Assembly: GCA_965237525.1 (NCBI GenBank) | Contig: CBDEFO010000004.1 | Span: 1 to 64,000 of the forward strand | DNA: 64,000 nt | Reading direction: 5' to 3' | From: Candidatus Latescibacterota bacterium | GTDB lineage: Bacteria > Latescibacterota > CBDEFO01 | Shown here: positions 1-64,000 of the stretch, piece after piece | Numbering within the stretch: the stretch's first letter is position 1 | How the letters are laid out: each line of letters opens with the position of its first letter | Program-made: the position numbers and the translations under genes | Notes under the pieces: generated by a model | What the model was told of the DNA's origin: nothing | Seen by the model: the letters and a program-made list of their open reading frames with translations, nothing else | The model's database searches: none

Positions 1-159
1 GATAATTCTTGCGATAAATCACTCATTCAACAGTAGGTTATCATTGTTTCTTAGAAAAATCAAGCAGAACGCTTGACAATTCCAGCGATTTTGCTTACTA
101 TTTGAAGCGTTCTGCTTGTTAATGGCAAGCTTGCAGCTGAACGAGAAAGGAAGTAGCGA

Positions 160-422
160 ATGGAAATGACTGAAAAGAAACCAGATCGACCGAACGGCGG
201 GCATGGGCCTGTCTTTACGTTCTTCGTAGATGGCAAGGAATTCCACGTCGACGAACCAAAAATTACGGCTGGAGAAATCATGGACTTAGCCAGAATTCCT
301 CGTGAGACGGGCCTGGTCCAGATCTTTGAGGACGGAAGCCAGAAGCAGCTATCGCCGACGAGGTGGTTGAACTCAAGTCGAAGGAGCACTTCAAGAAAGC
401 TCCGAGATTCAAGAGGGGTTGA
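160..422 (+). CDS. Ubiquitin-like (multi-ubiquitin/beta-grasp) protein ending in Gly; one frameshift near 352-356
   Basis: The ORF from 160 reads VFTFFVDGKEFHVDEPKITAGEIMDLA. Shifting frame at about 354 gives ADEVVELKSKEHFKKAPRFKRG-TGA (420-422). It precedes E2 and E1 genes. Confidence 0.75.
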
Positions 423-425
423 ACC

Positions 426-808
426 ATGCGAGAACGACGACAGAAGGAAATTCAGCTCGTCAAGGCGGCTCACCCCAAGCTTGAAGTCGGATCGAATCTT
501 GATTGGTTTACCCTGACGAGGCTCGTCTGCCACGAGGGTGGAGCCTGGACGCCACGGATACGCTCATCCTGATTCCGTCCGGATACCCAACAATCCCGCC
601 GGACAATTTCTATGTCGACCCGGCGCTTCGACTAAAGAACGGTCAGCAGCCGGGAGCCAGCAGCGGTCCTGTCGAACAGATCGGACGCCAGTGGCTCCAA
701 TTCTCCTACCACGTCGAAGACTGGCAGCCTCACGGTGATTACCGTCTGGGCCATAACCTCCTCACCTTCCTGGAGGGTGTCCGACATCGCCTTTCGGAGG
801 TCAACTAG
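426..808 (+). CDS. Prokaryotic E2/UBC-fold protein (E2 family E-like); one frameshift near 520-527
   Basis: ATG426 MRERRQKEIQLVKAAHPKLEVGSNLDWFTL joins ORF 503-808 (LPRGWS..LILIPSGYPTIPPDNFYV..WLQFSYH..W). The P-x-G-Y-P-x-x-P-P motif is typical of UBC folds. Confidence 0.75.
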
Positions 809-2197
809 TGGCCACGATCCGCCTTAACCAAGTCCAGTGGAGAACTATCCTGAGCACCTTTACTCGACCCCAGGGGAACACTTCGCGTTCCTGCACGCTA
901 GGTGGACGCTTTCATCCGGACAGCCTGTCTTCATAGTGACCGACATCTCCTTGATTGCAAACAGAGACGTAAGAGTCACCCCTAGCGGATGGGAAGTCGA
1001 GACCAGCGCATTGATCAACATTGTGAACAAGGCCGTGCGGTTAAGGTCAACCTTGATCGAGGCCCACAATCATAGCGGGCGCATGCCCCGACTCTCCGCG
1101 ACCGATCGGAAAGGATTTCAGGACTTTGTACCGTACGTTCTGGACTCGCTGCCTGGGCGACCCTACGGGGTGACTGTCTGGGGCGACGACACCGTCTACG
1201 GAGAATTTTTCTTCGAAGCTGGGAGAACCGGAACCATCGATAGTATTACCGCCGCAGGTGATCACCTTGCTCAGGTTGTGTCCCATAACGAGGATCCGAT
1301 CGATCCGTCTTTCTCCCGCCAAGTTGTTTGGTTTACCGAAGCTGGTCAGCGTCAGCTTGGACGCACAAGAGTCGCTGTAGTCGGCGCTGGCGGAACAGGC
1401 TCGCAGGCGGTTCAGGCACTTGTATTCATGGGTGTGCGGAACTTCCTGGTGATCGACTTCGACCTCGCGGACAGCACCAATATGAATCGCCTCGTGACAG
1501 CCACTGCAGCGGACATTGGGACCCCGAAGGTTATCCTGGCACGCCGTCTTGTCAAGAACGTCGCGCCAGCCTCGCATGTCGATGCACTTCAAGAGAATCT
1601 ACGCTGCCGACAGGCACTCGACAAGCTGAAGGGTGTCGATGTGATATTCGGGTGCGTCGACAACGACGGAGCACGCCTTATCCTGAATGAGTTGGCGCTG
1701 GCCTACCGGATTCCATACTTCGACATCGGAGTCGGGATCAATGCGTCGGACGGCACCGTCTCGGAGGCCGGAAGTCAAGTAGACGCTGTGATTCCTGGCG
1801 GCCGGTGCCTCAACTGCATGGGCTGATCGACCGTGATGAAGCAAGCTATTTTCTTGCACCTCCCGAGGAACAGGAATTTCGCCGAGATCGCGCGATACAT
1901 CGAAGGGATAGATGTACCGACTCCCTCGGTGGTCTCACTCAACGGTACGGCAGTTAACGCGCTGTTACGGAATTTGCTGTCTATGTGTCAGCTCTCCGGC
2001 GCGTGAACTACCGGACGGATCCGGATGCCCTGGGAACCGGTCGCATGTCGGCGCAGTGGACCGTGCCAACACGCGTCCTCAAGAGAGAGGGCTGCATTCA
2101 GTGTGTTGTGGCTGACAAAGGAGATGAAGCCGATATCGAACGGTATATTATTTCTCAGATACCGGAATACCTACAACCACTACAACCAAAGGAGTAA
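808..2197 (+). CDS. JAB/JAMM peptidase - ThiF/E1 adenylating enzyme fusion; several single-base frameshifts (about 850, 1822, 1890, 1960)
   Basis: GTG808 overlaps the E2 stop (TAGTG). JAMM motif GEH..EAHNHS..LSATD; E1 motifs VVGAGGTGS, DFD..STNMNR, GCVDNDGAR; zinc pairs CLNC and CIQC; ends at TAA 2197. Confidence 0.8.
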
Positions 2198-2200
2198 CAG

Positions 2201-2398
2201 ATGGGAGCCAAGCGAGACACGAACAAGTATCATTTCAAGGTCGGAAACACGATCTTTCATAGCGGGATCACGAACAACCTCGATCGTCGCGAACAGGAAC
2301 ATCAGCAGAAATGGCCCGCAGGTCACATCAAAAAAGTCGGCCGCAAAACCACGGAAGAAGCCGCGCGCCTCTGGGAGGAAGGCCAGAAGGAATCCTGA
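2201..2398 (+). CDS. Small GIY-YIG-like protein
   Basis: 65 aa with KYHF..HSGITNNLDRREQEH..EEAARLWE, matching the minimal GIY-YIG core. GGAG RBS upstream; starts 3 nt after the E1 stop. Confidence 0.55.
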   Translation: MGAKRDTNKYHFKVGNTIFHSGITNNLDRREQEHQQKWPAGHIKKVGRKTTEEAARLWEEGQKES

Positions 2399-2430
2399 GG
2401 TGAAAGCCTTCAAAATGAAGGGGGAACGCT

Positions 2431-2775
2431 ATGCCTATGAAGAACCCGCCACACCGCGGCAAGGTGGTGCGTGTGTCCTGTCTGGAGCCGCTCGGTCTCA
2501 ACGTCACCGAAGGGGCGAAAGTCCTGGGCGTCAGTCGCCAGGCACTCTCGAACCTGGTGAATTGCCACACCCGTATTTCAGCCGACATGGCAGTCCGCCT
2601 TGCGAAGGCCTTCGGTTCTACGACGGAGACCTGGATCCGGTTGCAGGCGGCCTACGACGTAGCCCAGGAGCAAGCACGCGAGGATGAGATCAACGTCGAG
2701 CGCTACGAGCCGCAACCAGCAGCCGTAGGGAGCCTGGTGATGGCGGACGACCGAGATGACGGCATCCCCACCTGA
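2431..2775 (+). CDS. higA: HigA-family HTH antitoxin
   Basis: MPMKNPPH.G..LEPLGLNVTEGAKVLGVSRQALSNLVN..ISADMAVRLAKAFGSTTETWIRLQAAYD is a typical HigA sequence. Confidence 0.85.
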   Translation: MPMKNPPHRGKVVRVSCLEPLGLNVTEGAKVLGVSRQALSNLVNCHTRISADMAVRLAKAFGSTTETWIRLQAAYDVAQEQAREDEINVERYEPQPAAVGSLVMADDRDDGIPT

Positions 2776-2969
2776 TAGAGATGTGTCGGAAGAGAGCCGG
2801 CACAATGCCCATGATCTTATGCGGCAACGGGGCGACATGCCTGTAAAATACCAGCCCATTCCAAAAAGCCTGACTGAAGGAACACGGCTGTTGAGATGGT
2901 GACAAGTCAAGATCACACCGCTGCAGCTACGGAGTTGACCCCTCCGAGGGGCACACCGGGTTCACGAAT

Positions 2970-5900
2970 ATGAACAGGGAACAGAACAAGAGCATGAAGC
3001 TGGAAGATCTCCAGACTAAAACTGCGGTGCGCGGCATCCTGTCCGACGGCCTCGTCACGGTTGTCAGCGTGCAGTGGTTCGGCTCCGAAGCGCTTGAGTT
3101 GACGTACAAGACACCGACCGGAGAGGTCGCCAATGAGCTTCTGTACCGTCACGACGAAGCGCGGCTCGAGATCGTCGAAGTAGGCCGGCCATGGAGCTTC
3201 GACGGAGACGGCGCTTTGTTCCGCCTGGTCTCTGAGGCGCAGCGAATCCGCCTTGCGCATCTCTTCGACCCGGTGCTCGCCGTGAACACCTCGGTCGTCG
3301 AGCCTTTGCCCCATCAGATCACCGCGGTCTACGAATCCATGCTGCCCCGTCAGCCCCTTCGGTTTCTTCTCGCCGATGACCCGGGTGCCGGCAAGACCAT
3401 CATGGCTGGGTTGCTCATCAAGGAGTTGATCGCTCGCGGTGATCTGCAGCGGTGTCTGGTCGTCTGTCCCGGTAGTCTCGCGGAGCAATGGCAGGATGAG
3501 CTCTACCGTCGGTTCCAGTTGCCCTTCGACATCCTGACGAACGACAAGCTCGAAGCAGCCCGCACAGGCAACTGGTTCCTGGAAGCCAGTCTCGTCATTG
3601 CCCGGCTGGACAAGCTCTCCCGCAACAAGGACGTTCAGCAGAAGCTGCAAGCTCCGGATTGCCGCTGGGATCTCGTCGTGTGCGACGAGGCCCACAAGAT
3701 GTCGGCGACGTTCTTTGGTGGCGAAGTCAAGTACACGAAGCGCTACCGGCTGGGCAACTGCTGTCGAGTCTCACCCGCCATTTTCTGTTGATGACGGCCA
3801 CTCCGCACAACGGGAAAGAGGAAGACTTTCAGCTCTTCATGGCGCTCATCGACGGGATCGATTCGAGGGGCGCTTTCGCGATGGCGTTCATGTCGCCGAT
3901 GTCTCTGACCTGATGCGCCGCATGGTGAAAGAGAATCTGCTCAAGTTCGACGGCACGCCGCTATTCCCAGAGCGCATTGCGCACACGGTCCCCTACAAGC
4001 TCTCAGAAGCGGAAGCCCACCTTTACAAGGTCGTCACCGATTACGTGCGCGAGGAATTCAACCGTGCGGAGGCACTCGAGAACGACCAGCGAGCCGGCAC
4101 CGTCGGCTTTGCCCTGACGATTCTGCAGCGCCGACTCGCCTCTTCTCTGAGGCCATCTATCAGTCGTTGCGCCGCCGCCGTGAGCGGCTGGAGAGCCGGT
4201 TGCGTGAGCTCGAGGTGCTGCAGCGTGGTGGCCATGCCGCCACCGTATTTGGCGCTGGTCCGGAGCTCGACCCCGAGGATGTCGAGGATCTGGACGAGGC
4301 TCCGAGAACGAAGTCGAGGCGGCCGAGGAGGAAATTCTAGACCGGGCAACGGCGGCGCGATCAATCGCCGAGCTGAAGGCTGAGATCGGGACGCTCAAGA
4401 ATCTGGAAGGTCTTGCGCTTGAAGTGCGGCGAAGCGGCGCGGACACCAAATGGCGAGAGCTGGCAAGCCTGCTCGGTGGAATCTTCACGGCGGGAGGGAC
4501 TTCCGAGCAAATCGCAAAGGCGGACGTTCCCTACGGCGCCGGCGATATTCCCCGACCGACCTCGTCTCCGAAGCAAAAACTGGTCATTTTCACCGAGCAC
4601 CGTGATACGCTGAGTTATCTGCACAGGCGCATCACGACCCTGCTGGGACGTGAGGAGTCGGTTGTTCTGATTCACGGCGGTATGGGCCGCGAGGACCGAC
4701 TCAAGGCCCAAGAAGCCTTCCGCCACGACCCGCACGTGCAGGTGCTGCTCGCCACGGATGCGGCCGGCGAAGGCATCAACCTCCAACGCGCCCACCTGAT
4801 GGTGAATTACGATCTGCCATGGAACCCCAACCGATTGGAGCAGCGGTTCGGTCGGATTCACCGCATCGGCCAGACGGAAGTGTGTCACCTCTGGAACCTC
4901 GTCGCGGATGAAACAAGAGAGGGCGACGTCTATCGCAAGCTCCTCGACAAGCTGGAGCAGGCGCGGGAAACCCTCGGCGGGCAGGTGTTCGATGTGCTCG
5001 GCAAGCTCCCACTTCGAAGGGCGGCCCCTTCGCAAGCTCCTGATCGAGGCAATCCGCTACGGGGAACAACCGGAGGTTCGAGCGCGCCTCACGACGGCGG
5101 TCGATCATGCCCTGGACCGCGTCAGGCTCCAGGACCTGCTGGAAGAGCGCGCCCTCGCGCACGACGCCATGGACGCGAGCAGAGTGTACCGAGTACGTGA
5201 GGAAATGGAGCGGGCCGAAGCCCGCCGTCTACAACCTCACTACATCGAGTCGTTCTTTCAGGCGGCGTTTCAACGCCTGGGCGGTTCAGCCAAGCAGCGT
5301 GAGGCTAGTCGCTACGAGATCACCCACGTTCCCGCACCCGTTCGGAATCGAGATCGATTGATTGGTATTGGAGAACCGGTCCTTCCCCGGTACGAGCGCA
5401 TCGCCTTTGAGAAATCTTTGGTGGCGCCCCAAGGGCAACCGCTGGCGGCGTTTGTGTGTCCCGGGCACCCATTGCTGGATGCGGTCATCGACCTGACGCT
5501 GGAACGACACCGGGATCTCTTGAAACGGGGCGCTGTGTTGGTCGACGAGCGTGACGAGGGCAACAAGCCGCGCGTGCTTTTCTATCTTGAGCACGCGATC
5601 CAAGATGCGAGCCTGACGCGCTCGGGGGATCGTCGGATCATCTCCAAGCGCATGCTGTACGTGGAACTTGATGCGGATGGCGTAACCCGCCATGTGCAGT
5701 ATGCGCCCTATCTCGACTATCGCCCGCTCGCTGACGACGATCCCGGTCTGGAACAAATCCTCGAGCGGCCGCAGTGCGCATGGATCGACCGGGATGTGGA
5801 AAAGAAAGCGCAGGGCTACGCTGTTGCGAACGTGGTCCCGGAGCATTTGACGGAGGTGCGCGAGGCGAAGTTGGCGTTGATCACCAAGACCGAAGTAGCC

Positions 5901-6566
5901 GTAAGGGACCGTCTCACAAAGGAGATCACCTACTGGGATCATCGAGCCGAGCAACTCAAACTGCAAGAGCAGGCGGGCAAGACCGGAGCGAGGCTCAATT
6001 CAGGTGAGGCCCGCAAGCGCGCGGACACGCTGCAAACACGTCTCCAGAAGCGGCTTGAAGAACTCAAGCTCGAGGCGCAAATCTCGCCTCTGCCACCGGT
6101 AGTGCTGGGAGGATTGCTGGTCGTGCCCAAGGGGCTCATCGATGAAATGAGTGGGCGTGAATCGGCGGGCACAAGAACGGCCGTTGATACGCAGGAATCG
6201 GCCGCCCGGGCGCGCAACATCATTATGGAAGTCGAGCGGAGTCTTGGATTTGACCCGACTGACCGGGAGTTCGAGAAACTGGGGTACGACATCGAAAGCC
6301 GCGTGCCGGACACGGGCAAGCTCCGATTCATCGAGGTCAAGGGCCGGGCCGGCGGCGCGTCAACGATCACCGTCACGCGCAACGAGATTCTGTACTCACT
6401 GAACATGCCCGAGGACTTCATCCTCGGGATCGTGGAGTTCCAGGACGCCGACCGACATCAGGTCCACTACGTTCGGGAACCCTTTCAGCGGGAGCCGGAT
6501 TTTGGGGTGACGAGCGTCAACTACGATTTCGCGGAGCTGCTTGCGCGCGCGGAAGAGCCGTCATAA
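2970..6566 (+). CDS. SNF2/RapA-like helicase with C-terminal DUF3883 nuclease-like domain; several frameshifts between about 3755 and 5010
   Basis: [47 protein letters not shown] and C-terminal GYDIES..FIEVKG, spread over consecutive ORFs. Confidence 0.85.
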
Positions 6567-6591
6567 AGGGGTCACCAGAAGACAGGACAGC

Positions 6592-9500
6592 ATGAAGATC
6601 AAGAAGAAGCTGATTGAAGTCGCCTTGCCGCTGGCTGCCATCAACAAGGCCTCGGCCAGGGAAAAGTCCATCCGCCACGGACATCCCAGCACGCTACACC
6701 TCTGGTGGGCGCGTCGACCGCTGGCGGCAGTGCGGGCGGTGATTTTCGCGCAGATGGTGGATGATCCGTCCGGGTATCTGGACGTGCTGCTGTCGGACAC
6801 GAAGAAAAGGAGAGCTGCGGAGCGAGAGCTAAAGAAGCGCCTTGCGGCACATGCGGCGAAGCGGTCATTGGCCCGCGACGATGCGATCGCCGAACCTGAG
6901 CCGACGCTGGCAGAGGTCATCGCCGAGCAGGAGCGTGACCGGCTATTCGCGATTATCGAAGAGTTGGTCCTTTGGGAGAACACCACGAACGAAGAGGTGC
7001 TCGAACCGGCGCGGCGGGAGATCTGGCAGAGCTGGCGGCGGGCGTGCGCCGAAAATGCGGCCCATCCGAGAGCCGCGGAGATGTTCGATCGGCACACGCT
7101 CCCGGCTTTTCACGATCCATTTGCCGGGGGTGGAGCGCTCCCGCTGGAGGCGCAGCGGCTGGGGCTGGAAGCCCATGCCAGCGACCTGAACCCGGTGGCG
7201 GTGTTGATCAACAAGGCCATGATCGAGATCCCGCCGAAGTTTGCCGGGCAGGCGCCGGTCAATCCGGCGACCCGCCAGGAAAAGAGCCTGATCGAGCGCG
7301 AATGGAAGGGTGCCCATGGACTGGCCGAAGACGTCCGCTACTACGGCCAATGGATGCGCGACCAGGCCGAGAAGCGCATCGGGCACCTGTATCCGAAGGT
7401 CGAGGTTTCCGAGGAGATGGTGGCGGAGCGGTCCGACTTGGAACGCTACAAGGGCCGCGCGCTGACGGTGATTGCCTGGCTGTGGGCGCGGACGGTGAAG
7501 AGCCCCAACCCCGCCTTTGCCGATGTCGAGGTGCCGCTGGCGTCCACCTTCATGCTGTCAACCAAAAAGGGCAAAGAAGCGTACGTCGAGCCGGTGATCG
7601 AGGGCCGGGGGTACCGATTCACGGTGAAGGCCGGGAAGCCCAAAGATGCGGAGGCGGCAAAGCGGGGCACCAAGGCGGGAGGTAGCGGCAGTATCTTCCT
7701 CTGCCTGATGTCGGGAACGCCCATGCCGTTCGAGTACCTGCGACCCGAAGCCAAGGCAGGACGTATGGGTGCGCGCCTCATGGCCATCGTCGCGGAGGGC
7801 GACCGAGGCCGAGTCTATCTTGCGCCGAACTCAGAGCATGAAGCGGCGGCGCGCAAGGCAAAGCCGCATGACGTGCCGGATACGGATCTGCCTGCGAAGG
7901 CGCTCGGTTTTCGTGTGCAGGAATACGGCATGATCAAATGGCGCGACCTCTTCACTCCCCGCCAACTCGTGGCGCTGACGACTTTCTCCGACCTGGTGGG
8001 TGAGGCGCGTGCGCGGGTGGAGCATGACGCCATCGTTGCTGGCCTCCCCGACGACAGCACGCCTCTGCGCGATGGCGGCGCCGGCGCCAAAGCCTATGCC
8101 GAGGCGGTGGGGGTGTATTTGGGATTGGCTGTCGATAAAGTTGCGGACTATTGGTCGTCGATCTGCATTTGGAATGTGTCTCGCGAAACAATAAGCCATA
8201 CGTTCGGTCGCCAAGCGATACCCATGACGTGGGACTACGCTGAAGGGAACGTTTTCTCCAACTCAACTGGGAATTTCGCGTCACTGCTGGAGTGGATCGA
8301 GAAATTCCTGGTGGAGGCGCCCGCCACGGGGTACGGAAGCAGTTCGCAGATGGATGCCTCATCGCAGGACTGCACTCAACACAAGGTTGTCTCCACCGAT
8401 CCTCCTTACTACGACAACATCGGCTACGCCGACCTGTCGGATTTCTTCTACGTCTGGTTGCGCCGCTCTCTCCGTCCAGTCTTTCCCGACCCCTTCGCCA
8501 CAGTCGCGGTGCCCAAGACTGATGAGCTGGTGGCTGCGCCTTACCGCCACGGCGGCAAGGCCGCGGCGGAGACCTTCTTCCTCGACGGCATGACCCTGGC
8601 GCTACACCGGCTCGCGGAGCAAGCACATCCAGGGTTCCCGGTCACCATCTACTACGCCTTCAAGCAGTCGGAAACAAAAGAAGACGCCGGAACAGCTAGC
8701 ACTGGCTGGGAGACGTTCCTAGACGCTGTGATCCGGTCCGGTTTCGCGATCACCGGCACGTGGCCGATGCGCACCGAGCGGCCAACAGGCGTAAAGGTCG
8801 CCGTCAACGCGCTTGCCTCCAGCATCGTCCTGGTCTGCCGCCCCCGTCCCGCCGACGCGCCGACCGCCACGCGGCGCGAGTTCCTGACCGCCGCGCTCCG
8901 CTCTGAGCTGCCAAAGGCGCTACGTCTGCTGCAAACAGGCAACATCGCGCCCGTCGACCTTGCCCAGGCGGCCATCGGTCCCGGCATGGCCATATACACC
9001 CGCTACGCCAAGGTGCTGGACGCCGAAGGCAAGCCCCTGTCCGTACGCGAAGCGCTGGAGCTGATCACCAAACTCTCGATGAAACGCTGGTCCAACAGGA
9101 AGGCGACTTCGATTCAGACAGCCGCTGGGCCGTCGCCTGGTTCGAGCAGCACGGCTTCGATGAGGGCGAATACGGCATCGCCGAAACACTCTCCAAGGCC
9201 AAGAACACCAGCGTTGCGGGCATGGTAGAGGCGGGGATTTTGACCTCAAGAGCGGGGAAGGTCCGACTGCTGCGGCCCGAGGAACTGCCTGCCGACTGGG
9301 ACCCGACGACCGACCCGAGGCTGACCGCTTGGGAGATGGTTCATCATCTCGTACGAGCGCTGGAAACCGGCGGCGAAAGCGCCGCGTCCGAACTTGCTGC
9401 CCAGCTCGGCACCAAGGCCGAGGCGGCTCGCGAGTTGTGCTACCGCCTGTACACGCTATGCGAGCGCAAGAAACGCGCGGCGGAGGCGCTCTCCTACAAC

Positions 9501-9599
9501 AGCCTGGTGCAGAGCTGGCCCGAGATCACTCGCCTGGCGCGAGAAGATCAGAAGGCCGAAGCTGAACAGACTACCCTGTTTGAGGGTGGGGAGAACTGA
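6592..9599 (+). CDS. DUF1156-family adenine DNA methyltransferase; one frameshift near 9067
   Basis: [38 protein letters not shown] shift at about 9067 restores [20 protein letters not shown] and joins ORF 9222-9599. Confidence 0.85.
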
Positions 9600-9601
9600 A
9601 T

Positions 9602-10978
9602 ATGACATGCGAAGAAGTTGCCGCCACGCAATGGAGTCGCCACAAGGTAAGAGCTGGCTCCTATGAGTTCGACGAATCCGGAGTGCTAGATGAAGACGGG
9701 GTCAATCAGCACCGGGAGCGTATTGAGCCGTGGCTTGCGGCACTGCTTCAGGCAGAGCATCTCAATCTCCTGGTTGGGGGCGGCCTAACAACTGCAATTG
9801 CTCATCACACGTGCGTACCCGCAATTGATATGTCCGTGGACGGATTGGAGGGTGAATATAGCGAAGCCGTCCTGGCGGCAGCGGCCAAGAGTGCGAAAGT
9901 GAGCGGTCGCGAGAAACCAAACATCGAAGATGCAATTCGTGCGGCGCGTGAGTTGATCCAAGGTCTTGCGGTGTTTTCGACTGAGGAGAAGGGTGATGAT
10001 GATTTTGTCAAGAAGGCCAGGTCCCTGCATGAAGTCTGGGCCAAGGCGTTGGAGAGGAAGCTCGTGTCGTTCCTTGGCCAGGTGTTGGAGACCGAGGCCG
10101 GGATACGCTCGATGGTTGAGGGAAACACCGCGGCCGCGCAAAGGGCGCGACGCCTCCTTGGATCTTTCCTACTGACCTTCGCCAGCCGTACTGCGACGAG
10201 AGAGAGACTACATATCTTCACTACAAACTACGATCGTCTAGTCGAATTTGGATCAGATCTCCTTGGGTTGAGGGTAATCGATCGATTCGTCGGGGAACTC
10301 GAGCCTGTGTTCCGCGCTTCCCGTCTTGGGATAGACATGCACTACAACCCGCCTGGCATCCGCGGGGAGCCCAGATACCTTGAGGGTGTGGTTCGTCTGA
10401 CAAAGCTTCATGGGTCTATCGACTGGTGCCAAGTCGGTGAAGCAGGACAGAACGACCGAATAGTGCGTAAGGCGCTTCCGTTTGGTGCTGCACAAGACCA
10501 TTCGGAAGTGCCCAAGGGTGCAACTGACGGACTCATGATCTACCCGAATCCGGCGAAAGATGTCGAAACACTTGAATACCCCTATGCGGAATTGTTCCGG
10601 GATTTCGCAGCGGCCGTCTGCCAGCCGAACGCGGTTCTTGTGACATACGGATATGGATTCGGTGACGACCACATCAATCGGATCCTGCGGGATATGCTGA
10701 CGATCCCGTCGACACACCTAGCCATCCTCTCATTTGACGACGCAGGAGGAAGGATTCCCGGATTCTGCGACCGCGTTGGACGCGACGAACAAACCACGCT
10801 TCTCATCGGCCCACACTTCGGCAACCTCGCTAGGCTTGTCGATCACTATCTGCCTAAACCGGCGATTGACCGTACGACCTGGAGGATGGTGGAGCTTCTT
10901 AATAGGCGATCTCCGCGAGGGTCATTAGAAGGTACGGATGACGCGCAACCTGCTACACCGGGGGAAGCACTCATATGA
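9602..10978 (+). CDS. SIR2-like (SIR2_2) NADase-family protein
   Basis: LLVGGGL, FTTNYDRLVE, KLHGSIDW and YGYGFGDDHIN motifs. Confidence 0.85.
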   Translation: MTCEEVAATQWSRHKVRAGSYEFDESGVLDEDGVNQHRERIEPWLAALLQAEHLNLLVGGGLTTAIAHHTCVPAIDMSVDGLEGEYSEAVLAAAAKSAKVSGREKPNIEDAIRAARELIQGLAVFSTEEKGDDDFVKKARSLHEVWAKALERKLVSFLGQVLETEAGIRSMVEGNTAAAQRARRLLGSFLLTFASRTATRERLHIFTTNYDRLVEFGSDLLGLRVIDRFVGELEPVFRASRLGIDMHYNPPGIRGEPRYLEGVVRLTKLHGSIDWCQVGEAGQNDRIVRKALPFGAAQDHSEVPKGATDGLMIYPNPAKDVETLEYPYAELFRDFAAAVCQPNAVLVTYGYGFGDDHINRILRDMLTIPSTHLAILSFDDAGGRIPGFCDRVGRDEQTTLLIGPHFGNLARLVDHYLPKPAIDRTTWRMVELLNRRSPRGSLEGTDDAQPATPGEALI

Positions 10979-13110
10979 GACCACTCGTCGAGGCCCTGGG
11001 AGATCGCGCCGTCGGCGTTGTGGAGAGCGTTAACGCGAACGCCATTAGCGTGCTCGTAGACCCTTCCGCGCCACAAGCCACTGCTTTGAACACGGGGACA
11101 CCAACGGGTTTTCCAAGAATCAACGGGTACCTATTGGTTCCCAACGAATCGGGCGCGACTGTTGGCGTGATCACCTCGGTGCGCGTCGAGCGACTGCCAT
11201 ATCCGAAACGAAAGGGGATGCAGGACTTCGGTCTCATTGATTTGCCGTTCCCAGCGCGGCTAGTCACTCTGATGCCGCTCGGTACGCTTATTTCAAAGCG
11301 TCGAAGCGAGTCGGACGACCTGGGATTCAAAGTGCGAAGGGGTGTTGATGTTTTTCCATCGGTAGGCGACCCCGTGTTACTTCCGACAGACGTCCAGCTA
11401 CGCGCACTGGTTGAGGGTGAGAGCGGCGATGTCGGTGGACGTATCCAGATTGGAGTATGCCCGACAGCTGGCGGCGAGCCCGTCCACGTCGATCCGGACA
11501 AGCTATTCGGCCGGCACCTAGCCGTGCTAGGCAATACCGGGGCGGGAAAATCCTGTACGGTAGCAGGATTGGTTCGATGGTCGCTCGAAGCCGCACGAGA
11601 GGCACGTAAGAACGTCGATCCGAATGCCAGATTCATCATTCTGGACCCCAATGGTGAGTATGCTCGGGCATTCAGCGATCTTGATCCGCGTGTGTTTCAG
11701 GTGGAGAGCAGTGGCTCCGCAAGGCCACTCAAGGTACCGGCGTGGCTGTGGAATGGAGAAGAATGGTCGGCGTTTACCGGCGCTGCGCCGGGGGTGCAAC
11801 GACCGATCCTGTTTGACGCGTTGCGGCGATTGCGATCAGGGAAAATGGATGCGGACGTCGCTGAAGCTAGAGTAAGGCGCCGACTGCGGAACTACCGTAT
11901 TCGCCTGCGGATGATCCTAGACCAGGGAACGTACATGGGGTTTCCGGGCCGCAAGGATTGCGCAGTGGTATTAACAAATCTTGTCGGGGCATTCGAGGAG
12001 TTAGTGCAAGGCGGACTCGAAGGCGAATTGCAGGACCACCTGAAAACGGCAATCGAACACGCACAGGATGCGGAGCTCGCTGCACGTTCTTATGTTGATA
12101 AGCACGAACAACAACAATACAGCGATTTCGCTGATGCTCACATCGAGCGCATTCTGCATGCAGTCAAAGCTGCGGCCACTGCAGCAGGAATTCCTGACGA
12201 TCAACAAGGCATCAGCGAAGACACGCCGGTCTTTTTCCCGGTTACTGATTTGCCAGGGCTCGTAGAAGTCATTGCCGCCGACGCATCAGGTCGAGATGTT
12301 TCCCAGTTCGTCGATTCGCTCAATCTTAGAATTCGCAGCATTTTCTCCGCTGGTCCGCTCGAATCAGTCGTGAACCCAGAAGGTTCGGCTGCGTTGACGC
12401 TTGATGCCTGGCTCACGGATTACGTTGGCGGCGACCAAGCTTCAAATGGTCCGCTAGCTGTGCTGGACCTCTCGCTCGTCCCGTCCGAGGCCGTACATGT
12501 TGTAGTGGCCGTGCTAGCACGCATGGTCTTTGAGGCGGTTCAACGCTACAGAAGATTATCGGGATCGGAACTTCCCACGGTGTTGGTACTCGATGAAGCG
12601 CACACCTTCGTGCATCGAGATCTCACATCGGAGGGTGCATCACCTGCCGGTAGGACGTGCGGTCGCACGTTTGAGCGGATTGCCCGTGAGGGAAGAAAAT
12701 TCGGACTCGGATTGGTATTGGCGTCTCAACGTCCCTCGGAAATATCACCGACCGTTCTATCGCAGTGCAACACTTTCCTGTTACACCGCATCGTCAACGA
12801 TCGAGACCAAGACTTGGTGAAACGGCTCGTGCCGGATGGATTGGGTGATCTCCTTCGCGAACTGCCTAGTCTCCCTTCTAGACGGGCTATTCTTCTCGGC
12901 TGGGGAGCGCCGGCACCGCTTCTTGTGGAGGTGCGGGAGCTCCAGGATGCCCACCGCCCGCATTCGCCAGATCCGGCTTTTTGGGATGTCTGGACTGGGA
13001 CCAAAGAATGCGGAATTGACTGGTCAAAGATTTCTAAGCTCTGGGGTTCATCTCCTGAACCAGAGGGTGCAATACCAAACCCTGAAGCCCCTCACGAGAC
13101 TCAGGAGTAG
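10975..13110 (+). CDS. HerA/FtsK-family ATPase, partner of Sir2
   Basis: N-terminal barrel region, RHLAVLGNTGAGKS, LVLDEAH, RIAREGRKFG, SQRPSE. ATGA overlap with sir2. Confidence 0.9.
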   Translation: MRPLVEALGDRAVGVVESVNANAISVLVDPSAPQATALNTGTPTGFPRINGYLLVPNESGATVGVITSVRVERLPYPKRKGMQDFGLIDLPFPARLVTLMPLGTLISKRRSESDDLGFKVRRGVDVFPSVGDPVLLPTDVQLRALVEGESGDVGGRIQIGVCPTAGGEPVHVDPDKLFGRHLAVLGNTGAGKSCTVAGLVRWSLEAAREARKNVDPNARFIILDPNGEYARAFSDLDPRVFQVESSGSARPLKVPAWLWNGEEWSAFTGAAPGVQRPILFDALRRLRSGKMDADVAEARVRRRLRNYRIRLRMILDQGTYMGFPGRKDCAVVLTNLVGAFEELVQGGLEGELQDHLKTAIEHAQDAELAARSYVDKHEQQQYSDFADAHIERILHAVKAAATAAGIPDDQQGISEDTPVFFPVTDLPGLVEVIAADASGRDVSQFVDSLNLRIRSIFSAGPLESVVNPEGSAALTLDAWLTDYVGGDQASNGPLAVLDLSLVPSEAVHVVVAVLARMVFEAVQRYRRLSGSELPTVLVLDEAHTFVHRDLTSEGASPAGRTCGRTFERIAREGRKFGLGLVLASQRPSEISPTVLSQCNTFLLHRIVNDRDQDLVKRLVPDGLGDLLRELPSLPSRRAILLGWGAPAPLLVEVRELQDAHRPHSPDPAFWDVWTGTKECGIDWSKISKLWGSSPEPEGAIPNPEAPHETQE

Positions 13111-13113
13111 CGT

Positions 13114-16100
13114 ATGGCGATAACGAACCACGAACGGGTCGGCAAGGCGCTCGATCTGCTCAAAGCGGGTCTGGGGCCGTTTGTCGAACGCGAGGTCAAG
13201 GGCGCCCTGGAGTCGCGAAAATTGGACGCCCATCAGTTGCGTGGCTACGGGGAAGATCGCGTGTTGGGGAACAAGCCTGTCCCCGAGCAGGACGTGGCCG
13301 GGCTGCTCAAGCTGATGTGGGACACCTGGCACGACGTCTTTCGAGAGATTCTGGGACCGGCGGAGCGGAGTCTGGTCAGCGAGTTGCGCGGCCACCGCAA
13401 CAAGTGGGCGCACCAGGAGAGTTTTTCCAGCGATGACGCCTATCGCGCTCTGGATTCGGTGGGCCGGCTCCTTGCTGCGGTATCCGCGCCGCAGTCAGAA
13501 GAGCTCGAGAAGCGCAAGCTGGAGTTGCTGCGGGTGCGCTTCGATGAACAGACGCGGGGGGAGCGCCGCAAGCAGGCGGGAACGGCGATTGAAAGCGTTG
13601 CCGCGGCCAGCCTGAAGCCGTGGCGGGAAATCGTCACCCCCCACAGGGACGTCGCGAGCGGGCGATACCAACAAGCCGAGTTCGCCGCCGATCTCTGGCA
13701 GGTGCACCTGGGTGAAGGGACAGATGAGTATCGAGACCCCGTCGAGTTCTTTCGGCGAACGTATCTGACGGAAAGCCTGAAGGGACTGTTGGTTGGGGCC
13801 GTCCACCGTCTCCAAGGCAAAGGAGGTGATCCCGTCGTTCAGCTCCAGACGAACTTCGGCGGCGGCAAGACCCACTCCATGCTTGCCCTGTATCACCTGT
13901 TTTCCGGGACAGCCTCCGGGGAACTGGACGGGATCGACCCCGTTTTGCAGGAGGCGGAGGCAACGGAGCTTGCGCCGGTGCGCCGAGTTGTATTGGTTGG
14001 AAACAAGATCTCCCCGGGGAACCCAGTCACCAAACCGGATGGCACGGTCGTCCGAACACTCTGGGGCGAGCTGGCATGGCAACTGGGCGGCAAGAAGGCG
14101 TTCGCGCGGGTTGCGGCCGACGACGAAAAGGCGACGAGTCCAGGCGATGCACTGCGGGAACTCTTCAATGAATATGGTCCCTGCCTGGTCCTCATCGATG
14201 AGTGGGTTGGCTACGCCCGCCAGCTGCATGATCAGAGCGATCTCCCCGCCGGAGGCTTCGAAACCCAGTTCAGTTTTGCCCAGGTGCTCACGGAATCGGC
14301 CAAACTCGCCAACAACTGCCTGCTCGTGATCAGCTTGCCGGCCTCGGACACGGCCGGCCCCCCACACACCCAGGCTGATGATGTCGAGGTCGGTGGGCAA
14401 CGCGGGCGGGAGGCACTCGATCGGCTGCGGAACGTCGTCGGGCGCATCGAATCGTCCTGGCGTCCGGCCAGTGCCGAGGAAAGCTTCGAGATAGTGCGGC
14501 GACGCCTTTTCGAGCCGTTCACAGATCCTGTCCAATTCAGGGATAGGGATGTGGTCGCCCGCGCATTTGCCGAGTTCTATCGGACACAGCATCAAGAGTT
14601 CCCGCCTGAGTGTCGGGACGCGGACTACGAGAAGCGGATCAAGGCGGCCTATCCGATACACCCCGAGATCTTCGATCGCCTGTACACGGATTGGTCGACG
14701 CTGGTGAAATTCCAGCGCACGCGTGGCGTGTTGCGGTTGATGGCGGCTGTGATTCACAGCCTGTGGGAGAAAGACGACAGGAATCCGCTGATTCTGCCGG
14801 CGAACATCGCGATCGACGATCCACGCGTACAGTTCGAGCTGACCCGGTATCTCCCCGACAACTGGGTGCCGGTGATCGAGAAAGACGTGGACGGGCCCCG
14901 CTCGCTGCCGCGACGGATTGACAGCGCGGTTCCGAACCTCGGAAAGCTCCACGCGTCCAGACGCGTCGCGCGAGCGATTTATCTCGGATCCGCACCCACC
15001 GCCGATGCGGCGCATCGGGGTCTTGAGGACCGTCGCGTCAAACTCGGCTGTGTCATGCCGGGGGAGTCTCCGGCGGTCTTCGGCGATGCGCTGCGGCGAC
15101 TGGCCGGTGCGGCAACGTACCTCTACCAGGATGGTCCTCGTTACTGGTACTCCACACAGCCAACCGTCACGAAACTGGCGGAGGATCGTGCCGAGCAGTT
15201 GAAGCGCAACCTCGACAAGGGGGTGCAGGAGCTCGGTGCGCGACTCCGATCGGATCTCCGCGACGACACGGGCGACTTCACTCGCGTGCATCCTCTCCCG
15301 CAGTCCCGGCAGGATGTTCCGGATGATCTCGATGCACGACTCGTGGTGCTCGGAACCGACACGCCCTACAGCAAAGAGAAGGGAAATCCCGCAGAGACCG
15401 CGGCGCAAGCCATCCTGGAATCGAGGGGTAGCTCGCCGAGGATTTGTCGCAACACACTCGTGTTTCTGGCCGCGGACAAGACGAGGCTGCAGGATCTCGA
15501 TGAGGCGGTCCGGTGGTACCTGGCATGGGAATCGATACTCGGTGAGCGGGAACAGCTCGACCTTTCGCCTCACCAGGTCAAGCAGGCTGAAATCCAAAAG
15601 GAGGCCGCGTCCGGCACAGTTACGGCTCGGCTCCCGGAGACGTACCGGTGGCTCCTGGTTCCGGTTCAGACCCGTCCCGACGCTTCGATGGAGTGGCAGG
15701 CCATGAGGTTGTCGGGACAGCATTCGCTCGCAGCCAGGGCGAGCAAGAAGCTGAAAGGCGATGAGCTGCTGGTGACCGGCTTCGCCGCCACTCGACTACG
15801 GATGGAGCTTGATCGCGTGCCTCTCTGGCGCGGCGACCACGTGTCGATCAAACAAATCGTCGAGGATTTTGCACGATATCTCTATCTGCCACGTGTCAGC
15901 GACTCGACGGTCCTGCTGAACGCAATCCGCGACGGCATCGCCCTTCTTACCTGGGAGCAGGATGCATATGCGTTCGCGGACAGCTTTGACGATGAGGCAA
16001 AGCGATATCGGGGATTACGTGGTGGGCAAGTCGTTTCATTACTGGATACCGATGCTCCTGAATTGCTCGTCAAGGCGGATATTGCGCGTCAACAGCTCGA

Positions 16101-16461
16101 TGCCGAGAGTGCACCCCCGGCTGGCGGTGGAGAAGGCGCCGAAGCAGGGACGGGTGGAAAGATCACGGTTGCCGGCGGAAGACTGAGTCCCGGGGAGGTT
16201 CCGTCGGGCACGCCGACGCCGACGCAACCCACGCGGTTTCATGGGACCGTTGCGCTTGATTCCACGCGGGTAGGACGCGATGCGAGCAGGATTGCGGATG
16301 AGGTGATCTCGCATCTTTCCGGCCTAGTGGGAGCTAAGGTTACAGTGACTCTCGAAATAGAAGCTGAGGTGCCGTCGGGTGCCCCGGATCACGTCGTTCG
16401 CACGGTCACGGAGAACAGCCGGACACTGAAGTTCACGAGTCAGGGCTTTGAAAAAGCATAG
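13114..16461 (+). CDS. Swt1-like HEPN + DUF499 AAA+ ATPase
   Basis: N-terminal RNKWAH (Rx4H), LKPWREIVTPHRDV, LQTNFGGGKTH, LIDEW and FQRTRGVLR. Confidence 0.85.
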   Translation: MAITNHERVGKALDLLKAGLGPFVEREVKGALESRKLDAHQLRGYGEDRVLGNKPVPEQDVAGLLKLMWDTWHDVFREILGPAERSLVSELRGHRNKWAHQESFSSDDAYRALDSVGRLLAAVSAPQSEELEKRKLELLRVRFDEQTRGERRKQAGTAIESVAAASLKPWREIVTPHRDVASGRYQQAEFAADLWQVHLGEGTDEYRDPVEFFRRTYLTESLKGLLVGAVHRLQGKGGDPVVQLQTNFGGGKTHSMLALYHLFSGTASGELDGIDPVLQEAEATELAPVRRVVLVGNKISPGNPVTKPDGTVVRTLWGELAWQLGGKKAFARVAADDEKATSPGDALRELFNEYGPCLVLIDEWVGYARQLHDQSDLPAGGFETQFSFAQVLTESAKLANNCLLVISLPASDTAGPPHTQADDVEVGGQRGREALDRLRNVVGRIESSWRPASAEESFEIVRRRLFEPFTDPVQFRDRDVVARAFAEFYRTQHQEFPPECRDADYEKRIKAAYPIHPEIFDRLYTDWSTLVKFQRTRGVLRLMAAVIHSLWEKDDRNPLILPANIAIDDPRVQFELTRYLPDNWVPVIEKDVDGPRSLPRRIDSAVPNLGKLHASRRVARAIYLGSAPTADAAHRGLEDRRVKLGCVMPGESPAVFGDALRRLAGAATYLYQDGPRYWYSTQPTVTKLAEDRAEQLKRNLDKGVQELGARLRSDLRDDTGDFTRVHPLPQSRQDVPDDLDARLVVLGTDTPYSKEKGNPAETAAQAILESRGSSPRICRNTLVFLAADKTRLQDLDEAVRWYLAWESILGEREQLDLSPHQVKQAEIQKEAASGTVTARLPETYRWLLVPVQTRPDASMEWQAMRLSGQHSLAARASKKLKGDELLVTGFAATRLRMELDRVPLWRGDHVSIKQIVEDFARYLYLPRVSDSTVLLNAIRDGIALLTWEQDAYAFADSFDDEAKRYRGLRGGQVVSLLDTDAPELLVKADIARQQLDAESAPPAGGGEGAEAGTGGKITVAGGRLSPGEVPSGTPTPTQPTRFHGTVALDSTRVGRDASRIADEVISHLSGLVGAKVTVTLEIEAEVPSGAPDHVVRTVTENSRTLKFTSQGFEKA

Positions 16462-16849
16462 TCGGCGATCTCCCCCTATACCCCTCAAAACCATCCTGAT
16501 TTTTGCGCGAAGGTGACAGGTTGTAGTTCGAAAAGAACATGGCGATGATCACGAACTTCCCAGAAAACACAATCCTTCGTGTCACAAGAGCCAACGGTAT
16601 CGACGATGCGGCGATATGCTCATGAAATGAAACCCGTCGTCAGCGAGATCGAGACCGAGCGATTCGCTGTGACATGCGGCAGGGTGTTGAGCAGTGCGGA
16701 AATGGATTCCGAGCCCCAGTTTGCAAAGGGTGATCGGCAGGGTGATTAAACGTTTGGATATGCAATATAACTGTAATTTATTCAGTTATTTATTAGGGAT
16801 AATCTAGAGGCCAGGAAATCCTCGCAGTCCCTACAGAACGAAAAATTCC

Positions 16850-17359
16850 ATGCGACTTAACTTTATAAGAAACAGGATACTCAAAGGTCAAAGATCATGT
16901 AATGATGAGTTGATCTGCATCCTCAAAGAGTCTGCCCTATTCGGTCACTTGAGCCAGCGGTCGATAAAGAAGATAAGCAAGGTCGTCCAGAAGGAAGACT
17001 TTGCCGAAGGCGAGGCGATCTTCAACCGGGGCGAGATCGGCCTCGGTCTTTATATTATCAAAAAGGGGAGCGTTGATATACTTAAAGATCGAGGCAAGGT
17101 GGCTCATTTAGAGGAAGGGGATTTCTTCGGGGAACTGTCTCTTTTGGATGAGTATCCCAATCCGGTCTGTGCTGTAGGCTCCGGTAACGGTGAACTTATC
17201 ATCTTCCGCCGATCGACTTTGCTGGAGCTCATCGCTGAAGAGCCGCGACTGGCTCTTAAGATTCTCATACGGCTAGATCAGATGACCGGTGAAAGAGTGC
17301 ACGCGCTGAATGAGGAAATCGAAGCAGTTCAGGCGGCATTACTTCTTGATCCCCGATAG
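16850..17359 (+). CDS. Cyclic nucleotide-binding domain protein
   Basis: IFNRGEIG..LYIIKKGSV..GDFFGELSLL. Its stop codon is supplied by the 21-nt palindrome. Confidence 0.8.
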   Translation: MRLNFIRNRILKGQRSCNDELICILKESALFGHLSQRSIKKISKVVQKEDFAEGEAIFNRGEIGLGLYIIKKGSVDILKDRGKVAHLEEGDFFGELSLLDEYPNPVCAVGSGNGELIIFRRSTLLELIAEEPRLALKILIRLDQMTGERVHALNEEIEAVQAALLLDPR

Positions 17360-17371
17360 ATTCAATTGGGG
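17351..17371. repeat. 21-nt palindromic element (CCCCGATAGAHTCAATCGGGG family); other copies at 19147, 20953, 22562, 24235, 25254, 32921, 44345, 47205, 47737, 50397 and a half copy at 34761
   Basis: Recurrent 7-bp stem CCCCGAT/ATCGGGG with loop AGA(A/T/C)TCA, found in both orientations. Confidence 0.9.
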
Positions 17372-17425
17372 ATCAAGAAGTAAAAACATCGGCGTCTAAT
17401 AAGCTCTAAATAGGGAGAACGCATA

Positions 17426-18613
17426 GTGGCTGCTGCCGGTTTTCCTGCGTCCACACAGATAATTAAGATCCTCCTCATCCTGGCGGCTATTTCACTTGTT
17501 GTATGGTTCTTGATAGCCATCAAGGGCATACTGTTCCCGTTTGCACTGGCCTTTCTTATTGCCTATCTATTCAATCCTGTGGTCAACAGACTCGAAGGAT
17601 TAGGCATAGGGCGCGGATGGGCTACCTTGATAATCTACTTGGTGCTCGCTCTATTGGCAGTCTTGATTATGATATTTGTCGCACCTCTGCTTGCCAGCGA
17701 AATAAAGGGACTGACGGGGAATATATTGCCGGCTCTTCTGGCCGCCACAGAAAGCGCGCACGCAGATTCGCTTGAGACAACCAGGAGCGCTGCTTCAGAT
17801 ACGGTGGGCGCTGCGCTTTCTGAATATGCACACGAACTTATCGGGAAGTTACAAACTCAGATAGAATCGCGGCTACCGCGCTTTATGTCTGATCTTATCC
17901 CGGGATTTAAGGCTGAGAGCATCACAGATCAGATAAGCCAATATTCGGAGGACATATTTAAGAACGTAGGGGAACTGCTTGCACAGCTCTTAGGAAGATC
18001 GGTGTCTTTGGTAGTCAACCTCTTCTCCTTAATATTCTTCCTGATAATAGCTCCTGTGGTGGCGTTCTTTGTGCTGAAAGAGGCCCCAACTGCCAAGGCA
18101 AGCTTCGTTGAACTCGTACCTAACAGGTACTTTGAGATGATTTTGAACCTCATTTACAGGATAGATAAGCAGATAGGCGGATACATAAGGGGTCAACTTA
18201 CGGTCTCTATTACCATAGCTTTACTGTGGACGACTGCGCTCCGGATAATAGGATTGAAGTACTATCTTGTCATAGGGGTGGCTGCCGGAGTCTTAAATCT
18301 CATTCCGTATCTTGGCCCTATAACTACAGCCTCGATAGTGATTATCGTCTCTTTGATTCAAAAGGGGATCGGAGGTTTCGTTCCGGCTGCGTTGACATTT
18401 GCGGTGATCCAGACTCTCGATGGAGTCTTCATCTCTCCGGTTGTGGTGGCAAGGAGCGTCAATCTGCATCCTGTGGTCGTGCTCTTTGTAGTCCTGGCCG
18501 GGAGTCAACTGCTCGGAATCATAGGTATGATCCTTGCTGTCCCTATAACGGGGATTATCAAGGTGACTGTCCAGACGCTCTACGAAGGCTTTAAGAGCTA
18601 CTCCGTGAGCTGA
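17426..18613 (+). CDS. AI-2E family transporter
   Basis: PFALAFLIAYLFNPVVNRLE, GGYIRGQL, NLIPYLGP and LHPVVVL..GMILAVP. Confidence 0.9.
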   Translation: MAAAGFPASTQIIKILLILAAISLVVWFLIAIKGILFPFALAFLIAYLFNPVVNRLEGLGIGRGWATLIIYLVLALLAVLIMIFVAPLLASEIKGLTGNILPALLAATESAHADSLETTRSAASDTVGAALSEYAHELIGKLQTQIESRLPRFMSDLIPGFKAESITDQISQYSEDIFKNVGELLAQLLGRSVSLVVNLFSLIFFLIIAPVVAFFVLKEAPTAKASFVELVPNRYFEMILNLIYRIDKQIGGYIRGQLTVSITIALLWTTALRIIGLKYYLVIGVAAGVLNLIPYLGPITTASIVIIVSLIQKGIGGFVPAALTFAVIQTLDGVFISPVVVARSVNLHPVVVLFVVLAGSQLLGIIGMILAVPITGIIKVTVQTLYEGFKSYSVS

Positions 18614-19119
18614 TGGGTGCTTTAGAGACAAGAAAGGTCGCCCAAATCGCAGCAGCGTGTGGATTGGGCGTCCTGCTTTCTCTAGTCAAGATCTATAGGA
18701 TGCCCCATGGAGGATCTATAACCCTTGAGGCCGTACCCATCTATATCCTCGCTTTAAGAGATGGCCCCAAAATAGGGATCACCGCCGGGGCTATTCTGGG
18801 ATTCCTCAAGCTTATAACCGGACCTTACATCGTTCACCCTCTCCAACTCGTGTTCGACTATCCTCTTGCCTTAGGGCTTCTGGGTATCTCTGGATTCTTC
18901 ACACAGCTGCCCTTTGCAGGAATTATAATCGGAGGCCTGGCAAGAGGAGCGTCTCACTTTCTTTCAGGTGTGATATTCTTCGGGCAGTACGCTCCACAGG
19001 GCACTCCGGTCTGGATCTACTCCGCTCTTTACAACGGAAGCTATGTGATCCCTGAGATTCTGATCGCCCTTTTGATAGTCCCGGTTCTTATTAAAAGGCT
19101 CAGGGCCGCTGAGTTGTGA
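18613..19119 (+). CDS. thiT: ECF-type thiamine transporter S component
   Basis: MPHGGSITL, HPLQLVFDYPLA, HFLSGVIFFGQYAP.G.PVWIYSALYNGSY. Confidence 0.85.
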   Translation: MGALETRKVAQIAAACGLGVLLSLVKIYRMPHGGSITLEAVPIYILALRDGPKIGITAGAILGFLKLITGPYIVHPLQLVFDYPLALGLLGISGFFTQLPFAGIIIGGLARGASHFLSGVIFFGQYAPQGTPVWIYSALYNGSYVIPEILIALLIVPVLIKRLRAAEL

Positions 19120-19230
19120 ACAGCAAATAAGCAGGGGCTAACAGATCCCCGATAGAATCAATCGGGGACAGGCGTGTTCGGCCAATTTACCTGTCTATTT
19201 GCGGACACGCACAGGTAACTCCGCATTTTC

Positions 19231-19257
19231 AGGGCAGACACGCGGGTCTGCCCCTAC
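19231..19257 (-). repeat. GTAG-type REP (GTAGGGGCAGACCCGYGTGTCTGCCCT); also at 47834-47860 and 50489-50515
   Basis: GTAG tetranucleotide followed by an imperfect palindrome; three near-identical copies. Confidence 0.8.
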
Positions 19258-19292
19258 ATATTCCCGTTCGCAGTGCTCACACCACTTTCCGG

Positions 19293-19321
19293 TTGACATC
19301 CATAGCATAACAGGATATATT
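19293..19321 (+). promoter_or_regulatory. Sigma70-like promoter
   Basis: TTGACA-17 bp-TATATT upstream of 19395. Confidence 0.6.
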
Positions 19322-19394
19322 GGAGCAAGACTTCAGTTTCTGAGGACAGCTCTGTAGGTTTCTTAACGTAAATCATACTCGGAGTCAATCACCT

Positions 19395-20849
19395 ATGGAA
19401 AAGATATCTACGCGTGCTGAAGAGACCGAAATCCTGAAGATCACCCTCGGCGAGCCAACCAAGCTCAGCTCTTTGGCCTATCAGAATACGGCGTGTTTGA
19501 TGGTATCACGGACAGGGGTCGTGGCGGCGTTCTATCCCAAGCCCGGTACGCGGCCTGCGTTTTACCGGATCTCCACCGATGGCGGGCTGACGTGGAGTCA
19601 GGAGATGGATTCTCCACTTGAGCTGGGTGGCGGCCAGAACAGCGGGACACTACGCGACGGCGGCGTGATCATGCCTGCCTCGATCGTTGATTCCTCTACT
19701 GAAGGGGAAGAGGACTGCTTCGATACGCTCTTTCTGCGGTTCACCGATGACATGATGAACTGGGAGACTGAGATAGCTCAGGTGTACGTTCCCAATGTTG
19801 TGCCCGGTCTTGACATACGAGATCTGACGTTTGCCAAAGGCAAGATGGTGCAACTTCCCAACGGGGATGTGCTATCGCCGGTGTACGGGAGGTTTGCGGG
19901 CGATATCCAGCACCGGGCGTACCTGATCAGATCGGATCACCAAGGACACGCGTGGCGGTATTACGGGACAATAGCTTATGATTCCGATGATCCGAACCCT
20001 GAGCTGCCGGGTCAGTACCTCGGCTCTTGCGAGCCGAGCATCGCTCTCCTGCCGAACGGGCAGATGCTGGCCATGCTTCGGGCGCAGTACTCGCATGTGC
20101 CGGCGGAATACAAGCCGATGTACGTCTGTTGGTCGGACGATCAGGGAAAGACGTGGACCGAGCCGGTGCCGACGAATCCCCACCTGATGAATATCTCTCC
20201 GACACTGCAGGTGCTGGATAACGGTGTGGTAGCGTGCGAGTATGGACGGCCGGGATTCCACGTGGCCTTCAGCACGGACAACGGCCACACATGGGGCAAC
20301 CGCATCAGCTTCACGCATTTGATTGAGCCCTCCAACACCGGCCAGTTTGATATGATAAAGCTTGGCCCGAACAAGCTGGTGGCTATCGGAAGCGACGAGG
20401 ATGGCACAAAGGTCTTTCCGATCACAGTCGAGCGTGTGCAGGTATCGCCGACGCGCGTGGTGTTGACGGGACGCGTGCTGGACGAAGAGGGCAACCCGAT
20501 TGTGGGCGCGAAGGTGGAGCGGAGCCCGAACCGCTACGCTGCCGACTCCTGGGTGGTGGATCCTGTCGGGTGGTCGAAGCGAGTCACCTTTCCCAATGAT
20601 CACCCAAGCCGGATGGTGCCGGCGGAATATATTCCCGAATTGGGATACCGATCGATTCAGAAGGGCAGCGATTGCCCGACGGTGGAGACCGACGCGCAGG
20701 GGAAGTTCCGATTCGAGGCCGTCAAGCTTGGTGAGCTGGTACTAACAATAGAGGTTTATAAGAGGTACAGCAGTGAGTACGAGCCGTTCAAGGGGACGAT
20801 TTCACTGTCGCGGATCGGACAACAACCGATCACTTTGAAGAAAAAGTAG
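19395..20849 (+). CDS. Sialidase/BNR-repeat protein with C-terminal carboxypeptidase regulatory-like domain
   Basis: Asp-boxes STDGGLTW, SDDQGKTW, STDNGHTW; C-terminal GRVLDEEGNPIVGAKV..TDAQGKFRF. Confidence 0.75.
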   Translation: MEKISTRAEETEILKITLGEPTKLSSLAYQNTACLMVSRTGVVAAFYPKPGTRPAFYRISTDGGLTWSQEMDSPLELGGGQNSGTLRDGGVIMPASIVDSSTEGEEDCFDTLFLRFTDDMMNWETEIAQVYVPNVVPGLDIRDLTFAKGKMVQLPNGDVLSPVYGRFAGDIQHRAYLIRSDHQGHAWRYYGTIAYDSDDPNPELPGQYLGSCEPSIALLPNGQMLAMLRAQYSHVPAEYKPMYVCWSDDQGKTWTEPVPTNPHLMNISPTLQVLDNGVVACEYGRPGFHVAFSTDNGHTWGNRISFTHLIEPSNTGQFDMIKLGPNKLVAIGSDEDGTKVFPITVERVQVSPTRVVLTGRVLDEEGNPIVGAKVERSPNRYAADSWVVDPVGWSKRVTFPNDHPSRMVPAEYIPELGYRSIQKGSDCPTVETDAQGKFRFEAVKLGELVLTIEVYKRYSSEYEPFKGTISLSRIGQQPITLKKK

Positions 20850-21065
20850 CAGATGCCATCTACTATTCCGAACCAAGTTCACACTCTGACGCGATCTCCG
20901 GACAGTTTACGACAAATTTAGCTGGTTCCTAACGGTCAACGCTCGATTGAATTCCCGATTGAGTCTATTGGGGATCGGCGGGATCGGGGGCTGCGGTAGA
21001 TGAGTTACCACACTGAATTAAATGAAAGGTAGGTTTGGAATTAACAAAGAAAATGGAGGTTATCC

Positions 21066-22559
21066 ATGAGGCGACGTCGAACGATCTACTTTAATGATGC
21101 ACGCCATTATTATCTATACGCCTTCGAGCCCCCCATGAAGTTGGAGGACGCCTGGAGGCCGATAGACGAAGTCGCAGGCACCGCCGTTGACACGTTCATC
21201 TACGGAGTCTCAAGCGGCGGACTCTTCTACCCCTCTAAGATTGGAGCACAATGGGGTGGAGATCAAAGTCCATTCGCTTATGCGTGGCGTGCACGGAAGA
21301 ATATGCAGAGCCTGATTGACAGGGGCCTTGACCCACTAACTGTACTCATCGACAGGGCCCATGAGGTAGGTTTGGACTTTTTCGCAAGCCTGCGTATGGG
21401 ATCCTTCAGCGGGAGTGAACCGCACTATCAGATCGGTGTGCCCGGACCGATGGAGGGCTGTCTGAACTTTGCTCATGCAGAGGCGCGCGATCATCAGTTT
21501 GCAGTCCTTGAGGAGCTGGCCACAGAGTATTCTGTAGAGGGGATAGAGCTAGACTTTGGCTATCCCCCGTTCTTCTTCAAGCCCGACGAAGTGGAAAAGC
21601 ACACTCCGTTGATGACAGAGTACGTCGGTAAGATCTCCGAAATGGTCCGGAATAGGCCGGGCGAGCCTGGGCAGGTCGGAGCTCGAGTATTCCCCACCGA
21701 AAAGATGTGCCTTGAGGCGGGACTGGACGTGCGCACGTGGTTTGAGGAGGGAATCGTTGACTTTGTGGTGCCGTTTTTGTACGGCTACTTTATACTTGAC
21801 CCTGACATGCCGATCGATTGGCTCATTCAATCGGCTCACCAAAACGACAGCGCATCTGTCTACGCAGTGCTTCAACCCTACTCAGAAGCCGAGAGCGTAG
21901 GATCTCATCTGAGAAAGTATGCTACACCTGAGATGATGCGAGCTGCTGCGGGAAACTCTTGGGATCGCGGCGCCGATGGTCTCTACACCTGGTTTTTGCG
22001 CTGGCCATTAGGCGATGCGGAACGCAGAATTCTCACGGAGATAGGCAATCCTGAACTATCAAAAGAAGGGGAAAAGCACTATGTCCTGCCGAGGCGGTGC
22101 GAAGCTACAGGTATCGGGCTTGTATATGATGCGGCACTGCCGATTGAAATCCCGTCTGCGGATCCGAACAGACGCTATGAGATCCCCTTCTATATATCAG
22201 ATGATATACAAGGATCTTCTGATCGCGTGCGTGAAGTACGACTTAGGATCAACGTCAGTAATCTGGTGACGGCGGACAATCTTGCGATCCTGCTGAACGG
22301 GAGGTCTCTGTCCAAAGAGACTTGCACGCGCACATACGGCGGACCACACAAGATCGGAGAAAGTAATGTTCCGTACCCCGGTCAGTGGTTGGAATTACAC
22401 TTGGAAGGGGAACGTCCACATAAGGGTGAGAACCTGTTAGAGGTGTCGCTGGAGAAGAGACCCGAGGGGTTCAAAGGAGGAGTGATAATCGAAGATGTGG
22501 AAATCGTAGTCGAATACGGTCCGTATGCGTCCAGCTTGAACTACCAACCGGACTCGTAG
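21066..22559 (+). CDS. Glycoside hydrolase-like 10 family TIM-barrel protein
   Basis: IYFNDARH, FFASLRM, LNFAHAEAR and EGIELDF. Confidence 0.6.
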   Translation: MRRRRTIYFNDARHYYLYAFEPPMKLEDAWRPIDEVAGTAVDTFIYGVSSGGLFYPSKIGAQWGGDQSPFAYAWRARKNMQSLIDRGLDPLTVLIDRAHEVGLDFFASLRMGSFSGSEPHYQIGVPGPMEGCLNFAHAEARDHQFAVLEELATEYSVEGIELDFGYPPFFFKPDEVEKHTPLMTEYVGKISEMVRNRPGEPGQVGARVFPTEKMCLEAGLDVRTWFEEGIVDFVVPFLYGYFILDPDMPIDWLIQSAHQNDSASVYAVLQPYSEAESVGSHLRKYATPEMMRAAAGNSWDRGADGLYTWFLRWPLGDAERRILTEIGNPELSKEGEKHYVLPRRCEATGIGLVYDAALPIEIPSADPNRRYEIPFYISDDIQGSSDRVREVRLRINVSNLVTADNLAILLNGRSLSKETCTRTYGGPHKIGESNVPYPGQWLELHLEGERPHKGENLLEVSLEKRPEGFKGGVIIEDVEIVVEYGPYASSLNYQPDS

Positions 22560-22767
22560 ACCCCCAATTGAATCTATCGGGGGGGATCGGGGGTAGACCT
22601 ATTTCAAAGGCCTCCAGATGGAATAGCCATATGCTGCTGGGGAGAGGTATTTAGATCAGAGAGGAGAGAATCAAATTCGCAAGCCAAGGCAAACCAGGTT
22701 TGTTGGCTCTGAATCAGGATCATCGGATGTGTTCAAGGTAAATCTCTAACGGTAAGGAGGTATCAAA

Positions 22768-23796
22768 ATGGTGAGATTCTGGCATCTGTGGTTATCGGTT
22801 CTTGCGGCTCTTTTAATCGTCGTATCCTTTGAAGCATGGGCTGGAGATATTAAGGGATGGAAGAAGGGAGAGGGCTGGGGCTGGATATGGGGTCCAGATG
22901 ATGAAGTCGGAGCTCTGAACGCCATGACCGAAAAGAGTGTGTTAAAGGCTGTTAAACTGGTAGAGAAAGGCAAGGTCTACGATCTGGGGATCTTGTACGA
23001 CAGGACATCGTATAAGTGGCCGGGACATTCTCCAGGAGAAATCATATCTTTCAGGACCCCTGAGGGCGTAAAGAGACAGCAGGATCTCCCGTTTGTTGCG
23101 CCCCCGGTAAATCCCGCTGGGCTTGCCTGGCACAGCAACGCTCTTTTTCTGTCGGACAACGTGGCCACGCAGATAGACGGTCTGGGACACGTCACTGTGG
23201 GGGAGGATAATCACTGGTACAACGGGTTCAAAGAGGAGGATTGGGGAGGAAATTGGGGGCCGAGGAAGGCAGGAGCCGAGAACATCCCTCCTGTCGTGAC
23301 AAGGGGCGTGATGATAGATGTTGCAAAGTTCAAGGGCCAAGAGGCTTTAGCGAGTGGATATGGCATCACACCGGATGACCTGAGTGGGGCTTTAAAAAAG
23401 CAGGGTGTGGAGCTGCAGCCGGGGGACACTGTGTTGATAAGGACGGGGACTCTAAGATATTGGGGCGAAACGGGTGCAGATCACCAGAAGATAGAAGCTC
23501 ACGACAGAGCAGGGATAAATCTGGCTTCGGCCAAGTGGCTGGTGGAGGACAAGGGGGCGATTATGATAGGATCTGACACGTCCGGCCTCGAACAGCAGCC
23601 TCCACCCCAGGGGAGCACAAGTTTTGTGCCTGCACATGAGTACCTCTTGATAGAACAGGGAGTACACATAGCTGAGTTTCACTATTTAGAGGATCTGGCA
23701 AAAGATGAGGTCTATGAATTCCTCTACATAGGTGTCACAAATAAAATAAAGGGCGCTACTGCAGGATTTACAATGAGGCCCATTGCGATAAGATAG
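22768..23796 (+). CDS. Secreted cyclase / kynurenine formamidase-family protein
   Basis: Signal peptide, WGPDDEVGALN, TQIDGLGH, GDTVLIRTG and GSDT. Confidence 0.85.
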   Translation: MVRFWHLWLSVLAALLIVVSFEAWAGDIKGWKKGEGWGWIWGPDDEVGALNAMTEKSVLKAVKLVEKGKVYDLGILYDRTSYKWPGHSPGEIISFRTPEGVKRQQDLPFVAPPVNPAGLAWHSNALFLSDNVATQIDGLGHVTVGEDNHWYNGFKEEDWGGNWGPRKAGAENIPPVVTRGVMIDVAKFKGQEALASGYGITPDDLSGALKKQGVELQPGDTVLIRTGTLRYWGETGADHQKIEAHDRAGINLASAKWLVEDKGAIMIGSDTSGLEQQPPPQGSTSFVPAHEYLLIEQGVHIAEFHYLEDLAKDEVYEFLYIGVTNKIKGATAGFTMRPIAIR

Positions 23797-23824
23797 TTGA
23801 TAGAAGGTACGAACGCAAAAGTTT

Positions 23825-23857
23825 AGCCCCGTTCTTTCAGGAGGACGGGGCTTTTTC
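23825..23857 (+). terminator. Rho-independent terminator
   Basis: AGCCCCGTTCTT..GAGGACGGGGCT followed by a T-run after the cyclase gene. Confidence 0.75.
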
Positions 23858-24182
23858 TATCCTCCTCTGTCAAGATTGTTTGTCCAAAGAGTGGAAGCAG
23901 GCAGGGCATACAGGGAACATTTGAAATGGTGTGAAGAGAATAGCCACAAATCGCAAAGTGCCCAGGCTTTCGGTAGATGGATGAGTAAGAGATTTTAAAA
24001 AAGGAGGGAAGGAAAAGATAGAAAGACCTACTACTACGGTACAGCCCTACAGGACGATTTTGACAAGCTCTTCGAGATCCTCCATAACCCTGACTCGAAG
24101 ATAGAAGTTTATGATGCTGTTCCGAAGGAGAATCTGGACATATTTTTGTCAGAGTGACGCGTTTTTCTGAGAAAAACTTTTC

Positions 24183-24437
24183 TAACCTGATTAATTCATA
24201 AACTTGGTACAGTCATTGCGAGGAGCAAAGCGGTCCCCGATTGAGTCTATCGGGTAAGCAATCTCAAGGTTTTATAGTGGTATCCTATGAGAGCCCGAGA
24301 GTATTATATCTACCACAGCATCGAGATTGCTTCGCCTCCGGCTCGCAATGACACCGAAGGCGGTTAAACGTCATAACTATAATATAATACAATCCCTTAA
24401 TTAATACACAGCCTTTTTTTGTGAATTATTCGGGCTA
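24183..24437. repeat. MITE/REPIN-like composite: imperfect terminal IRs around an inverted GTCATTGCGAG..GCAATCTC / GAGATTGC..CTCGCAATGAC pair
   Basis: TAACCTGATTAATTCATAAA versus TTTGTGAATTATTCGGGCTA. The left inner arm is interrupted by the 21-nt palindrome. Related arms lie at 25232-25286, 33003-33034 and 50385. Confidence 0.55.
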
Positions 24438-24522
24438 AAACGTTTAGTTTTTTTGTACAGAAAGTTTATAGGAAATATCGTGTCATCGTGTCACAACAGG
24501 CAGAGAGGTTAAGATGGGCCGA

Positions 24523-25182
24523 CTAACGAAAACGTTGCCGCGAAGGGGTTTTCGGACGTCCTGTGGAGCGCGGTGGTTTGACCATCACCAAAGAATGTGG
24601 GTATTTCATCTTCCACTTTTCCCAGGTCGTGCGCTCTGAAGGGATATCTTTTAAGCAGACTCTTTTCAAAGGGCCGGCAATAGCAACGCCCTTTTGAGTC
24701 CATAAGCTGAAAGTGTTGCGGTCATACATAACCAAAGCGCTATTGCGCAGTATTCCTGACACTCCGAAGGTAAAACTGGTGTCCCTGATCCCACGACTTC
24801 GGGCGATCTCGCGGTCTATTTCGGGGATATGCACGATATCCTTTGCCACGATGGGTCACCATGTCACAGCGATTGGGTCCGAGCCGAGCGAATCGTTGAC
24901 TACTTCGCGGCCATCCAGAAATTTGATCGGATAAGCTTTGGCGATGCCTCTGAGATGTACCCCAATTACTCCGTCAGCGGGATTCAGAAAGCTTTCGGCT
25001 TCCTCGACGCTCACGAATTGCGGGTTACTGATAGCCGCAATAGAGTCAGAAGTTCTGGTGCGGATGGCCTTCCGTACGGATTCTAATTCATTATCTCCCC
25101 GGCCCTCTTGCGCAGAGATCCCTGTAGCACCCAAAAGCGACAGGGTTATGCTCGTAAGGGACAGCAGATTGACAACTCTCAT
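24523..25182 (-). CDS. DUF3179-family protein, probable selenoprotein (in-frame UGA at 24856-24858)
   Basis: Signal peptide, then AKAYP..EVVND..IAVTW-UGA-PIV..FGVSGILRNSALVMYDRNTFSLWTQ..TTWEKWK..P in one frame. A hairpin follows the UGA. Confidence 0.75.
24825..24841 (-). promoter_or_regulatory. Candidate bacterial SECIS hairpin
   Basis: On the minus strand, GGAUAU-CGUGC-AUAUCC begins 14 nt after the UGA, with G at loop position 2. Confidence 0.5.
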
Positions 25183-25452
25183 AATTTGTATCCCGACTTG
25201 ATGACACTGGTTATGGTTAGAATCTTTGAATGAGATTACTTCGCTTCCCTGACCCCCCATAGATTCAATCGGGAACTCGCAATGACATTGCCTTGATCCT
25301 CCTTTTTGGAGAGGGGGGCAATGGGGATCCATCTTCTTACAACCCGCACAAATTTACTCTAATGCTTACTTGATGTCTACAGAATAAGACGCTTAATGAT
25401 TGGGTTTGGTTGCTTATCTACTCTGTATTTGAAGCTGCAGACCCTTCGAAGC

Positions 25453-25481
25453 TTGACATCGGATAGTTCTATCAGTATATT
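25453..25481 (+). promoter_or_regulatory. Sigma70-like promoter with palindromic spacer (possible operator)
   Basis: TTGACA-17 bp-TATATT; the spacer contains GATAG-TT-CTATC. Confidence 0.6.
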
Positions 25482-25543
25482 CTAATCGTCTTTCTACCTT
25501 GCCAGCAACAGAGCGTTTATAAACTACAGAGAAAGGAAATAAG

Positions 25544-26563
25544 ATGTCAGATCTCCTCCTTCCCACAACAGTAGTAGGAAGTTACGCAACGCCCAGTTGG
25601 CTCTGGACTGCCCTGGACGAAATAGACAAGGGCAACTACGGCCAGACAGATATAAAGGAGACCTTCGACGATGCCGTCAACATCGCTATCCTCGACCAGG
25701 AGAAAGCGGGCATAGACATCATAACTGACGGCGAAATGAGGAGGTGGTACTTTGTCCAGAGTTTCTACAGACGCTTCAAGGGAATCGTTCCGGAGCCTCC
25801 GCTCCGTAAGGTCGGACTCTACGGGTACGACAGCCCGCAGCGATGGCTGGCAGAGGAAAAGATCACCGTCCCTGAAGGCCTGGGTATCGTGGAGGAGTTT
25901 GAATACCTCAAGCAGAACACTAACAGAGCCGTAAAAGCAACGTGCCCTGGACCTTTAACTCTTACCATACATATAAGACCCGGTAAGGTCTATAAAGACC
26001 GATTAGAGCTTGCGTGGGAATTTGCGGACGTGGTGAACAAAGAACTCAAAAGCCTCGTCGAGGTCGGAGCGGACTGGATACAACTTGATGAGCCGTCTTA
26101 CGCCATCATCCCCGGGGCCACTAAAGATTGGGTGGAGCTATTCAACAAATCGGTGGAGGGCGTAAACGCAAAGATAGGACTGCACATCTGCTTTGGAAAT
26201 CTTGCCAGCCGCTCCAGAGGAAAGAGGGCATACCGCTGGATGTTCCCCGACCTTCTGGACGCCAGAGTAGACCAGTTCGTTTTTGAATTTGCAAACAGGG
26301 AGATGAGCGAAATAGACATCTATAAGGAGTTCGACGGAGAAAGGGAATTCGGAGCGGGCTTGGTGGACATCAAGTCCTTCTACGTGGAGACTCCCCAGGA
26401 CGTTGCAGAAAGGATAAGGGAGGTTCTGAAATACGTGCCGCCGGAGAAGTTATACATTAACCCCGACTGCGGATTCTTTCAGCTTCCCAGGTGGATCTCC
26501 TTTATCAAGCTTAAAAACATGGTAGAAGGGGCAGAGATCGTAAGAAATGAACTTCAGGGATAG
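25544..26563 (+). CDS. Cobalamin-independent methionine synthase II family (C-terminal domain only)
   Basis: PTTVVGSY, DIITDGEMRR, WIQLDEP, LHICFGN and INPDCG (zinc ligands). Confidence 0.85.
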   Translation: MSDLLLPTTVVGSYATPSWLWTALDEIDKGNYGQTDIKETFDDAVNIAILDQEKAGIDIITDGEMRRWYFVQSFYRRFKGIVPEPPLRKVGLYGYDSPQRWLAEEKITVPEGLGIVEEFEYLKQNTNRAVKATCPGPLTLTIHIRPGKVYKDRLELAWEFADVVNKELKSLVEVGADWIQLDEPSYAIIPGATKDWVELFNKSVEGVNAKIGLHICFGNLASRSRGKRAYRWMFPDLLDARVDQFVFEFANREMSEIDIYKEFDGEREFGAGLVDIKSFYVETPQDVAERIREVLKYVPPEKLYINPDCGFFQLPRWISFIKLKNMVEGAEIVRNELQG

Positions 26564-26572
26564 GAGAATAGA

Positions 26573-26971
26573 GTGAAAGAGAAACCTGAGATCGGAGCTT
26601 ATGCAGAAATCTCCATCAACGTGACTGCAAAGGAGGTCATCACATTTTCGGGCGGGGGTGCTCCGCCTGTCTATTCGACACCCTCGATGATTGACCTTAT
26701 GGAGTTGACCTCCCACAAGGTCTTAGAGCCCTACCTTGAGGAGGGCGAAAACTCCGTCGGGACACAGGTGGAGGTAAAGCACCTTGCGGCCACACCCATT
26801 GGAATGAAGGTGACGGTAAATTCTAAGCTTACAGGAATAGACGGAAGGAAGTGCGTCTTCCAGGTGGAGGCCTTCGATGAAAAGGAGAAGATCGGGGAAG
26901 GAACGCACGAACGCTTCATAATAGACGTGGAAAGATTTGCGTCCAGAGTAAAAGACAAGATCAAGTCATGA
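26573..26971 (+). CDS. Hot-dog thioesterase (FlK-like)
   Basis: VYSTPSMIDLME, SVGTQVEVKHLAATPIG and GEGTHERF. Confidence 0.85.
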   Translation: MKEKPEIGAYAEISINVTAKEVITFSGGGAPPVYSTPSMIDLMELTSHKVLEPYLEEGENSVGTQVEVKHLAATPIGMKVTVNSKLTGIDGRKCVFQVEAFDEKEKIGEGTHERFIIDVERFASRVKDKIKS

Positions 26972-27396
26972 ACCCCCAAGGATTTCACGACCTCAAAGAG
27001 GGAGACATAATCTCCGATGCCGTAACCATCACGGAGCATCACATATCTACAGGGGCTGGGATATTCAAGGACTTTAACCCCATCCACGTAAACAGGGAGT
27101 TTGCAAAGAAGACCAGGTTCAAGTTCCCCATCGCGCACGGCTGTCTGACCGCAGGCGTAATGTGCGGCGTCCTCGGGAACCACCTTTCGAGCAAAGCCGT
27201 AGCCCTCGTCCAGATAGACTTCCGCTTTAGAGCACCCGTCCACGCCGGAGATACCATTACGACAGAGTGGAAGGTAGAATCCAAGGACTTCAAGCCTGAT
27301 AAGAAATCGGGGGTAGTAGCTTTTAGTGGGGTGTCTAAAAACCATGAGCATACGATAGTCGTTGAAGGATATTGTAAAATCCTCGTCTCAGAATAG
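26968..27396 (+). CDS. MaoC-family dehydratase
   Basis: DFNPIHVNREFA..IAHG..FRAPVHAGDTI. Confidence 0.85.
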   Translation: MNPQGFHDLKEGDIISDAVTITEHHISTGAGIFKDFNPIHVNREFAKKTRFKFPIAHGCLTAGVMCGVLGNHLSSKAVALVQIDFRFRAPVHAGDTITTEWKVESKDFKPDKKSGVVAFSGVSKNHEHTIVVEGYCKILVSE

Positions 27397-28980
27397 GTGA
27401 CAGATAGGATTCGTAATATGTTATTGGGCAACATTCTTCGCAGAAACGCGCATTTCAACACATTCAGGGACAAAATAGCCGTCATTTTTGGCGACCGATC
27501 CCTTTCTTATGGACAGCTCAATGAAAAGGTCAACAGCCTCTCCAACGCCCTTATGGACAACGGCGTCAAAAAGGGGGACAGGGTCGCCATCCTGGGCAGA
27601 AACTCCATCGAATACGTAATTGTTTACTTTGCGCTTGCCAAGACAGGTGCCATAATAGTACCCGTAAACTTCTGGTACAAATCCGGAGAGATAAAATATA
27701 CAATCGACCAGTCACAGACCTCTTTGTTCATAGTAAACACTCAATTCTACGATGCCGTAGCTCCCATCCTGTCAGACCTTCGTACTTTGAGAAGGACTAT
27801 CTACTTTGGAGAGAAGGCCGTCACGGGGTCGGCGCCTGACCCCGATGCGATTTACCTTGAGGAACTTATAGACTCCTATCCGTCTGCAGAACCTGAAGTT
27901 GAGATATCCGAAGATGACCCGCATATAATCCTCTACACAAGCGGCACGACCGGTTTTCCGAAAGGGGCTCTTCTTACGCATAAAAACCACTATCTTCACG
28001 CCCTTGCATGGTCTTTGAGGACGGGCAACGTGGAGGAAGACGTAGGGATCATAGTCTATCCTCTCTTCCACACAGGAGGCCCGGACTGCATACTCCTTCC
28101 TCACTTCATAGCGGGAGCCACAGTTGTCATCCTGGATAGAGCAGACCCAGAGGAGATAGTGATCGCGGCCCAAAAGTACAGACTCACCAATATCTTCTGT
28201 GTGCCCACAGTCTGGAGGCGCATGCTCACCCTGGAGGAGGGACACAAATACGATGTGAGCTCGGTGCAAAGGTGTCTCGGCTCATCGGACACACTCCCTG
28301 AGGATCTGTTGGACGGGGTCATGGACCTCTTCAATGCAGACGTCTATGTTACCTACGGCCTCACAGAAGCGGGCTGCGTAATAACGTTCTCAAAGCTCAC
28401 AAGAGATAACAAAGAGAAGATAGGGTCGGTCGGAAAACCTCACCCCTTCGTCGAAATCAGAATAGTGGACGGGGACGGAAACGATGTAAAGGTCGGACAG
28501 GTCGGTGAAGTAATCGCTAAAGGGCCTACGATAATGAAGGGCTACTGGAATATGCCCGATAAAACAGAGGAAGTCCTCAAAGACGGTTGGCTCTACAGCG
28601 GAGATATGGCTTATTATGACGAAGAGGGTTACATCTACATCGCCGGACGCTCGAAGGATATGATCATCAGCGGCGGAGAGAACATATACCCCGTCGAGAT
28701 AGAGAAATTCCTCAAGACACACGAAAAGATAAAGGACACAGCGGTTATCGGAGTGCCTGACAAAGAATGGGGAGAATCGGTACTTGCTGTTGTAGTCCCT
28801 CAGGATGGAGCGGACATTACAGAAGACGAAGTCATAGAATACGTAAGGGAAAATCTTGCAGGATACAAGAAGCCCAGATACGTCGAGTTCGTAGACAGCC
28901 TGCCCGTCACAACGGCCACGAGCAAAGTCCAGAAGCCGGTCTTGAGAGAGATCTATTCGGGAAAATATGGGAATATGTAG
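27397..28980 (+). CDS. Acyl-CoA synthetase (AMP-binding)
   Basis: YTSGTTGFPKG, YGLTE, GWLYSGD and RSKDMIISGGENIYP. Confidence 0.9.
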   Translation: MTDRIRNMLLGNILRRNAHFNTFRDKIAVIFGDRSLSYGQLNEKVNSLSNALMDNGVKKGDRVAILGRNSIEYVIVYFALAKTGAIIVPVNFWYKSGEIKYTIDQSQTSLFIVNTQFYDAVAPILSDLRTLRRTIYFGEKAVTGSAPDPDAIYLEELIDSYPSAEPEVEISEDDPHIILYTSGTTGFPKGALLTHKNHYLHALAWSLRTGNVEEDVGIIVYPLFHTGGPDCILLPHFIAGATVVILDRADPEEIVIAAQKYRLTNIFCVPTVWRRMLTLEEGHKYDVSSVQRCLGSSDTLPEDLLDGVMDLFNADVYVTYGLTEAGCVITFSKLTRDNKEKIGSVGKPHPFVEIRIVDGDGNDVKVGQVGEVIAKGPTIMKGYWNMPDKTEEVLKDGWLYSGDMAYYDEEGYIYIAGRSKDMIISGGENIYPVEIEKFLKTHEKIKDTAVIGVPDKEWGESVLAVVVPQDGADITEDEVIEYVRENLAGYKKPRYVEFVDSLPVTTATSKVQKPVLREIYSGKYGNM

Positions 28981-29147
28981 TTCGCGGTCCCATTTCAGCC
29001 CACCCAGACGGCCGCCACTTCGCTCCGCCTGCTTCGCAAACTTGTGGGACCGTTATGCGCCATTGCCTGCCAGAAATCATCGGACAGACTCAATGAGGGT
29101 GGGAGGCATTATATAGTTGAGATGTGGCCCAAAGGAGAGAAGGCAAT

Positions 29148-29408
29148 ATGGCAAAACGTGAAGCAACAAGCCTGCCTCAGTTCGGGTCCCTGGATGAGCT
29201 GGTGGAGCTCTTTGACAGCCACGATTTGGGTGAATACTTCGATCAAATGCCGGAAGTCGATTTCGAAGTGGACATCAAACGAAAGGGGCATCTAATTGCC
29301 CTTGATGCTGAACTTGCCGACAGACTAACGGCAATTTCCAGGTCAAAACAAACCTCACCCGAGGCGCTTGTCAATGCCTGGGTGCGGGAGAAAATCCTGG
29401 AGCGTTAG
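29148..29408 (+). CDS. CopG/BrnA-like antitoxin
   Basis: LPQFGSLDELVELFDSHDLGEY..LVNAWVREKI. Confidence 0.65.
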   Translation: MAKREATSLPQFGSLDELVELFDSHDLGEYFDQMPEVDFEVDIKRKGHLIALDAELADRLTAISRSKQTSPEALVNAWVREKILER

Positions 29409-29549
29409 AGGGCACATAAGAGATAACCAACGCCGCACAACTGTAGTTCGGGGACAGTGTGCTTGGCGGGACGTCTATTGATCGTAGGTATTTCAGGATA
29501 GCCTTCTCCGGAAAGACCAACCTGATCCGACGAAACGGAGGAAAACAAC

Positions 29550-29942
29550 ATGTTACAGCAAGCAATTGAGGAAACGAACACCCAGTTTTGTGAAGCTGTT
29601 AATGGGGGTAACGCAGCGGCAGTAGCTGCCCTCTACGCTGAGGATGCGAAACTCCTTCCCCCTAACAGTGAAATGGTCAGCGGGAGGCAGGCGATTCAAG
29701 CGTTCTGGGAAGGCGCCTTAGAAATGGGTGTTTGGGATATAAATCTCGAAAGCGTGGACGTAGGTTGCGACGGCGACATGGCATATGAGATCGGCACCTA
29801 CACGCTGAACATTCAGCCAGAGGGTGGCTAGGCCATGACGGACACAGGCAAATATGTAGTAGTCCGGAAACGACAGGCCGATGCCGTGTGGAAGTGGTCC
29901 GTAGACATCTGGAATAGCAGCGTCCCGGCGGCAGGAGAGTAA
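29550..29942 (+). pseudogene. DUF4440/YybH (SnoaL-like) protein with in-frame TAG at 29829-29831
   Basis: AALYAEDAKLLPPNSEMVSGRQAI..AYEIGTY..*..DTGKYVVV.KRQAD..WK..VDIWNS, all in one frame. Confidence 0.75.
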
Positions 29943-30239
29943 CTAACATCAAGCCTATGGTTGGAGCCTTTGAATCGGCCCTCTTTCAAAAGTGACAAAG
30001 CAGAAGGTCCCGGGCCAGGCGTCAAAAGAGCAAATCAGGTCATAGGTCAATCATCATAACGATCGGGTGATCAGTTTCCAATGTCCCTCTTTTGTAAGCG
30101 GCAATTACAAGTAGGGGCGGGCTTACCACGCTCTTACTTTAAGAAGGGGTATGTTCGGATCCAGTCTGTATTTGGATGAAAGGCTGAAGGCATAGCAGAA
30201 GATGGAACATCTTCGCAAAATTTAGTGACGGAGAACGAC

Positions 30240-32051
30240 ATGGCTGATACTATACAGGGATGGAGAAGGAGTCATAATTGTGTGGAACTCAGAGCAGAGC
30301 ACATAGGAAAAGAGGTAATCCTTATGGGATGGGTGGCAAAGAGGAGAGACCACGGTGGAGTGATCTTTGTGGATTTAAGAGACAGGTGGGGCATAACACA
30401 GGTGGTCTTCAACCCTCAGAAGAGCCTGGACGTCCACAGGAAAGCGGAGGATTTAAGGAGCGAGTACGTGATTGCGATCAAGGGCGCGGTCGAACGGAGA
30501 CCCGAAGGGATGGAAAATCCCAAGCTGAAGACTGGACAGATAGATGTGGACTGCACGGAGCTAAGGATATTGAACGAGTCTGATACGCCGCCTTTTGCTA
30601 TTGAGCCACGTACGGATACAAATGAGGAGCTGAGGTTGAGGTACAGGTATTTGGACTTGAGGCGTCCGACAATGCAGTATAATCTGATCAAAAGGCATAA
30701 GGCCTATAGGGCGACCCGGGATTTCTTAGATAGCAAGGGTTTCGTGGAGATAGAGACGCCTTTTCTGATGAAGAGCACGCCCGAGGGAGCCAGAGATTAT
30801 CTTGTTCCCAGTAGAATCCACAAAGGGAGTTTTTACGCCCTGCCCCAATCTCCCCAGACCTACAAGCAGCTACTGATGGTGGCGGGATTTGACAGGTACT
30901 ATCAGATCGTAAAGTGCTTCAGAGATGAGGATTTAAGGGCGGATCGCCAGCCGGAGTTCACCCAGATAGATATTGAGATGTCGTTCGTGGAGGAGGAGGA
31001 CGTGATGTCGCTTGCCGAGGGGCTCACAACGAGCATATTCAGTGAGGTTCTGGGAGTCGAACTCGAGATGCCTTTTCCGAGGATGACTTACAAAGAGGCG
31101 ATGGAGAAGTACGGGACGGATCATCCCGATACCAGGTTTGGGCTCGAACTGATTGACGTGGGCCAGGCCGTGGAAGACTGCGCTTTCAGAGTCTTTAAAG
31201 GTGCTCTCGAGTCGGGAGGTGAAGTAAAGTGCATCAATGCGAGAGGCTGTGGGGGCTTCTCCAGGAAACAGGTGGACGATCTGATTGCCTTTGCAATCGA
31301 GTCGGGTGCCAAGGGCCTCGCATGGATGAAAATGGTTGATCCGGAAGGGCATCCCACGTTGGGGTTCGAGTCATCAATTGTCAAGTTTTTCAGAGAGGAT
31401 AACTTAAAGGGGATAGCCGAAGCCACGGGCGCGGAGGCGAGCGACCTTCTACTCTTTATTGCAGATAAGAAGGATGTGGTCGGCCCTGTGCTGGCGCAGA
31501 TAAGACTTCTGCTAGCTAGACGACTCAATCTGTTTGATGAGGGAAAATGGAACATTCTGTGGATCACAGAATTTCCGCTTGTGGAGTATAACAAGGAGGA
31601 GAAGAGGTTCGCGGCAATGCAGCATCCGTTCACGTCGCCGATGGAGAATGACGTGGACCTTATGGAGAAAGATCCGCTGAATGTCAGAGGAAGACAGTAC
31701 GATCTGGTGTTAAATGGCACTGAGATCGCCGGTGGGAGCATAAGGATCTCTCACAGGGAACTTCAAAACAGGATGTTTAAGCTCTTGGGGATCTCGGAGG
31801 GAGAAGCGAAGGAGAAGTTCGGATTTCTTCTGGACGCCTTCGAGTACGGTGCACCGCCGCACGGGGGGATAGCTTTCGGGTTCGACCGTCTGGTGGCCCT
31901 TTTGACAGGCAACAGGTCGATAAGGGAGGTAATAGCCTTCCCGAAGACAAACGCCGCTTTTTCTCTGGTGGATGGCTGTCCGACACCTATATCGGACGCA
32001 CAGTTGAAGGAGTTGGGATTGAAGCTGAGTTCACAGACCACAAATAAGTAA
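30240..32051 (+). CDS. aspS: Aspartate--tRNA ligase
   Basis: RRDHGGVIFVDLRD, LRYRYLDLRR, STPEGARDY, FRDEDLRADRQPEFTQID and PPHGGIAFGFDR. Confidence 0.97.
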   Translation: MADTIQGWRRSHNCVELRAEHIGKEVILMGWVAKRRDHGGVIFVDLRDRWGITQVVFNPQKSLDVHRKAEDLRSEYVIAIKGAVERRPEGMENPKLKTGQIDVDCTELRILNESDTPPFAIEPRTDTNEELRLRYRYLDLRRPTMQYNLIKRHKAYRATRDFLDSKGFVEIETPFLMKSTPEGARDYLVPSRIHKGSFYALPQSPQTYKQLLMVAGFDRYYQIVKCFRDEDLRADRQPEFTQIDIEMSFVEEEDVMSLAEGLTTSIFSEVLGVELEMPFPRMTYKEAMEKYGTDHPDTRFGLELIDVGQAVEDCAFRVFKGALESGGEVKCINARGCGGFSRKQVDDLIAFAIESGAKGLAWMKMVDPEGHPTLGFESSIVKFFREDNLKGIAEATGAEASDLLLFIADKKDVVGPVLAQIRLLLARRLNLFDEGKWNILWITEFPLVEYNKEEKRFAAMQHPFTSPMENDVDLMEKDPLNVRGRQYDLVLNGTEIAGGSIRISHRELQNRMFKLLGISEGEAKEKFGFLLDAFEYGAPPHGGIAFGFDRLVALLTGNRSIREVIAFPKTNAAFSLVDGCPTPISDAQLKELGLKLSSQTTNK

Positions 32052-32094
32052 ACAGCAAGCAGGGATAGGAGACGGTGCCCTGACTACGGTCCAC

Positions 32095-32751
32095 CTATTC
32101 TGCCGCCTCTCTTATCGCTTTTATATTACGGGGGGGACCACCCTCCCTTTTGAAGACGGAGGATCCGGCTACGAGTATGTCTACACCCACTTCTGTGACT
32201 TCTCTTGCATTTTCGACGCCGATCCCTCCGTCAACTTCTATCTCTGTGTCGAAGCCCTCCCGGTCGATCCAGGCTCTCAGTTGCTTTATCTTATCTACAG
32301 ATTCGGGGATGAAAGGCTGTCCTCCGAAGCCGGGTTCGACGGACATTATAAGGGCTAAGTCAATAGATGACAAAAAGGGACTGAGAGCCTCAGTCGGAGT
32401 CTTGGGGCTTATCGCCACACCTGCGGATAGTCCACTGTCTTTAATGCGCTTGATTAAGCCTTGTACATCTCCTGAGATCTCGGCGTGGACGGTTATGGAA
32501 TCTGAGCCTGCGTCTATAAATCTCTCTAAATAGCGTCCGGGGTCAGTTATCATCAAATGAACGTCGAGTTTAAGATCAGTAAGGTTTCCGATCGTCTCGA
32601 CGACCATAGAGCCGAAGCTTATGTTGTCCACAAAGTGTCCGTCCATTACGTCCAGATGGATCAGGTCCGCGCCTGCCTCTTCGACGGCCTTGACCTCTTC
32701 TGTCAAACGGGAAAAATCTGCAGATAGAAACGATGGAGCTATCTTGACCAT
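32095..32751 (-). CDS. rpe: Ribulose-phosphate 3-epimerase
   Basis: IAPSFLSADF, HLDVMDGHFV, MSVEPGFGGQ and EVDGGI. Confidence 0.97.
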   Translation of the reverse strand: MVKIAPSFLSADFSRLTEEVKAVEEAGADLIHLDVMDGHFVDNISFGSMVVETIGNLTDLKLDVHLMITDPGRYLERFIDAGSDSITVHAEISGDVQGLIKRIKDSGLSAGVAISPKTPTEALSPFLSSIDLALIMSVEPGFGGQPFIPESVDKIKQLRAWIDREGFDTEIEVDGGIGVENAREVTEVGVDILVAGSSVFKREGGPPRNIKAIREAAE

Positions 32752-33153
32752 GGGTGCCTCCCGAATCTGTGGTGATCACGGTAATAATATATCCGACAGA
32801 CGCATCAATGTCAATCAAAAAGGGATCAGTTGTTTTTGATTCGGACAAATAAGTTACATTTTTCCCGAGCTTACTCAGGTCTTTGGTGATAAGAATCCAG
32901 ACTGCTTCTCCCCGATCCGCCCCCGATAGATTCAATCGGGGGTAGACTCAATCGGGGCGCTGGCCATGACAGTTCAGAGGACAGGAAAGGACGAAACGGA
33001 AAGGTCATTGCGAGGGGTTCACCCCCAGGCAATCTGGTGGGAGGTGCCCCTGCTGGTGGATCTGTTAACTCCACCCCTACTGTCTACTCTATTTATCTAT
33101 CCTTGAAGCCATTTTAGATGTGGAACGCCCACTGCGAAAGGAGATGAAACGCC

Positions 33154-33999
33154 ATGCCACCTGTAGAATTAGAAGATGAATTTGGAGATATAGTATCGAA
33201 AGCCCGTTTCGGAACGGAAATATCCGCGCTCCAAATATCAGAAAGGACCGGGATCTCATCTACAGAACTCGACCAAATAGAGGGTTACGCCTACGTTCCT
33301 CCCCACGATAAGATAAGACTCCTTGCAGATGTCCTCGGCCTCCATCCCGACAAACTCATCGACTCTGCGCATAAAGCCTGGGTACCCGAGAATCCCCAAG
33401 GTAAAGATACCTCCGGTGTGAGAGTCAAAATGCTGCCTGTCGGCGCCGGCCTTATAGCTAATTGCTACATACTCGGCTGCACAGAGACGAAAATGGGGGC
33501 TTTGATAGATCCCGGAGCTGAGGCTTACAGGATCATCACCGAAGTCGAATCATCAGGTTTGGATTTCCAATACATCCTGCTGACCCACGGACACGGCGAC
33601 CACGTGGGAGCCTTAAAAGCTGCAAAGGATCATCTGAAGGTTCCCGCTCTCATACACAAAAAAGAGTTAGGGCCCGTATCCTCACGGGACATTGACGATA
33701 CAATAGAGGAAGGGGACCACGTTCAAATAGGCAACCTGGCCGTATCGGTAAAGCTCACAGCAGGTCATACTAAAGGAGGCGTTTCTTTCGTCACAGTGGG
33801 AAACTCCTTTACAGGTGATGCGCTATTTGCCGGTTCGATGGGTGGAGCAAGAGGAGGTTGGCCCGGAGCCTACCATGACCAGATCAACTCGGTAAAGGAC
33901 AAGATCCTCTCGCTTTCAGATGAGACGAATCTGTTCTGCGGACACGGACCAGCCACGACAGTCGGGGAGGAAAAGGCACATAATCCCTTCTTTTTATAA
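33154..33999 (+). CDS. MBL-fold metallo-hydrolase with N-terminal HTH
   Basis: THGHGDH, GHT.G, TGDALF, GHGP.TTVGEEK.HNPF; XRE-like N-terminus. Confidence 0.85.
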   Translation: MPPVELEDEFGDIVSKARFGTEISALQISERTGISSTELDQIEGYAYVPPHDKIRLLADVLGLHPDKLIDSAHKAWVPENPQGKDTSGVRVKMLPVGAGLIANCYILGCTETKMGALIDPGAEAYRIITEVESSGLDFQYILLTHGHGDHVGALKAAKDHLKVPALIHKKELGPVSSRDIDDTIEEGDHVQIGNLAVSVKLTAGHTKGGVSFVTVGNSFTGDALFAGSMGGARGGWPGAYHDQINSVKDKILSLSDETNLFCGHGPATTVGEEKAHNPFFL

Positions 34000-34017
34000 G
34001 ATACACGAAGCACATAG

Positions 34018-34737
34018 TTAGAAAGAGCTATTGTCCCTTTCCTCTTCCCACAGACTCTTGGTATCCTGTGGAGCATCTTTGCATAGATCGCTCAAGGGGA
34101 TGTCGTAGCGGATGCGGTTGTTGGAAAAGCCCAGTCCTCCTACGACAAATTCGATGTATTCCGTATCCTCTAAGATATTGTGTTCCTTCTTGCCCTTTTG
34201 GTACTCTGTATGGAAAACTAAAGGGATGACAGCAGATCTTTGATCTGAATCCACCTTCTCCATGGGCGGTCTGGCTATCTTGCATGGGACGAAGTTGCTC
34301 CTGTCGTTTTCGACAAATATGTATTTTGACAGATCTTCGGGCAGAGAAATTGCTGCCGGAGCCTGCGACAGAGAATCACCCGTAAACTTTACCGTGAGTA
34401 TCGCGATAAGCTTTTTCTCCTTTTGCGTCTTTTGCGTCTTCTTTTTTATTTCTTCTCTTATCTCTTGTCTGCTGTGTCCCTCCTTACTCATCTTGGCGTA
34501 GACTTTGGCGGCTGTAAGTTCCTCAGTCAGCGGGATAACAGTTATAACAACGTTGCCTTCAAAGACAGATTTTTCGGATATTATCTGGCGGAGTTTAGAG
34601 CTGTAATAACTTTCTGCCCGCAGTGCTTTAGAAGTTGAAACAATAAGGATCATCAGAAAAAATATCGCACAACTTCTCAATTCTTTTCGCCTGCCTTTCT
34701 TATAGGGAAATATAGCGTTAGAGGGAGAAAAACACAA
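34018..34737 (-). CDS. Hypothetical exported protein
   Basis: 239-aa ORF with a hydrophobic signal-like segment; true start uncertain. Confidence 0.55.
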   Translation of the reverse strand: MCFSPSNAIFPYKKGRRKELRSCAIFFLMILIVSTSKALRAESYYSSKLRQIISEKSVFEGNVVITVIPLTEELTAAKVYAKMSKEGHSRQEIREEIKKKTQKTQKEKKLIAILTVKFTGDSLSQAPAAISLPEDLSKYIFVENDRSNFVPCKIARPPMEKVDSDQRSAVIPLVFHTEYQKGKKEHNILEDTEYIEFVVGGLGFSNNRIRYDIPLSDLCKDAPQDTKSLWEEERDNSSF

Positions 34738-34849
34738 GAAAGTAGTGGGGTTCTTGGTAAGACTGAATCTATCGGGAATTTTCTTTATCAGCGGGAGAAT
34801 ATCATTTTATAGCACACAACACTTAATAAGAAATTAAAACAAAAAAAAC

Positions 34850-34878
34850 TTGCACTTTAGGAAGATTCTTTGTATAAT
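34850..34878 (+). promoter_or_regulatory. Sigma70-like promoter
   Basis: TTGCAC-17 bp-TATAAT upstream of the XRE gene. Confidence 0.6.
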
Positions 34879-34926
34879 GAGCGTAGGGAGGGGATTCTGA
34901 AGTTAGCTTAACCCCTAATCTATACG

Positions 34927-35136
34927 GTGGTGATAACGGTGACTGTAGGAGAGAACGTCAGAAAGCACCGAAAGATGCGCGGCCTTAAGCAATATGAGTT
35001 GGCCAAGAAAGTGGGAGTCCACAGGTCGGCAGTCTCGAAGTGGGAGAGTTCCGACCATAGCTTCACTGTGAGCACTCTCAGGAGAATAGCCACGGCGCTG
35101 AATGTATCTGTGGTGGATCTGGTTTCTGATAACTGA
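34927..35136 (+). CDS. XRE-family HTH regulator
   Basis: VRKHRKMRGLKQYELAKKVGVHRSAVSKWE..LRRIATALNVSV. Confidence 0.85.
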   Translation: MVITVTVGENVRKHRKMRGLKQYELAKKVGVHRSAVSKWESSDHSFTVSTLRRIATALNVSVVDLVSDN

Positions 35137-35147
35137 TTCAGACCTAA

Positions 35148-36666
35148 AAGCCTTGTGAAAAACCCTTAGATTCAGAAAGTAGTATAGAACAAGCATTGAT
35201 AAAGCAGTTCCGATGTATTATATTATGTTATTGATAATATTATACATGGAGGAAACAATGACCCCACAAAAGCAGGAACAGACAAATCCGATGTTTCACT
35301 ATTTTCAGATGGAGGATTTAGTTCCCGAGGATCATATCCTTCGTCAGATTGATGAGGCAGTTGATTTTTCATTTGTACGAGACGTTGTATCAGATTGTTA
35401 TTGCCCTGACAATGGCAGACCCGGTATTGATCCTGAATTAGTTGTTCGAATGATCCTTATTGGCTATCTGTATAATTTGAGTGAGAATCGGCTCTGTCAG
35501 GAAGTGGGGATGCATGCGGCATATCGGTTGTTTTGTCATCAGACATTTGATGATGCGGTTCCGGATAGGAGCACGATCAACAAGCTTCGCAATCACAAGT
35601 GGGCATCCAGTGGGTTGTTTGAACGGATAATGCGTCAGGTAGTCCAGTGTTGCATAGATGTCGGTGTTGTGAGCGGTAAACACCTTAGTGTCGACGGCAC
35701 TCAGATACAAGCTGATGCTTCAGTGAAAAGTATTGAGCCGATAGAACCCCCTGTTTCTCTTGATGATTATCTCAAGGGAATCGGTTTTGAAGGTGATAAG
35801 ACAAAGGGTAGGTCCGGGCATCCTCAGGATAAAGACTTTCATGGTGAAAAGTGGACGAACCAAACACACCGTTCGACTACAGACCCCGACGCGCGCTTAT
35901 ACAGCAAATCGAAGGGCAAAGGGGCTTTTCTCTCGTTTATGGGCCATGATCTGATCGACACAAAAAGCAGAGTAATCCTTGAGACTCAGGGCACGCAGGC
36001 GACAGGGACAGCAGAGCCCGAAAGTGCCCTTAAGATGGTAGATGACCTTGAAACATACACCATGCCCAAAGACATTCAGACACTTAGTGCCGATACCGGT
36101 TACGGTTCTGGTAATTTTATCGCTGATGTACTTGACCGGGGAATCATACCCCATATTCCTCTGCGAGCCGATGAGAAGATTGAACCGATTCCTACATGGA
36201 AAAACAAGACAAATTCAGCACATATTCAGGCCGAACGGGATAGAAAAGTGCGAGAGGCGAAAGCCAGAAATCATGCACGGTCTATCTCATTAACAGCTGA
36301 CTACAAACTCTCCCGGAGACTCCGTAAACGCAGTGAACATATCTTTGCTGAAGCCAGGCAACAACACGGTATGGGACGAGCCCGTTATAGAGGACCAGCC
36401 TCACTGAATGAACAGTTGAATCTTGTTGCAACAGTACAGAATCTCAAGAGGCTTGTATCTTTCATAAGAAGGGGGAAAGCGTCTATGTGTGCCCTGTCTG
36501 TCAAAGACAGTGCATCCTGTTCTTCAAACAGCTCCTATTCCTTGCTGACCAGAACTCTGATAAGACTATTTTGCTTATTCCACAGCAAAACGATACGATA
36601 TGCTACTCTTTGACCCATAATCGGCGCTTCAGACGCTGCCTGGGACATAACTATTTCACAAGGCTT
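35148..36666 (+). mobile_element. IS1182-family IS, copy 1 (transposase 35213-36613), flanked by CTAA duplication
   Basis: Terminal IR AAGCCTTGTGAAA; transposase motifs LVPEDHILR..GRPGIDP..VDGT..TTDPDA..ADTGY..EHIFAE. Confidence 0.9.
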
Positions 36667-36937
36667 CTAAATATCAATAACTTTACTATGCCGAACCATT
36701 CAGCCTACATTCTGACCGAAAAGACGTGTAAAACGCCTGTTAAGTGAAAATACTTTTGTTCTGTCTCTACAAACAGATATAATTATCGCGAGCGTGACGG
36801 ATAAGACAAGTACACGCACCAAATGGAAATAGCAACTATTAGCAGTGAAAGCAACGGACTTGAGCCTGATCAGTTTCATAAGAGTAGGGAAACCTTAAAA
36901 AGGTAAAGAGAAGTTCTTCAAATTTGGGGGAGAACAC

Positions 36938-38809
36938 ATGAACACTACCAAAGCCTTAGAATTTGCGCTTACCAGAACAGCAGCAGTGACGTGGACTATC
37001 TTTCAGACCTTCAATAGAATTAAGCCTGGTAATCCTGTTCAGCCAAAGTGGGCACCCCAGCCCCTTATGAAGAGCAAGGAACGTTCCAGACCCAAATTAG
37101 GTTGGCCAAGAGAGACGGACTCTCTCTGTCCCAAGTGCGTCAAAGAGGTAAGGGAAAAGATACTCTCCGGCGAGGAGGACTTGAGCCTCCTGACTGAAGG
37201 GCACCCCGGAGAGATCAAAGCTAGTATCCTCCAAAAGGACGGCAAGATAGTAATGGAGAAGACCTGTCCTAAGCACGGGCTCTTCACGGACACAATATCC
37301 ATAGACCCCAAATTCTTCGATCGCATCGAAAGGCTCTATCCAGGCAGGGACTTCAAAGCGATCACAGATACCCTTCACAACCATGGCACATCCTCCATCC
37401 AGTACGGCAGAGGCTCTGTCCTTACCGTTGACCTGACCAACCGCTGCAATATGATGTGCGATCCCTGCTTTATGGACGCAAACCAGGTCGGCTACGTCCA
37501 CGAACTGACGTTTGATGAGATAAAAAAGATATTAGACGACTCACTTACTATTAAGCCCAAAAGGCAAATGTCCATCCAGTTCTCAGGCGGGGAACCCACC
37601 ATCTCGCCCATTTTCCTGGAATCAGTAGCCTACGCCGAAGAGATAGGCTACTTCAGCATACAGGCTGCTACAAACGGAATACGCTTTGCACAGGAGCCAG
37701 GATTTGCCGAGAAGGCCAGAGATGCGGGATTGAGGATCGCCTACCTCCAGTTCGACGGCGTGGGAAACAAGAACCACGCCCACAGAAAAATCAGCAATCT
37801 TTTCGACGTTAAATTAAGGGCAATCGAAAACCTTTACAAAGCTGGAATAGATGTCGTGCTGGTGGTTACTATAGTCAACACGATCAACGACGACCAGGTC
37901 GGACCTGTTATAGACTTTGCAGTCGAAAACGCCAACAAGATCAGCTTTATCGCCTTTCAGCCAGTATCTTTCACGGGAAGAGACGAAGACATCACAGACG
38001 AACTGAGAGAAAGACAAAGATACACGCTGTCTCACCTTGCGCACGACGCCAAGACGCAGACAGGCATCACCGAGCCCTTGAGGGACTGGTTCCCCATCTC
38101 AGCCGCAGGAGCAATTGCAGATCTGACAGACCTAATAAAAGGAGCGGGATCAGACTGGGGCACGATGAAGTGCGGATGCCATCCCAACTGCGGTATCTCG
38201 ACCGCTCTTCTGGTCAACAAGAATACAAAAGAGTGGGCCCCGCTCCCCCAGGTCATAAACGTCGAACGCTTCTTTGAAGACATAAAAGTCATGACCGACA
38301 CAAACAGAGGCCCGGCGCTAACCAAATTCCAGATTGCCCTTTCACTTCTGAGAAACTACAACCCCGACAAAGCGCCCGGAAATTTCAAACTCAGAGACCT
38401 GCTGAAGAAGTTTGACAAACAGAGTGGGGGGTCACTTGGGGGCAAGCTCGGAGGAGAAGACAACGAAAACAGAAAAGAGGACGAGTGGCTAATCCTCTTC
38501 ATCGCCGGAATGTGGTTTCAGGACCTCTTCACCTACGACTTCCGCCGCACAGAGATGTGCATTATCCCCTACGCCACGCAGATGGGAGAAATTTCCTTCT
38601 GCGCTTACAACACCGGCGTTGGGTGGAGGCAGATAATCGAGAAGATGTTCATGAACGCCACCACGCGCGACTGGTTCAAGGAAAAGGGCAGACATCCGGT
38701 CTACGCCAACATGAGGGATGTACCCCTGCCCGAATATGATTCTCCTATAACTAGCGCAGTCCCTACTGACAAAGACAGCCTCCTTCAAATTGAGATACCT
38801 AAACGTTAA
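36938..38809 (+). CDS. Radical SAM protein, Tes/MJ0619 (GDGT-MAS)-like family
   Basis: N-terminal SLCPKC..KTCPKHG, DLTNRCNMMCDPCF, SGGEPT, CGCHPNCG and FQD..D.RR..MC..SFCAYN. Confidence 0.8.
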   Translation: MNTTKALEFALTRTAAVTWTIFQTFNRIKPGNPVQPKWAPQPLMKSKERSRPKLGWPRETDSLCPKCVKEVREKILSGEEDLSLLTEGHPGEIKASILQKDGKIVMEKTCPKHGLFTDTISIDPKFFDRIERLYPGRDFKAITDTLHNHGTSSIQYGRGSVLTVDLTNRCNMMCDPCFMDANQVGYVHELTFDEIKKILDDSLTIKPKRQMSIQFSGGEPTISPIFLESVAYAEEIGYFSIQAATNGIRFAQEPGFAEKARDAGLRIAYLQFDGVGNKNHAHRKISNLFDVKLRAIENLYKAGIDVVLVVTIVNTINDDQVGPVIDFAVENANKISFIAFQPVSFTGRDEDITDELRERQRYTLSHLAHDAKTQTGITEPLRDWFPISAAGAIADLTDLIKGAGSDWGTMKCGCHPNCGISTALLVNKNTKEWAPLPQVINVERFFEDIKVMTDTNRGPALTKFQIALSLLRNYNPDKAPGNFKLRDLLKKFDKQSGGSLGGKLGGEDNENRKEDEWLILFIAGMWFQDLFTYDFRRTEMCIIPYATQMGEISFCAYNTGVGWRQIIEKMFMNATTRDWFKEKGRHPVYANMRDVPLPEYDSPITSAVPTDKDSLLQIEIPKR

Positions 38810-39017
38810 CCTGAACTCGAACTGGAGGAAGCTATCGCTTGAATTAAGAATCTGTCAAGGGGCTCGGCACGACTCGACTTAAGGCGCGTGGCGCGCGGGT
38901 CCCCAGCAGATATACGAATAACGGCGATGCAGACTATGTGAGGTCTTACAGCCGTGGAGTATGACATAGATTCAAAAATAGCTACATAACTTCGGAAGTT
39001 TTTTTGTCTCGTATTAG

Positions 39018-40536
39018 AAGCCTTGTGAAATAGTTATGTCCCAGGCAGCGTCTGAAGCGCCGATTATGGGTCAAAGAGTAGCATATCGTATCGTTTTGCT
39101 GTGGAATAAGCAAAATAGTCTTATCAGAGTTCTGGTCAGCAAGGAACAGGAGCTGTTTGAAGAACAGGATGCACTGTCTTTGACAGACAGGGCACACATA
39201 GACGCTTTCCCCCTTCTTATGAAAGATACAAGCCTCTTGAGATTCTGTACTGTTGCAACAAGATTCAACTGTTCATTCAGTGAGGCTGGTCCTCTGTAAC
39301 GGGCTCGTCCCATACCGTGTTGTTGCCTGGCTTCAGCAAAGATATGTTCACTGCGTTTACGGAGTCTCCGGGAGAGTTTGTAGTCAGCTGTTAATGAGAT
39401 AGACCGTGCATGATTTCTGGCTTTCGCCTCTCGCACTTTTCTATCCCGTTCGGCCTGAATATGTGCTGGATTTGTCTTGTTTTTCCATGTAGGAATCGGT
39501 TCAATCTTCTCATCGGCTCGCAGAGGAATATGGGGTATGATTCCCCGGTCAAGTACATCAGCGATAAAATTACCAGAACCGTAACCGGTATCGGCACTAA
39601 GTGTCTGAATGTCTTTGGGCATGGTGTATGTTTCAAGGTCATCTACCATCTTAAGGGCACTTTCGGGCTCTGCTGTCCCTGTCGCCTGCGTGCCCTGAGT
39701 CTCAAGGATTACTCTGCTTTTTGTGTCGATCAGATCATGGCCCATAAACGAGAGAAAAGCCCCTTTGCCCTTCGATTTGCTGTATAAGCGCGCGTCGGGG
39801 TCTGTAGTCGAACGGTGTGTTTGGTTCGTCCACTTTTCACCATGAAAGTCTTTATCCTGAGGATGCCCGGACCTACCCTTTGTCTTATCACCTTCAAAAC
39901 CGATTCCCTTGAGATAATCATCAAGAGAAACAGGGGGTTCTATCGGCTCAATACTTTTCACTGAAGCATCAGCTTGTATCTGAGTGCCGTCGACACTAAG
40001 GTGTTTACCGCTCACAAGACCGACATCTATGCAACACTGGACTACCTGACGCATTATCCGTTCAAACAACCCACTGGATGCCCACTTGTGATTGCGAAGC
40101 TTGTTGATCGTGCTCCTATCCGGAACCGCATCATCAAATGTCTGATGACAAAACAACCGATATGCCGCATGCATCCCCACTTCCTGACAGAGCCGATTCT
40201 CACTCAAATTATACAGATAGCCAATAAGGATCATTCGAACAACTAATTCAGGATCAATACCGGGTCTGCCATTGTCAGGGCAATAACAATCTGATACAAC
40301 GTCTCGTACAAATGAAAAATCAACTGCCTCATCAATCTGACGAAGGATATGATCCTCGGGAACTAAATCCTCCATCTGAAAATAGTGAAACATCGGATTT
40401 GTCTGTTCCTGCTTTTGTGGGGTCATTGTTTCCTCCATGTATAATATTATCAATAACATAATATAATACATCGGAGCTGCTTTATCAATGCTTGTTTTAT
40501 ACTATTTTCTGAATCTAAGGGTTTTTCACAAGGCTT
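39018..40536 (-). mobile_element. IS1182-family IS, copy 2 (transposase 39071-40471)
   Basis: Near-identical to copy 1 with the same IRs; flanks TTAG / TTAA. Confidence 0.9.
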
Positions 40537-40760
40537 TTAAAGTGCGGAAACTATCGTTCTTTATCCACAATTTTCAGGATGCAGATGATCTTGACCTTGA
40601 GAGGATAGAGATGTGTTCTTTCCACTGCGCCACTTCCGATGGGTCTGTCTCTATGTGTCTTCACAATGCCAAAAGGGACGATTTCATATTGCCCCATGTA
40701 GAACCGATGTCGAGAAACACAGGAGGAGAACGATGGCAAAGTACAGAGTTGGGATTGTAG
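40537..40760 (+). pseudogene. C-terminal remnant of a radical SAM protein, cut by the IS
   Basis: KVRKLSFFIHNFQDADDLDLERIEMCSFHCAT..SMCLHN resembles the C-terminal FQD..C..C segment of 36938-38809. Confidence 0.55.
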
Positions 40761-40918
40761 GTTGCACAGGCATTGCGGCACGCAGGAGAGAAGACGGTCT
40801 TAATCTCCCGTTAGGAGAAGAGATGCCTGGTTCTCACGCCGCGGCGCATGCTATTGAGCCTTCCACCCAGGTTGTGGCAGTATGCGATATTCTGCAAAGA
40901 CAGGAAATACGAGGGTAG
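40733..40918 (+). pseudogene. Gfo/Idh/MocA oxidoreductase N-terminal fragment
   Basis: AGGAGG RBS; MAKYRVGIVGCTGIA..HAAA..VVAVCDI followed by a premature stop. Confidence 0.6.
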
Positions 40919-40934
40919 ATTTGCCCCTTCGAGG

Positions 40935-41225
40935 CTAACCGGCTATCGCTTGTACCCTTGTGGCAAACTCGAAATCGTTCTGGCTGATCCCGTCCACGTC
41001 GTGGGTGACAAGATCTATCGTTACTCTATTGTAGACATTGAACCACTCCGGATGATGGTTCAGGGATTCTGCCACAAGTGCGACACTTGCCATAAACCCG
41101 AACGCCTCTACGAACGACCCGAACTGGAAGGTCTTGTGGAGCTTTCCCTCGACGATCTCCCAGCCCTCAAGACCTGATAACTGTTCCTCTATCTCTTTAT
41201 CGGTGAGTTTTTCTAACTTTGGCAT
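40935..41225 (-). CDS. phhB: Pterin-4-alpha-carbinolamine dehydratase
   Basis: FQFGSFVEAFGFM..NHHPEWFNVYNRVTIDLVTHDVDGISQND. Confidence 0.9.
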   Translation of the reverse strand: MPKLEKLTDKEIEEQLSGLEGWEIVEGKLHKTFQFGSFVEAFGFMASVALVAESLNHHPEWFNVYNRVTIDLVTHDVDGISQNDFEFATRVQAIAG

Positions 41226-41372
41226 CTGCAACCTCCTCGGTTTTGTCCTGCGAGTCTCTATCTGTATGCACAATTATAACAAAGTCCCACGCGAAGCTCA
41301 AGAGTGAATTTTGCGGATTCTCCATTTTGCGTTTACACAATGTATTTATGCAATTCTGTATGAAACGGCTAT

Positions 41373-42056
41373 GTGACAGCTCTTATTAAGAGGTCATCTG
41401 TTATGTCAAAACGGGTATTATTTCTGATATTGATTGTAATTGCACCTCATTTTAATTGTGCGAAACATTCACATGTAAGGCATTGGACTGAAAAAACAGA
41501 ATGGACCTACGAACAAACAGATTCGTTAATTCTTGAAAGAAAAATCATAGAATACGCTGAATTGTTAGATAATTTGCGTGCTGAGTCTGCGAGATATGCA
41601 GGCTTTGATAATGCACTGCCTGCAAATCTCTCGGAATATACTAATCTTAATAAAAACTCAATTTTGAGGATTGTTGCAATAACACGTGATAAGGAAGAGC
41701 TTCCAATAAAGAATGCATACATAGATTACTCAGGTAGGAAAGTAAAATTAGAAGAAATGTTAACCACGTTCACCGAAGTAAAGGATGGAATCGTGAAGAG
41801 AGTCTTGGGAGGTCACCGTCAGGATTTCTTCTATTTATTCCCGATTTATCTGCAATTGAGAGAATGTGAGTTGTTAATTGATTGGAATAAGAATAGAGAA
41901 GCCTTCAGCATAGGGAAATTTCCGATGGGAATAGGTTTACGATTTATTGTTGACGATGAAAATGTGGAGGATCAAAATTACGAAGTCAAGAGTAAATCGC
42001 TCAAAGAGATTCTAAGGAGAGAGTTTTCCGTCTTCATTAAAAGCCTTGTGAAATAG
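41373..42056 (+). CDS. Hypothetical (lipoprotein-like) protein whose 3' end runs into the IS
   Basis: AT-rich ORF; the last codons KSLVK* come from the IS terminal repeat. Confidence 0.55.
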   Translation: MTALIKRSSVMSKRVLFLILIVIAPHFNCAKHSHVRHWTEKTEWTYEQTDSLILERKIIEYAELLDNLRAESARYAGFDNALPANLSEYTNLNKNSILRIVAITRDKEELPIKNAYIDYSGRKVKLEEMLTTFTEVKDGIVKRVLGGHRQDFFYLFPIYLQLRECELLIDWNKNREAFSIGKFPMGIGLRFIVDDENVEDQNYEVKSKSLKEILRREFSVFIKSLVK

Positions 42057-43559
42057 TTATGTCCCAGGCAGCGTCTGAAGCGCCGATTATGGGTCAAAGA
42101 GTAGCATATCGTATCGTTTTGCTGTGGAATAAGCAAAATAGTCTTATCAGAGTTCTGGTCAGCAAGGAACAGGAGCTGTTTGAAGAACAGGATGCACTGT
42201 CTTTGACAGACAGGGCACACATAGGCGCTTTCCCCCTTCTTATGAAAGATACAAGCCTCTTGAGATTCTGTACTGTTGCAACAAGATTCAACTGTTCATT
42301 CAGTGAGGCTGGTCCTCTATAACGGGCTCGTCCCATACCGTGTTGTTGCCTGGCTTCAGCAAAGATATGTTCACTGCGTTTACGGAGTCTCCGGGAGAGT
42401 TTGTAGTCAGCTGTTAATGAGATAGACCGTGCATGATTTCTGGCTTTCGCCTCTCGCACTTTTCTATCCCGTTCGGCCTGAATATGTGCTGGATTTGTCT
42501 TGTTTTTCCATGTAGGAATCGGTTCAATCTTCTCATCGGCTCGCAGAGGAATATGGGGTATGATTCCCCGGTCAAGTACATCAGCGATAAAATTACCAGA
42601 ACCGTAACCGGTATCGGCACTAAGTGTCTGAATGTCTTTGGGCATGGTGTATGTTTCAAGGTCATCTACCATCTTAAGGGCACTTTCGGGCTCTGCTGTC
42701 CCTGTCGCCTGCGTGCCCTGAGTCTCAAGGATTACTCTGCTTTTTGTGTCGATCAGATCATGGCCCATAAACGAGAGAAAAGCCCCTTTGCCCTTCGATT
42801 TGCTGTATAAGCGCGCGTCGGGGTCTGTAGTCGAACGGTGTGTTTGGTTCGTCCACTTTTCACCATGAAAGTCTTTATCCTGAGGATGCCCGGACCTACC
42901 CTTTGTCTTATCACCTTCAAAACCGATTCCCTTGAGATAATCATCAAGAGAAACAGGGGGTTCTATCGGCTCAATACTTTTCACTGAAGCATCAGCTTGT
43001 ATCTGAGTGCCGTCGACACTAAGGTGTTTACCGCTCACAAGACCGACATCTATGCAACACTGGACTACCTGACGCATTATCCGTTCAAACAACCCACTGG
43101 ATGCCCACTTGTGATTGCGAAGCTTGTTGATCGTGCTCCTATCCGGAACCGCATCATCAAATGTCTGATGACAAAACAACCGATATGCCGCATGCATCCC
43201 CACTTCCTGACAGAGCCGATTCTCACTCAAATTATACAGATAGCCAATAAGGATCATTCGAACAACTAATTCAGGATCAATACCGGGTCTGCCATTGTCA
43301 GGGCAATAACAATCTGATACAACGTCTCGTACAAATGAAAAATCAACTGCCTCATCAATCTGACGAAGGATATGATCCTCGGGAACTAAATCCTCCATCT
43401 GAAAATAGTGAAACATCGGATTTGTCTGTTCCTGCTTTTGTGGGGTCATTGTTTCCTCCATGTATAATATTATCAATAACATAATATAATACATCGGAGC
43501 TGCTTTATCAATGCTTGTTCTATACTACTTTCTGAATCTAAGGGTTTTTCACAAGGCTT
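42041..43559 (-). mobile_element. IS1182-family IS, copy 3 (transposase 42094-43494)
   Basis: Near-identical to copies 1 and 2; flanks TTAA / CTAA. Confidence 0.9.
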
Positions 43560-43678
43560 CTAATGCACAACCAAAATGATAGACTCGTTTGGGTTTTATA
43601 CGTGCTTTCTCCGCCGCAAAGCGCCAAGTTGCAGTAGTCTGGGGCCGTTCTGTTCATTGCTCTGGCGCAAGGTAGGCG

Positions 43679-44964
43679 CATACCGCTCCCCTTGACAGAG
43701 CGAAAATATTTCGCAAATTGGGGTTTGAGAAGGGAGGTCAAATTGTCAAGCCCCGAAGTGAAGGATGGTAAGCGCTGGACGGCGACCCGTAAGGTGGAGG
43801 TGGTGTTGGCTGTTTTGAAAGGGGCGAATGCATCAGAGGTATGTTGGAAGAATGGAATCAGCCAGTCACAGGCGTATGCCTGGCGTGATAGTTTCCTGGA
43901 AGGAGGCCAGGAGAGTCTGAAGTCTCGGCGTGGTCGCAAGGATCCGAAGGAGCGGGAGGTCAGCCGGTTGGAGCGTAAGGTAGGGCAGTTAACCCTCCAG
44001 TTGGAGATACTCGAGGAGGTAGCCCGTCTAAAAAAAACGAAGCGGTTGCCTTGAGTGGGCGGTTTTTGGGTCGAGGCTATTCCCACAAGGTGGTAGCTAT
44101 GGCTTTGGCTTTGCATCGTTCGACTCTGTATAGGCTCAGGTATAGAGGTGTCAGTTCTTCTGTCGAAGAGTCTGTGATAGATGAACAGCTTGCTTTTCGT
44201 GTTCGAGGGATACTCGACCAAGAAGAGGCATTTGGTCACAGGCGGGTTTGGGCGCATCTTCGTTTCAAGGAAGGGGAATGTGTCAACATCAAGAAGGTTC
44301 ATAGGATAATGAAGCTTAAGGGGTGGCAGTGTAAGCTGTGGAATCCCCGATAGAATCAATCGGGGACCCCGGGAGAAAGGGGCCACAGGTTGCCCAGAAG
44401 CGTTCTGTGATGGATCGTCCTGACAGTCTCTGGTCGGCTGACTTGACCAGGATCTATTGTGGGGAAGACGGTTGGTGTCCTCTTATTGCGGTGGTGGACA
44501 ACGGGAGTCGGGAGGTTCCCGGGTATCGTTTTAGTCGAAAAGGGAGGGCACTGGAGGCCACAGATGCCCTGGATCGGGCTGTGATCTCTCGATACACTTC
44601 CAAGGAAGTTGTCCCCCAGGGTCTCACTTTGCGCTCTGACAATGGTTCCATCTTTTTGGCTCGGGCCTATTTGGCGAGTACCGAATATTGGGGAATTCGT
44701 CAGGAATACATACCAAGTGGTAAGCCCGATTGGAACGGTGTTGTAGAGCGTTTTTTCAGGACCCTCAAGCAAGAGTGTGTTTGGCTTCACAAGTTTGAAT
44801 CCTTTGAACAGGCTGAGAAGATCATATCTCAGTGGATCGATAATTACAACAACAACAGGCTTCATTCATCCCTGGGATATAAGACCCCAGAAGAGTGGAG
44901 AAAACAATTCTAATCTACTACCCCAGGTTGCTTAATTGATGTCGCTTTCCAAGGGGGTAGTACA
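43679..44964 (+). mobile_element. IS3-family element, copy A (orfA about 43743-44054; orfB to 44913, interrupted at 44345)
   Basis: HTH orfA, A8C slippery run at 44030-44038, rve motifs WSADLT..SDNG..ERFFRTLK..LHSSLGY.TP, imperfect IRs ending in CA. Confidence 0.85.
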
Positions 44965-44977
44965 GAAAGGAGATGAC

Positions 44978-46237
44978 ATGCTGTCGATCAGATCAAACGT
45001 AGCCTGGAAGGTAGGTGCGGTCTGTGCGCTGTTGATCGGCATGGCCGCGGCGTGCGGCGATGATTCGGTTAGCGGTCCTGAGCCGACCCCGGACGCCGCC
45101 ACCCCGCTGAAGATCGGTCTGCTGCTGCATTTCAGCGAGGGATCGATCGAGTTGGCCGTCGTTTGGCGGCGGGCCTTCGAGCTGGCGATCAAGCACATCA
45201 ACGGAGGAGGAGGCGTGTTTGGGCGGCCGGTTGAGGTGCTCGTGGAAGATTCCACCCTCGACCCCGTGGCGGACGTGGCGCGGCGCATGATCGAGGTCGA
45301 GGGTGTTCACGTCATCGTTGGCCCCATCACCAGCGCGGATGCGCTCCTTGTCGCGGAGCAAGTGACCGGCTCTGCGAGCATACCCACCATTAGCCCTTCG
45401 GCCACCTCCCCAAGGCTCACGGAGGCTGCGGATCACGACTTCCTCTTCCGTACCGCTCTATCCGACAACGCCCAGGGGCCCGTCCTCGCACGCGTCACGC
45501 GAGAGCGAGGCTTCACCAACGTCGGCGTAGTCTACCGCGATGATGCCTGGGGGCAGGGCCTCTCCAGGTCTTTTGAAGAGGCCTGGACAGGGCCTCTTCA
45601 GGTCGCCGCAATCGATCCCGGCCAGACTACTTTCCTCCCCCAGTTGCGGCAGACGGCGGGCGAGGAAGCCCAGGCCCTCGTCGTCATCACCTTCGAGGCG
45701 GAAGCTGTGACCCTTATCCGGGAGGCGATCGAGAACGGCCTGTACGACAAATTCACGTTCGGCGACGCCCTGAAGAGCCTTGAGTTGGTCAGAGCCATTG
45801 GGGGCGAGCACCTCGGAGGCATGTACGGCACGGCGGGGGCGACTGCCCCGGATAACGCGGCTTCAGCCGCATGGGATAGTTCATACATCGCGGAATACGG
45901 CGAACTACCGGTGTTCGTCTACGTCAAGGAGGCCTATGACGCCACTGTCGCGCTCGCACTCGCGGCCCAGGCCGCCGGCAGCGTCGACGGGGCCGCCATC
46001 CGCGACCGGCTGCGCGCCATCGGCGGCGAGCCGGGCGAGGTCGTGATCGCTGGTCCGGAAGGTGTTGCCTCCGCTCTTCGCATCCTCGCGGAGGGCGGGG
46101 AGGTCGACTACGAGGGCGCCGCCGTCACGCTGGACTGGGATGAGAACGGCGACCTGAGCCGCGGCCATATCGGCATCTGGCGTTTCACCGAAGATGAGCA
46201 GATCGAAGACCTCGAGGCGGTCGCGTTCGAGTATTAG
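44978..46237 (+). CDS. Branched-chain amino acid ABC substrate-binding lipoprotein (LivJ-like)
   Basis: Lipobox AAAC, LKIGLL, ISPSATSP..LFRTA.SD..QG, YDA; AAGGAG RBS; GC-rich. Confidence 0.85.
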   Translation: MLSIRSNVAWKVGAVCALLIGMAAACGDDSVSGPEPTPDAATPLKIGLLLHFSEGSIELAVVWRRAFELAIKHINGGGGVFGRPVEVLVEDSTLDPVADVARRMIEVEGVHVIVGPITSADALLVAEQVTGSASIPTISPSATSPRLTEAADHDFLFRTALSDNAQGPVLARVTRERGFTNVGVVYRDDAWGQGLSRSFEEAWTGPLQVAAIDPGQTTFLPQLRQTAGEEAQALVVITFEAEAVTLIREAIENGLYDKFTFGDALKSLELVRAIGGEHLGGMYGTAGATAPDNAASAAWDSSYIAEYGELPVFVYVKEAYDATVALALAAQAAGSVDGAAIRDRLRAIGGEPGEVVIAGPEGVASALRILAEGGEVDYEGAAVTLDWDENGDLSRGHIGIWRFTEDEQIEDLEAVAFEY

Positions 46238-46241
46238 ACCC

Positions 46242-46512
46242 ACGACCACCATTAACGAGTTCGACGTTGAGCAGGCTGCGCTTGGCTGGCTGCAGGGCCT
46301 CGGCTGGCGTGTGGCCCAGGGGCCGGACATTGCCTCGGAGCGTGCCGACTACGGGGCGGTGGTGCTGGAGCGGCGGCGGGGCGCGCCTCCCGCCCGGCTC
46401 AACCCGGGAGCTGCCCGCCGAGGCGTTGGAGGACGTCTTGCGCAGGCTGACCAGACCGGAAGGACCGACCCTGCAACCGCGCCTTCCACCGGATGCTGGT
46501 GGAGCGCCCGTC
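46242..46512 (+). pseudogene. Type I restriction enzyme HsdR N-terminal fragment
   Basis: NEFDVEQAALGWLQGLGW..GPDIA.ER.DY..VVLE..RLNP / ELPAEALED..RRL / NRAFHRMLV, with frameshifts. Confidence 0.7.
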
Positions 46513-46544
46513 ACAGATGAACAGGGAAGAGGGAAGAAGGGAAA

Positions 46545-47732
46545 CATACCGCTCCCCTTGACAGAGCGAAAATATTTCGCAAATTGGGGTTTGAGAAGGG
46601 AGGTCAAATTGTCAAGCCCCGAAGTGAAAGATGGTAAGCGCTGGACGGCGACCCGTAAGGTAGAGGTGGTGTTGGCTGTTTTGAAAGGAGCGAATGTATC
46701 AGAGGTGTGTCGGAAGAATGGAATTAGCCAGTCACAGGCGTATGCCTGGCGTGATAGTTTCTTAGAAAGAGGCCAGGAGAGTCTGAAGTCTCGGCGTGGT
46801 CGCAAGGATCCGAAGGAGCGGGAGGTCAGCCGGTTGGAGCGTAAGGTAGGGCAGTTAACCCTCCAGTTGGAGATACTTGAGGAGGTAGCCCGTCTAAAAA
46901 AAACGAAGCGGTTGCCTTGAGTGGGCGGTTTTTGGGTCGAGGCTATTCCCGTAAGGTGGTAGCTTTGGCTTTGCATCGTTCGACTCTGTATAGGCTCAGG
47001 GATAGAGGTGTCAGTTCTTCTGTCAAAGAGCCTGTGATAGATGAACAGCTTGCTTTTCGTGTTCGAGGGATACTCGACCAAGAAGAGGCATTTGGTCACA
47101 GGCGGGTTTGGGCGCATCTTCGTTTCAAGGAAGGGGCATGTGTTAACATCAAGAAGGTTCATAGGATAATGAAGCTTAAGGGGTGGCAGTGTAAGCTGTG
47201 GAATCCCCGATAGAATCAATCGGGGACCCCGGGAGAAAGGGGTCACAGGTTGTCCAGAAGCGTTCTGTGATGGATCATCCTGACAGTCTCTGGTCGGCTG
47301 ACTTGACCAAGATCTATTGTGGAAAAGACGGTTGGTGTCCTCTTATTGTGGTGGTGGACAACGGGAGTCGGGAGGTTGCCGGGTATCGTTTTAGTCGAAG
47401 AGGGAGCGCACTGGAGGCCACAGATGCCCTGGATCGGGCCGTGATCTCTCGATACACCTCCAAGGAGGCTGTCCCCCAGGGTCTCACTTTGCGCTCTGAC
47501 AACGGCTCGATCTTTTTGGCTCGGACCTATTTGGCCAGTACCGAATATTGGGGAATTCGTCAGGAGTACATACCAAGTGGTAAGCCCGATTGGAACGGTG
47601 TTGTAGAGCGTTTTTTCAGGACCCTCAAGCAAGAGTGTGTTTGGCTTCACAATCTTGGATCCCTTGAACAGGCTGAGAAGATCATATCTCAGTGGATCGA
47701 TAATTACAACAAGAACAGGCTTCATTCATCCC
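46545..47732 (+). mobile_element. IS3-family element, copy B, 3'-truncated at a palindrome cluster
   Basis: Diverged copy of A; identity stops after CTTCATTCATCCC; same palindrome in orfB at 47205. Confidence 0.85.
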
Positions 47733-47926
47733 GCCGCCGAATGATTCTATCGGGGGTTCAATCGGGGACTCAAGAGAAGGGAGAAGGTGTCCCTGTATAC
47801 CGGGCGAACACGTGGAGAAAGCATTCATCTGTTGTAGGGGCAGACCCGTGTGTCTGCCCTGAAATGATGACTACAATGTGAGGAGGAACCCTTCCTTGAT
47901 TCCTTGAACCGAAAGGAGCACCAGAT

Positions 47927-48934
47927 ATGAGCGCATTTTCAAAGTGGGAAATACTAATCGAAAAGGCAGAAACGTTCCGCAAACAAGTTCAGTATGAGAA
48001 AGCAGTTAAGGTTGGCAAAGAGGCTTTGAAAGTAGCTGAGAACACTTTCGGTCCAGACCATCCCGATGTGGCGACCTCCCTGAACGGTCTGGCGGGACTT
48101 TATGTGGCTCAGGGCAAGTATGCCGAGGCTGAACCCCCTTTCAAGCAGGCACTGGCAATAAGGGAAGAAGTCCTTGGCAAAGACCATCCCGATGTGGCGA
48201 CCTCATTGAACGATCTGGCGGTACTTTACAGAGTTCAAGGCAAGTATGACGAGGCTGAACCCCTATTCAAGCGGTCACTGGCAATAAGGGAAGAAGTCCT
48301 TGGCAAAGACCACCCCGATGTGGCGGGCTCACTGAACAATCTGGCGGTACTTTATGGTTCTCAGGGCAAGTATGACGAGGCTGAACCCCTATTCAAGCGG
48401 TCACTGGCAATAAGGGAAGAAGTCCTTGGCAAAGACCATCCCGATGTGGCGACCTCATTGAACGATCTGGCGGTACTTTATGCTTCTCAGGGCAAGTATG
48501 CCGAGGCTGAACCCCTTTTCAAGCGGGCACTGGCAATAAGGGAAGAAGTCCTTGGCAAAGACCATCCCGATGTGGCGACCTCCCTGAACAGTCTGGGGTT
48601 ACTTTACAGAGATCAGGGCAAGTATGCCGAGGCTGAACCCCTTTTCAAGCGGGCACTGGCAATAAGGGAAGAAGTCCTTGGCAAAGACCATCCCGATGTG
48701 GCGACCTCCCTGAACGGTCTGGCGGGACTTTATGTGGCTCAGGGCAAGTATGCCGAGGCTGAACCCCTTTACAAGCGGTCACTGGCAATAAAGGAAAAAG
48801 CCCTTGGGCCAGATCACCCCGATGTGGCTACTGTGTTGGAGAATATGGCGGAACTTTACAGAGATCTTGGTAAAGAAGATGAAGCCAAGAGGTTGGCCGA
48901 ACGTGCGAGAAGAATTCGTTCAAGAAACCAGTGA
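47927..48934 (+). CDS. TPR protein, six 42-aa (126-bp) repeats plus cap, no signal peptide
   Basis: DHPDVATSLNxLAxLYxxQGKYxEAEPLFKRxLAIREEVLGK repeats. Confidence 0.9.
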   Translation: MSAFSKWEILIEKAETFRKQVQYEKAVKVGKEALKVAENTFGPDHPDVATSLNGLAGLYVAQGKYAEAEPPFKQALAIREEVLGKDHPDVATSLNDLAVLYRVQGKYDEAEPLFKRSLAIREEVLGKDHPDVAGSLNNLAVLYGSQGKYDEAEPLFKRSLAIREEVLGKDHPDVATSLNDLAVLYASQGKYAEAEPLFKRALAIREEVLGKDHPDVATSLNSLGLLYRDQGKYAEAEPLFKRALAIREEVLGKDHPDVATSLNGLAGLYVAQGKYAEAEPLYKRSLAIKEKALGPDHPDVATVLENMAELYRDLGKEDEAKRLAERARRIRSRNQ

Positions 48935-48988
48935 TGGCAATATGGCACAAATTCACCTTCGGAGAATTTCCATTTTACGGATAGCGCA

Positions 48989-49997
48989 ATGGCAAGGATA
49001 AGGGACATCGGAATAAAGATAGGCGACCTTGAAACGGGAGAACTCAACTCCATCTCTGACGTCGAGGGCACGAAAGCAGGGCACGTTGACATAGGTCATG
49101 ACGGAACGCCCTTAAGGACCGGAATAACTGCCGTAGTGCCCCCTCGACAGGAGAAGAGAAGAAAACTCTTCATCGGTAGATAAGGCGTCAAAGACTGGGA
49201 CGGAATGACAGGCTTGAGCGTAGCTGAGGACTTTGGGACGTTCTCATCTCCCGTAGTTTTGACGAGTGCTGCAAGCGTGGGCTGCCCATAGACGCCGGAT
49301 GGCCACCCGTCGTGATAGGCCTGGACGATTCCTATCTGAACGACCCTGAAAAGGAAAGAGAGATAAAGGAGGACATCCTCTTTGAATGCTTCCAGAAAGC
49401 GCAAGGAGAAAAAGTGGAAGAGGGAAACGTGGGAATCGGAAGAGGACTGTGCGCCTTCGGACTAAAAGTTGGAATCGGGCAATCGTCCAGAAAAGTCCAG
49501 GGCTACGCCGTAGGCATCCTTGTAGCGTCCAACGGAGGAATCAGGAGGAGCCTGACTGTGGATGGAGTTCCGGTCGGAAGACATCTCTCTGCGCCCCAGC
49601 CACAGGGCATGCTCACAAGGTCAATCGTGGCAGTAACCGCCACAGACGCCCCTTTGACCCCAAAGCCAGTTGGACCACCTTTCGGAGATGACCGGAGCAG
49701 GTTTGATAAAAACGGGGTTCATAGACGCTCATATAGACCAGGGATTGATAGTTTCTTTTTCCACTTCAAATTCCATAGACGCTCCCTTCGAGAATCAAAA
49801 GACCTACAGAATCAGATCTGTTCCCCAAGGAAGACCTCTATCCTCTCTTCGACGCTGCCATAGAAGCTGCTCAAGAGGCCGGATTGAACTCACTTACCAC
49901 ATCGAAAAGTGCAGAAGGCAAGGACGGACGAAGGATAGAGGCGATACCCCAAGATCAGCTCGTCGCAATAATGCGAATATACAAGGGGATCGACTGA
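48989..49997 (+). pseudogene. Peptidase S58/DmpA (P1) family, inactivated
   Basis: RIRDIGIKIG..GELNSISDVEG..GH..RTGITAVVP; TAC>TAA at 49181, a ~49-bp deletion between CGTGGGC microhomologies, and later frameshifts. Confidence 0.75.
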
Positions 49998-50022
49998 TCA
50001 TGCCCGAACCATTTCTTTCAAC

Positions 50023-50238
50023 TTATCTATCTGCTCTTGCCTTCCCAGAACGATGAGCATATCTCCTTCCTTCAACTCTTATCGATTCGACTATACCCAG
50101 TTGATGCGCCTCGATCCCCATCCGTTCTACGGCGTAGTTGTTGAATATAGGGACGTGTATCCCGGTTAACGTAAACGAGAGCGCAAATACCGAAATAGCA
50201 AGCAAGATAAAGTTTCGTCTGATCTGGTCCGAATTCAA
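50023..50238 (-). pseudogene. N-terminal fragment of an MFS-like membrane protein
   Basis: RNFILLAISVFALSF..IFNNY..QLGIVESIR followed by an abrupt end. Confidence 0.45.
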
Positions 50239-50572
50239 GGCTACCTATTCTTCGAATAGACAAAAAATGTTGATGTTGAGAATATAATTGGTTATACTAA
50301 AAGGCGACATTAAACTTAGCAATATAGAAGAGTAATGTCAAGCTTAAACACCTTTTGTCCTTACAATTTCAGTTTGGGGAATATGAGATTGCTTCCCCCC
50401 GATTGAATCTATGGGGGACTCAAGGGAAGGGAAGAGGTGGGCCTGTATACTGGGCGAATACGCGAGTTGCCCCCTACATTCATCAGTTGTAGGGGCAGAC
50501 CCGTGTGTCTGCCCTGAAATAAGGTTACAGTTGTGAGCTCAGTATATCAGTGAGCCGAAAGGAGCACCAGAA

Positions 50573-52021
50573 ATGAGAGTATTTTCAAAAGTTTTCGTCA
50601 TTGCATCCCTATGCTTATCGTTTGCCGCAACTGCTTTTTCCCAAGAAACGTTATGGGAAATACTAATCGAAAAGGAAGAAACGTTCCGCGAACAAGGTCA
50701 GTATGAGAAAGCAGTTAAGGTTGCTAAAAAGGCTTTGAAAGTAGCTGAGGAAACTTTCGGTTCAGACCACCCCAATGTGGCGACCTCCCTGAACGGTCTG
50801 GGGTTACTTTATTATTTCCAGGGCAAGTATGACGAGGCTGAGCCACTTTATGAGCGGTCACTGGCAATAGACGAGAAAGCCCTTGGCAAAGACCATCCCA
50901 GTGTGGCGACCATCCTGAACAATCTGGCGGGACTTTACCAAGATCAGGGAAATTATGTGGTGGCTGAGCCACTTTATGAGCGGTCACTGGCAATAAGGGA
51001 AGAAGCTCTTGGGAAAGACCATCCCAGTGTGGCGACCACCCTGAACAATCTGGCGGGACTTTACCAAGATCAGGGAAATTATGTGGTGGCTGAGCCACTT
51101 TATGAGCGGTCACTGGCAATAGACGAGAAAGTCCTTGGCAAAGACCATCCCAGTGTGGCGACCACCCTGAACAATCTGGCGGCACTTTACAGAGATCAGG
51201 GCAAGTATGCCGAGGCTGAGCCCCTTTACAAACGGGCACTGGCAATAAGGGAAAAAGCCCTCGGAAAAGACCATCCCGCTGTGGCGACCTCCCTGAACGG
51301 TCTGGGGTTACTTTACAGAGATCAGGGCAAGGATGCCGAGGCTGAGCCCCTTCACAAGCGGGCACTGGCAATATGCGAGAAAGCCCTTGGAAACGATCAC
51401 CCCCACGTGGCGGCCTCCCTGAATAATCTGGCGTTGCTTTATAAGATTCAGGGCAAGTATGTCGAGGCTGAACCCCTTTACAAGGGGGCACTGGCAATAT
51501 ACGAGAAAGCCCTTGGGCCAGATCACCCCGATATGGCGACCTCCCTGGACAATCTGGCGTTACTTTATCATTATCAGGGCAAGTATGTCGAGGCTGAGCC
51601 CCTTCACAAGCGGGCACTGGCAATATACGAGAAAGCCCTTGGAAAAGACCATCCCAGTGTGGCGGGATCCCTGAACAATCTGGCGTTGCTTTATAAGATT
51701 CAGGGCAAGTATGTCGAGGCTGAACCCCTTCACAAGCGGGCACTGGCAATATACGAGAAAGCCCTTGGAAAAGACCATCCCAGTGTGGCGGGATCCCTGA
51801 ACAATCTGGCGGGACTTTATGATAGTCAGGGCAAGTATGACGAGGCTGAGCCCCTTTACAGGCGGTCACTGGCAATAAAGGAAAAAGCCCTTGGGCCAGA
51901 TCACCCCGATGTGGCTACTGTGTTGGAGAATATGGTGGAACTTTACAGAGATCTTGGTAAAGAAGATGAAGCCAAGAGGTTGGCCGAACGTGCAAAGGGA
52001 ATTCGTTTAAGAAACCAGTAA
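50573..52021 (+). CDS. Secreted TPR protein, nine 42-aa repeats plus cap
   Basis: Signal peptide MRVFSKVFVIASLCLSFAATAFSQ; paralog of 47927-48934. Confidence 0.9.
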   Translation: MRVFSKVFVIASLCLSFAATAFSQETLWEILIEKEETFREQGQYEKAVKVAKKALKVAEETFGSDHPNVATSLNGLGLLYYFQGKYDEAEPLYERSLAIDEKALGKDHPSVATILNNLAGLYQDQGNYVVAEPLYERSLAIREEALGKDHPSVATTLNNLAGLYQDQGNYVVAEPLYERSLAIDEKVLGKDHPSVATTLNNLAALYRDQGKYAEAEPLYKRALAIREKALGKDHPAVATSLNGLGLLYRDQGKDAEAEPLHKRALAICEKALGNDHPHVAASLNNLALLYKIQGKYVEAEPLYKGALAIYEKALGPDHPDMATSLDNLALLYHYQGKYVEAEPLHKRALAIYEKALGKDHPSVAGSLNNLALLYKIQGKYVEAEPLHKRALAIYEKALGKDHPSVAGSLNNLAGLYDSQGKYDEAEPLYRRSLAIKEKALGPDHPDVATVLENMVELYRDLGKEDEAKRLAERAKGIRLRNQ

Positions 52022-52075
52022 TAGAGGTAACGCACGAATAAGACTTCGGAGAATTTACATTTTACGGATAGCGCA

Positions 52076-52642
52076 ATGGCAAGGACAAGGGACATCGGCA
52101 TAAAAATAGGCGACCTTGAAACGGGAGAACTCAACTCCATCTCTGACGTCGAGGGCACGAAAGCAGGGCACGTTGACATAGGTCATGACGGAACGCCCTT
52201 AAGGACCGGAATAACTGCCGTAGTGCCCCCTCGACAGGGGAAGAGGAGAAAACTCTTCATCGGAAGATACGGCGTCAAAGACCGGGACGGAATGACAGGC
52301 TTGAGCGTAGCTGAGGACTTCGGGAGGTTCTCGTCTCCCGTAGTTTTGACGAGTGCTGCAAGCGTGGGCGTCGTCTATAACGCCTGCATAACCTACGGAC
52401 ACAAAAGAGACCGTGGGCTGCCCATAGACGCCGGATGGCCACCCGTCGTGATAGGCCTGGACGATTCCTATCTGAATGACCCTGAAAAGGAAAGAGAGAT
52501 AAAGGAGGACATCCTCTTTGAATGCTTCCAGAAAGCGCAAGGAGAAAAAGTGGAAGAGGGAGACGCGGGAATCGGAAGAGGACTGTGGGCTTTCTCCTAT
52601 AAAGTGTTACGGAGACTTCGAGAATGTACGATTCGACCTTGA
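52076..52642 (+). pseudogene. Peptidase S58/DmpA family, 3'-truncated copy
   Basis: Matches the 48989 copy up to about 52590, then unrelated sequence. Confidence 0.7.
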
Positions 52643-52684
52643 GTCCAAAAGGATGATCGCGGTGGCAAAGAAGGTATACTGCTA

Positions 52685-55180
52685 ATGTTCAAAGTGACCT
52701 CTATATGCGTTGGTGTGATGGTGGTTTTCCTGGCGTCGAGAGTTATCGCGCTACCTCCCGGGCGGCATCCAGTTCTCCTCTACGAAGAGGTTGATATTCC
52801 GGTCATCAAAGATAGGATCGAAAGGGAGCCTTACGCCTCGTGGTGGGCCTGGATAAAGGGAAAGTCCGATGAAGCTCTCTCCAAATCGGCAGGCCAGTTG
52901 GGGGATGAAAGGCAAAAGACGAGGTTTGCAAAGGCATTGGCGTTCGCATATATGATTACACAGGATTCGACCTACGCTCAGAAAGCAATAGATGTTATGA
53001 AGGCTGTGAAGTTCCCTCCCAGAGGGGGTAACCTGGGTGAGCCTCATGCCGAAGCAGAGGGGGCGGCTAACTATTTTGAGGCCTACGATATGCTGTATAA
53101 TTATCTCAGAGGTGATTTGGACTCTGATGGGACTATAAGGGCGATAGCCGCAGAAGAGGCCGACAGGCTCTACGGAGGGCTTTTTGTACAGTTGGGATTC
53201 TTCAAGATACCCCTTTGGCAGACTCCTCACAAGGACAACTGGCATATCAGGGCTTACTCAGCACTCGGAATGGGGGCGATCGTTCTGTCGGATTACGTAG
53301 GGGAAAGTTCGACTCCCGACCAGTGGGACGAAAGGGCCAGATCAGTGGTTATGGAGACTATGGATTATCAGATAGATGCAAATGGAGGATACGCCGAGGG
53401 ACCCTTCTACAGCCAATATGCAGCGGATATATATATGCCCTATCTGTTGGCTTTGAAGAGATTCTCAGGCGAGGACCTTTTGAATGATTCCAAGATCCAC
53501 TCTATGCACGATTGGTCTTTGAATATAAGGTTGCCAGATGGATCGAGGCCAAATGTGGACGATGCGCATCTGTCGTATTTCTTCGGGAATTACCTATCCT
53601 CAGTTTATCCAGACGGAGCAGTGCATGCCTGGGACTGGGGTAACGCAAGAGAGCTATACGCCGCCGATTTCTACAGGGTCGACGCTATAGTCTTATACGA
53701 CGACAGCATCGAGCCTGGTGAGCCAGATTTCAATCCGACGATATTTATGCCCGAAGCCGGTGATGCCGTATTCAGGAGCGACTGGTCGAGGGACGCTATA
53801 TATATGCTCTTAAGGGGAGAGCACGGAAAGGCAAGGACTAACGGTCTTTCACACGAGCACCCCGACGGCATCAGCTTTATCATCTTCGCCTACGGAGAGA
53901 TGTTAGCTCTGGACGCTGGATATATCGAGTTCGCACAGCACCACAAGGTCAACAAAGCGCTTAACCACAACCTCATCTTGGTCGATGGGAAGGGGCCTCC
54001 TCTAATCGAATTGTTGGGTAACGTTATAGGAGCAGGGGTGGATGCGACTATCAGTAACTTCTTCAGCACGAACTTCCTAGACTACGCGGAAGTGAAGGCA
54101 AGGTACCAGAATACGAATTTCGTAAGGAGCGTGTTCTTTGCGGATAATAAGTACTTCGTGATAATAGACGATATTGATGCTGGGGCGGTGCATACGTACG
54201 AATGGCTTCTGCACGGCAACGGAGGCGGCACGAGTGGTGGGGAATTTGAATCCAGGGAGAAAGGCGTAAAATGGAGGATCAACGATGTGGAGCTTATAGC
54301 CTACATAGCAGCTCCTAACAATGCAAAGATGATCCTAGAGGAGGGAGGCACAGCGGGTGTTCACTCCTTCAGCTACAGGCAGGAGTTGACGCATACAGTC
54401 TTGAAGGCGAGGGCTTCGGGAGAAGATTTGAAATTTCTGAGCGTGCTCTATCCTAAAGCTGTAGATAGCGATGAGCCTGAGATCATCGCGCTGGCCGCAG
54501 AAGGAGGAAGAGGAGTAAAGGTGAATGAAGATGTGATAGCGTACAAAAATAGGGACTCGGCGGGTTTAAGCTTACATAGTTTAAGTGCAGACAACGATAC
54601 CGTTCGGACAGATGGTGAAGCACTATTTGTTAAGTCGTCCCCGCGTCTGCAGCCCGCATTTGAACTGTTCGACAGAAACTCCTTCCCAGCGTGGCTCGGC
54701 TGGGGATCTGTAGGTAGATTCAGCGTTCTGGGCGGAAGATTCCTGAAAGTGGGATCTGACAGTCTATTTAGTTCATCGGAGAAGATAAGACTTGCGCTCG
54801 ATGCGAATGAGCTGGAATCCTCATTAGAGGGATATTTTAGCGGTCAAAATCCCTTCAGTCTAAAGTTGTGGACAACGCTGGAACCAGATTCAGTCTATGT
54901 AAATGACGCGCCCCTGGACTTTTCCTTCTCTCCCAAAAGTGACATCCTGACCTTAAATCTTCAGGGACAGGGAACTCTAAAGATGGTCCTTATACCTGTC
55001 AGGAGTGATTTCAACAGAGACCGTGATGTCGGTCTCGGAGATTTTGTACTATTCCTCGATGTCTTCGGATCATCCGCCGGGACAACGAATTATAGTCCTA
55101 TATTTGATTTAGACGAAGACGGTGAAGTCGGTTTGAGCGATTTTGTGATCTTTCTGGACGATTTTGGCAGCAGTGTATGA
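52685..55180 (+). CDS. Secreted heparinase II/III-family lyase with C-terminal EF-hand/dockerin-like domain
   Basis: DNWH, YAEGPFY, AVFRSDW, HEHPD, LALDAG, HNLILVDG; C-terminal SDFNRDRDVGLGDF..DLDEDGEVGLSDF. Confidence 0.8.
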   Translation: MFKVTSICVGVMVVFLASRVIALPPGRHPVLLYEEVDIPVIKDRIEREPYASWWAWIKGKSDEALSKSAGQLGDERQKTRFAKALAFAYMITQDSTYAQKAIDVMKAVKFPPRGGNLGEPHAEAEGAANYFEAYDMLYNYLRGDLDSDGTIRAIAAEEADRLYGGLFVQLGFFKIPLWQTPHKDNWHIRAYSALGMGAIVLSDYVGESSTPDQWDERARSVVMETMDYQIDANGGYAEGPFYSQYAADIYMPYLLALKRFSGEDLLNDSKIHSMHDWSLNIRLPDGSRPNVDDAHLSYFFGNYLSSVYPDGAVHAWDWGNARELYAADFYRVDAIVLYDDSIEPGEPDFNPTIFMPEAGDAVFRSDWSRDAIYMLLRGEHGKARTNGLSHEHPDGISFIIFAYGEMLALDAGYIEFAQHHKVNKALNHNLILVDGKGPPLIELLGNVIGAGVDATISNFFSTNFLDYAEVKARYQNTNFVRSVFFADNKYFVIIDDIDAGAVHTYEWLLHGNGGGTSGGEFESREKGVKWRINDVELIAYIAAPNNAKMILEEGGTAGVHSFSYRQELTHTVLKARASGEDLKFLSVLYPKAVDSDEPEIIALAAEGGRGVKVNEDVIAYKNRDSAGLSLHSLSADNDTVRTDGEALFVKSSPRLQPAFELFDRNSFPAWLGWGSVGRFSVLGGRFLKVGSDSLFSSSEKIRLALDANELESSLEGYFSGQNPFSLKLWTTLEPDSVYVNDAPLDFSFSPKSDILTLNLQGQGTLKMVLIPVRSDFNRDRDVGLGDFVLFLDVFGSSAGTTNYSPIFDLDEDGEVGLSDFVIFLDDFGSSV

Positions 55181-55270
55181 GTAACAGGTGAACGGAGATG
55201 AGAGAACATGTCCCTATCTGCTGGACAGACAAGAATGTCTGTTTTACTTGCGAGATTGTTTGGCTGCCCC

Positions 55271-55969
55271 CTATTGGTCGGGTATATCGCCTTCCGCAAT
55301 AAGAGCCTCATCCCGGTATATCTTTTCATTGGTAGAGTTAAATTCATGTTTGACACTTATCTTCATGTCATAGATGGAATATATCGACCATTTTACCGGA
55401 ACATAACAATGTGAATCCGACTTCCTCCGTTCCTCTCTAGTTTCTATTTGAAAAGACGTAAGAAGATGGCGGGCGTCCACAAATATTTTAAGGTCCTTGT
55501 TGTCTGCCGGAGGGGAGAAATAAAAAGGCCTCTGAGATGTCCCGATATTCTTAATGTTATAAGTCTTGACCTCGAGGTAGGTAGGTCTACCATAGTTATC
55601 TTCTAGATAGAGATCTGGGTAGCCACCGGGCTTCTTTTTGCCAGCCTTAGTCGAAGGTGTATCCACAAGCAAACCTAATTCTTTGAGGGAATCACGCACA
55701 TAAGTCTCTATATCATTCCCCACTTCATTTGTCCTGCCACGGTATATACCGTCCCTATTGGCTCTAACTCCAGCCTTATATGCTGCCTTTTCCAAAAAGC
55801 TAAGGAGTTCTTCGTCTTGCTTATTACCACAAGGATCAAAGGGGATAACCTCACAGTCTGTAAGGGCTTTGATAGCTAGATAAAAGGGAATACCCTGAAT
55901 CCTATCAAAGAATGTCTTAACTGTGTCTTCAAGATCCCTTATGAGTTTGTCCTTATGGTTTTCAGGCAT
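55271..55969 (-). CDS. Putative PD-(D/E)xK restriction endonuclease
   Basis: NEVGNDIE..GYPDLYL..YLEVKT; directly downstream of a methylase remnant. Confidence 0.6.
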   Translation of the reverse strand: MPENHKDKLIRDLEDTVKTFFDRIQGIPFYLAIKALTDCEVIPFDPCGNKQDEELLSFLEKAAYKAGVRANRDGIYRGRTNEVGNDIETYVRDSLKELGLLVDTPSTKAGKKKPGGYPDLYLEDNYGRPTYLEVKTYNIKNIGTSQRPFYFSPPADNKDLKIFVDARHLLTSFQIETREERRKSDSHCYVPVKWSIYSIYDMKISVKHEFNSTNEKIYRDEALIAEGDIPDQ

Positions 55970-55971
55970 AA

Positions 55972-56364
55972 TCAGTTCTGCTTCCTGTAAATCTGGATAA
56001 ATTCTTCCTGAATGACATTGTATAAGCCGAAAATGATCTTATCTGCTTCCTCAATGAGCTCGAATCCAGCCTTTTTACAGGACTCTTTAGCACACTTAGA
56101 AGTTTCCACTTCTTCACCTTGGTAGGTAACATTACCGATGACTACAACGCATCATTTACCAGGTTTTAAAACTCTATACATATGCTTGAAGCACTGATCC
56201 ATGTCCATATTGTAAAGCCCAAAGCGTTCAACACCGTGGCCCCTTACCCCTATAAAGTTATCCTGTATAGTTTCTAAATTCTTACCCATAGCCTCAAGAG
56301 CGTGTGCATCGTTCTTAACATAGTTAAGGGCTATGGAATAAGGTGGAGAAGTAATAATACCATT
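55972..56364 (-). pseudogene. DNA methyltransferase (SPPY, N4C-type) C-terminal remnant
   Basis: GIITSPPYSIALNY..MYRVLKPGK*CVVVIGN; internal TGA at 56152-56154; 5' part missing. Confidence 0.75.
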
Positions 56365-57374
56365 GGAGTGTCGGCGCAGCCGTCCGCATCGAGGATTTCT
56401 ACGACAGGTTCGGCACCACGATGAACAGCAAGCTGTCGGGACGGTACGCCTTCACCGATGCGTTCGCAGTGCGCGGCGGCGTCAGCAGCGGGTTCCGCGC
56501 TCCGACGCCCGGCCAGCAGAATGTGCTGAACGTGACAACCGAGTTCGATTACGAAATCGGAGACCTGATCAACAATGGCGCGATCCCGTCGACCTCCCGG
56601 TTGGCGGCGCTCCGGGGCGGCATGCCGCTGCAGCCTGAAAATTCGATCAACTACTCCGTCGGAACGGTGGTCGACAGCGGCACTTTCATGTTCACGGCGG
56701 ACTACTTCCGCATCGACGTAGACAACCGGCTCACGCTTACGCGGAACTACAACCTCACACCCGACGAAAAAGCGACGCTGATTGCCGACGGGGTTGCGGA
56801 GGCCGGCAACCTGACGGCGTTCCGCTTCTTCGTGAATGACTTCACGACGCGGACACAGGGAATCGACATCGTCTCGACCTGGACCCCGCTGGCTATCGGC
56901 GGGCGGACGACGTTCAGCGGCGTCTACAACTTCACCGACACCGAGGTCACCGACCACACCCCGGAGCATATCGACGCGGACTGTATCGCCGCCCTGACGT
57001 TGGGACTGCCCCGGACGCGCTGGAACATCGGGGCCAACCACACCGAGGACCATTGGACCCTCATGGCGCGTCTACACTACTACCGTGCGTACTGGGATCG
57101 CGAGGACGCGCGCGCGCAACTGGGTAGCGCCATGTCGTACCTGTTTCCGCTTTACTCCGGCAAGCCGTTGGTCGACCTGGAGGTCGGCTTCCCGTTGAAC
57201 AATGTCACGCTGTCGGTCGGCGCCCAGAACATCTTCAACACCTACCCTGACGAGAACCGCACCGCCGTCGATGGCGGCAACGTCAATCGGTACGGCCAGT
57301 TCGGGCCGTTCGGCTTCAACGGCGGCTACTACTACGTGCGCATCAACTACGGGTGGGGCTCCGCCGGCATGTAG
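56361..57374 (+). pseudogene. TonB-dependent receptor C-terminal fragment
   Basis: VRIEDF..FGTT.NSKLSGR..SSGFRAPTPGQ..LQPENS..GAQNIFNTYPD..GPFGFNGGYYY; no N-terminal plug. Confidence 0.8.
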
Positions 57375-58228
57375 CTAGCAGGACGCAAGATCGCCGGGGC
57401 ATTCGGGCGAACCCGAACGCCCCGGGTTGCGGTCTCGAAGAACGCTCGGCTCTGCGTCAGATCAGTTGTTTTCCACGGGGAGCAGTCCACTTCGCGCGCC
57501 CGCGGCGAATGGGATGGTCACCAACAGGCCGGTCACCAGTGCCCAGGTGACCGGGGGACGATTCGTCAAGCCTCGACGCATTTCGTGACTCCAGATTGAG
57601 AGGCGGGATCTTCGTCACAGTCCGGCAGTATGGCAGCCGTTGAATCGGCCGGCGTACTTAGGCGGACAAGCGGACCGCTCGTCGCGGCAGACGGCAATCA
57701 CTCCGTCGTGCGGCGCATCAAGCCGCTGCGCGGCTCCTTCACTCCGTTACGGCTCTTCGAGTGGCCCGCCGAGTAGTGTCTCAGTTTGAAATTTCAGGAT
57801 GTTAACCCGTGTCTGGGCTGGCCCCACGGTGGGTGGCAGGGAGCCGTTGACGCGCCTGGCGTGCTGCGGCTATCCGGGGTCTTCCAGGTGGTGATGGGGG
57901 ACCACCTCCCTAATTATTTGGCATAAATGCTAGGTTTTTGTGCTGTTTGTCTGTGTTATCTACAGTTCTGCCCCAATTTTTTGAGTTCGTCTGAGCCGAG
58001 TTCTGGGCTTTGGGGGGTGGGGGTGTTGCTACGTTGGTACTCGATGGTGAGCCAATGTTTCTTCCCTGGCGAGAAGGGCGCCAGCGGCGAGAGGAAGATG
58101 GCCGTCTTGACACGCGGCGACGTCAAACGGCGGTCGGTCAGCCCAGGTTCGTTCAGAATCAGGAGGGCGGTCCAACTGGTGGGAGGTCCTACACCGCCTC
58201 GAGTTGTTCGTACTCTGCTTCCGGAAGC

Positions 58229-58620
58229 TCAGGAGCCATTCCGGGTCCACACGACCCCAATCAGTCTGGGAATCCCCACCAGGAGGAGATACGGGATCAG
58301 GCCATAGAGCAGGACCCCCGGAGGGCCAAATAGCCCCCCCACGAGGCTCCCGGCGACCGCAACGGGGGTGGCCAGGAACGTCGCGCCCAGCAGCAGCGTG
58401 CGGAACCGACCGGTCGTGCCGCGGAGAAGGCGTTCCACCACCCAGCCAATGACCCAGCCCGTGACGAAGAACAGACCCAGCCCGATCCACATCAGCGGAT
58501 TCACCAACTGCAGCTGGGCCGTGCTGTCTCCAAAGCGGTAGAGCGCGAGGAGGGTTTGCAGGGCCACCATGCCCGCCCCGCATCGCACTGGGATCCCCCA
58601 GGCGCACCATGTCACCATGG
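58229..58620 (-). CDS. Hypothetical membrane protein
   Basis: Four hydrophobic segments (GMVALQTLLALY..WIGLGLFFVTGW..GGLFGPPGVLLYGLIPY); start uncertain. Confidence 0.5.
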
Positions 58621-59077
58621 GATCACCAGCCAGACACGGGCTCGCAATCGCCGAAACCGCCAAGCGTGTGTCGTTGACATCTGGGTTCTGGATGGTGCTG
58701 GCTCTTGCACGACGTGCGAACCTCCGGTGAGTACGTTCCAGCCGGGATTTCCATTTTGGCCGTCCAGGTCGGCACTGGTATACACCAAACGCCCTTCCGG
58801 ACCTAGGTGCCTCTGAGCCGTAGCCTTCAGGCGGCGCAACGGCGGCCGGGTGGGCTGGGGCCACGAGTGGTGCCCGATTCCCAGCCGGCTGCCCGGACCC
58901 TGTCCGAGTGGTCGCGCATCGAAGCCGTGCCGGTCGGCACCCTCACGCTGACCCTGGATGATTCGAGCACACGCCCCCTGGCAAGAGATCGGCCGTGCAT
59001 ATTTGTGTTTATTCATCGTTCGAGGGGTGATTATCTACTTGACTAACTTTCACCGAGGGACGTAATATATGAGCGGA

Positions 59078-60263
59078 TTAGGTGAGTTGGAGCTTGGCTT
59101 TCAGGTACTCCATGCCCCGGTCGCCCTTGATGCGGTTACAGGACCCACAGAGCAACTGGAGATTCTCCAAGTGATCGGTGCCGCCCTTTGCTCGGGAGAT
59201 GATGTGATCGACTTCCAGGTGTCGCGCCTCGAAGTGGGTATCGCACCCGGCGCAGTTTCCTCCCTGGCTGCCGTAGAGTGTCTGTCTGTGCGTTCGAGGG
59301 ACCGCGAGTGCGCCGATGTCCGTCCGGCGCAGAACGTCTTTTCTGTGGACGATCTCGCGCCACAGGCCCTGCCTGTCTTCGATACGGGATACGACCAACT
59401 CCGCAGCCCTGCTCGAGACGTCAATTCCGGTCCAATTTCTACCAAGGTCCTCGGCGGCCACGCATGTTGTGGCGCATCCACAGAACGGGTCCAGCACCAT
59501 ATCACCCTCGTTCGAGCTGGCGCGGATGATCCGCTTCAAGAGAGCTATGGGTTTCTGCGTTGGATAGCCGGTTTTCTCCGTCGAGAAACTCTTGATCATG
59601 ATCGAATCGAGCACATCTTCGGAATGACAATTCCACGTATCCTCAATAGGGATTCCCTTGCCGGTCGGCTTCTTCCCGTCGCGGCGTACATAGTCTTTCC
59701 GGTAAGGGATGTACTCTTTATTGAACCCTCCTATTGCTTTGTCGCTTTTCAGGTAGTAGAAGATCGTTTCATGGTTGCGAATCCATCCGAGTTTCTGAGT
59801 CTTGAACCCAGAGATCCACCCTATCCGCCAAACAATTTCATTGCGGAAGTTCTGGTGCCCGAAGACCGCATCCATGACGAGCTTAAGGTAATGGCTCATT
59901 GTGGGATCGCAGTGCAGATAGATCGAACCCGTAGGCTTGAGGAGCCGCTGTATCTCCAAGAGGCGTGCAGCCATGTAAACGAGATAGGACTTGTCGCTTG
60001 GGGTCACGGCAGCGAGCAGGACTCGGTACAACACCGGGTGCTTGGCTTCAATCAGGTTGGATCCACTCGACATCTACATCGGAGAGGGTCCACGTGTCCT
60101 TGAACGCCGCTCCGGCGGCCTTGGAGCCTATGGGAGCGGAATAGTCCGCTTTCGAGTTGAATGGAGGATCGAGGTAGATCAGGTCCACGGACTCGGAATT
60201 CATGCCCCGCATGACATAGAGGCAGTCGCCGGTCCAGATCGTCTTGGGCTCCCAGTTGATCAC
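59078..60263 (-). CDS. N6-adenine DNA methyltransferase - HNH endonuclease fusion; frameshift near 60060
   Basis: DLIYLDPPFNS, GSIYLHCD, YPTQKP, VLDPFCGCAT; C-terminal CAGC..EVDHI..GG..NLQLLCGSCNRIKG. Confidence 0.85.
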
Positions 60264-61150
60264 CTAGGCGACCAGCTGGGAGTATTTGAGCTTGCCCGGT
60301 GTCCATGATGCGACGGAGGGGGTATCGCGGAAGATGTGCGGGTTGTCACGGTTGTTGTACCGCCACTCAAGCTCTTCCAGGTAGCGGTCCATATGCTTGA
60401 CGCTCATCTTGTGGAACGTGCCGACGATGGAGCGCTTGAACAGGCTCCACACGCCCTCGATGCTGTTGGTGTGGACGTCGCCGATCACCCATTCCTCGGC
60501 GGAGTGATTCACGGTCTCATGGCGTGTGTCATCGTCACTGATCCCGATATAACTCTTGAGATCGTCGGTGTAGATTGCTTCCGCCTCGTCCTTCACGGTG
60601 CGCCGTACGAACTCATGGAGCGTGTCACGCCTCACGTTGGGGATGCGCTCGACGCGGACGCGGCCTCCGCGCTCGATGGCTCCGGCCACCCAGTACTTGT
60701 GTCGCGCCAGTTCTCACCCTTGCTCTTACCGCCGACCATCGTCTCGTCCACTTCTACGACTCCGACCAACGTAGGGCCAGAGAACGGATTGTTGCTCATT
60801 GCCTCTCGGATCCGGTGGCAGAGGAACCAAGCCGTTTTGTACGCGACCCCCAAGGTGCGCTTAAGCTGATTGGCGCTCATGCCCTTCTTGGACTCGCACA
60901 TGAGGTAGATGGCCAGGAACCACTTGCGGAGCGGCAGGTGCGATCCGTGCATAATGGTGCCGGTTGTCACGCTGAACCGATAGTCGCAGCCCCGGCAGCC
61001 CCACAGGTTGTATTCCCCGAGGTCGTGAATGTCCGTGTCACCGCACCGGATGCAGCAGACGCCTTCGGGCCAGCGCAGCGATTCCAGCAGGTTCCGGCAG
61101 GCTTCATCGTTGTTGTAGCGGTCGATCAACTTAATGAGGTTCATAGCCAT
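60264..61150 (-). CDS. IS1595-family transposase (frameshift near 60695)
   Basis: Zinc ribbon C.RCG..CRGC, FSVTTGT, VEVDET, IYTD, VNHS, HTNSIEG and RYLEE. Confidence 0.85.
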
Positions 61151-61328
61151 GACTCAGATTTCCAGGAAAAAGCGCAAGCTGCCTAAGAACGTGACGGAAC
61201 TTCCCGACCACGAGCTTATGGAGTGGTTGTTCGGCAAGCGCGTTATGAAGGAGATGGACGCGATTGTAGCCGAGCGGTCAGAGCCGGAAGTTGTAGCGTC
61301 CCAATACGATACGATGTCCATAGACTAA
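61149..61328 (+). CDS. Small hypothetical protein inside the IS1595
   Basis: MTQISRKKRKLPKNVTELPDHELMEWLFGKRV.., divergent from the transposase. Confidence 0.4.
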   Translation: MTQISRKKRKLPKNVTELPDHELMEWLFGKRVMKEMDAIVAERSEPEVVASQYDTMSID

Positions 61329-61509
61329 ATATAAGGACTTGGGCACCGTTAGTCAAGTAGATAATCACCCCTGCTTCCAGTGAGATCAGATCCAATCCCA
61401 GAGTGAAACAAGCCACTCAAGCTCTCGCAACCATCTCGAAACCCGCACGAGATTCCGCATCCAGCCACACTACATCCCCTCTTATTCTTTGTCAAGTGCA
61501 TAATTACCC

Positions 61510-61760
61510 ATCATTCTCCTCTGCCTTCGCTGGTATTTTCGCTTCAAACTGAGTTATCGAGATCTGGCCGCGATTTTAGGCGAGCGGGGTTTATCGATTT
61601 CGCACTCCACGATTTTGCGTTGGGTGGTTCGCTATGCGGACACGTGTGAAAAGCGCTGGTACTGATTCGAGCACCCGGTGGGTGGGAGCTGGCGGGTGGA
61701 TGAAACGTTTACCAAGGTGCGGGGCCAGTTGATGTATCTGTACCGCGCAGTGGATGGACG
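61510..61760 (+). pseudogene. IS6-family transposase remnant
   Basis: RWYFRFKLSYRDL..ERG..HSTILRWV..*..SWRVDETFTKVRG..YLYRAVD. Confidence 0.75.
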
Positions 61761-61813
61761 TCGGCGACGTGGGATCGAGCCATTCATCGAACTGCGGTCC
61801 GTGGCTTTTCTCT

Positions 61814-64000
61814 TCAGATGTTCTGCGTGCAGTCGCAGACTGGCCAATTTGAACAACCCAGGAACGGTCCGTGCTTTCCGCTTTTCGCTTGGAGCCATCC
61901 GTTGTCGCATTTCGGACATCCCTGGACGGACCGGCCACAGTCGGGGCAATGGAAACTACCGTTGGCCTTGGCCAGCAGTCCCGTGCCGCAGTGGGGACAG
62001 GCGGACTGTGTGTACTCGCAGTACGGATAGTGCGAGCAGCCGTAGAACGTGCCCCGGTCCCGAGCCTTTTCTCTACGCTCAAGGCGTCCGTGTATGCATT
62101 CGGGGCAGGGGACTTCCCTTCCCGGCAGCCGACCGAAAACGGTGACACCATAGCCGTCCTTTATTAACTCCATGACGAATGAGGAAGGCCACCTGCCGTC
62201 CGCCAAGGGAAAGACGCGACGCTTGGCGCGGGTGATGGCGACATAGAGCAGGCGCCGCTCTTCCGCGTTCGGATGCCCTTCGGGCGCCGCGAGGACGAGA
62301 TCAAGCAGCGGGTCATCGGCGATCTCGGCGGGGAAGCCATATTTTCCGGAGCACAGGCCGAGCACTACAGCGTAATCGGCTTCGAGCCCTTTTGAACCGT
62401 GCACGGTCATGTACGAGAGCCGTAGATTGGGATGTTCCCTCTCCAGCTCGACCATGTTCTCCGGCTTCAAGTGGTTGTACCGGCCCAGCAGCAAGACAGT
62501 GGACGTTCCGTCGTTCGTAGCCGCGTCAGCGCCGATTGCTTTCAGTGCCTCCCTCAAAAGACCGGGGTATTCCTCTCCGGGAAGGCCAACATGCACACAA
62601 GGCCCATCCGTCTGGTGTATGGAGGAGACATTCTTGCGAATCTGCGTGGGGTTGCTGAGGACGAATTTAGTTGAAACGGCGGCGATGCTGTCGGCACACC
62701 GGAATGTCGTCTCCAGGTTGATGTGCTCGCTCTCGCCGAAGCGCTCCCGGAACTCTCGCATGATCGCGATGTCCGAGCCGGTAAATCGGTAGATTGCCTG
62801 CCAATCGTCACCGACGGCGAACAGTTGGGCGGTCTTGGACGTGTCCAGCAACGCCTTCAGCAGTCGTGCTCTCCCTGGCGAGATGTCCTGAAACTCGTCG
62901 ACTAGGATGTATCCGAACGGGGAGCTGTAGCGTCCGCTCTCCACGTGTTCCGTAGCTTTGCTAATCATGTCGTGAAAGTCGATCCGCCCCAGTCGGGTGA
63001 GTGCTTCCTGGTAGCGCTCGAAGATCGGCTGGAATACGGTAACGAACGCCTCCGCTCGCGGGCGGTTGGGAGCTTTCGCGGCCCGTCGGGCTACGTCATG
63101 GACGGAGAGCTGAGCCCCTTTGTAGTGCTGAAGGAAGGTCGCAACCAAACGGGTGAACGAATCCCTTTGACCTTGCTGTTGTAGGAGGGCAAGGATGTCC
63201 TCACGCGATAGCGGAGATAGCGTCACGTCATGGTCAGCCAATTTCGTGGCCAAGTTCTCGGTCAACTTGTCGACGGCCTTTTCGTGGCTGAAGGTTTCAA
63301 TAAGGACGGTGCCATGTTCAGCATGGAGCCGCCGCTTCCAGTCCATCGACTTGAGATACTTCTCGCGGTCTATGAATGGAGGCGTATTGCCCGAAGCAGA
63401 GAGTGCGAAATGTTCGATGTAAATCCCGGCGTCTAGCAGGTAGAAGTCGGGCTCGTATTGCCGTTTCTCGGGCGTGGCCGTTTCGTGCTCGTAGAAGCGT
63501 TCGTATTCGTAGCGCACACCGGCCAGGTAGAGAAAGTTGGCGATTTCGCATTCCTCGAAGCTCTTGAGCTTCTCGCCTTTTAACGAGCGGATCTCGTTTT
63601 TCTGCATGTAGTCCCAGTACTCGCCTTGGGTTCGAAAGTCGTGCTCTCTTTGGTAAGGAGCAAAGTACTCCTGGAAGTACGTCTGCATCACCTTGGAGAA
63701 TTGCGGGTCGACGATCAGGTCGTCGATGATGCGCTTTAGGAGGTCGATCAGGGCCTTGTGGTCCTCGGCTACCTTGGCTAGTGCCGGGCGCTTGCCCTCC
63801 GCTTCGCCGATGATGGACATACCCAAGCTGTGAAAAGTTCGAACGGTGAGATGGCTCCCCGTCTCATCGCCAAGGCGGCTGCGGACCCTCTTCTCCATCT
63901 CCCTCTGGGCGTCTTTCGCGAATGCCAGCAGCAGCAGTTCTGGCGGACGTCGATAACGTTTGCGGATCAGCCAGCCAGCCTTGGCCACGATCACGGAGGT
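61814..64000 (-). CDS. UvrD/helicase IV-like SF1 helicase with C-terminal topoisomerase-type zinc ribbons (5'-partial)
   Basis: TFHSLG, LVDEFQD, VGDDWQAIYRF, TVHGSKGLE, EERRLLYVAITRAK and GCS.YP.C repeats; internal PDF..IEH nuclease-like insert. Confidence 0.85.
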   Translation of the reverse strand, partial: TSVIVAKAGWLIRKRYRRPPELLLLAFAKDAQREMEKRVRSRLGDETGSHLTVRTFHSLGMSIIGEAEGKRPALAKVAEDHKALIDLLKRIIDDLIVDPQFSKVMQTYFQEYFAPYQREHDFRTQGEYWDYMQKNEIRSLKGEKLKSFEECEIANFLYLAGVRYEYERFYEHETATPEKRQYEPDFYLLDAGIYIEHFALSASGNTPPFIDREKYLKSMDWKRRLHAEHGTVLIETFSHEKAVDKLTENLATKLADHDVTLSPLSREDILALLQQQGQRDSFTRLVATFLQHYKGAQLSVHDVARRAAKAPNRPRAEAFVTVFQPIFERYQEALTRLGRIDFHDMISKATEHVESGRYSSPFGYILVDEFQDISPGRARLLKALLDTSKTAQLFAVGDDWQAIYRFTGSDIAIMREFRERFGESEHINLETTFRCADSIAAVSTKFVLSNPTQIRKNVSSIHQTDGPCVHVGLPGEEYPGLLREALKAIGADAATNDGTSTVLLLGRYNHLKPENMVELEREHPNLRLSYMTVHGSKGLEADYAVVLGLCSGKYGFPAEIADDPLLDLVLAAPEGHPNAEERRLLYVAITRAKRRVFPLADGRWPSSFVMELIKDGYGVTVFGRLPGREVPCPECIHGRLERREKARDRGTFYGCSHYPYCEYTQSACPHCGTGLLAKANGSFHCPDCGRSVQGCPKCDNGWLQAKSGKHGPFLGCSNWPVCDCTQNI

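Follow-up and report, generated by a model that had tools for sequence, protein, structure and literature searches.

A Type I Bub-like conjugation operon that lacks BubE, likely disabled in both assembled copies, in a Candidatus Latescibacterota genome

RESULTS

A three-gene Ubl-E2-JAB/E1 operon at the start of a contig

A three-gene operon encoding a ubiquitin-like protein (Ubl), an E2, and a JAB peptidase fused to an E1 is found at the start of contig C4 in a Candidatus Latescibacterota genome (4.6 Mb, 8 contigs). It belongs to a widespread Type I Bub-like branch without BubE; what is new is that this branch fails the published membership feature, possession of bubE, though it matches Type I Bub otherwise. 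The stretch of DNA analyzed, called the window, comprises the first 64,000 nucleotides of C4. The features discussed below are as follows (positions are those of the window).

1 to 26, minus strand: start of the capH coding sequence (HTH repressor); the remainder, off the contig start, and capP are read on contig C8
61 to 118: sigma-70-type promoter-like site, TTGACA at 73 to 78, a 17-nt spacer, and TACTAT at 96 to 101; 10 of 12 consensus positions
160 to 422, plus strand: BubA-like Ubl, 87 aa, single beta-grasp domain (Multi_ubiq, E = 8.7e-9 in the C8 copy)
426 to 808, plus strand: BubB-like E2, 127 codons, no Cys (Prok-E2_E, E = 6e-15)
808 to 2197, plus strand: BubCD-like JAB peptidase-E1 fusion, 463 aa (ThiF, E = 3.5e-37)
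2201 to 2398, plus strand: stand-alone GIY-YIG-like protein, 65 aa (Pfam GIY-YIG, E = 0.068, under the cut-off)
2431 to 2775, plus strand: HigA-family antitoxin, island context (TIGR02607, E = 2.5e-26, over the cut-off)
2970 to 16461, plus strand: Hma and SIR2-HerA island context (PADLOC)
2970 to 6566 and 6541 to 9599, plus strand: HmaA and HmaB, both frameshifted in the window (PADLOC)
9602 to 10978, 10975 to 13110, and 13114 to 16461, plus strand: SIR2, HerA, and HmaC (PADLOC)

The original prediction had placed three tightly coupled genes here, broken by frameshifts into about seven fragments. The coupling is as described: pieces matching the description appear in the three-frame translation, the E2 start codon lies 3 nt past the Ubl stop, and the E2 stop overlaps the GTG start of JAB-E1 at 808. 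The number of fragments is not, as there are six breaks and nine pieces. The HMM check that had been proposed recovered the expected domains, Multi_ubiq at 160 to 351, Prok-E2_E at 503 to 805, and ThiF within 837 to 1823. The Ubl ends in APRFKRG followed by the stop codon, leaving a free Gly; both predicted CxxC pairs were located in the E1 (1806 to 1817 and 2093 to 2104), where they likely bind a structural Zn; and the GIY-YIG-like gene does begin 3 nt downstream of the E1 stop. A second copy of the operon, on contig C8, encodes without any editing an unbroken 87-aa Ubl with a terminal Gly and a 463-aa JAB-E1.

The genome contains a tRNA-Sec gene (G000:C8:1922139-1922236), and a hidden Ubl-E2 fusion produced by TGA read-through was considered and rejected: the Ubl stop codons of relatives are divided between TGA (21), TAA (19), and TAG (17) (n = 57), and only 20 of 50 junctions are in frame.

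The three proteins resemble BubA, BubB, and BubCD

In Type I Bub, the Ubl is adenylated and then passed along through Tyr and Ser oxyesters, and BubE strips the conjugates, as PMC11601596 describes. Among PDB entries, JAB-E1 is matched best by Citrobacter BubCD (E = 7.6e-24), with MoeB/ThiF behind at 8e-13. The RGY motif aligns with that of BubCD, which sets Tyr364 opposite Y370, the catalytic residue of BubCD (PMC11601596). An AF2 model of JAB-E1 (pLDDT 89, pTM 0.90) matched BubCD over its full length in Foldseek (E = 3.7e-35, TM 0.71). The JAB active-site residues are E24/H87/H89/S97/D100; the E1 is a single adenylation (ThiF-like) domain with GxGG, R228, the two CxxC pairs, and the crossover-loop Tyr364.

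The best PDB match of the E2 is BubB (profile E = 5e-12), with Ser, His, and Asp aligned; the catalytic codons are Asp at 602 to 604, Ser at 704 to 706, and His at 710 to 712, and Ser94 aligns with BubB S333. Sequence profiles support a UBC fold for this protein. The Ubl gave a profile match to 9d59 (E = 4e-14), and its AF2 model matches the multi-ubiquitin (BubA) structures of Citrobacter and E. coli. The beta-grasp and E1 folds expected of the Ubl and JAB-E1 are therefore borne out by the models, and in folds, catalytic residues, and regulators the operon matches Type I Bub, in agreement with its original description as Bub-like. Judging from these alignments, the chemistry is likely Tyr/Ser rather than Cys, a point absent from the earlier description. 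The operon is not Bil, because Bil uses Cys; neither the E1 nor the E2 had a Bil chain among its best PDB matches.

Related loci are found across bacteria and in archaeal-titled records

We collected 100 related loci by similarity to the query, 20 from genomes and the best 80 of 85 from metagenomes. Their record titles name Chloroflexota, Planctomycetota, Marinimicrobia, Nitrospirae, and Verrucomicrobiota, and three are archaeal (L007, L014, and L020); no carrier was found among the viral contigs searched. Ubl and E2 are split in 67 of the 72 loci that have both, and fused in 5. The 63 nonredundant complete architectures comprise 36 with the order Ubl|E2|JAB-E1, 23 with Ubl|E2|JAB|E1, and 4 with Ubl-E2|JAB|E1, so that in 27 the JAB is encoded apart from the E1.

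The residues assigned above are well kept. A terminal Gly, the conservation of which had been named as a point on which the prediction could fail, is present in 50 of 57 distinct stand-alone Ubls; 5 more carry Gly and a short tail, and 2 bear RG and a tail. The E1 Tyr is found in 84 of 84 relatives (70 in the column and 14 one column away) and the adenylation Arg in 87 of 88. In the JAB, the counts are 71/74 for E, 77/77 and 76/77 for the two H, 78/78 for S, and 79/79 for D. In the E2, Ser is present in 66 of 71 (Cys in the other 5), His in 56 of 71, and Asp in 53 of 68.

Cys-column E2s beside Tyr-keeping E1s were seen at L014:5130-5768 (a Methanocella record), L017:5459-5875, L019:5479-5874, L077:3193-3810, L088:3129-3764, and L104:2758-3225 (-). 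Three of these six E2s have a fused N-terminal region resembling a divergent Ubl. From their residues, such loci could possibly run a mixed oxyester/thioester cascade.

BubE is absent from the genome and from the related loci

The BubE family (PF20137; DUF6527) had no match above the cut-off in this genome, nor in any of the 19 genomes behind the genome loci, which are mostly MAGs of unstated completeness. As a control, PF20137 was present in three of six genomes, namely, the two with BubE-bearing loci and G055. We also examined 15 of 70 plasmid records, of which 12 carry BubE and 3 do not in the stretch examined; in four of the 12, BubE lies behind a phosphotransferase, about 1.5 kb downstream. 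That phosphotransferase gene sits between E1 and BubE in the plasmid Bub operons L111, L112, L113, and L125. A profile built from ten plasmid BubEs recovered 10 of 10 held-out members at E <= 3.8e-26; applied to the 100 related loci it found BubE in none, and it found none in this genome.

At least 2.5 kb of downstream sequence is available for 38 nonredundant loci among the 100. No conserved replacement for BubE was found within 2.5 kb of 92 loci: no neighbor recurs beyond near-identical loci, save IrrE-like regulators, and a Pfam scan of 22 picked neighbors returned unrelated families or none.

Phylogeny separates the BubE-bearing forms from the lineage of the window. In an E1 tree of 45 sequences, all 14 BubE-bearing E1s fall in one clade (UFBoot 93), which also takes in three loci in which BubE was not found; in a tree of 100 sequences the BubE-bearing group stands apart from the window's lineage (SH 0.956). 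Midpoint rooting makes the BubE-less forms one clade, whereas a single partial MoeB outgroup, in a shortened tree search, makes them a basal grade, and the root is thus uncertain. Retention of the CxxC Zn site was discarded as a marker of the branch, since 9 of 14 BubE-bearing E1s keep it too.

The published Bub catalogue, Table S1 of PMC11601596, was seeded on DUF6527 and so could not contain a BubE-less branch. Our literature searches listed no description of such a branch, although the journal version of the Bub paper (Nat Struct Mol Biol 2026) may describe it.

Predicted binding of the Ubl C terminus by the JAB domain

A model of the JAB-Ubl complex scored 0.87, against 0.00 for the best control; at least 98% of contacts were shared between runs, the partner pLDDT was 90 or more, and Ubl residues 81 to 87 contact the five active-site residues E24/H87/H89/S97/D100. 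The score mark is reached by 116 of 157 solved pairs and 2 of 215 mismatched pairs. A similar complex, BilC-BilA, has already been solved, so the pass may reflect that likeness. With BubE absent and the JAB predicted to bind the Ubl C terminus, the JAB may be the sole deconjugase of the branch; that it is a deconjugase we rate slightly better than even.

It is also possible, though we regard it as the less likely case, that conjugation proceeds by the same Tyr/Ser route while the JAB only matures or proofreads the Ubl, in which case the tag would be effectively irreversible and control purely transcriptional, through CapH/CapP. Wild-type Citrobacter BubCD left conjugates to accumulate with its JAB intact, and its authors take the view that this JAB mainly processes the precursor (PMC11601596, Discussion). 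Substrates for processing exist among the relatives, in the five Ubls with a tail past the Gly, the two ending in RG and a tail, and the five loci with Ubl-E2 fusions, and repeated loss-of-function alleles (below) would fit a costly irreversible system. Against this stands the JAB active site, nearly invariant although 50 of 57 Ubls require no processing, and the related JAB BilC cleaves conjugates (PMC10557695). A free Gly by itself gives the JAB no new job, since BubE-bearing operons too can have a Gly-ended stand-alone Ubl and a JAB (L112, L119, and L125).

Five frameshifts are assembly errors and a sixth is probably real

The second haplotype lies at the start of C8 and is 98.5% identical over window positions 1 to 2413, with six single-base gaps; window position 1 corresponds to C8:20557. 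Both were compared with six public runs, X1 to X6, as assembled contigs rather than raw reads, with only small coverage from X6. Single bases are missing in the window after position 356 in the Ubl (filled in C8, X1, X2, and X3), after 526 in the E2, and after 854, about 1822, and 1959 in JAB-E1. C8 supplies the missing base at all five places, as do the near-identical contigs from each run with coverage there, so we attribute these five of the six frameshifts to assembly error.

The expectation that the frames could be repaired thus holds for five breaks but not for the sixth, an extra base at 1893, which is probably a real lesion. X1 and X3, which come from one sample, have it, as does X5, from another study, in a single 151-nt piece at depth 2; C8, X2, and X4 do not. 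The insertion shifts the frame one codon ahead of Tyr364 (codon 1896 to 1898) and results in a stop at 1955 to 1957, which removes Tyr364 and the C terminus of JAB-E1.

The E2 is affected in the other haplotype. Codon 75 (window position 647) is an in-frame TAG in C8, X1, X2, and X3 and CAG in the window and X5; in X4, the E1 is open and the E2 lies outside its coverage. Pyrrolysine at this codon was rejected, as no PylS scored above the cut-off in the genome, where TAG is an ordinary stop that ends 664 of 2,023 long open frames. Given the 1893 shift, the E2 TAG, the lack of PylS, and the normal use of TAG, no fully intact operon could be demonstrated among the window, C8, and the covering runs, and both copies in the genome are likely disabled, the C4 haplotype by the loss of Tyr364 and C8 by the E2 stop. 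JAB-E1 differs between the haplotypes by 13 nonsynonymous and 7 synonymous codon changes, compared with 307 and 448 in five neighboring island genes (p = 0.04); the ratio would fit relaxed selection, with the caution that the counts are low and that assembly error may explain a few of the 13. The original plan to repair the frames and express the operon overlooks an apparently real loss-of-function change in each assembled copy, and a plain frame repair would yield a set of genes found intact in neither assembled haplotype.

We considered whether the window copy might be fully functional, either because all six breaks are artifacts or because recoding gets past both the 1893 shift and the amber codon. 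The start of the contig is error-rich, since C8 carries an intact 1,197-aa HmaA, and HmaA, HmaB, and HmaC each differ from C8 through single-base indels; moreover, the 1893 base is missing from C8, X2, and X4 and the E2 is open in X5 and the window, which leaves room for an intact recombinant. Set against this, X1 and X3 correct the neighboring errors yet keep the 1893 base (3 gaps versus 4 in X2), the amber codon falls at a position that varies among relatives (Gln in 11 of 70), and the PylS, TAG, and codon-change results above all speak for inactivation. We therefore think a functional window copy quite improbable.

In X1, X2, and X3, a second Ubl-E2 copy, about 83% identical, was seen over window positions 386 to 733 in the same samples; in X2 and X3 it is deeper than the near-identical one. 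The island itself is assembled twice (G000:C4:1-15584 and C8:1-20557), with identity of 81 to 98% by segment. About 750 bases that follow the GIY-YIG gene in C8 have no counterpart in C4, and neither do two C8 genes, of 904 and 427 aa, that lie between hmaA and hmaB.

Regulators, a promoter-like site, and the surrounding island

On C8 the operon is preceded by divergent capH (L021:7533-7880; PADLOC E = 5e-8), the start of which corresponds to window position 26, and capP (L021:7933-8796; E = 1.2e-20). The promoter-like site at 61 to 118 is flanked by a perfect 14-nt inverted repeat with arms at 61 to 74 and 105 to 118, which is a plausible candidate for a CapH operator pair; a promoter scan, run on the C8 copy, found 2 sites where 0.9 were expected. 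Among 39 related loci with enough upstream sequence, 20 have an IrrE-like gene upstream and 19 have no regulator.

The operon had been placed at the head of a defense island, but its position is that of the contig start: C8 continues beyond it through capH and capP to the far end of the island (L021:8933-11929), where a stand-alone pPIWI-associating nuclease (PF18165), a WCX remnant, and a tyrosine integrase are located. In both haplotypes a SIR2-HerA pair (window 9602 to 13110) is nested between the hmaB and hmaC genes of Hma. A complete congener lacks the operon and island at the same site, its flanking genes being about 850 bp apart, and we conclude that the island, about 21 kb in all, was inserted as a whole. 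A tRNA attachment site was discounted: no tRNA or Rfam RNA was found at the island end, and an 11-nt repeat at both ends reaches only E = 0.09. From the context of CapH/CapP, Hma, and SIR2-HerA, the role of the operon is probably anti-phage or stress defense. According to the Discussion of PMC11601596 and to PMC13373217, phage protection has not been demonstrated for any Bub operon, and PMC11601596 reports that Bub operons gave E. coli no phage protection.

The GIY-YIG-like gene had been suggested as a possible target of conjugation, a suggestion that found no support. Its homologue occurs in none of the 100 related loci, which speaks against a conserved target, and no gene downstream of the operon recurs beyond near-identical loci. 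The ESM Atlas places the 65-aa protein in GIY-YIG clusters (0.98). As a member of a small stand-alone family with no homologue in the 100 loci, the gene is probably a passenger rather than a conserved part of the operon. In L002, a different small ORF is GIY-YIG-like by eye and has no Pfam match. Between the haplotypes (window 2201 to 2398 and L021:5157-5354), the gene differs by 8 nonsynonymous and 0 synonymous codons (p = 0.0008 versus neighboring genes), and the window alleles are backed by runs at several sites; diversifying selection or recombination with paralogues could account for this divergence.

Farther along the window, three near-identical 466-aa transposase-like ORFs lie within 8 kb (35213 to 43494), and two related long repeat proteins, TPR-like by eye, are found at 47927 to 48934 and 50573 to 52021, each followed by related peptidase-like fragments.

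DISCUSSION

A probable cysteine-free conjugation route, possibly with the JAB in place of BubE

We consider it probable that an intact version of this three-gene operon attaches its Ubl to proteins in the cysteine-free manner of Type I Bub, with the JAB predicted to take the place of BubE, and that the local copy is inactive. CapH would repress the promoter at 73 to 101 and CapP would release it after DNA damage; both genes are on C8, and the mechanism is taken from the Cap papers. The E1 would use ATP to adenylate the Ubl Gly, as its motifs and fold suggest. Tyr364 would then take the Ubl as an oxyester and hand it over to Ser94 of the E2, both residues being conserved and aligned; this Tyr/Ser oxyester chemistry is demonstrated for Citrobacter and E. 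coli Bub only. Target lysines would receive the Ubl from the E2 with no E3 involved, and the JAB would cut away the tails or fusions seen in relatives and free targets of the tag.

A sulfur-relay or tRNA/cofactor-modifying kit of the ThiF/MoeB type, with the Ubl as a sulfur carrier and no protein tagging, would account for the two Zn CxxC pairs, the matches to ThiF/MoeB/UbaA models, and the many loci without defense regulators, but it is very improbable, for those matches are all far under the cut-off, BubCD beats ThiF/MoeB by about 11 orders of magnitude in the sequence comparison and by 19 in the structural one, the operon holds a conserved E2, no sulfur-pathway neighbor recurs, and the genome has a separate MoeB-like gene.

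A broader and more speculative proposal can also be made, which we think unlikely. The BubE-less kit would be the ancestral, minimal cysteine-free ubiquitination system of bacteria and archaea, in which one JAB both matures and erases and to which BubE was added later in one lineage; the loci pairing a Tyr-E1 with a Cys-E2 (L014, L017, L019, L077, L088, and L104) would represent half-way chemistry, and two independent knock-outs in co-occurring haplotypes would mean that the active system costs its host. Were such a cost real, endogenous targets would be findable.

A three-gene version without BubE, a protein described as aggregation-prone and weakly active in vitro, offers an easier system for finding targets. 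Its single-domain, free-Gly Ubl also suits the question of whether the JAB can reverse tagging. Since the copy studied here is probably dead, it is less useful as a reagent, and tests would be better made on intact relatives.

Comparison with known systems

The row 6e operons of Iyer, Burroughs, and Aravind (2006; PMC1779556) share with this operon a Ub-like protein, a Cys-less E2-like protein, and a JAB+E1 fusion. They have a poly-Ubl and a metal-binding protein Y, which we read as BubE, whereas in the BubE-less branch Y is absent and the Ubls are mostly single.

Type I/II Bil (BilABCD), as described by Chambers et al. (PMC10557695), has in common with it the Ubl-E2-JAB-E1 order, a JAB as sole peptidase, CapH/CapP upstream, and a Gly that is sometimes followed by a tail. 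Bil has a catalytic Cys in both E1 and E2 and an E1 of the IAD-AAD-CYS type; here, the E2 has no Cys and the E1 has a single adenylation domain with a Tyr.

The best-ranked plasmid relatives are the kinase-carrying Type I Bub operons of Deinococcus, Rhizobium, Bradyrhizobium, and Mesorhizobium. They share a single-domain stand-alone Ubl, a Ser/His E2, and a JAB-E1 with CxxC pairs, and they add a phosphotransferase and BubE, neither of which was found in the 100 loci or in this genome.

The reference system is the Type I Bub of Citrobacter sp. RHBSTW-00271, with BubAB, BubCD, and BubE (6E.1/DUF6527; PDB 9EA4, 9EAE, and 9EAV; Ye, Gong, Chambers, and Corbett, PMC11601596). That paper says that all Bub operons possess bubE, and none is present here; the distinct E1 lineage, the archaeal-titled records, the lesioned local copies, and the frequent separation of JAB and E1 (27 of 63 loci) are further differences. 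Citrobacter Bub has a Ubl-E2 fusion (BubAB), while Ubl and E2 are split here, but Table S1 of the same paper includes at least 31 rows of split Type I operons, so the fusion is not strictly defining and the split, being already catalogued, is not a novelty. In common with Type I Bub, as that paper describes it, are the order Ubl-E2-JAB/E1, a Multi_ubiq Ubl with a conserved C-terminal Gly, a Prok-E2_E E2 with Ser/His/Asp and no Cys, a JAB fused N-terminally to the E1 with an E/H/H/D active site, a crossover Tyr instead of Cys (kept on C8 but lost from the window allele through the 1893 shift), and a setting in a mobile island with CapH/CapP upstream.

Follow-up and report, generated by a model that had tools for sequence, protein, structure and literature searches.

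We consider it quite probable that the defence genes in the first 17 kb of the window (the whole stretch analysed, 64,000 nucleotides from the start of a contig of a Candidatus Latescibacterota bacterium) belong to an integrated island carrying an Hma operon, with a Sir2-HerA cassette lodged at the junction of hmaB with hmaC; Hma and the cassette likely share a transcript, and likely act independently of each other. All five genes between 2970 and 16461 lie on the plus strand (Table 1), and their domains score above the Pfam cut-offs (SNF2, Helicase_C and NOV_C, or DUF3883; DUF1156; SIR2_2; DUF87; HEPN_Swt1 and DUF499), as the preliminary description had proposed. The gaps of 2, -4 and 3 nt that it gave around the inserted pair agree with the coordinates: sir2 starts 2 nt after the methylase stop and overlaps herA by 4 nt, and 3 nt separate herA from hmaC.

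Table 1. Features of the island discussed in the text
Feature	Positions	Strand	Description
HigA-like HTH_3 gene	2431..2775	+	Pfam HTH_3, E 2.7e-9; upstream of hmaA, same island
hmaA	2970..6566	+	SNF2 helicase with C-terminal PD-(D/E)xK nuclease (NOV_C/DUF3883)
hmaB	6592..9599	+	DUF1156 amino-methyltransferase; PADLOC HmaB PDLC00660, E=0 and 5e-43
sir2	9602..10978	+	458-aa SIR2_2 protein, predicted NADase; PADLOC SIR2 PDLC04079, E 1e-168
herA	10975..13110	+	711-aa HerA ATPase; PADLOC HerA PDLC04098, E 1.5e-264
Exchangeable helical domain of HerA	11842..12216	+	residues 290-414; drop in identity to the copy on contig C8
hmaC	13114..16461	+	Swt1-like HEPN fused to DUF499 AAA+ ATPase; PADLOC HmaC PDLC00662, E=0
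Right attachment-site core	16809..16821	.	13 bp

The BREX-related character attributed to the core is upheld: HmaA, HmaB and HmaC are the best PADLOC matches of the three co-oriented genes, and by sequence the core is Hma, alias Type-1 BREX-related. Four pieces of hmaA match successive stretches of PADLOC HmaA PDLC00659 (E 5e-122, 7e-49, 2e-89 and 4e-182) and contain the motifs GAGKT, DEAH and GYDIES..IEVKG. HmaB has FAGGG and DPPY, and is a predicted N6-adenine methyltransferase. In HmaC, HEPN_Swt1 spans residues 11-124 (E 2.6e-33), and GGGKT and LIDE are present; the HEPN motif RNKWAH singled out earlier starts at residue 95 (nt 13396), and R[NH]xWAH recurs in 10 HmaC relatives as well as in a second copy of the operon on contig C8 of the same assembly. 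The scanned ORFs gave no match to PLD/HKD or DUF3780, in keeping with Type-1 BR, which lacks an N-terminal HKD nuclease and a DUF3780 gene. BREX proper (types 1-6) was rejected because PglZ is missing; BrxC (DUF6079), BrxA and BrxB were likewise not found among the operon's ORFs with Pfam and PADLOC.

The Sir2-HerA pair is complete, as first described, with its catalytic motifs kept. The best PDB match of Sir2 is the E. coli Nezha Sir2 (8j4u_A, E 9e-19); N209, D211 and H270 of the protein encoded here, equivalent to the triad N163/D165/H212 of Sir2-HerA/Nezha, are invariant in 137 of 137 relatives, and its GSG loop reads GGG, as in 3 of the 137. HerA has a Walker A (GNTGAGKS) and a Walker B (LDEAH) that are invariant in 101 of 101 aligned sequences. 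An alignment-based model of HerA (a single-sequence fold gave a pLDDT of 36.6) has the SIR2/HerA complex 8wld as its best structural match (E 1.8e-30). The pair resembles Sir2-HerA/Nezha (8J4U; Paenibacillus 8WLD, PMC11472057; E. coli types I-III, PMC13434337) in the adjacency of sir2 and herA, in the Sir2 triad, and in the HerA Walker motifs and overall fold. It belongs, however, to a distant clade: HerA is 17-22% identical to solved Sir2-HerA structures (closest 22%), and its helical bundle insert is about 50 residues longer than that of 8WIV, as measured between alignment anchors. By analogy with homologues in which complex formation, NAD+ depletion and abortive infection have been described (PMC11472057, PMC13434337), the pair would form an ATP-gated complex that depletes NAD+.

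The island is delimited by comparison with a genome of the same genus (G001), which has an empty site where the two flanks are joined through a single copy of the attachment core. The left core copy lies on C8 near 25076-25088, with one base different, and the island carries an integrase. The window contains no recognised tRNA gene, and the attachment site matched none of the Rfam families. A promoter scan returned 0 promoter-like sites for 3.4 expected, and a terminator scan 12 terminator-like sites for 11.1 expected. Contigs from RNA runs contained only 5-9% of the words, and run X19 matched hma, Ppl and Schlafen genes of other organisms; with so few words shared, and X19 reflecting other organisms, these runs are uninformative on co-transcription here.

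In the assembly, hmaA is not one ORF: five single-base frameshifts fall near 3754, 3856, 4147, 4301 and 5009, and one falls in hmaB near 9067, while sir2, herA and hmaC have none. The preliminary description had not mentioned these breaks. They are most likely assembly or sequencing errors, because they cluster at the contig tip, C8 is broken elsewhere, short-read contigs differ at these positions and the adjoining host DNA is gap-free. Twelve (12) single-base indels fall within 9.1 kb of the contig start, and the part from 9.1 to 16.5 kb has none that breaks a frame. C8 encodes an intact HmaA of 1197 aa; of the five breaks that it does have, four are no further than 750 nt from the tip of that contig. 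In four public runs, short-read contigs of relatives show single-base differences from the window at about 3751, 3853, 4146, 4301 and 5008, and they also disagree with C8 at the four indels of its tip. Directly past the island, 2334 nt of host DNA align without gap to the same-genus genome. The operon's frames are intact in L011, a Pseudomonadales MAG. Another reading would be that of a decaying operon, with hmaA and hmaB truly frameshifted and only Sir2-HerA and HmaC still functional; the uneven distribution of breaks (five, one and zero) would fit it, and the contigs that restore the bases come mostly from other organisms. We nevertheless hold such decay to be very unlikely: the indels are single-base, mostly in short runs and clustered at each contig's own tip; ubiquitin-like genes upstream are affected too, and the two copies have their indels at different places; 3-4 gaps separate near-identical short-read contigs across 705-2223 from the window; and no gap occurs in host DNA beyond 16.8 kb.

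A contig tip also raises the question of an assembly chimera, in which the nesting would have been made by joining reads of different organisms. The locus does sit at a contig start that overlaps the end of another contig with 81-98% identity, and the related runs are rich in hma genes of many organisms. However, the same nesting occurs on C8 and, in another phylum, in L011, which preserves the order hmaA-hmaB-sir2-herA-(Schlafen)-hmaC; an X4 contig spans the hmaB-sir2 junction without any difference from C8; and X1 contigs exactly match each HerA variant (window 11791-12813; C8 3366-3733). The order in L011 and the X4 junction contig largely refute the chimera, which had been named as a possible undoing of the arrangement and which we regard as extremely improbable.

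The operon can be compared with what is known of Hma. The statement that such clusters have little experimental characterisation was too strong: the core was named Hma by Payne 2021 (PMC8565338), and Liu 2024 (PMC11232893) tested HmaA and found nuclease-dependent defence, which the HmaA described here may share. The one test in print of HmaB overexpressed it in a host, and phage grown there infected no differently (PMC11232893); self-marking by HmaB is predicted and unproven. Genes are embedded in 62.7% of 1485 Hma systems, and 96.7% of embedded genes are co-oriented (10.1101/2024.01.29.577857); nested defence in Hma is thus the rule and already published, so that the nesting, as framed at first, adds little that is new. 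Backup, guard and genomic-sink explanations of embedding have also been proposed (10.1101/2024.01.29.577857; backup and guard also in PMC12839542), and the idea of an insertion hotspot is likewise in print (Payne 2024; Liu 2024; NAR 2026). The main text of 10.1101/2024.01.29.577857 does not name Sir2-HerA, nor does that of PMC12839542 contain 'Sir2', 'sirtuin' or 'NAD'. In the rows consulted of Table S7 of PMC11232893, Syntrophorhabdus has Sir2-HerA between hmaA and hmaB, three genomes have it directly downstream of hmaC, and elsewhere it lies upstream of hmaA; it never occurs at the hmaB-hmaC junction.

The locus shares with Hma the order hmaA-hmaB-hmaC, SNF2 with NOV_C, DUF1156, DUF499, in-operon inserts and an integrase-bearing island, and with the 'guilt-by-embedding' loci of Payne 2024 the co-oriented known and candidate systems between hma genes. 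It differs from described Hma in that its cargo between hmaB and hmaC is Sir2-HerA, and in the DPPY amino-methylase motif of HmaB, where an m5C type was first suggested. With Type-1 BR (PMC12839542) it has in common the tripartite core, a HEPN-DUF499 fusion (common, in 1370 of 2446 taxa), a helicase with a C-terminal PD-(D/E)xK and backup effectors inside the locus; in that paper, by contrast, the backup effectors are nucleases. Type-1 BR traits also include an N-terminal TUDOR on the helicase and a C-terminal RRM on DUF499.

The suggestion that the site between methylase and DUF499 accepts swappable cargo is confirmed by the comparison of homologous loci. Nineteen regions around HmaC relatives were fetched, 14 of which hold both hmaB and hmaC; the slot is empty in six (gap 7-73 nt), and eight carry inserts of 0.7-4.7 kb, those identified being HEC-01, MNT-HepT, Ppl with Schlafen, TIR-APAZ/short Argonaute with AbiE, and DUF4325. 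Sir2-HerA is absent from all eight inserts. An empty hmaB-hmaC joint of 36-39 nt was also found in public runs X4 and X6. Conversely, among 158 loci related through Sir2-HerA, sir2 and herA are both present in 152, and they are enclosed by hmaB and hmaC in one, L011; in L057, L059, L070, L076 and L118, hma genes adjoin Sir2-HerA in other or cut-off arrangements. GC3 is 58% in sir2 and 56% in herA versus 71-77% in the hma genes, a contrast that we counted in favour of a foreign origin of the insert. The Sir2-HerA pair is a passenger in Hma, and likely self-sufficient. The proposal of one layered system finds no support, its Sir2-HerA clade being nearly always outside Hma and the slot holding unrelated cassettes or nothing; over the 158 related loci and 14 slot comparisons we found no evidence of functional coupling.

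A guard role for Sir2-HerA would be such a coupling: it would monitor Hma, or DNA-mimic inhibitors aimed at Hma, and fire once Hma is disabled, as in the case of PrrC/EcoprrI. The tight spacing on both sides of the pair, the hmaB-sir2-herA order common to L011 and L118, the precedents discussed in 10.1101/2024.01.29.577857 and the Gp5.9 trigger (PMC13434337) all speak for this. In addition, 22 of 56 genes scanned upstream of Sir2-HerA are DNA methylases (15) or restriction/BREX genes (7), a share that is inflated since the 56 were taken from 100 candidates and are mostly the longer ones; the placement of the cassette is non-random, as a guard role would also predict. These host systems are, however, mutually unrelated (N6_N4 methylases, Eco57I-like, type III Res, HsdS, GmrSD, BrxC), which makes a dedicated contact with one of them unlikely; moreover, the position of Sir2-HerA relative to the hma genes varies, and the slot accepts many cassettes. 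Altogether we judge a guard unlikely; these points count against a direct guard and do not touch an indirect one, which would sense anti-restriction proteins.

The near-identical second copy on C8 bears on how such passengers evolve. It carries extra Ppl and Schlafen cargo between hmaA and hmaB, so that two internal junctions of the operon exchange cargo; a Schlafen gene of this family is also present in L011, where herA precedes and hmaC follows it. The variable patches of hmaB differ among window, C8 and L011. Sir2 of window and C8 is 96% identical. In HerA, the flanks of residues 290-414 are 94% identical to the C8 twin and 84% to L011, while the domain itself is 26% identical to the twin and 70% to L011. 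Fast evolution alone is rejected as the cause of this difference, because domain and flanks reverse in their closeness to the two relatives. The exchange is upheld by AU tests (p 0.003, 0.0001 and 6e-5), and the trees support recombination of the domain. The flank tree does not resolve how window, C8 and L011 branch from one another (AU p 0.48), so which copy is ancestral is deduced from wider clades. In the model the domain consists of four helices and a hairpin (pLDDT 80-94), and similar swaps recur across 128 HerA relatives; such exchange of the helical insert between close relatives is a further difference from Nezha. We found no account in print of this second variant, with its Ppl/Schlafen cargo, methylase patches and HerA 290-414 exchange. 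C8 and window are probably two strain alleles of one site, as opposed to a tandem pair; run X1 contains both HerA variants, and among the matches listed, all five exact X4 contigs match C8.

As regards function, the prediction is that Hma turns its helicase-nuclease on phage DNA, with HmaB putatively marking self DNA at a motif that would differ between variants, and that Sir2-HerA kills the infected cell through NAD+ destruction; the HEPN of HmaC may be a further, last-resort RNase. Conserved hma genes may act as recombination arms for the swapping of cassettes and variable domains, and embedding would give the cassette a promoter and co-transfer. A backup benefit, if any, would come from covering other phages and would involve no molecular connection with Hma.

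Nearly the same operon exists without cargo, with one load and with two, a series that offers a direct test of hitch-hiking versus guarding. The HerA domain bears on how Sir2-HerA recognizes infection: triggers are named for one subtype in PMC13434337, the searched passages of which give no binding site. Replacement of the domain against an almost unchanged background of Sir2, Sir2-binding barrel and ATPase core points to where specificity may lie, and makes the helical domain a candidate specificity module whose exchange may alter the phages detected. We tentatively extend this to a possibility short of an even chance, namely that in this Sir2-HerA clade the domain of about 125 residues (290-414) is exchanged when its conserved flanks recombine, much as restriction enzymes exchange their target-recognition domains, and sets the phage protein or DNA structure that triggers NAD+ destruction, window and C8 being a natural matched pair in which methylase patches, cargo and domain were reshuffled together. 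That pair provides a ready-made swap experiment.

The five-gene layout proposed in the preliminary description, a BREX-related operon enclosing a complete Sir2-HerA pair, is present in the sequence, with Pfam domains at all five genes, gaps of 2, -4 and 3 nt around the pair and the RNKWAH HEPN motif at HmaC residue 95. PADLOC assigns the outer genes to HmaA (top-scoring fragment of the helicase, E 4e-182), HmaB and HmaC (E 0 each), that is, to the anti-phage operon Hma, also called Type-1 BREX-related, and the inner two to SIR2 (E 1e-168) and HerA (E 1.5e-264). Motifs are intact in HmaA (helicase GAGKT and DEAH; nuclease GYDIES..IEVKG), HmaB (methylase FAGGG and DPPY), HmaC (ATPase GGGKT and LIDE) and HerA (GNTGAGKS and LDEAH), and Sir2 residues N209, D211 and H270 are shared by every one of 137 relatives. 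The predicted HerA structure (pLDDT 77, pTM 0.70) best matches the solved SIR2/HerA complex 8WLD (E 1.8e-30, 22% identity). GC3 is 56 to 58% in sir2 and herA versus 71 to 77% in the hma genes.

Genes and repeat copies located in the window
Feature	Position (nt)	Pfam domains or content
hmaA	2970-6566	SNF2, Helicase_C, NOV_C (DUF3883)
hmaB	6592-9599	DUF1156
sir2	9602-10978	SIR2_2
herA	10975-13110	DUF87
hmaC	13114-16461	HEPN_Swt1, DUF499
Repeat, copy 1	35145-36671	1.53 kb, 466-aa ORF
Repeat, copy 2	39014-40539	1.53 kb, 466-aa ORF
Repeat, copy 3	42037-43559	1.53 kb, 466-aa ORF

In the assembly, reading frames are broken by five frameshifts in hmaA and one in hmaB. We judge these to be probable assembly errors, because single-base indels are clustered (12 in the contig's first 9.1 kb, against none that breaks a frame in the 7.4 kb that follow), because the second copy of the region, on contig C8 of the same assembly, is intact at the window's break sites (four of C8's own five breaks lie less than 750 nt from its tip), because public short-read contigs, mostly from other organisms, show one-base differences at the helicase breaks and the C8 tip breaks, and because the host DNA directly past the island aligns over 2334 nt to a same-genus genome with no gaps. 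True decay of hmaA and hmaB in the strain is very unlikely.

The window opens within an island, and C8 terminates in the same island from the opposite side; C8:20557-1 and window 1-15584 share five matching blocks (81 to 98% identity), and C8 adds upstream genes for an integrase, a predicted pPIWI-associated nuclease, capP and capH. In G001, a same-genus genome, the C8 flank adjoins the window flank on one contig through a single 13-bp core, which is present at both island ends, and HmaC has no match in that genome. The two copies are either alleles of co-occurring strains or a tandem pair. In this second variant of the whole region (G000:C8:1-20557, reverse strand, L091 and L092, at the facing contig end) hmaA is intact, and hmaB patches and the HerA domain differ from the window; the 3' end of hmaA is more divergent (75 to 91% DNA identity over 6301-6566). 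A 745-nt insert (C8:17396-18141) holding gene fragments precedes the higA-like antitoxin gene (window copy 2431-2775), and the end of these fragments may resemble a HigB toxin; forms with and without the insert are both found in public runs. The window's own contig carries a second, distant SNF2 helicase gene (G000:C4:184688-186348; 36 to 37% to HmaA pieces).

Elsewhere in the window, a ubiquitin-like operon (160-2210), with capH-capP divergent upstream on C8, encodes a Multi_ubiq-like Ubl, a Prok-E2_E protein and a ThiF/E1 protein with, to judge from its sequence without a family match, a probable N-terminal JAB peptidase; it contains six indels, likely errors. It resembles Type I Bub (PMC11601596), except that Ubl and E2 are encoded separately and that no gene for DUF6527 was observed. 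The 1.53-kb repeat is probably an insertion sequence, in an unusually large expansion (134 copies at 98% identity or more in the 4.58-Mb assembly).

The two HerA copies share 94% identity in residues 1-289 and 491-690 but 26% in residues 290-414, a helical segment, and DNA identity falls to 41 to 53% over about 11875-12275. Both forms are real, because public run X1 holds an exact contig for each. HerA of L011, a Pseudomonadales MAG locus, is 84% identical to the window's in the flanks and 70% in the segment, while the C8 segment is closest (55 to 57%) to those of L116, L114, L115 and L021, which share 27 to 28% with the window's. A tree of the segment (27 sequences) places window and L011 together (100/98) and rejects window+C8 (AU p 0.003) and window+C8+L011 (AU p 0.0001), and a flank tree (27 sequences) groups window, C8 and L011 (SH-aLRT 89), their order unresolved, and rejects C8 with the clade holding most nearest relatives of its segment (AU p 6e-5), these AU p values being optimistic since the groups were named after the identities had been seen. 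Among 128 distinct HerA proteins there are 44 segment types; when proteins with flanks 90% or more alike are clustered, 6 of the 15 clusters contain at least two types, and 14% of the 73 pairs with flanks 95 to 100% alike are less than 40% alike in the segment. By alignment anchors (287 to 262, 417 to 336), the segment maps to the alpha-helix bundle that spans residues 228-396 in Paenibacillus HerA and is separate from the Sir2-binding beta-barrel (PMC11472057). Because the domain varies and is exchanged, we tentatively suggest that it might set trigger specificity. HmaB also diverges in patches (48 to 75% DNA identity over 7640-9000), which suggests that methylation motifs differ between the copies. 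Our literature search, covering few subscription papers, found no published account of an exchangeable HerA domain.

The hmaB-hmaC junction had been proposed as a swappable-cargo site, and homologous loci indeed show varied inserts, or none, in this slot. Nineteen regions were fetched around HmaC relatives, of which 14 hold hmaB and hmaC (four others have a distant HmaC only, with no hmaB match, and one is too short). The slot is empty in six of the 14 and holds an insert of 0.7 to 4.7 kb in eight, none of these eight being Sir2-HerA: HEC-01, MNT-HepT, Ppl+Schlafen, TIR-APAZ/short Argonaute with AbiE, DUF4325, and three without identification. Contigs from runs X4 and X6 have an empty joint of 36 to 39 nt. 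On C8, the interval from hmaA to hmaB contains two extra genes, one for Ppl (904 aa) and one for a Schlafen protein with AlbA_2 and HATPase (427 aa). In a genome of the same phylum (G024), TIR-APAZ/short Argonaute and AbiE lie between hmaB and hmaC (L212:10978-15625), a predicted further NAD-depleting system in the same slot, and Ppl and Schlafen between hmaA and hmaB. A Ppl-Schlafen cassette about 97 to 99% identical to that of C8 occurs in X1, X2, X4 and X19 (L091:9000-13400), in an abundant organism, and in a metatranscriptome too; this near-identity suggests recent exchange across hosts.

Published accounts define Hma, with 1638 instances (PMC8565338; Type-1 BR in PMC12839542), report HmaA defence against T4 that requires the nuclease (PMC11232893), and find genes embedded in 931 of 1485 systems, explained as backup or genomic sink (10.1101/2024.01.29.577857), or insertions in 66.5% of loci (PMC11232893). 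Rows of Table S6/S7 of the latter hold seven adjacent SIR2_2+DUF87 pairs around 1079 hmaA genes: one, in Syntrophorhabdus, separates hmaA from hmaB, and of the others three lie directly after hmaC, two upstream of hmaA and one unplaced; PMC13434337 is a further Sir2-HerA source.

We examined 158 loci, some duplicated: 80 come from genomes, being the top-ranking of 234 Sir2 matches, and 78 from metagenomes, among the best 80 of 235 HerA matches. Both genes are present in 152, of which 86 have at least 3 kb on both sides. Only L011 has the pair enclosed by hmaB and hmaC (hmaA-hmaB-sir2-herA-Schlafen-hmaC); hma genes adjoin it in five further loci, and two have distant matches only. An assembly chimera is extremely improbable as the origin of the window's arrangement. 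Upstream genes of the pair (56 of 100 candidates scanned, mostly longer ones, hmaB of L011 left out) comprise 15 methylases, 7 other restriction/BREX genes, 15 without match at 1e-10 and 19 others. In L014, L018, L026, L052, L124, L128 and L131 the pair lies directly 3' of an N6_N4 methylase of about 930 to 1060 aa, several with an SNF2 gene next, which is nesting in a different methylase-helicase system.

The pair is thus likely autonomous of Hma, as far as gene neighbourhoods indicate. The cassette does favour DNA-modification loci, a preference that fits hotspot hitch-hiking as well as an indirect guard role; a guard coupling between Sir2-HerA and Hma is unlikely. The reading we hold with reasonable confidence is that the two defences work independently and probably share a transcript. 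HmaA would introduce nicks into phage DNA, HmaB would label the cell's own DNA, and HmaC would scan, with its HEPN domain as last-resort RNase; Sir2-HerA would form a complex, detect infection and deplete NAD+. These steps are a proposal; what the locus itself provides is gene content, motifs and exchanges only. The nesting itself is ordinary; what merits experimental attention is the domain-swapped variant pair.

Follow-up and report, generated by a model that had tools for sequence, protein, structure and literature searches.

Here we show, by comparing two congeneric genomes that are 95% identical, that a tagless hairpin of 23 bases has been inserting into the chromosome of a Candidatus Latescibacterota bacterium on the time scale that separates the pair, and that it is the largest single source of short indels between them. 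With about 500 copies and dozens of sites that are empty in the closest relative, the hairpin ranks among the smallest DNA elements known to behave as mobile. It is non-coding, and we give a probability of roughly 0.55 to the reading that it is inserted unit by unit, likely as single-stranded DNA that host repair copies in where there are nicks or gaps, probably aided by a hairpin-cutting nuclease acting in trans. How REP-like palindromes can spread when they have no transposase has long been asked, and to this question the pair (the source genome, G000, and its congener, G001) brings filled and empty sites by the dozen and a junction rule that can be tested (23 nt, with 4 nt lost or gained).

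The unit reads Y-CCCCGATAGA-N-TCAATCGGGG-R, of which CCCCGATAGA-N-TCAATCGGGG forms a 21-nt core, and on some copies a 4-nt tail (CAGG or CAAG) extends it to a 27-nt form. An earlier note, made from the letters of the window alone (the 64-kb stretch of DNA analysed here), had described a palindrome of about 21 nt; the palindrome stands, but the unit is longer, since a Y at position 0 and an R at position 22 pair with each other, as TA or CG in 416 of 516 copies (81%). Paired ends also occur in 53 of 56 metagenome contexts of the core. Together with compensated stem variants in 28 clusters, the paired ends of the 516 copies indicate that the fold of the hairpin matters; its stem has a conserved A.A mismatch. 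In the source genome, 210 copies of the core are exact and 516 lie within 2 mismatches. The flanks of 578 core copies fall into 485 distinct clusters, so the copies are not remnants of one longer IS, an outcome for which the earlier note had allowed. A CRISPR repeat was likewise rejected, as the copies are dispersed and do not form a regular array, Cas1 was found in neither genome and the window has no Rfam match.

Within the window, the motif was recovered in both orientations at all 11 loci where it had been reported (one starting at 47735, not 47737). The consensus given in the earlier note is exact at only four of these (19147, 32921, 44345 and 47205), with 1 mismatch at 17351, 22562, 24235 and 50397, 2 at 20953 and 25254, and 3 at 47735. 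By chance, a first-order Markov model predicts 2.5e-7 exact matches for the window and 1.6e-5 for the whole genome, and a reversed-pattern control gave 0 matches. No copy with up to 4 mismatches lies in the window outside 17.3-50.4 kb, which agrees with the reported absence from GC-rich blocks; avoidance of GC is nevertheless ruled out as the cause, since across the genome copies number 10.3 per 100 kb where GC is >= 0.56 and 11.5-12.8 where it is 0.44-0.56.

The first copy (17350..17372, + strand; core at 17351, 1 mismatch) is common to G001 and, as previously read, supplies a stop codon, TAG at 17357-17359, that terminates an ORF (16850-17359) whose product is a cNMP-binding protein. Its stem extends into a near-perfect 45-nt hairpin (17339-17383), and positions 17342-17345 read CTTC in G000 and GAGA in G001 and in sequencing runs X2, X4 and X5, a fold-back correction, which shows single-strand templating at these loci. 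Contigs of four sequencing runs confirmed this variant and, over the window outside 47-52 kb, gave no clean empty sites beyond one at 19147, where an X4 contig spanning 16809-19547 has 27 gap letters; no RNA data set figured among the runs listed. That intergenic copy (19146..19172, +) is of the 27-nt form, T-core-A followed by the tail CAGG, and its site in G001 is empty (net +27). The copy at 20953..20973 (-, 2 mismatches) lies within a nested cluster of half copies, where G001 has 29 additional nt of further nested sequence, while that at 22562..22582 (-, 1 mismatch), common to G001, is nested in an older copy beside GTCTAC.

The motif had also been said to split other REP arms at 24235, 25254 and 50397. 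At the first, the copy (24235..24255, -) occupies the loop of a CGTC-type REP arm whose syntenic site in G001 is empty (net +20); the other two are read from context only. The 25254..25274 copy (+, 2 mismatches), common to G001, lies within a GATTGCTT...GCAATGAC-type arm, and the 50397..50417 copy (-, 1 mismatch) lies in the leader of a TPR gene, where it occupies a REP-like arm and has no ortholog in the syntenic G001 stretch tested. Splitting of a CGTC-type arm is further shown at 32905..32957 (+), where an exact copy (32921-32941) and flanking half copies sit in a REP arm that is plain and coreless in G001; this tract is the result of repeated self-insertion. The reported interruption of IS3 orfB was confirmed at 44344..44367 (+), where an exact copy causes a frameshift (net +20), and in a second IS3 copy that carries the same ancestral insertion (47204..47227, +) with flanks identical to those at 44345. 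These two and the 24235 copy had been counted as separate insertions, a count that finds no support: they are passengers of IS3 and of a ~260-bp dispersed repeat (about 24176-24440) to which the 24235 arm belongs, and whose G000 copies are filled at this site in 37 cases and empty in 15 by pattern count. Finally, a diverged copy (47735..47755, -, 3 mismatches) with a half copy abuts the truncated right end (47732) of the second IS3, the only case of the rearrangement ends that the motif was said to mark, and an association that may not be causal.

Across 2.8 of the 4.54 Mb of the congener, the core is missing in 75 of 363 ortholog comparisons. For 195 G000 copies with both flanks matched in G001, 135 are shared, 51 empty and 9 half, and for 168 G001 copies with both flanks matched in G000 the corresponding counts are 137, 24 and 7. 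Such empty orthologous sites, along with paralogous ones, bear out the micro-insertion that the earlier note had postulated. Exact cores make up 31 of 51 lineage-specific copies versus 39 of 135 shared ones in G000 (p=9e-5, passengers included), and 13 of 24 versus 47 of 137 in G001 (p=0.07). Furthermore, IS3 copies are filled in 10 and empty in 3 cases in G000, and filled in 6 and empty in 32 in the 2.8 Mb of G001, with the reading frame intact only in empty copies. Since lineage-specific copies are closer to consensus and IS3 has its frame only when empty, the differences are gains of the hairpin; G000 has more lineage-specific copies than G001. Over 2.09 Mb of alignment between the two genomes, 97 of 316 distinct indels of 12-60 nt are due to the core.

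The net gains of 48 de-duplicated events were +19 (14), +27 (8), +20 (6), +18 (4), +21 (4), +26 (2), +22 (1), +24 (1) and other values (8), with none at +23. An insertion usually costs the target 2-5 bases, with 4 the commonest loss (net +19), or brings 4 extra (net +27), the latter gains being a carried tail or a 4-nt duplication (only 2 clean duplications, 5 with a donor tail and 1 complex among the 8). In 23 of 487 flank clusters, direct repeats of 4 nt stand on either side of the 23-mer, versus 3.2 expected (maximum 10 in 200 shuffles). As junctions vary from deletion to 4-nt duplication, and the ends of the families compared (IS1182-like and IS3) are unrelated, assignment as a MITE was rejected. 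Junctions are ragged, with 1-3-nt microhomology, and the 3' tail varies in length (A, AC, ACAGG). Frequent targets are a CG step, the loop of another repeat and the TAGA of an older copy; CG stands at the target in 12 of 25 events versus 5%, an enrichment that is partly built in because the core begins with C and finishes with G.

In the mechanism that we favour, a single strand in folded form (a released oligonucleotide or a chromosomal copy that has extruded) would anneal with its foot, by 1-3 bases, to a free 3' end and then be ligated or copied in; such short annealing would explain the ragged junctions. A nuclease that cuts hairpins in trans would probably assist, and in favour of this proposal Ssn nucleases are described as binding such REP hairpins and cutting ssDNA beside them (part of PMC11893778). 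The sole Ssn-type gene (G000, C4:479836-480123), however, has different SRM arms of its own with no core within 4 kb, and its absence from G001 counts against the proposal, as do the weak RYNNRY frame at +19 targets (mean 2.7 of 4 versus 2.0 background, n=13) and the flat strand bias (188:197 in G000, 109:101 in G001), given that an IS200-like ssDNA route might show a lagging-strand bias. Searches of both genomes tied no nuclease to the motif, no insertion intermediate was seen, 80 of the 116 short ORFs that neighbour metagenome copies gave no Y1 or GIY-YIG match, and empty targets fold no better, significantly, than intergenic controls (p=0.08, n=49).

Less likely, in our view, is that no dedicated enzyme is needed and that a stalled replicative or repair polymerase switches by microhomology onto an extruded hairpin, copies this, and then rejoins its own template a few bases upstream or downstream. 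Any extruded copy could then serve as template, so that abundance would feed itself, and 119 of the 516 copies do lie in or against older copies; the microhomology at ragged junctions, the fold-back correction at 17342 and the failure of eight tested families to yield a mover common to both genomes all fit this explanation. However, the boundaries stay at 23 or 27 nt whatever the flanking sequence, in other phyla too, the gap at +23 is unlike the prediction of a simple return to the same microhomology, and the explanation leaves unaccounted for why one hairpin among many dominates short indels.

Among those eight families, RAYT, Ssn and IS110 matched in G000 only, RT in G001 only (two genes), and Ku, Cas1, TnpB and IS200 in neither. 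Blanks from profile searches are not proof of absence, as PF01797 gave nothing in G000 yet missed a real RAYT that NF047646 matched below its cut-off. Of the enzymes to which the earlier note had looked, IS200 occurs in neither genome, RT is confined to G001, and the G000 RAYT-type gene (C8:1476118-1476648, 176 aa) is flanked by different arms of its own (GTAG, GTAGGGGCGAG-type; one core nested in the right arm), with no RAYT match in G001, where PF01797 picked out just one fragment, below the cut-off and containing a stop. An RNA-templated route, by reverse transcription of a transcript of the hairpin, was reportedly suggested for the small dispersed repeats (SDRs) of cyanobacteria but is very unlikely here: it would suit the variable 3' tail and the two RT genes of G001, but RVT_1 has no match in G000 (96.6% complete), the genome with more lineage-specific copies, and orientation is unbiased relative to flanking genes (128:128) and host ORFs (32:38).

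We regard it as unlikely that the hairpin is an ordinary REP singlet which the resident RAYT moves by HUH cleavage and strand transfer. A core copy does lie 70 nt downstream of that gene, copies are about 3.5-fold enriched within 100 nt of GTAGGGGC REPs (34 versus 9.4 expected), and the A.A mismatch recalls the bulge of group 2 REPs (part of PMC8266576). Yet enrichment is similar near CGTC arms and heptamers, which suggests tolerant repeat-rich spacers; the arms of the RAYT differ from the hairpin; RAYT matches occur in 23 of 39 other relatives, all without the motif, and not in motif-bearing G001; and inverted doublets number 9 versus 35 same-orientation pairs. For TnpAREP, moreover, GTAG is required and cleavage falls at CT or CA (part of PMC8266576), whereas only 52 of 516 copies have a GTRG tag 0-3 nt from one or other foot, many of these tags coming from heptamer targets. 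Extremely unlikely, finally, is movement by the IS1182-type transposase through stem-loop-replacing chemistry; the element is very abundant in G000 (about 140 copies), and IS1272 replaces inverted-repeat targets without duplication (part of PMC5678879), but the ends of the IS1182-type element are unlike the core, and neither the core nor obvious palindromic targets appear among 30 of the 89 full-length flank pairs listed.

The hairpin lands in older copies of itself, other REPs, heptamer arrays and genes. In G000, 369 of 516 copies are extragenic, and 357 have no neighbour within 1 kb. Seventy copies lie deep within predicted ORFs, where they are read as SPIDSIG-, PDRFNRG- or PRLNLSG-like peptides; the hairpin thereby alters genes, breaking IS3, supplying a stop codon and adding in-frame loops, although the in-frame copies are survivors and not a design feature.

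Contrary to the host specificity previously proposed, at least 120 metagenome loci contain the exact 21-mer, and some of these are named Deltaproteobacteria/Thermodesulfobacteriota. In the phylum of the host, the core is numerous in this genus only; viral contigs gave no exact match, and plasmids only two weak ones (E=2). A literature search, supplements aside, found no paper on the motif; the supplements of PMC3733652 and PMC11893778 list REP/SRM variants and may include the stem-loop. A more speculative and rather doubtful extension is a cross-phylum class of 23/27-nt replicators with no dedicated gene, in which the 27-nt form (hairpin plus YNNR tetraloop tail) would be a dumbbell ssDNA circle that integrates whole (+27) and the 23-nt head would be swapped for a 4-nt target loop (+19). 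If true, such heads would be gene-free mobile units near the physical minimum that jump between phyla and add 6-9-residue loops to proteins.

The hairpin resembles the loop of CGTC/SRM REPs minus the tag, and we infer that it arose as the stem-loop head of such a REP that lost its tag. The two share a CCCG...CGGG stem-loop, an 8-9-bp stem, some intragenic copies and the lack of a known dedicated transposase (parts of PMC3733652 and PMC11893778); CGTC REPs, without a dedicated enzyme, may be going extinct (part of PMC3733652). Unlike them, the liberated head inserts alone, often into CGTC arms, and forms no head-to-head dimers of the kind described in those parts. Membership was rejected, as (C/T)GTCAT with a CCA-like tail accompanies 1 of 516 copies in G000, none in the 2.8 Mb of G001 and a single metagenome locus (L326), where the core sits in a full GTCAT...ATCC REP frame, and the Ssn-type gene is not a motif-flanked ssnA GIY-YIG gene. 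GTAG REPs and REPINs are likewise imperfect palindromes of 20-40 nt with hundreds of mostly extragenic copies and a stem mismatch, but their replicative unit is the doublet, singlets being considered dead (parts of PMC3116915 and PMC8266576), whereas here tagless singlets move and junctions lose or gain target bases. This class was rejected on the foot tag, on the 9 inverted pairs within 200 nt and on the single RAYT and its arms.

For cyanobacterial SDRs, filled and empty sites, also inside genes, were reportedly described by Elhai et al. in 2008. They share with the hairpin a unit of ~20-30 nt, filled and empty orthologous sites and no cognate enzyme found; the hairpin differs in phylum and sequence, in its near-perfect fold, in its -4/+4 junctions and in its frequent self-nesting. 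SDRs are characterised as ~20-nt repeats, possibly mobile, with no known mover (part of PMC2884548). Rickettsia palindromic elements also insert in frame into proteins (part of PMC3733652), but the hairpin is shorter, and most of its insertions add a length not divisible by three (+19, +20) and persist outside genes. With SDRs and Rickettsia palindromic elements as precedents, the novelty lies in mechanism and not in kind: the spread of the hairpin is a variation on a known phenomenon, by a mechanism that we infer.

The palindrome CCCCGATAGA-N-TCAATCGGGG described in the earlier note was borne out at 11 loci of the window, from 17351 to 50417, four exact and seven with one to three mismatches. 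The genome-wide count which that note called for gave 210 exact copies in the host assembly (GCA_965237525.1; 4.58 Mb in 8 contigs, 96.6% complete), where chance alone predicts 1.6e-5, and the total rises to 516 copies at up to two mismatches and 578 at up to three, with every contig represented. The 578 copies resolve into 485 flank clusters, of which 450 hold a single copy, which argues that they are not fragments of one longer element and contradicts the remnant alternative raised alongside the original proposal. The two largest clusters are passengers, one of 37 copies carried by a ~260-bp repeat and one of 10 carried by an IS3. The window has no Rfam match. A crude ORF model puts 369 copies between genes and 70 well within ORFs, the latter in frames free of stops; there is no orientation bias toward gene strand or replication strand. 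The suggested avoidance of GC-rich sequence was not upheld, as motif density is flat above GC 0.44. The GC-rich island at window 800-16500 carries ThiF, split SNF2 helicase, DUF1156 methylase, SIR2-HerA and DUF499 genes, a defence-like set, and megablast against the 2.8 Mb of congener genome compared gave no match to it.

The bases flanking the 21-mer are a pyrimidine and a purine that make a TA or CG pair in 416 of 516 host copies and are paired also in 53/56 metagenome contexts, so that the unit is 23 nt long, a hairpin whose 8-bp stem (-7.5 kcal/mol, z -3.7) is capped by an A.A mismatch and a short loop. Variants with a compensated stem pair occur in 21 and 7 flank clusters, compared with 44 single changes at that pair. 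A tail, ACAGG/ACAAG, lies downstream in 31 of 487 clusters and upstream in 9. Since one metagenome locus (L326) carries the core inside a full frame of a CGTC-tagged REP (Ssn-related motif, SRM), and nearby metagenome SRMs have related loops, the hairpin likely originated as the head of such a REP, the reverse order of origin being possible.

Filled and empty sites were compared with the sole same-genus genome (G001; about 95% identical, a single 4.54-Mb contig with 178 exact copies), of which 2.8 Mb was covered. Both flanks were matched for 195/577 host copies (135 shared, 9 half and 51 empty, the last including IS3 and repeat passengers) and for 168/302 congener copies (137 shared, 24 empty, 7 half); the empty orthologous sites sought in the earlier note thus exist in 51 + 24 comparisons. 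In the window, copies 19147, 24235 and 32921 are empty in the congener, 17351, 22562 and 25254 are shared, and 20953 is more nested there. The differences are gains of the hairpin, because lineage-specific copies are closer to consensus than shared ones and the reading frame of empty IS3 copies is intact. Of the 75 empties 61 were resolvable, giving 48 de-duplicated events (one repeat site probably counted twice), and 40 show a net gain of +18 to +27: +19 (14), +27 (8), +20 (6), +18 (4), +21 (4), +26 (2), +22 (1) and +24 (1), with none at +23 or +25. Across 2.09 Mb of alignment, 97 of the 316 distinct indels of 12-60 nt involve the core. A second short hairpin family, AGTGG-N5-7-CCACT (e.g. 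host C2:20047 and C6:329205), recurs among +18-nt indels, with 54 strand-matches in the host and 18 in 2.8 Mb of the congener.

In +19 events, four target bases are replaced by the 23-mer. A central CG occurs at the target in 12 of the 25 events with net gains of +18 to +22, versus a background of 5%, an enrichment partly due to microhomology with the core's own ends. Among the eight +27 events, the CAGG/CAAG tail is foreign to the target in five, two show a 4-base duplication (TTCA, TTGA) and one is complex. Genome-wide, 4-nt direct repeats bracket the 23-mer in 23/487 clusters (3.2 expected), 21 of these 23 having complementary first and last bases. The 516 copies lie in or beside older copies (119), in CGTC-type REP arms (110), at GTAGAC heptamers (54) or elsewhere (233); the 3-5-fold enrichment near every repeat class, relative to a simple intergenic null, may partly reflect tolerance. 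Empty targets fold no better than controls (p=0.08). GTAGACA/TAGACAG heptamer arrays, where the hairpin often lands, form 67 tandem doubles genome-wide. The ~260-bp repeat at window 24176-24440, with CGTC-type arms and dozens of copies, offers two separate target sites, and a DUF3179 gene (window 24523-25332) is split into ORFs at 24856-25332 and 24523-24849, the upstream one overlapping the 25254 copy.

For the observed unit, gains, junction classes and targets, we propose that repair would patch a folded single strand into a nick or gap, because boundaries are fixed while joints are ragged and microhomologous, a pattern that fits neither DDE cut-and-paste nor a precise strand transfer of HUH type. 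That the boundaries are fixed points to a nuclease delimiting the donor strand, a reading to which we give a probability of roughly 0.55. Its main rival, enzyme-free template switching, seems less likely. At 17342-17345 four adjacent bases were converted in the host only, relative to the congener and three runs, completing the palindrome, a clean template-switch footprint. We speculate that a closed 27-nt dumbbell could be an intermediate, compatible with the tail class in that its circular fold (about -4 kcal/mol) places the tail as a 4-nt loop.

The host has one Ssn-type GIY-YIG ssDNA nuclease gene (95 aa, C4:479836-480123), between two CGTC/SRM arms of different loop and within a local duplication; its absence from the orthologous congener site suggests a recent gain or loss of the cassette. 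Eleven SRMs of its type occur in the host. The earlier note suggested looking for a Y1/RAYT, IS200/605 or RT gene flanked by the motif. The single RAYT-type (REP-associated Y1 transposase) gene (176 aa, C8:1476118-1476648), missed by a Pfam Y1_Tnp search and picked up by NCBIfam below cut-off, has GTAG REP arms with a single core nested in the right one and is absent from the orthologous congener site; RAYT hits occur in 23 of 39 other relatives without the motif. Reverse transcriptase genes occur in G001 only (C1:3678513-3678905 and 3731598-3732140), an RVT_1 search of the host giving no match, and IS200, Ku, TnpB and Cas1 have no match in either genome. IS1182-like elements are abundant, but their ends are unrelated to the core; about 140 IS1182/IS5-like copies occur genome-wide, three in the window (35148-36671, 39014-40542, 42037-43563). 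Routes through RAYT, RT or IS1182 are weaker than a donor-delimiting nuclease or template switching. Of the two genomes only the host has IS110. Lineage-specific copies are about twice as numerous in the host, where both ssDNA nucleases are present, as in the congener, which is only suggestive of a nuclease role.

Among 168 genomes of the phylum, three carry the motif at up to one mismatch, the third of them as a single copy. At least 120 metagenome loci, spanning GC of about 0.36-0.69 and showing little resemblance to the host, carry the exact 21-mer; viral contigs gave no match. Five of eight proteins neighbouring metagenome copies have cluster names, all Deltaproteobacteria or Thermodesulfobacteriota, and 80 of 116 short ORFs beside such copies include no mobile-element families. 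Judged from these matches, the family is genus-restricted locally yet crosses phyla; the mobile micro-insertion originally envisaged stands, and its host specificity does not.

The hairpin behaves like a cyanobacterial small dispersed repeat. It resembles Rickettsia palindromic elements in having copies inside genes, and it lacks the features that define a MITE. It differs from GTAG REPs/REPINs in tag, doublets and cognate RAYT (PMC3116915, PMC8266576), and from CGTC REPs/SRMs in the tag (PMC3733652, PMC11893778); further comparison drew on PMC5678879, PMC2884548 and PMC3184786. Literature searches turned up no report of this motif. No enzyme tied to the hairpin emerged from the gene searches; it is an actively spreading, tagless 23/27-nt element with a measurable junction rule.
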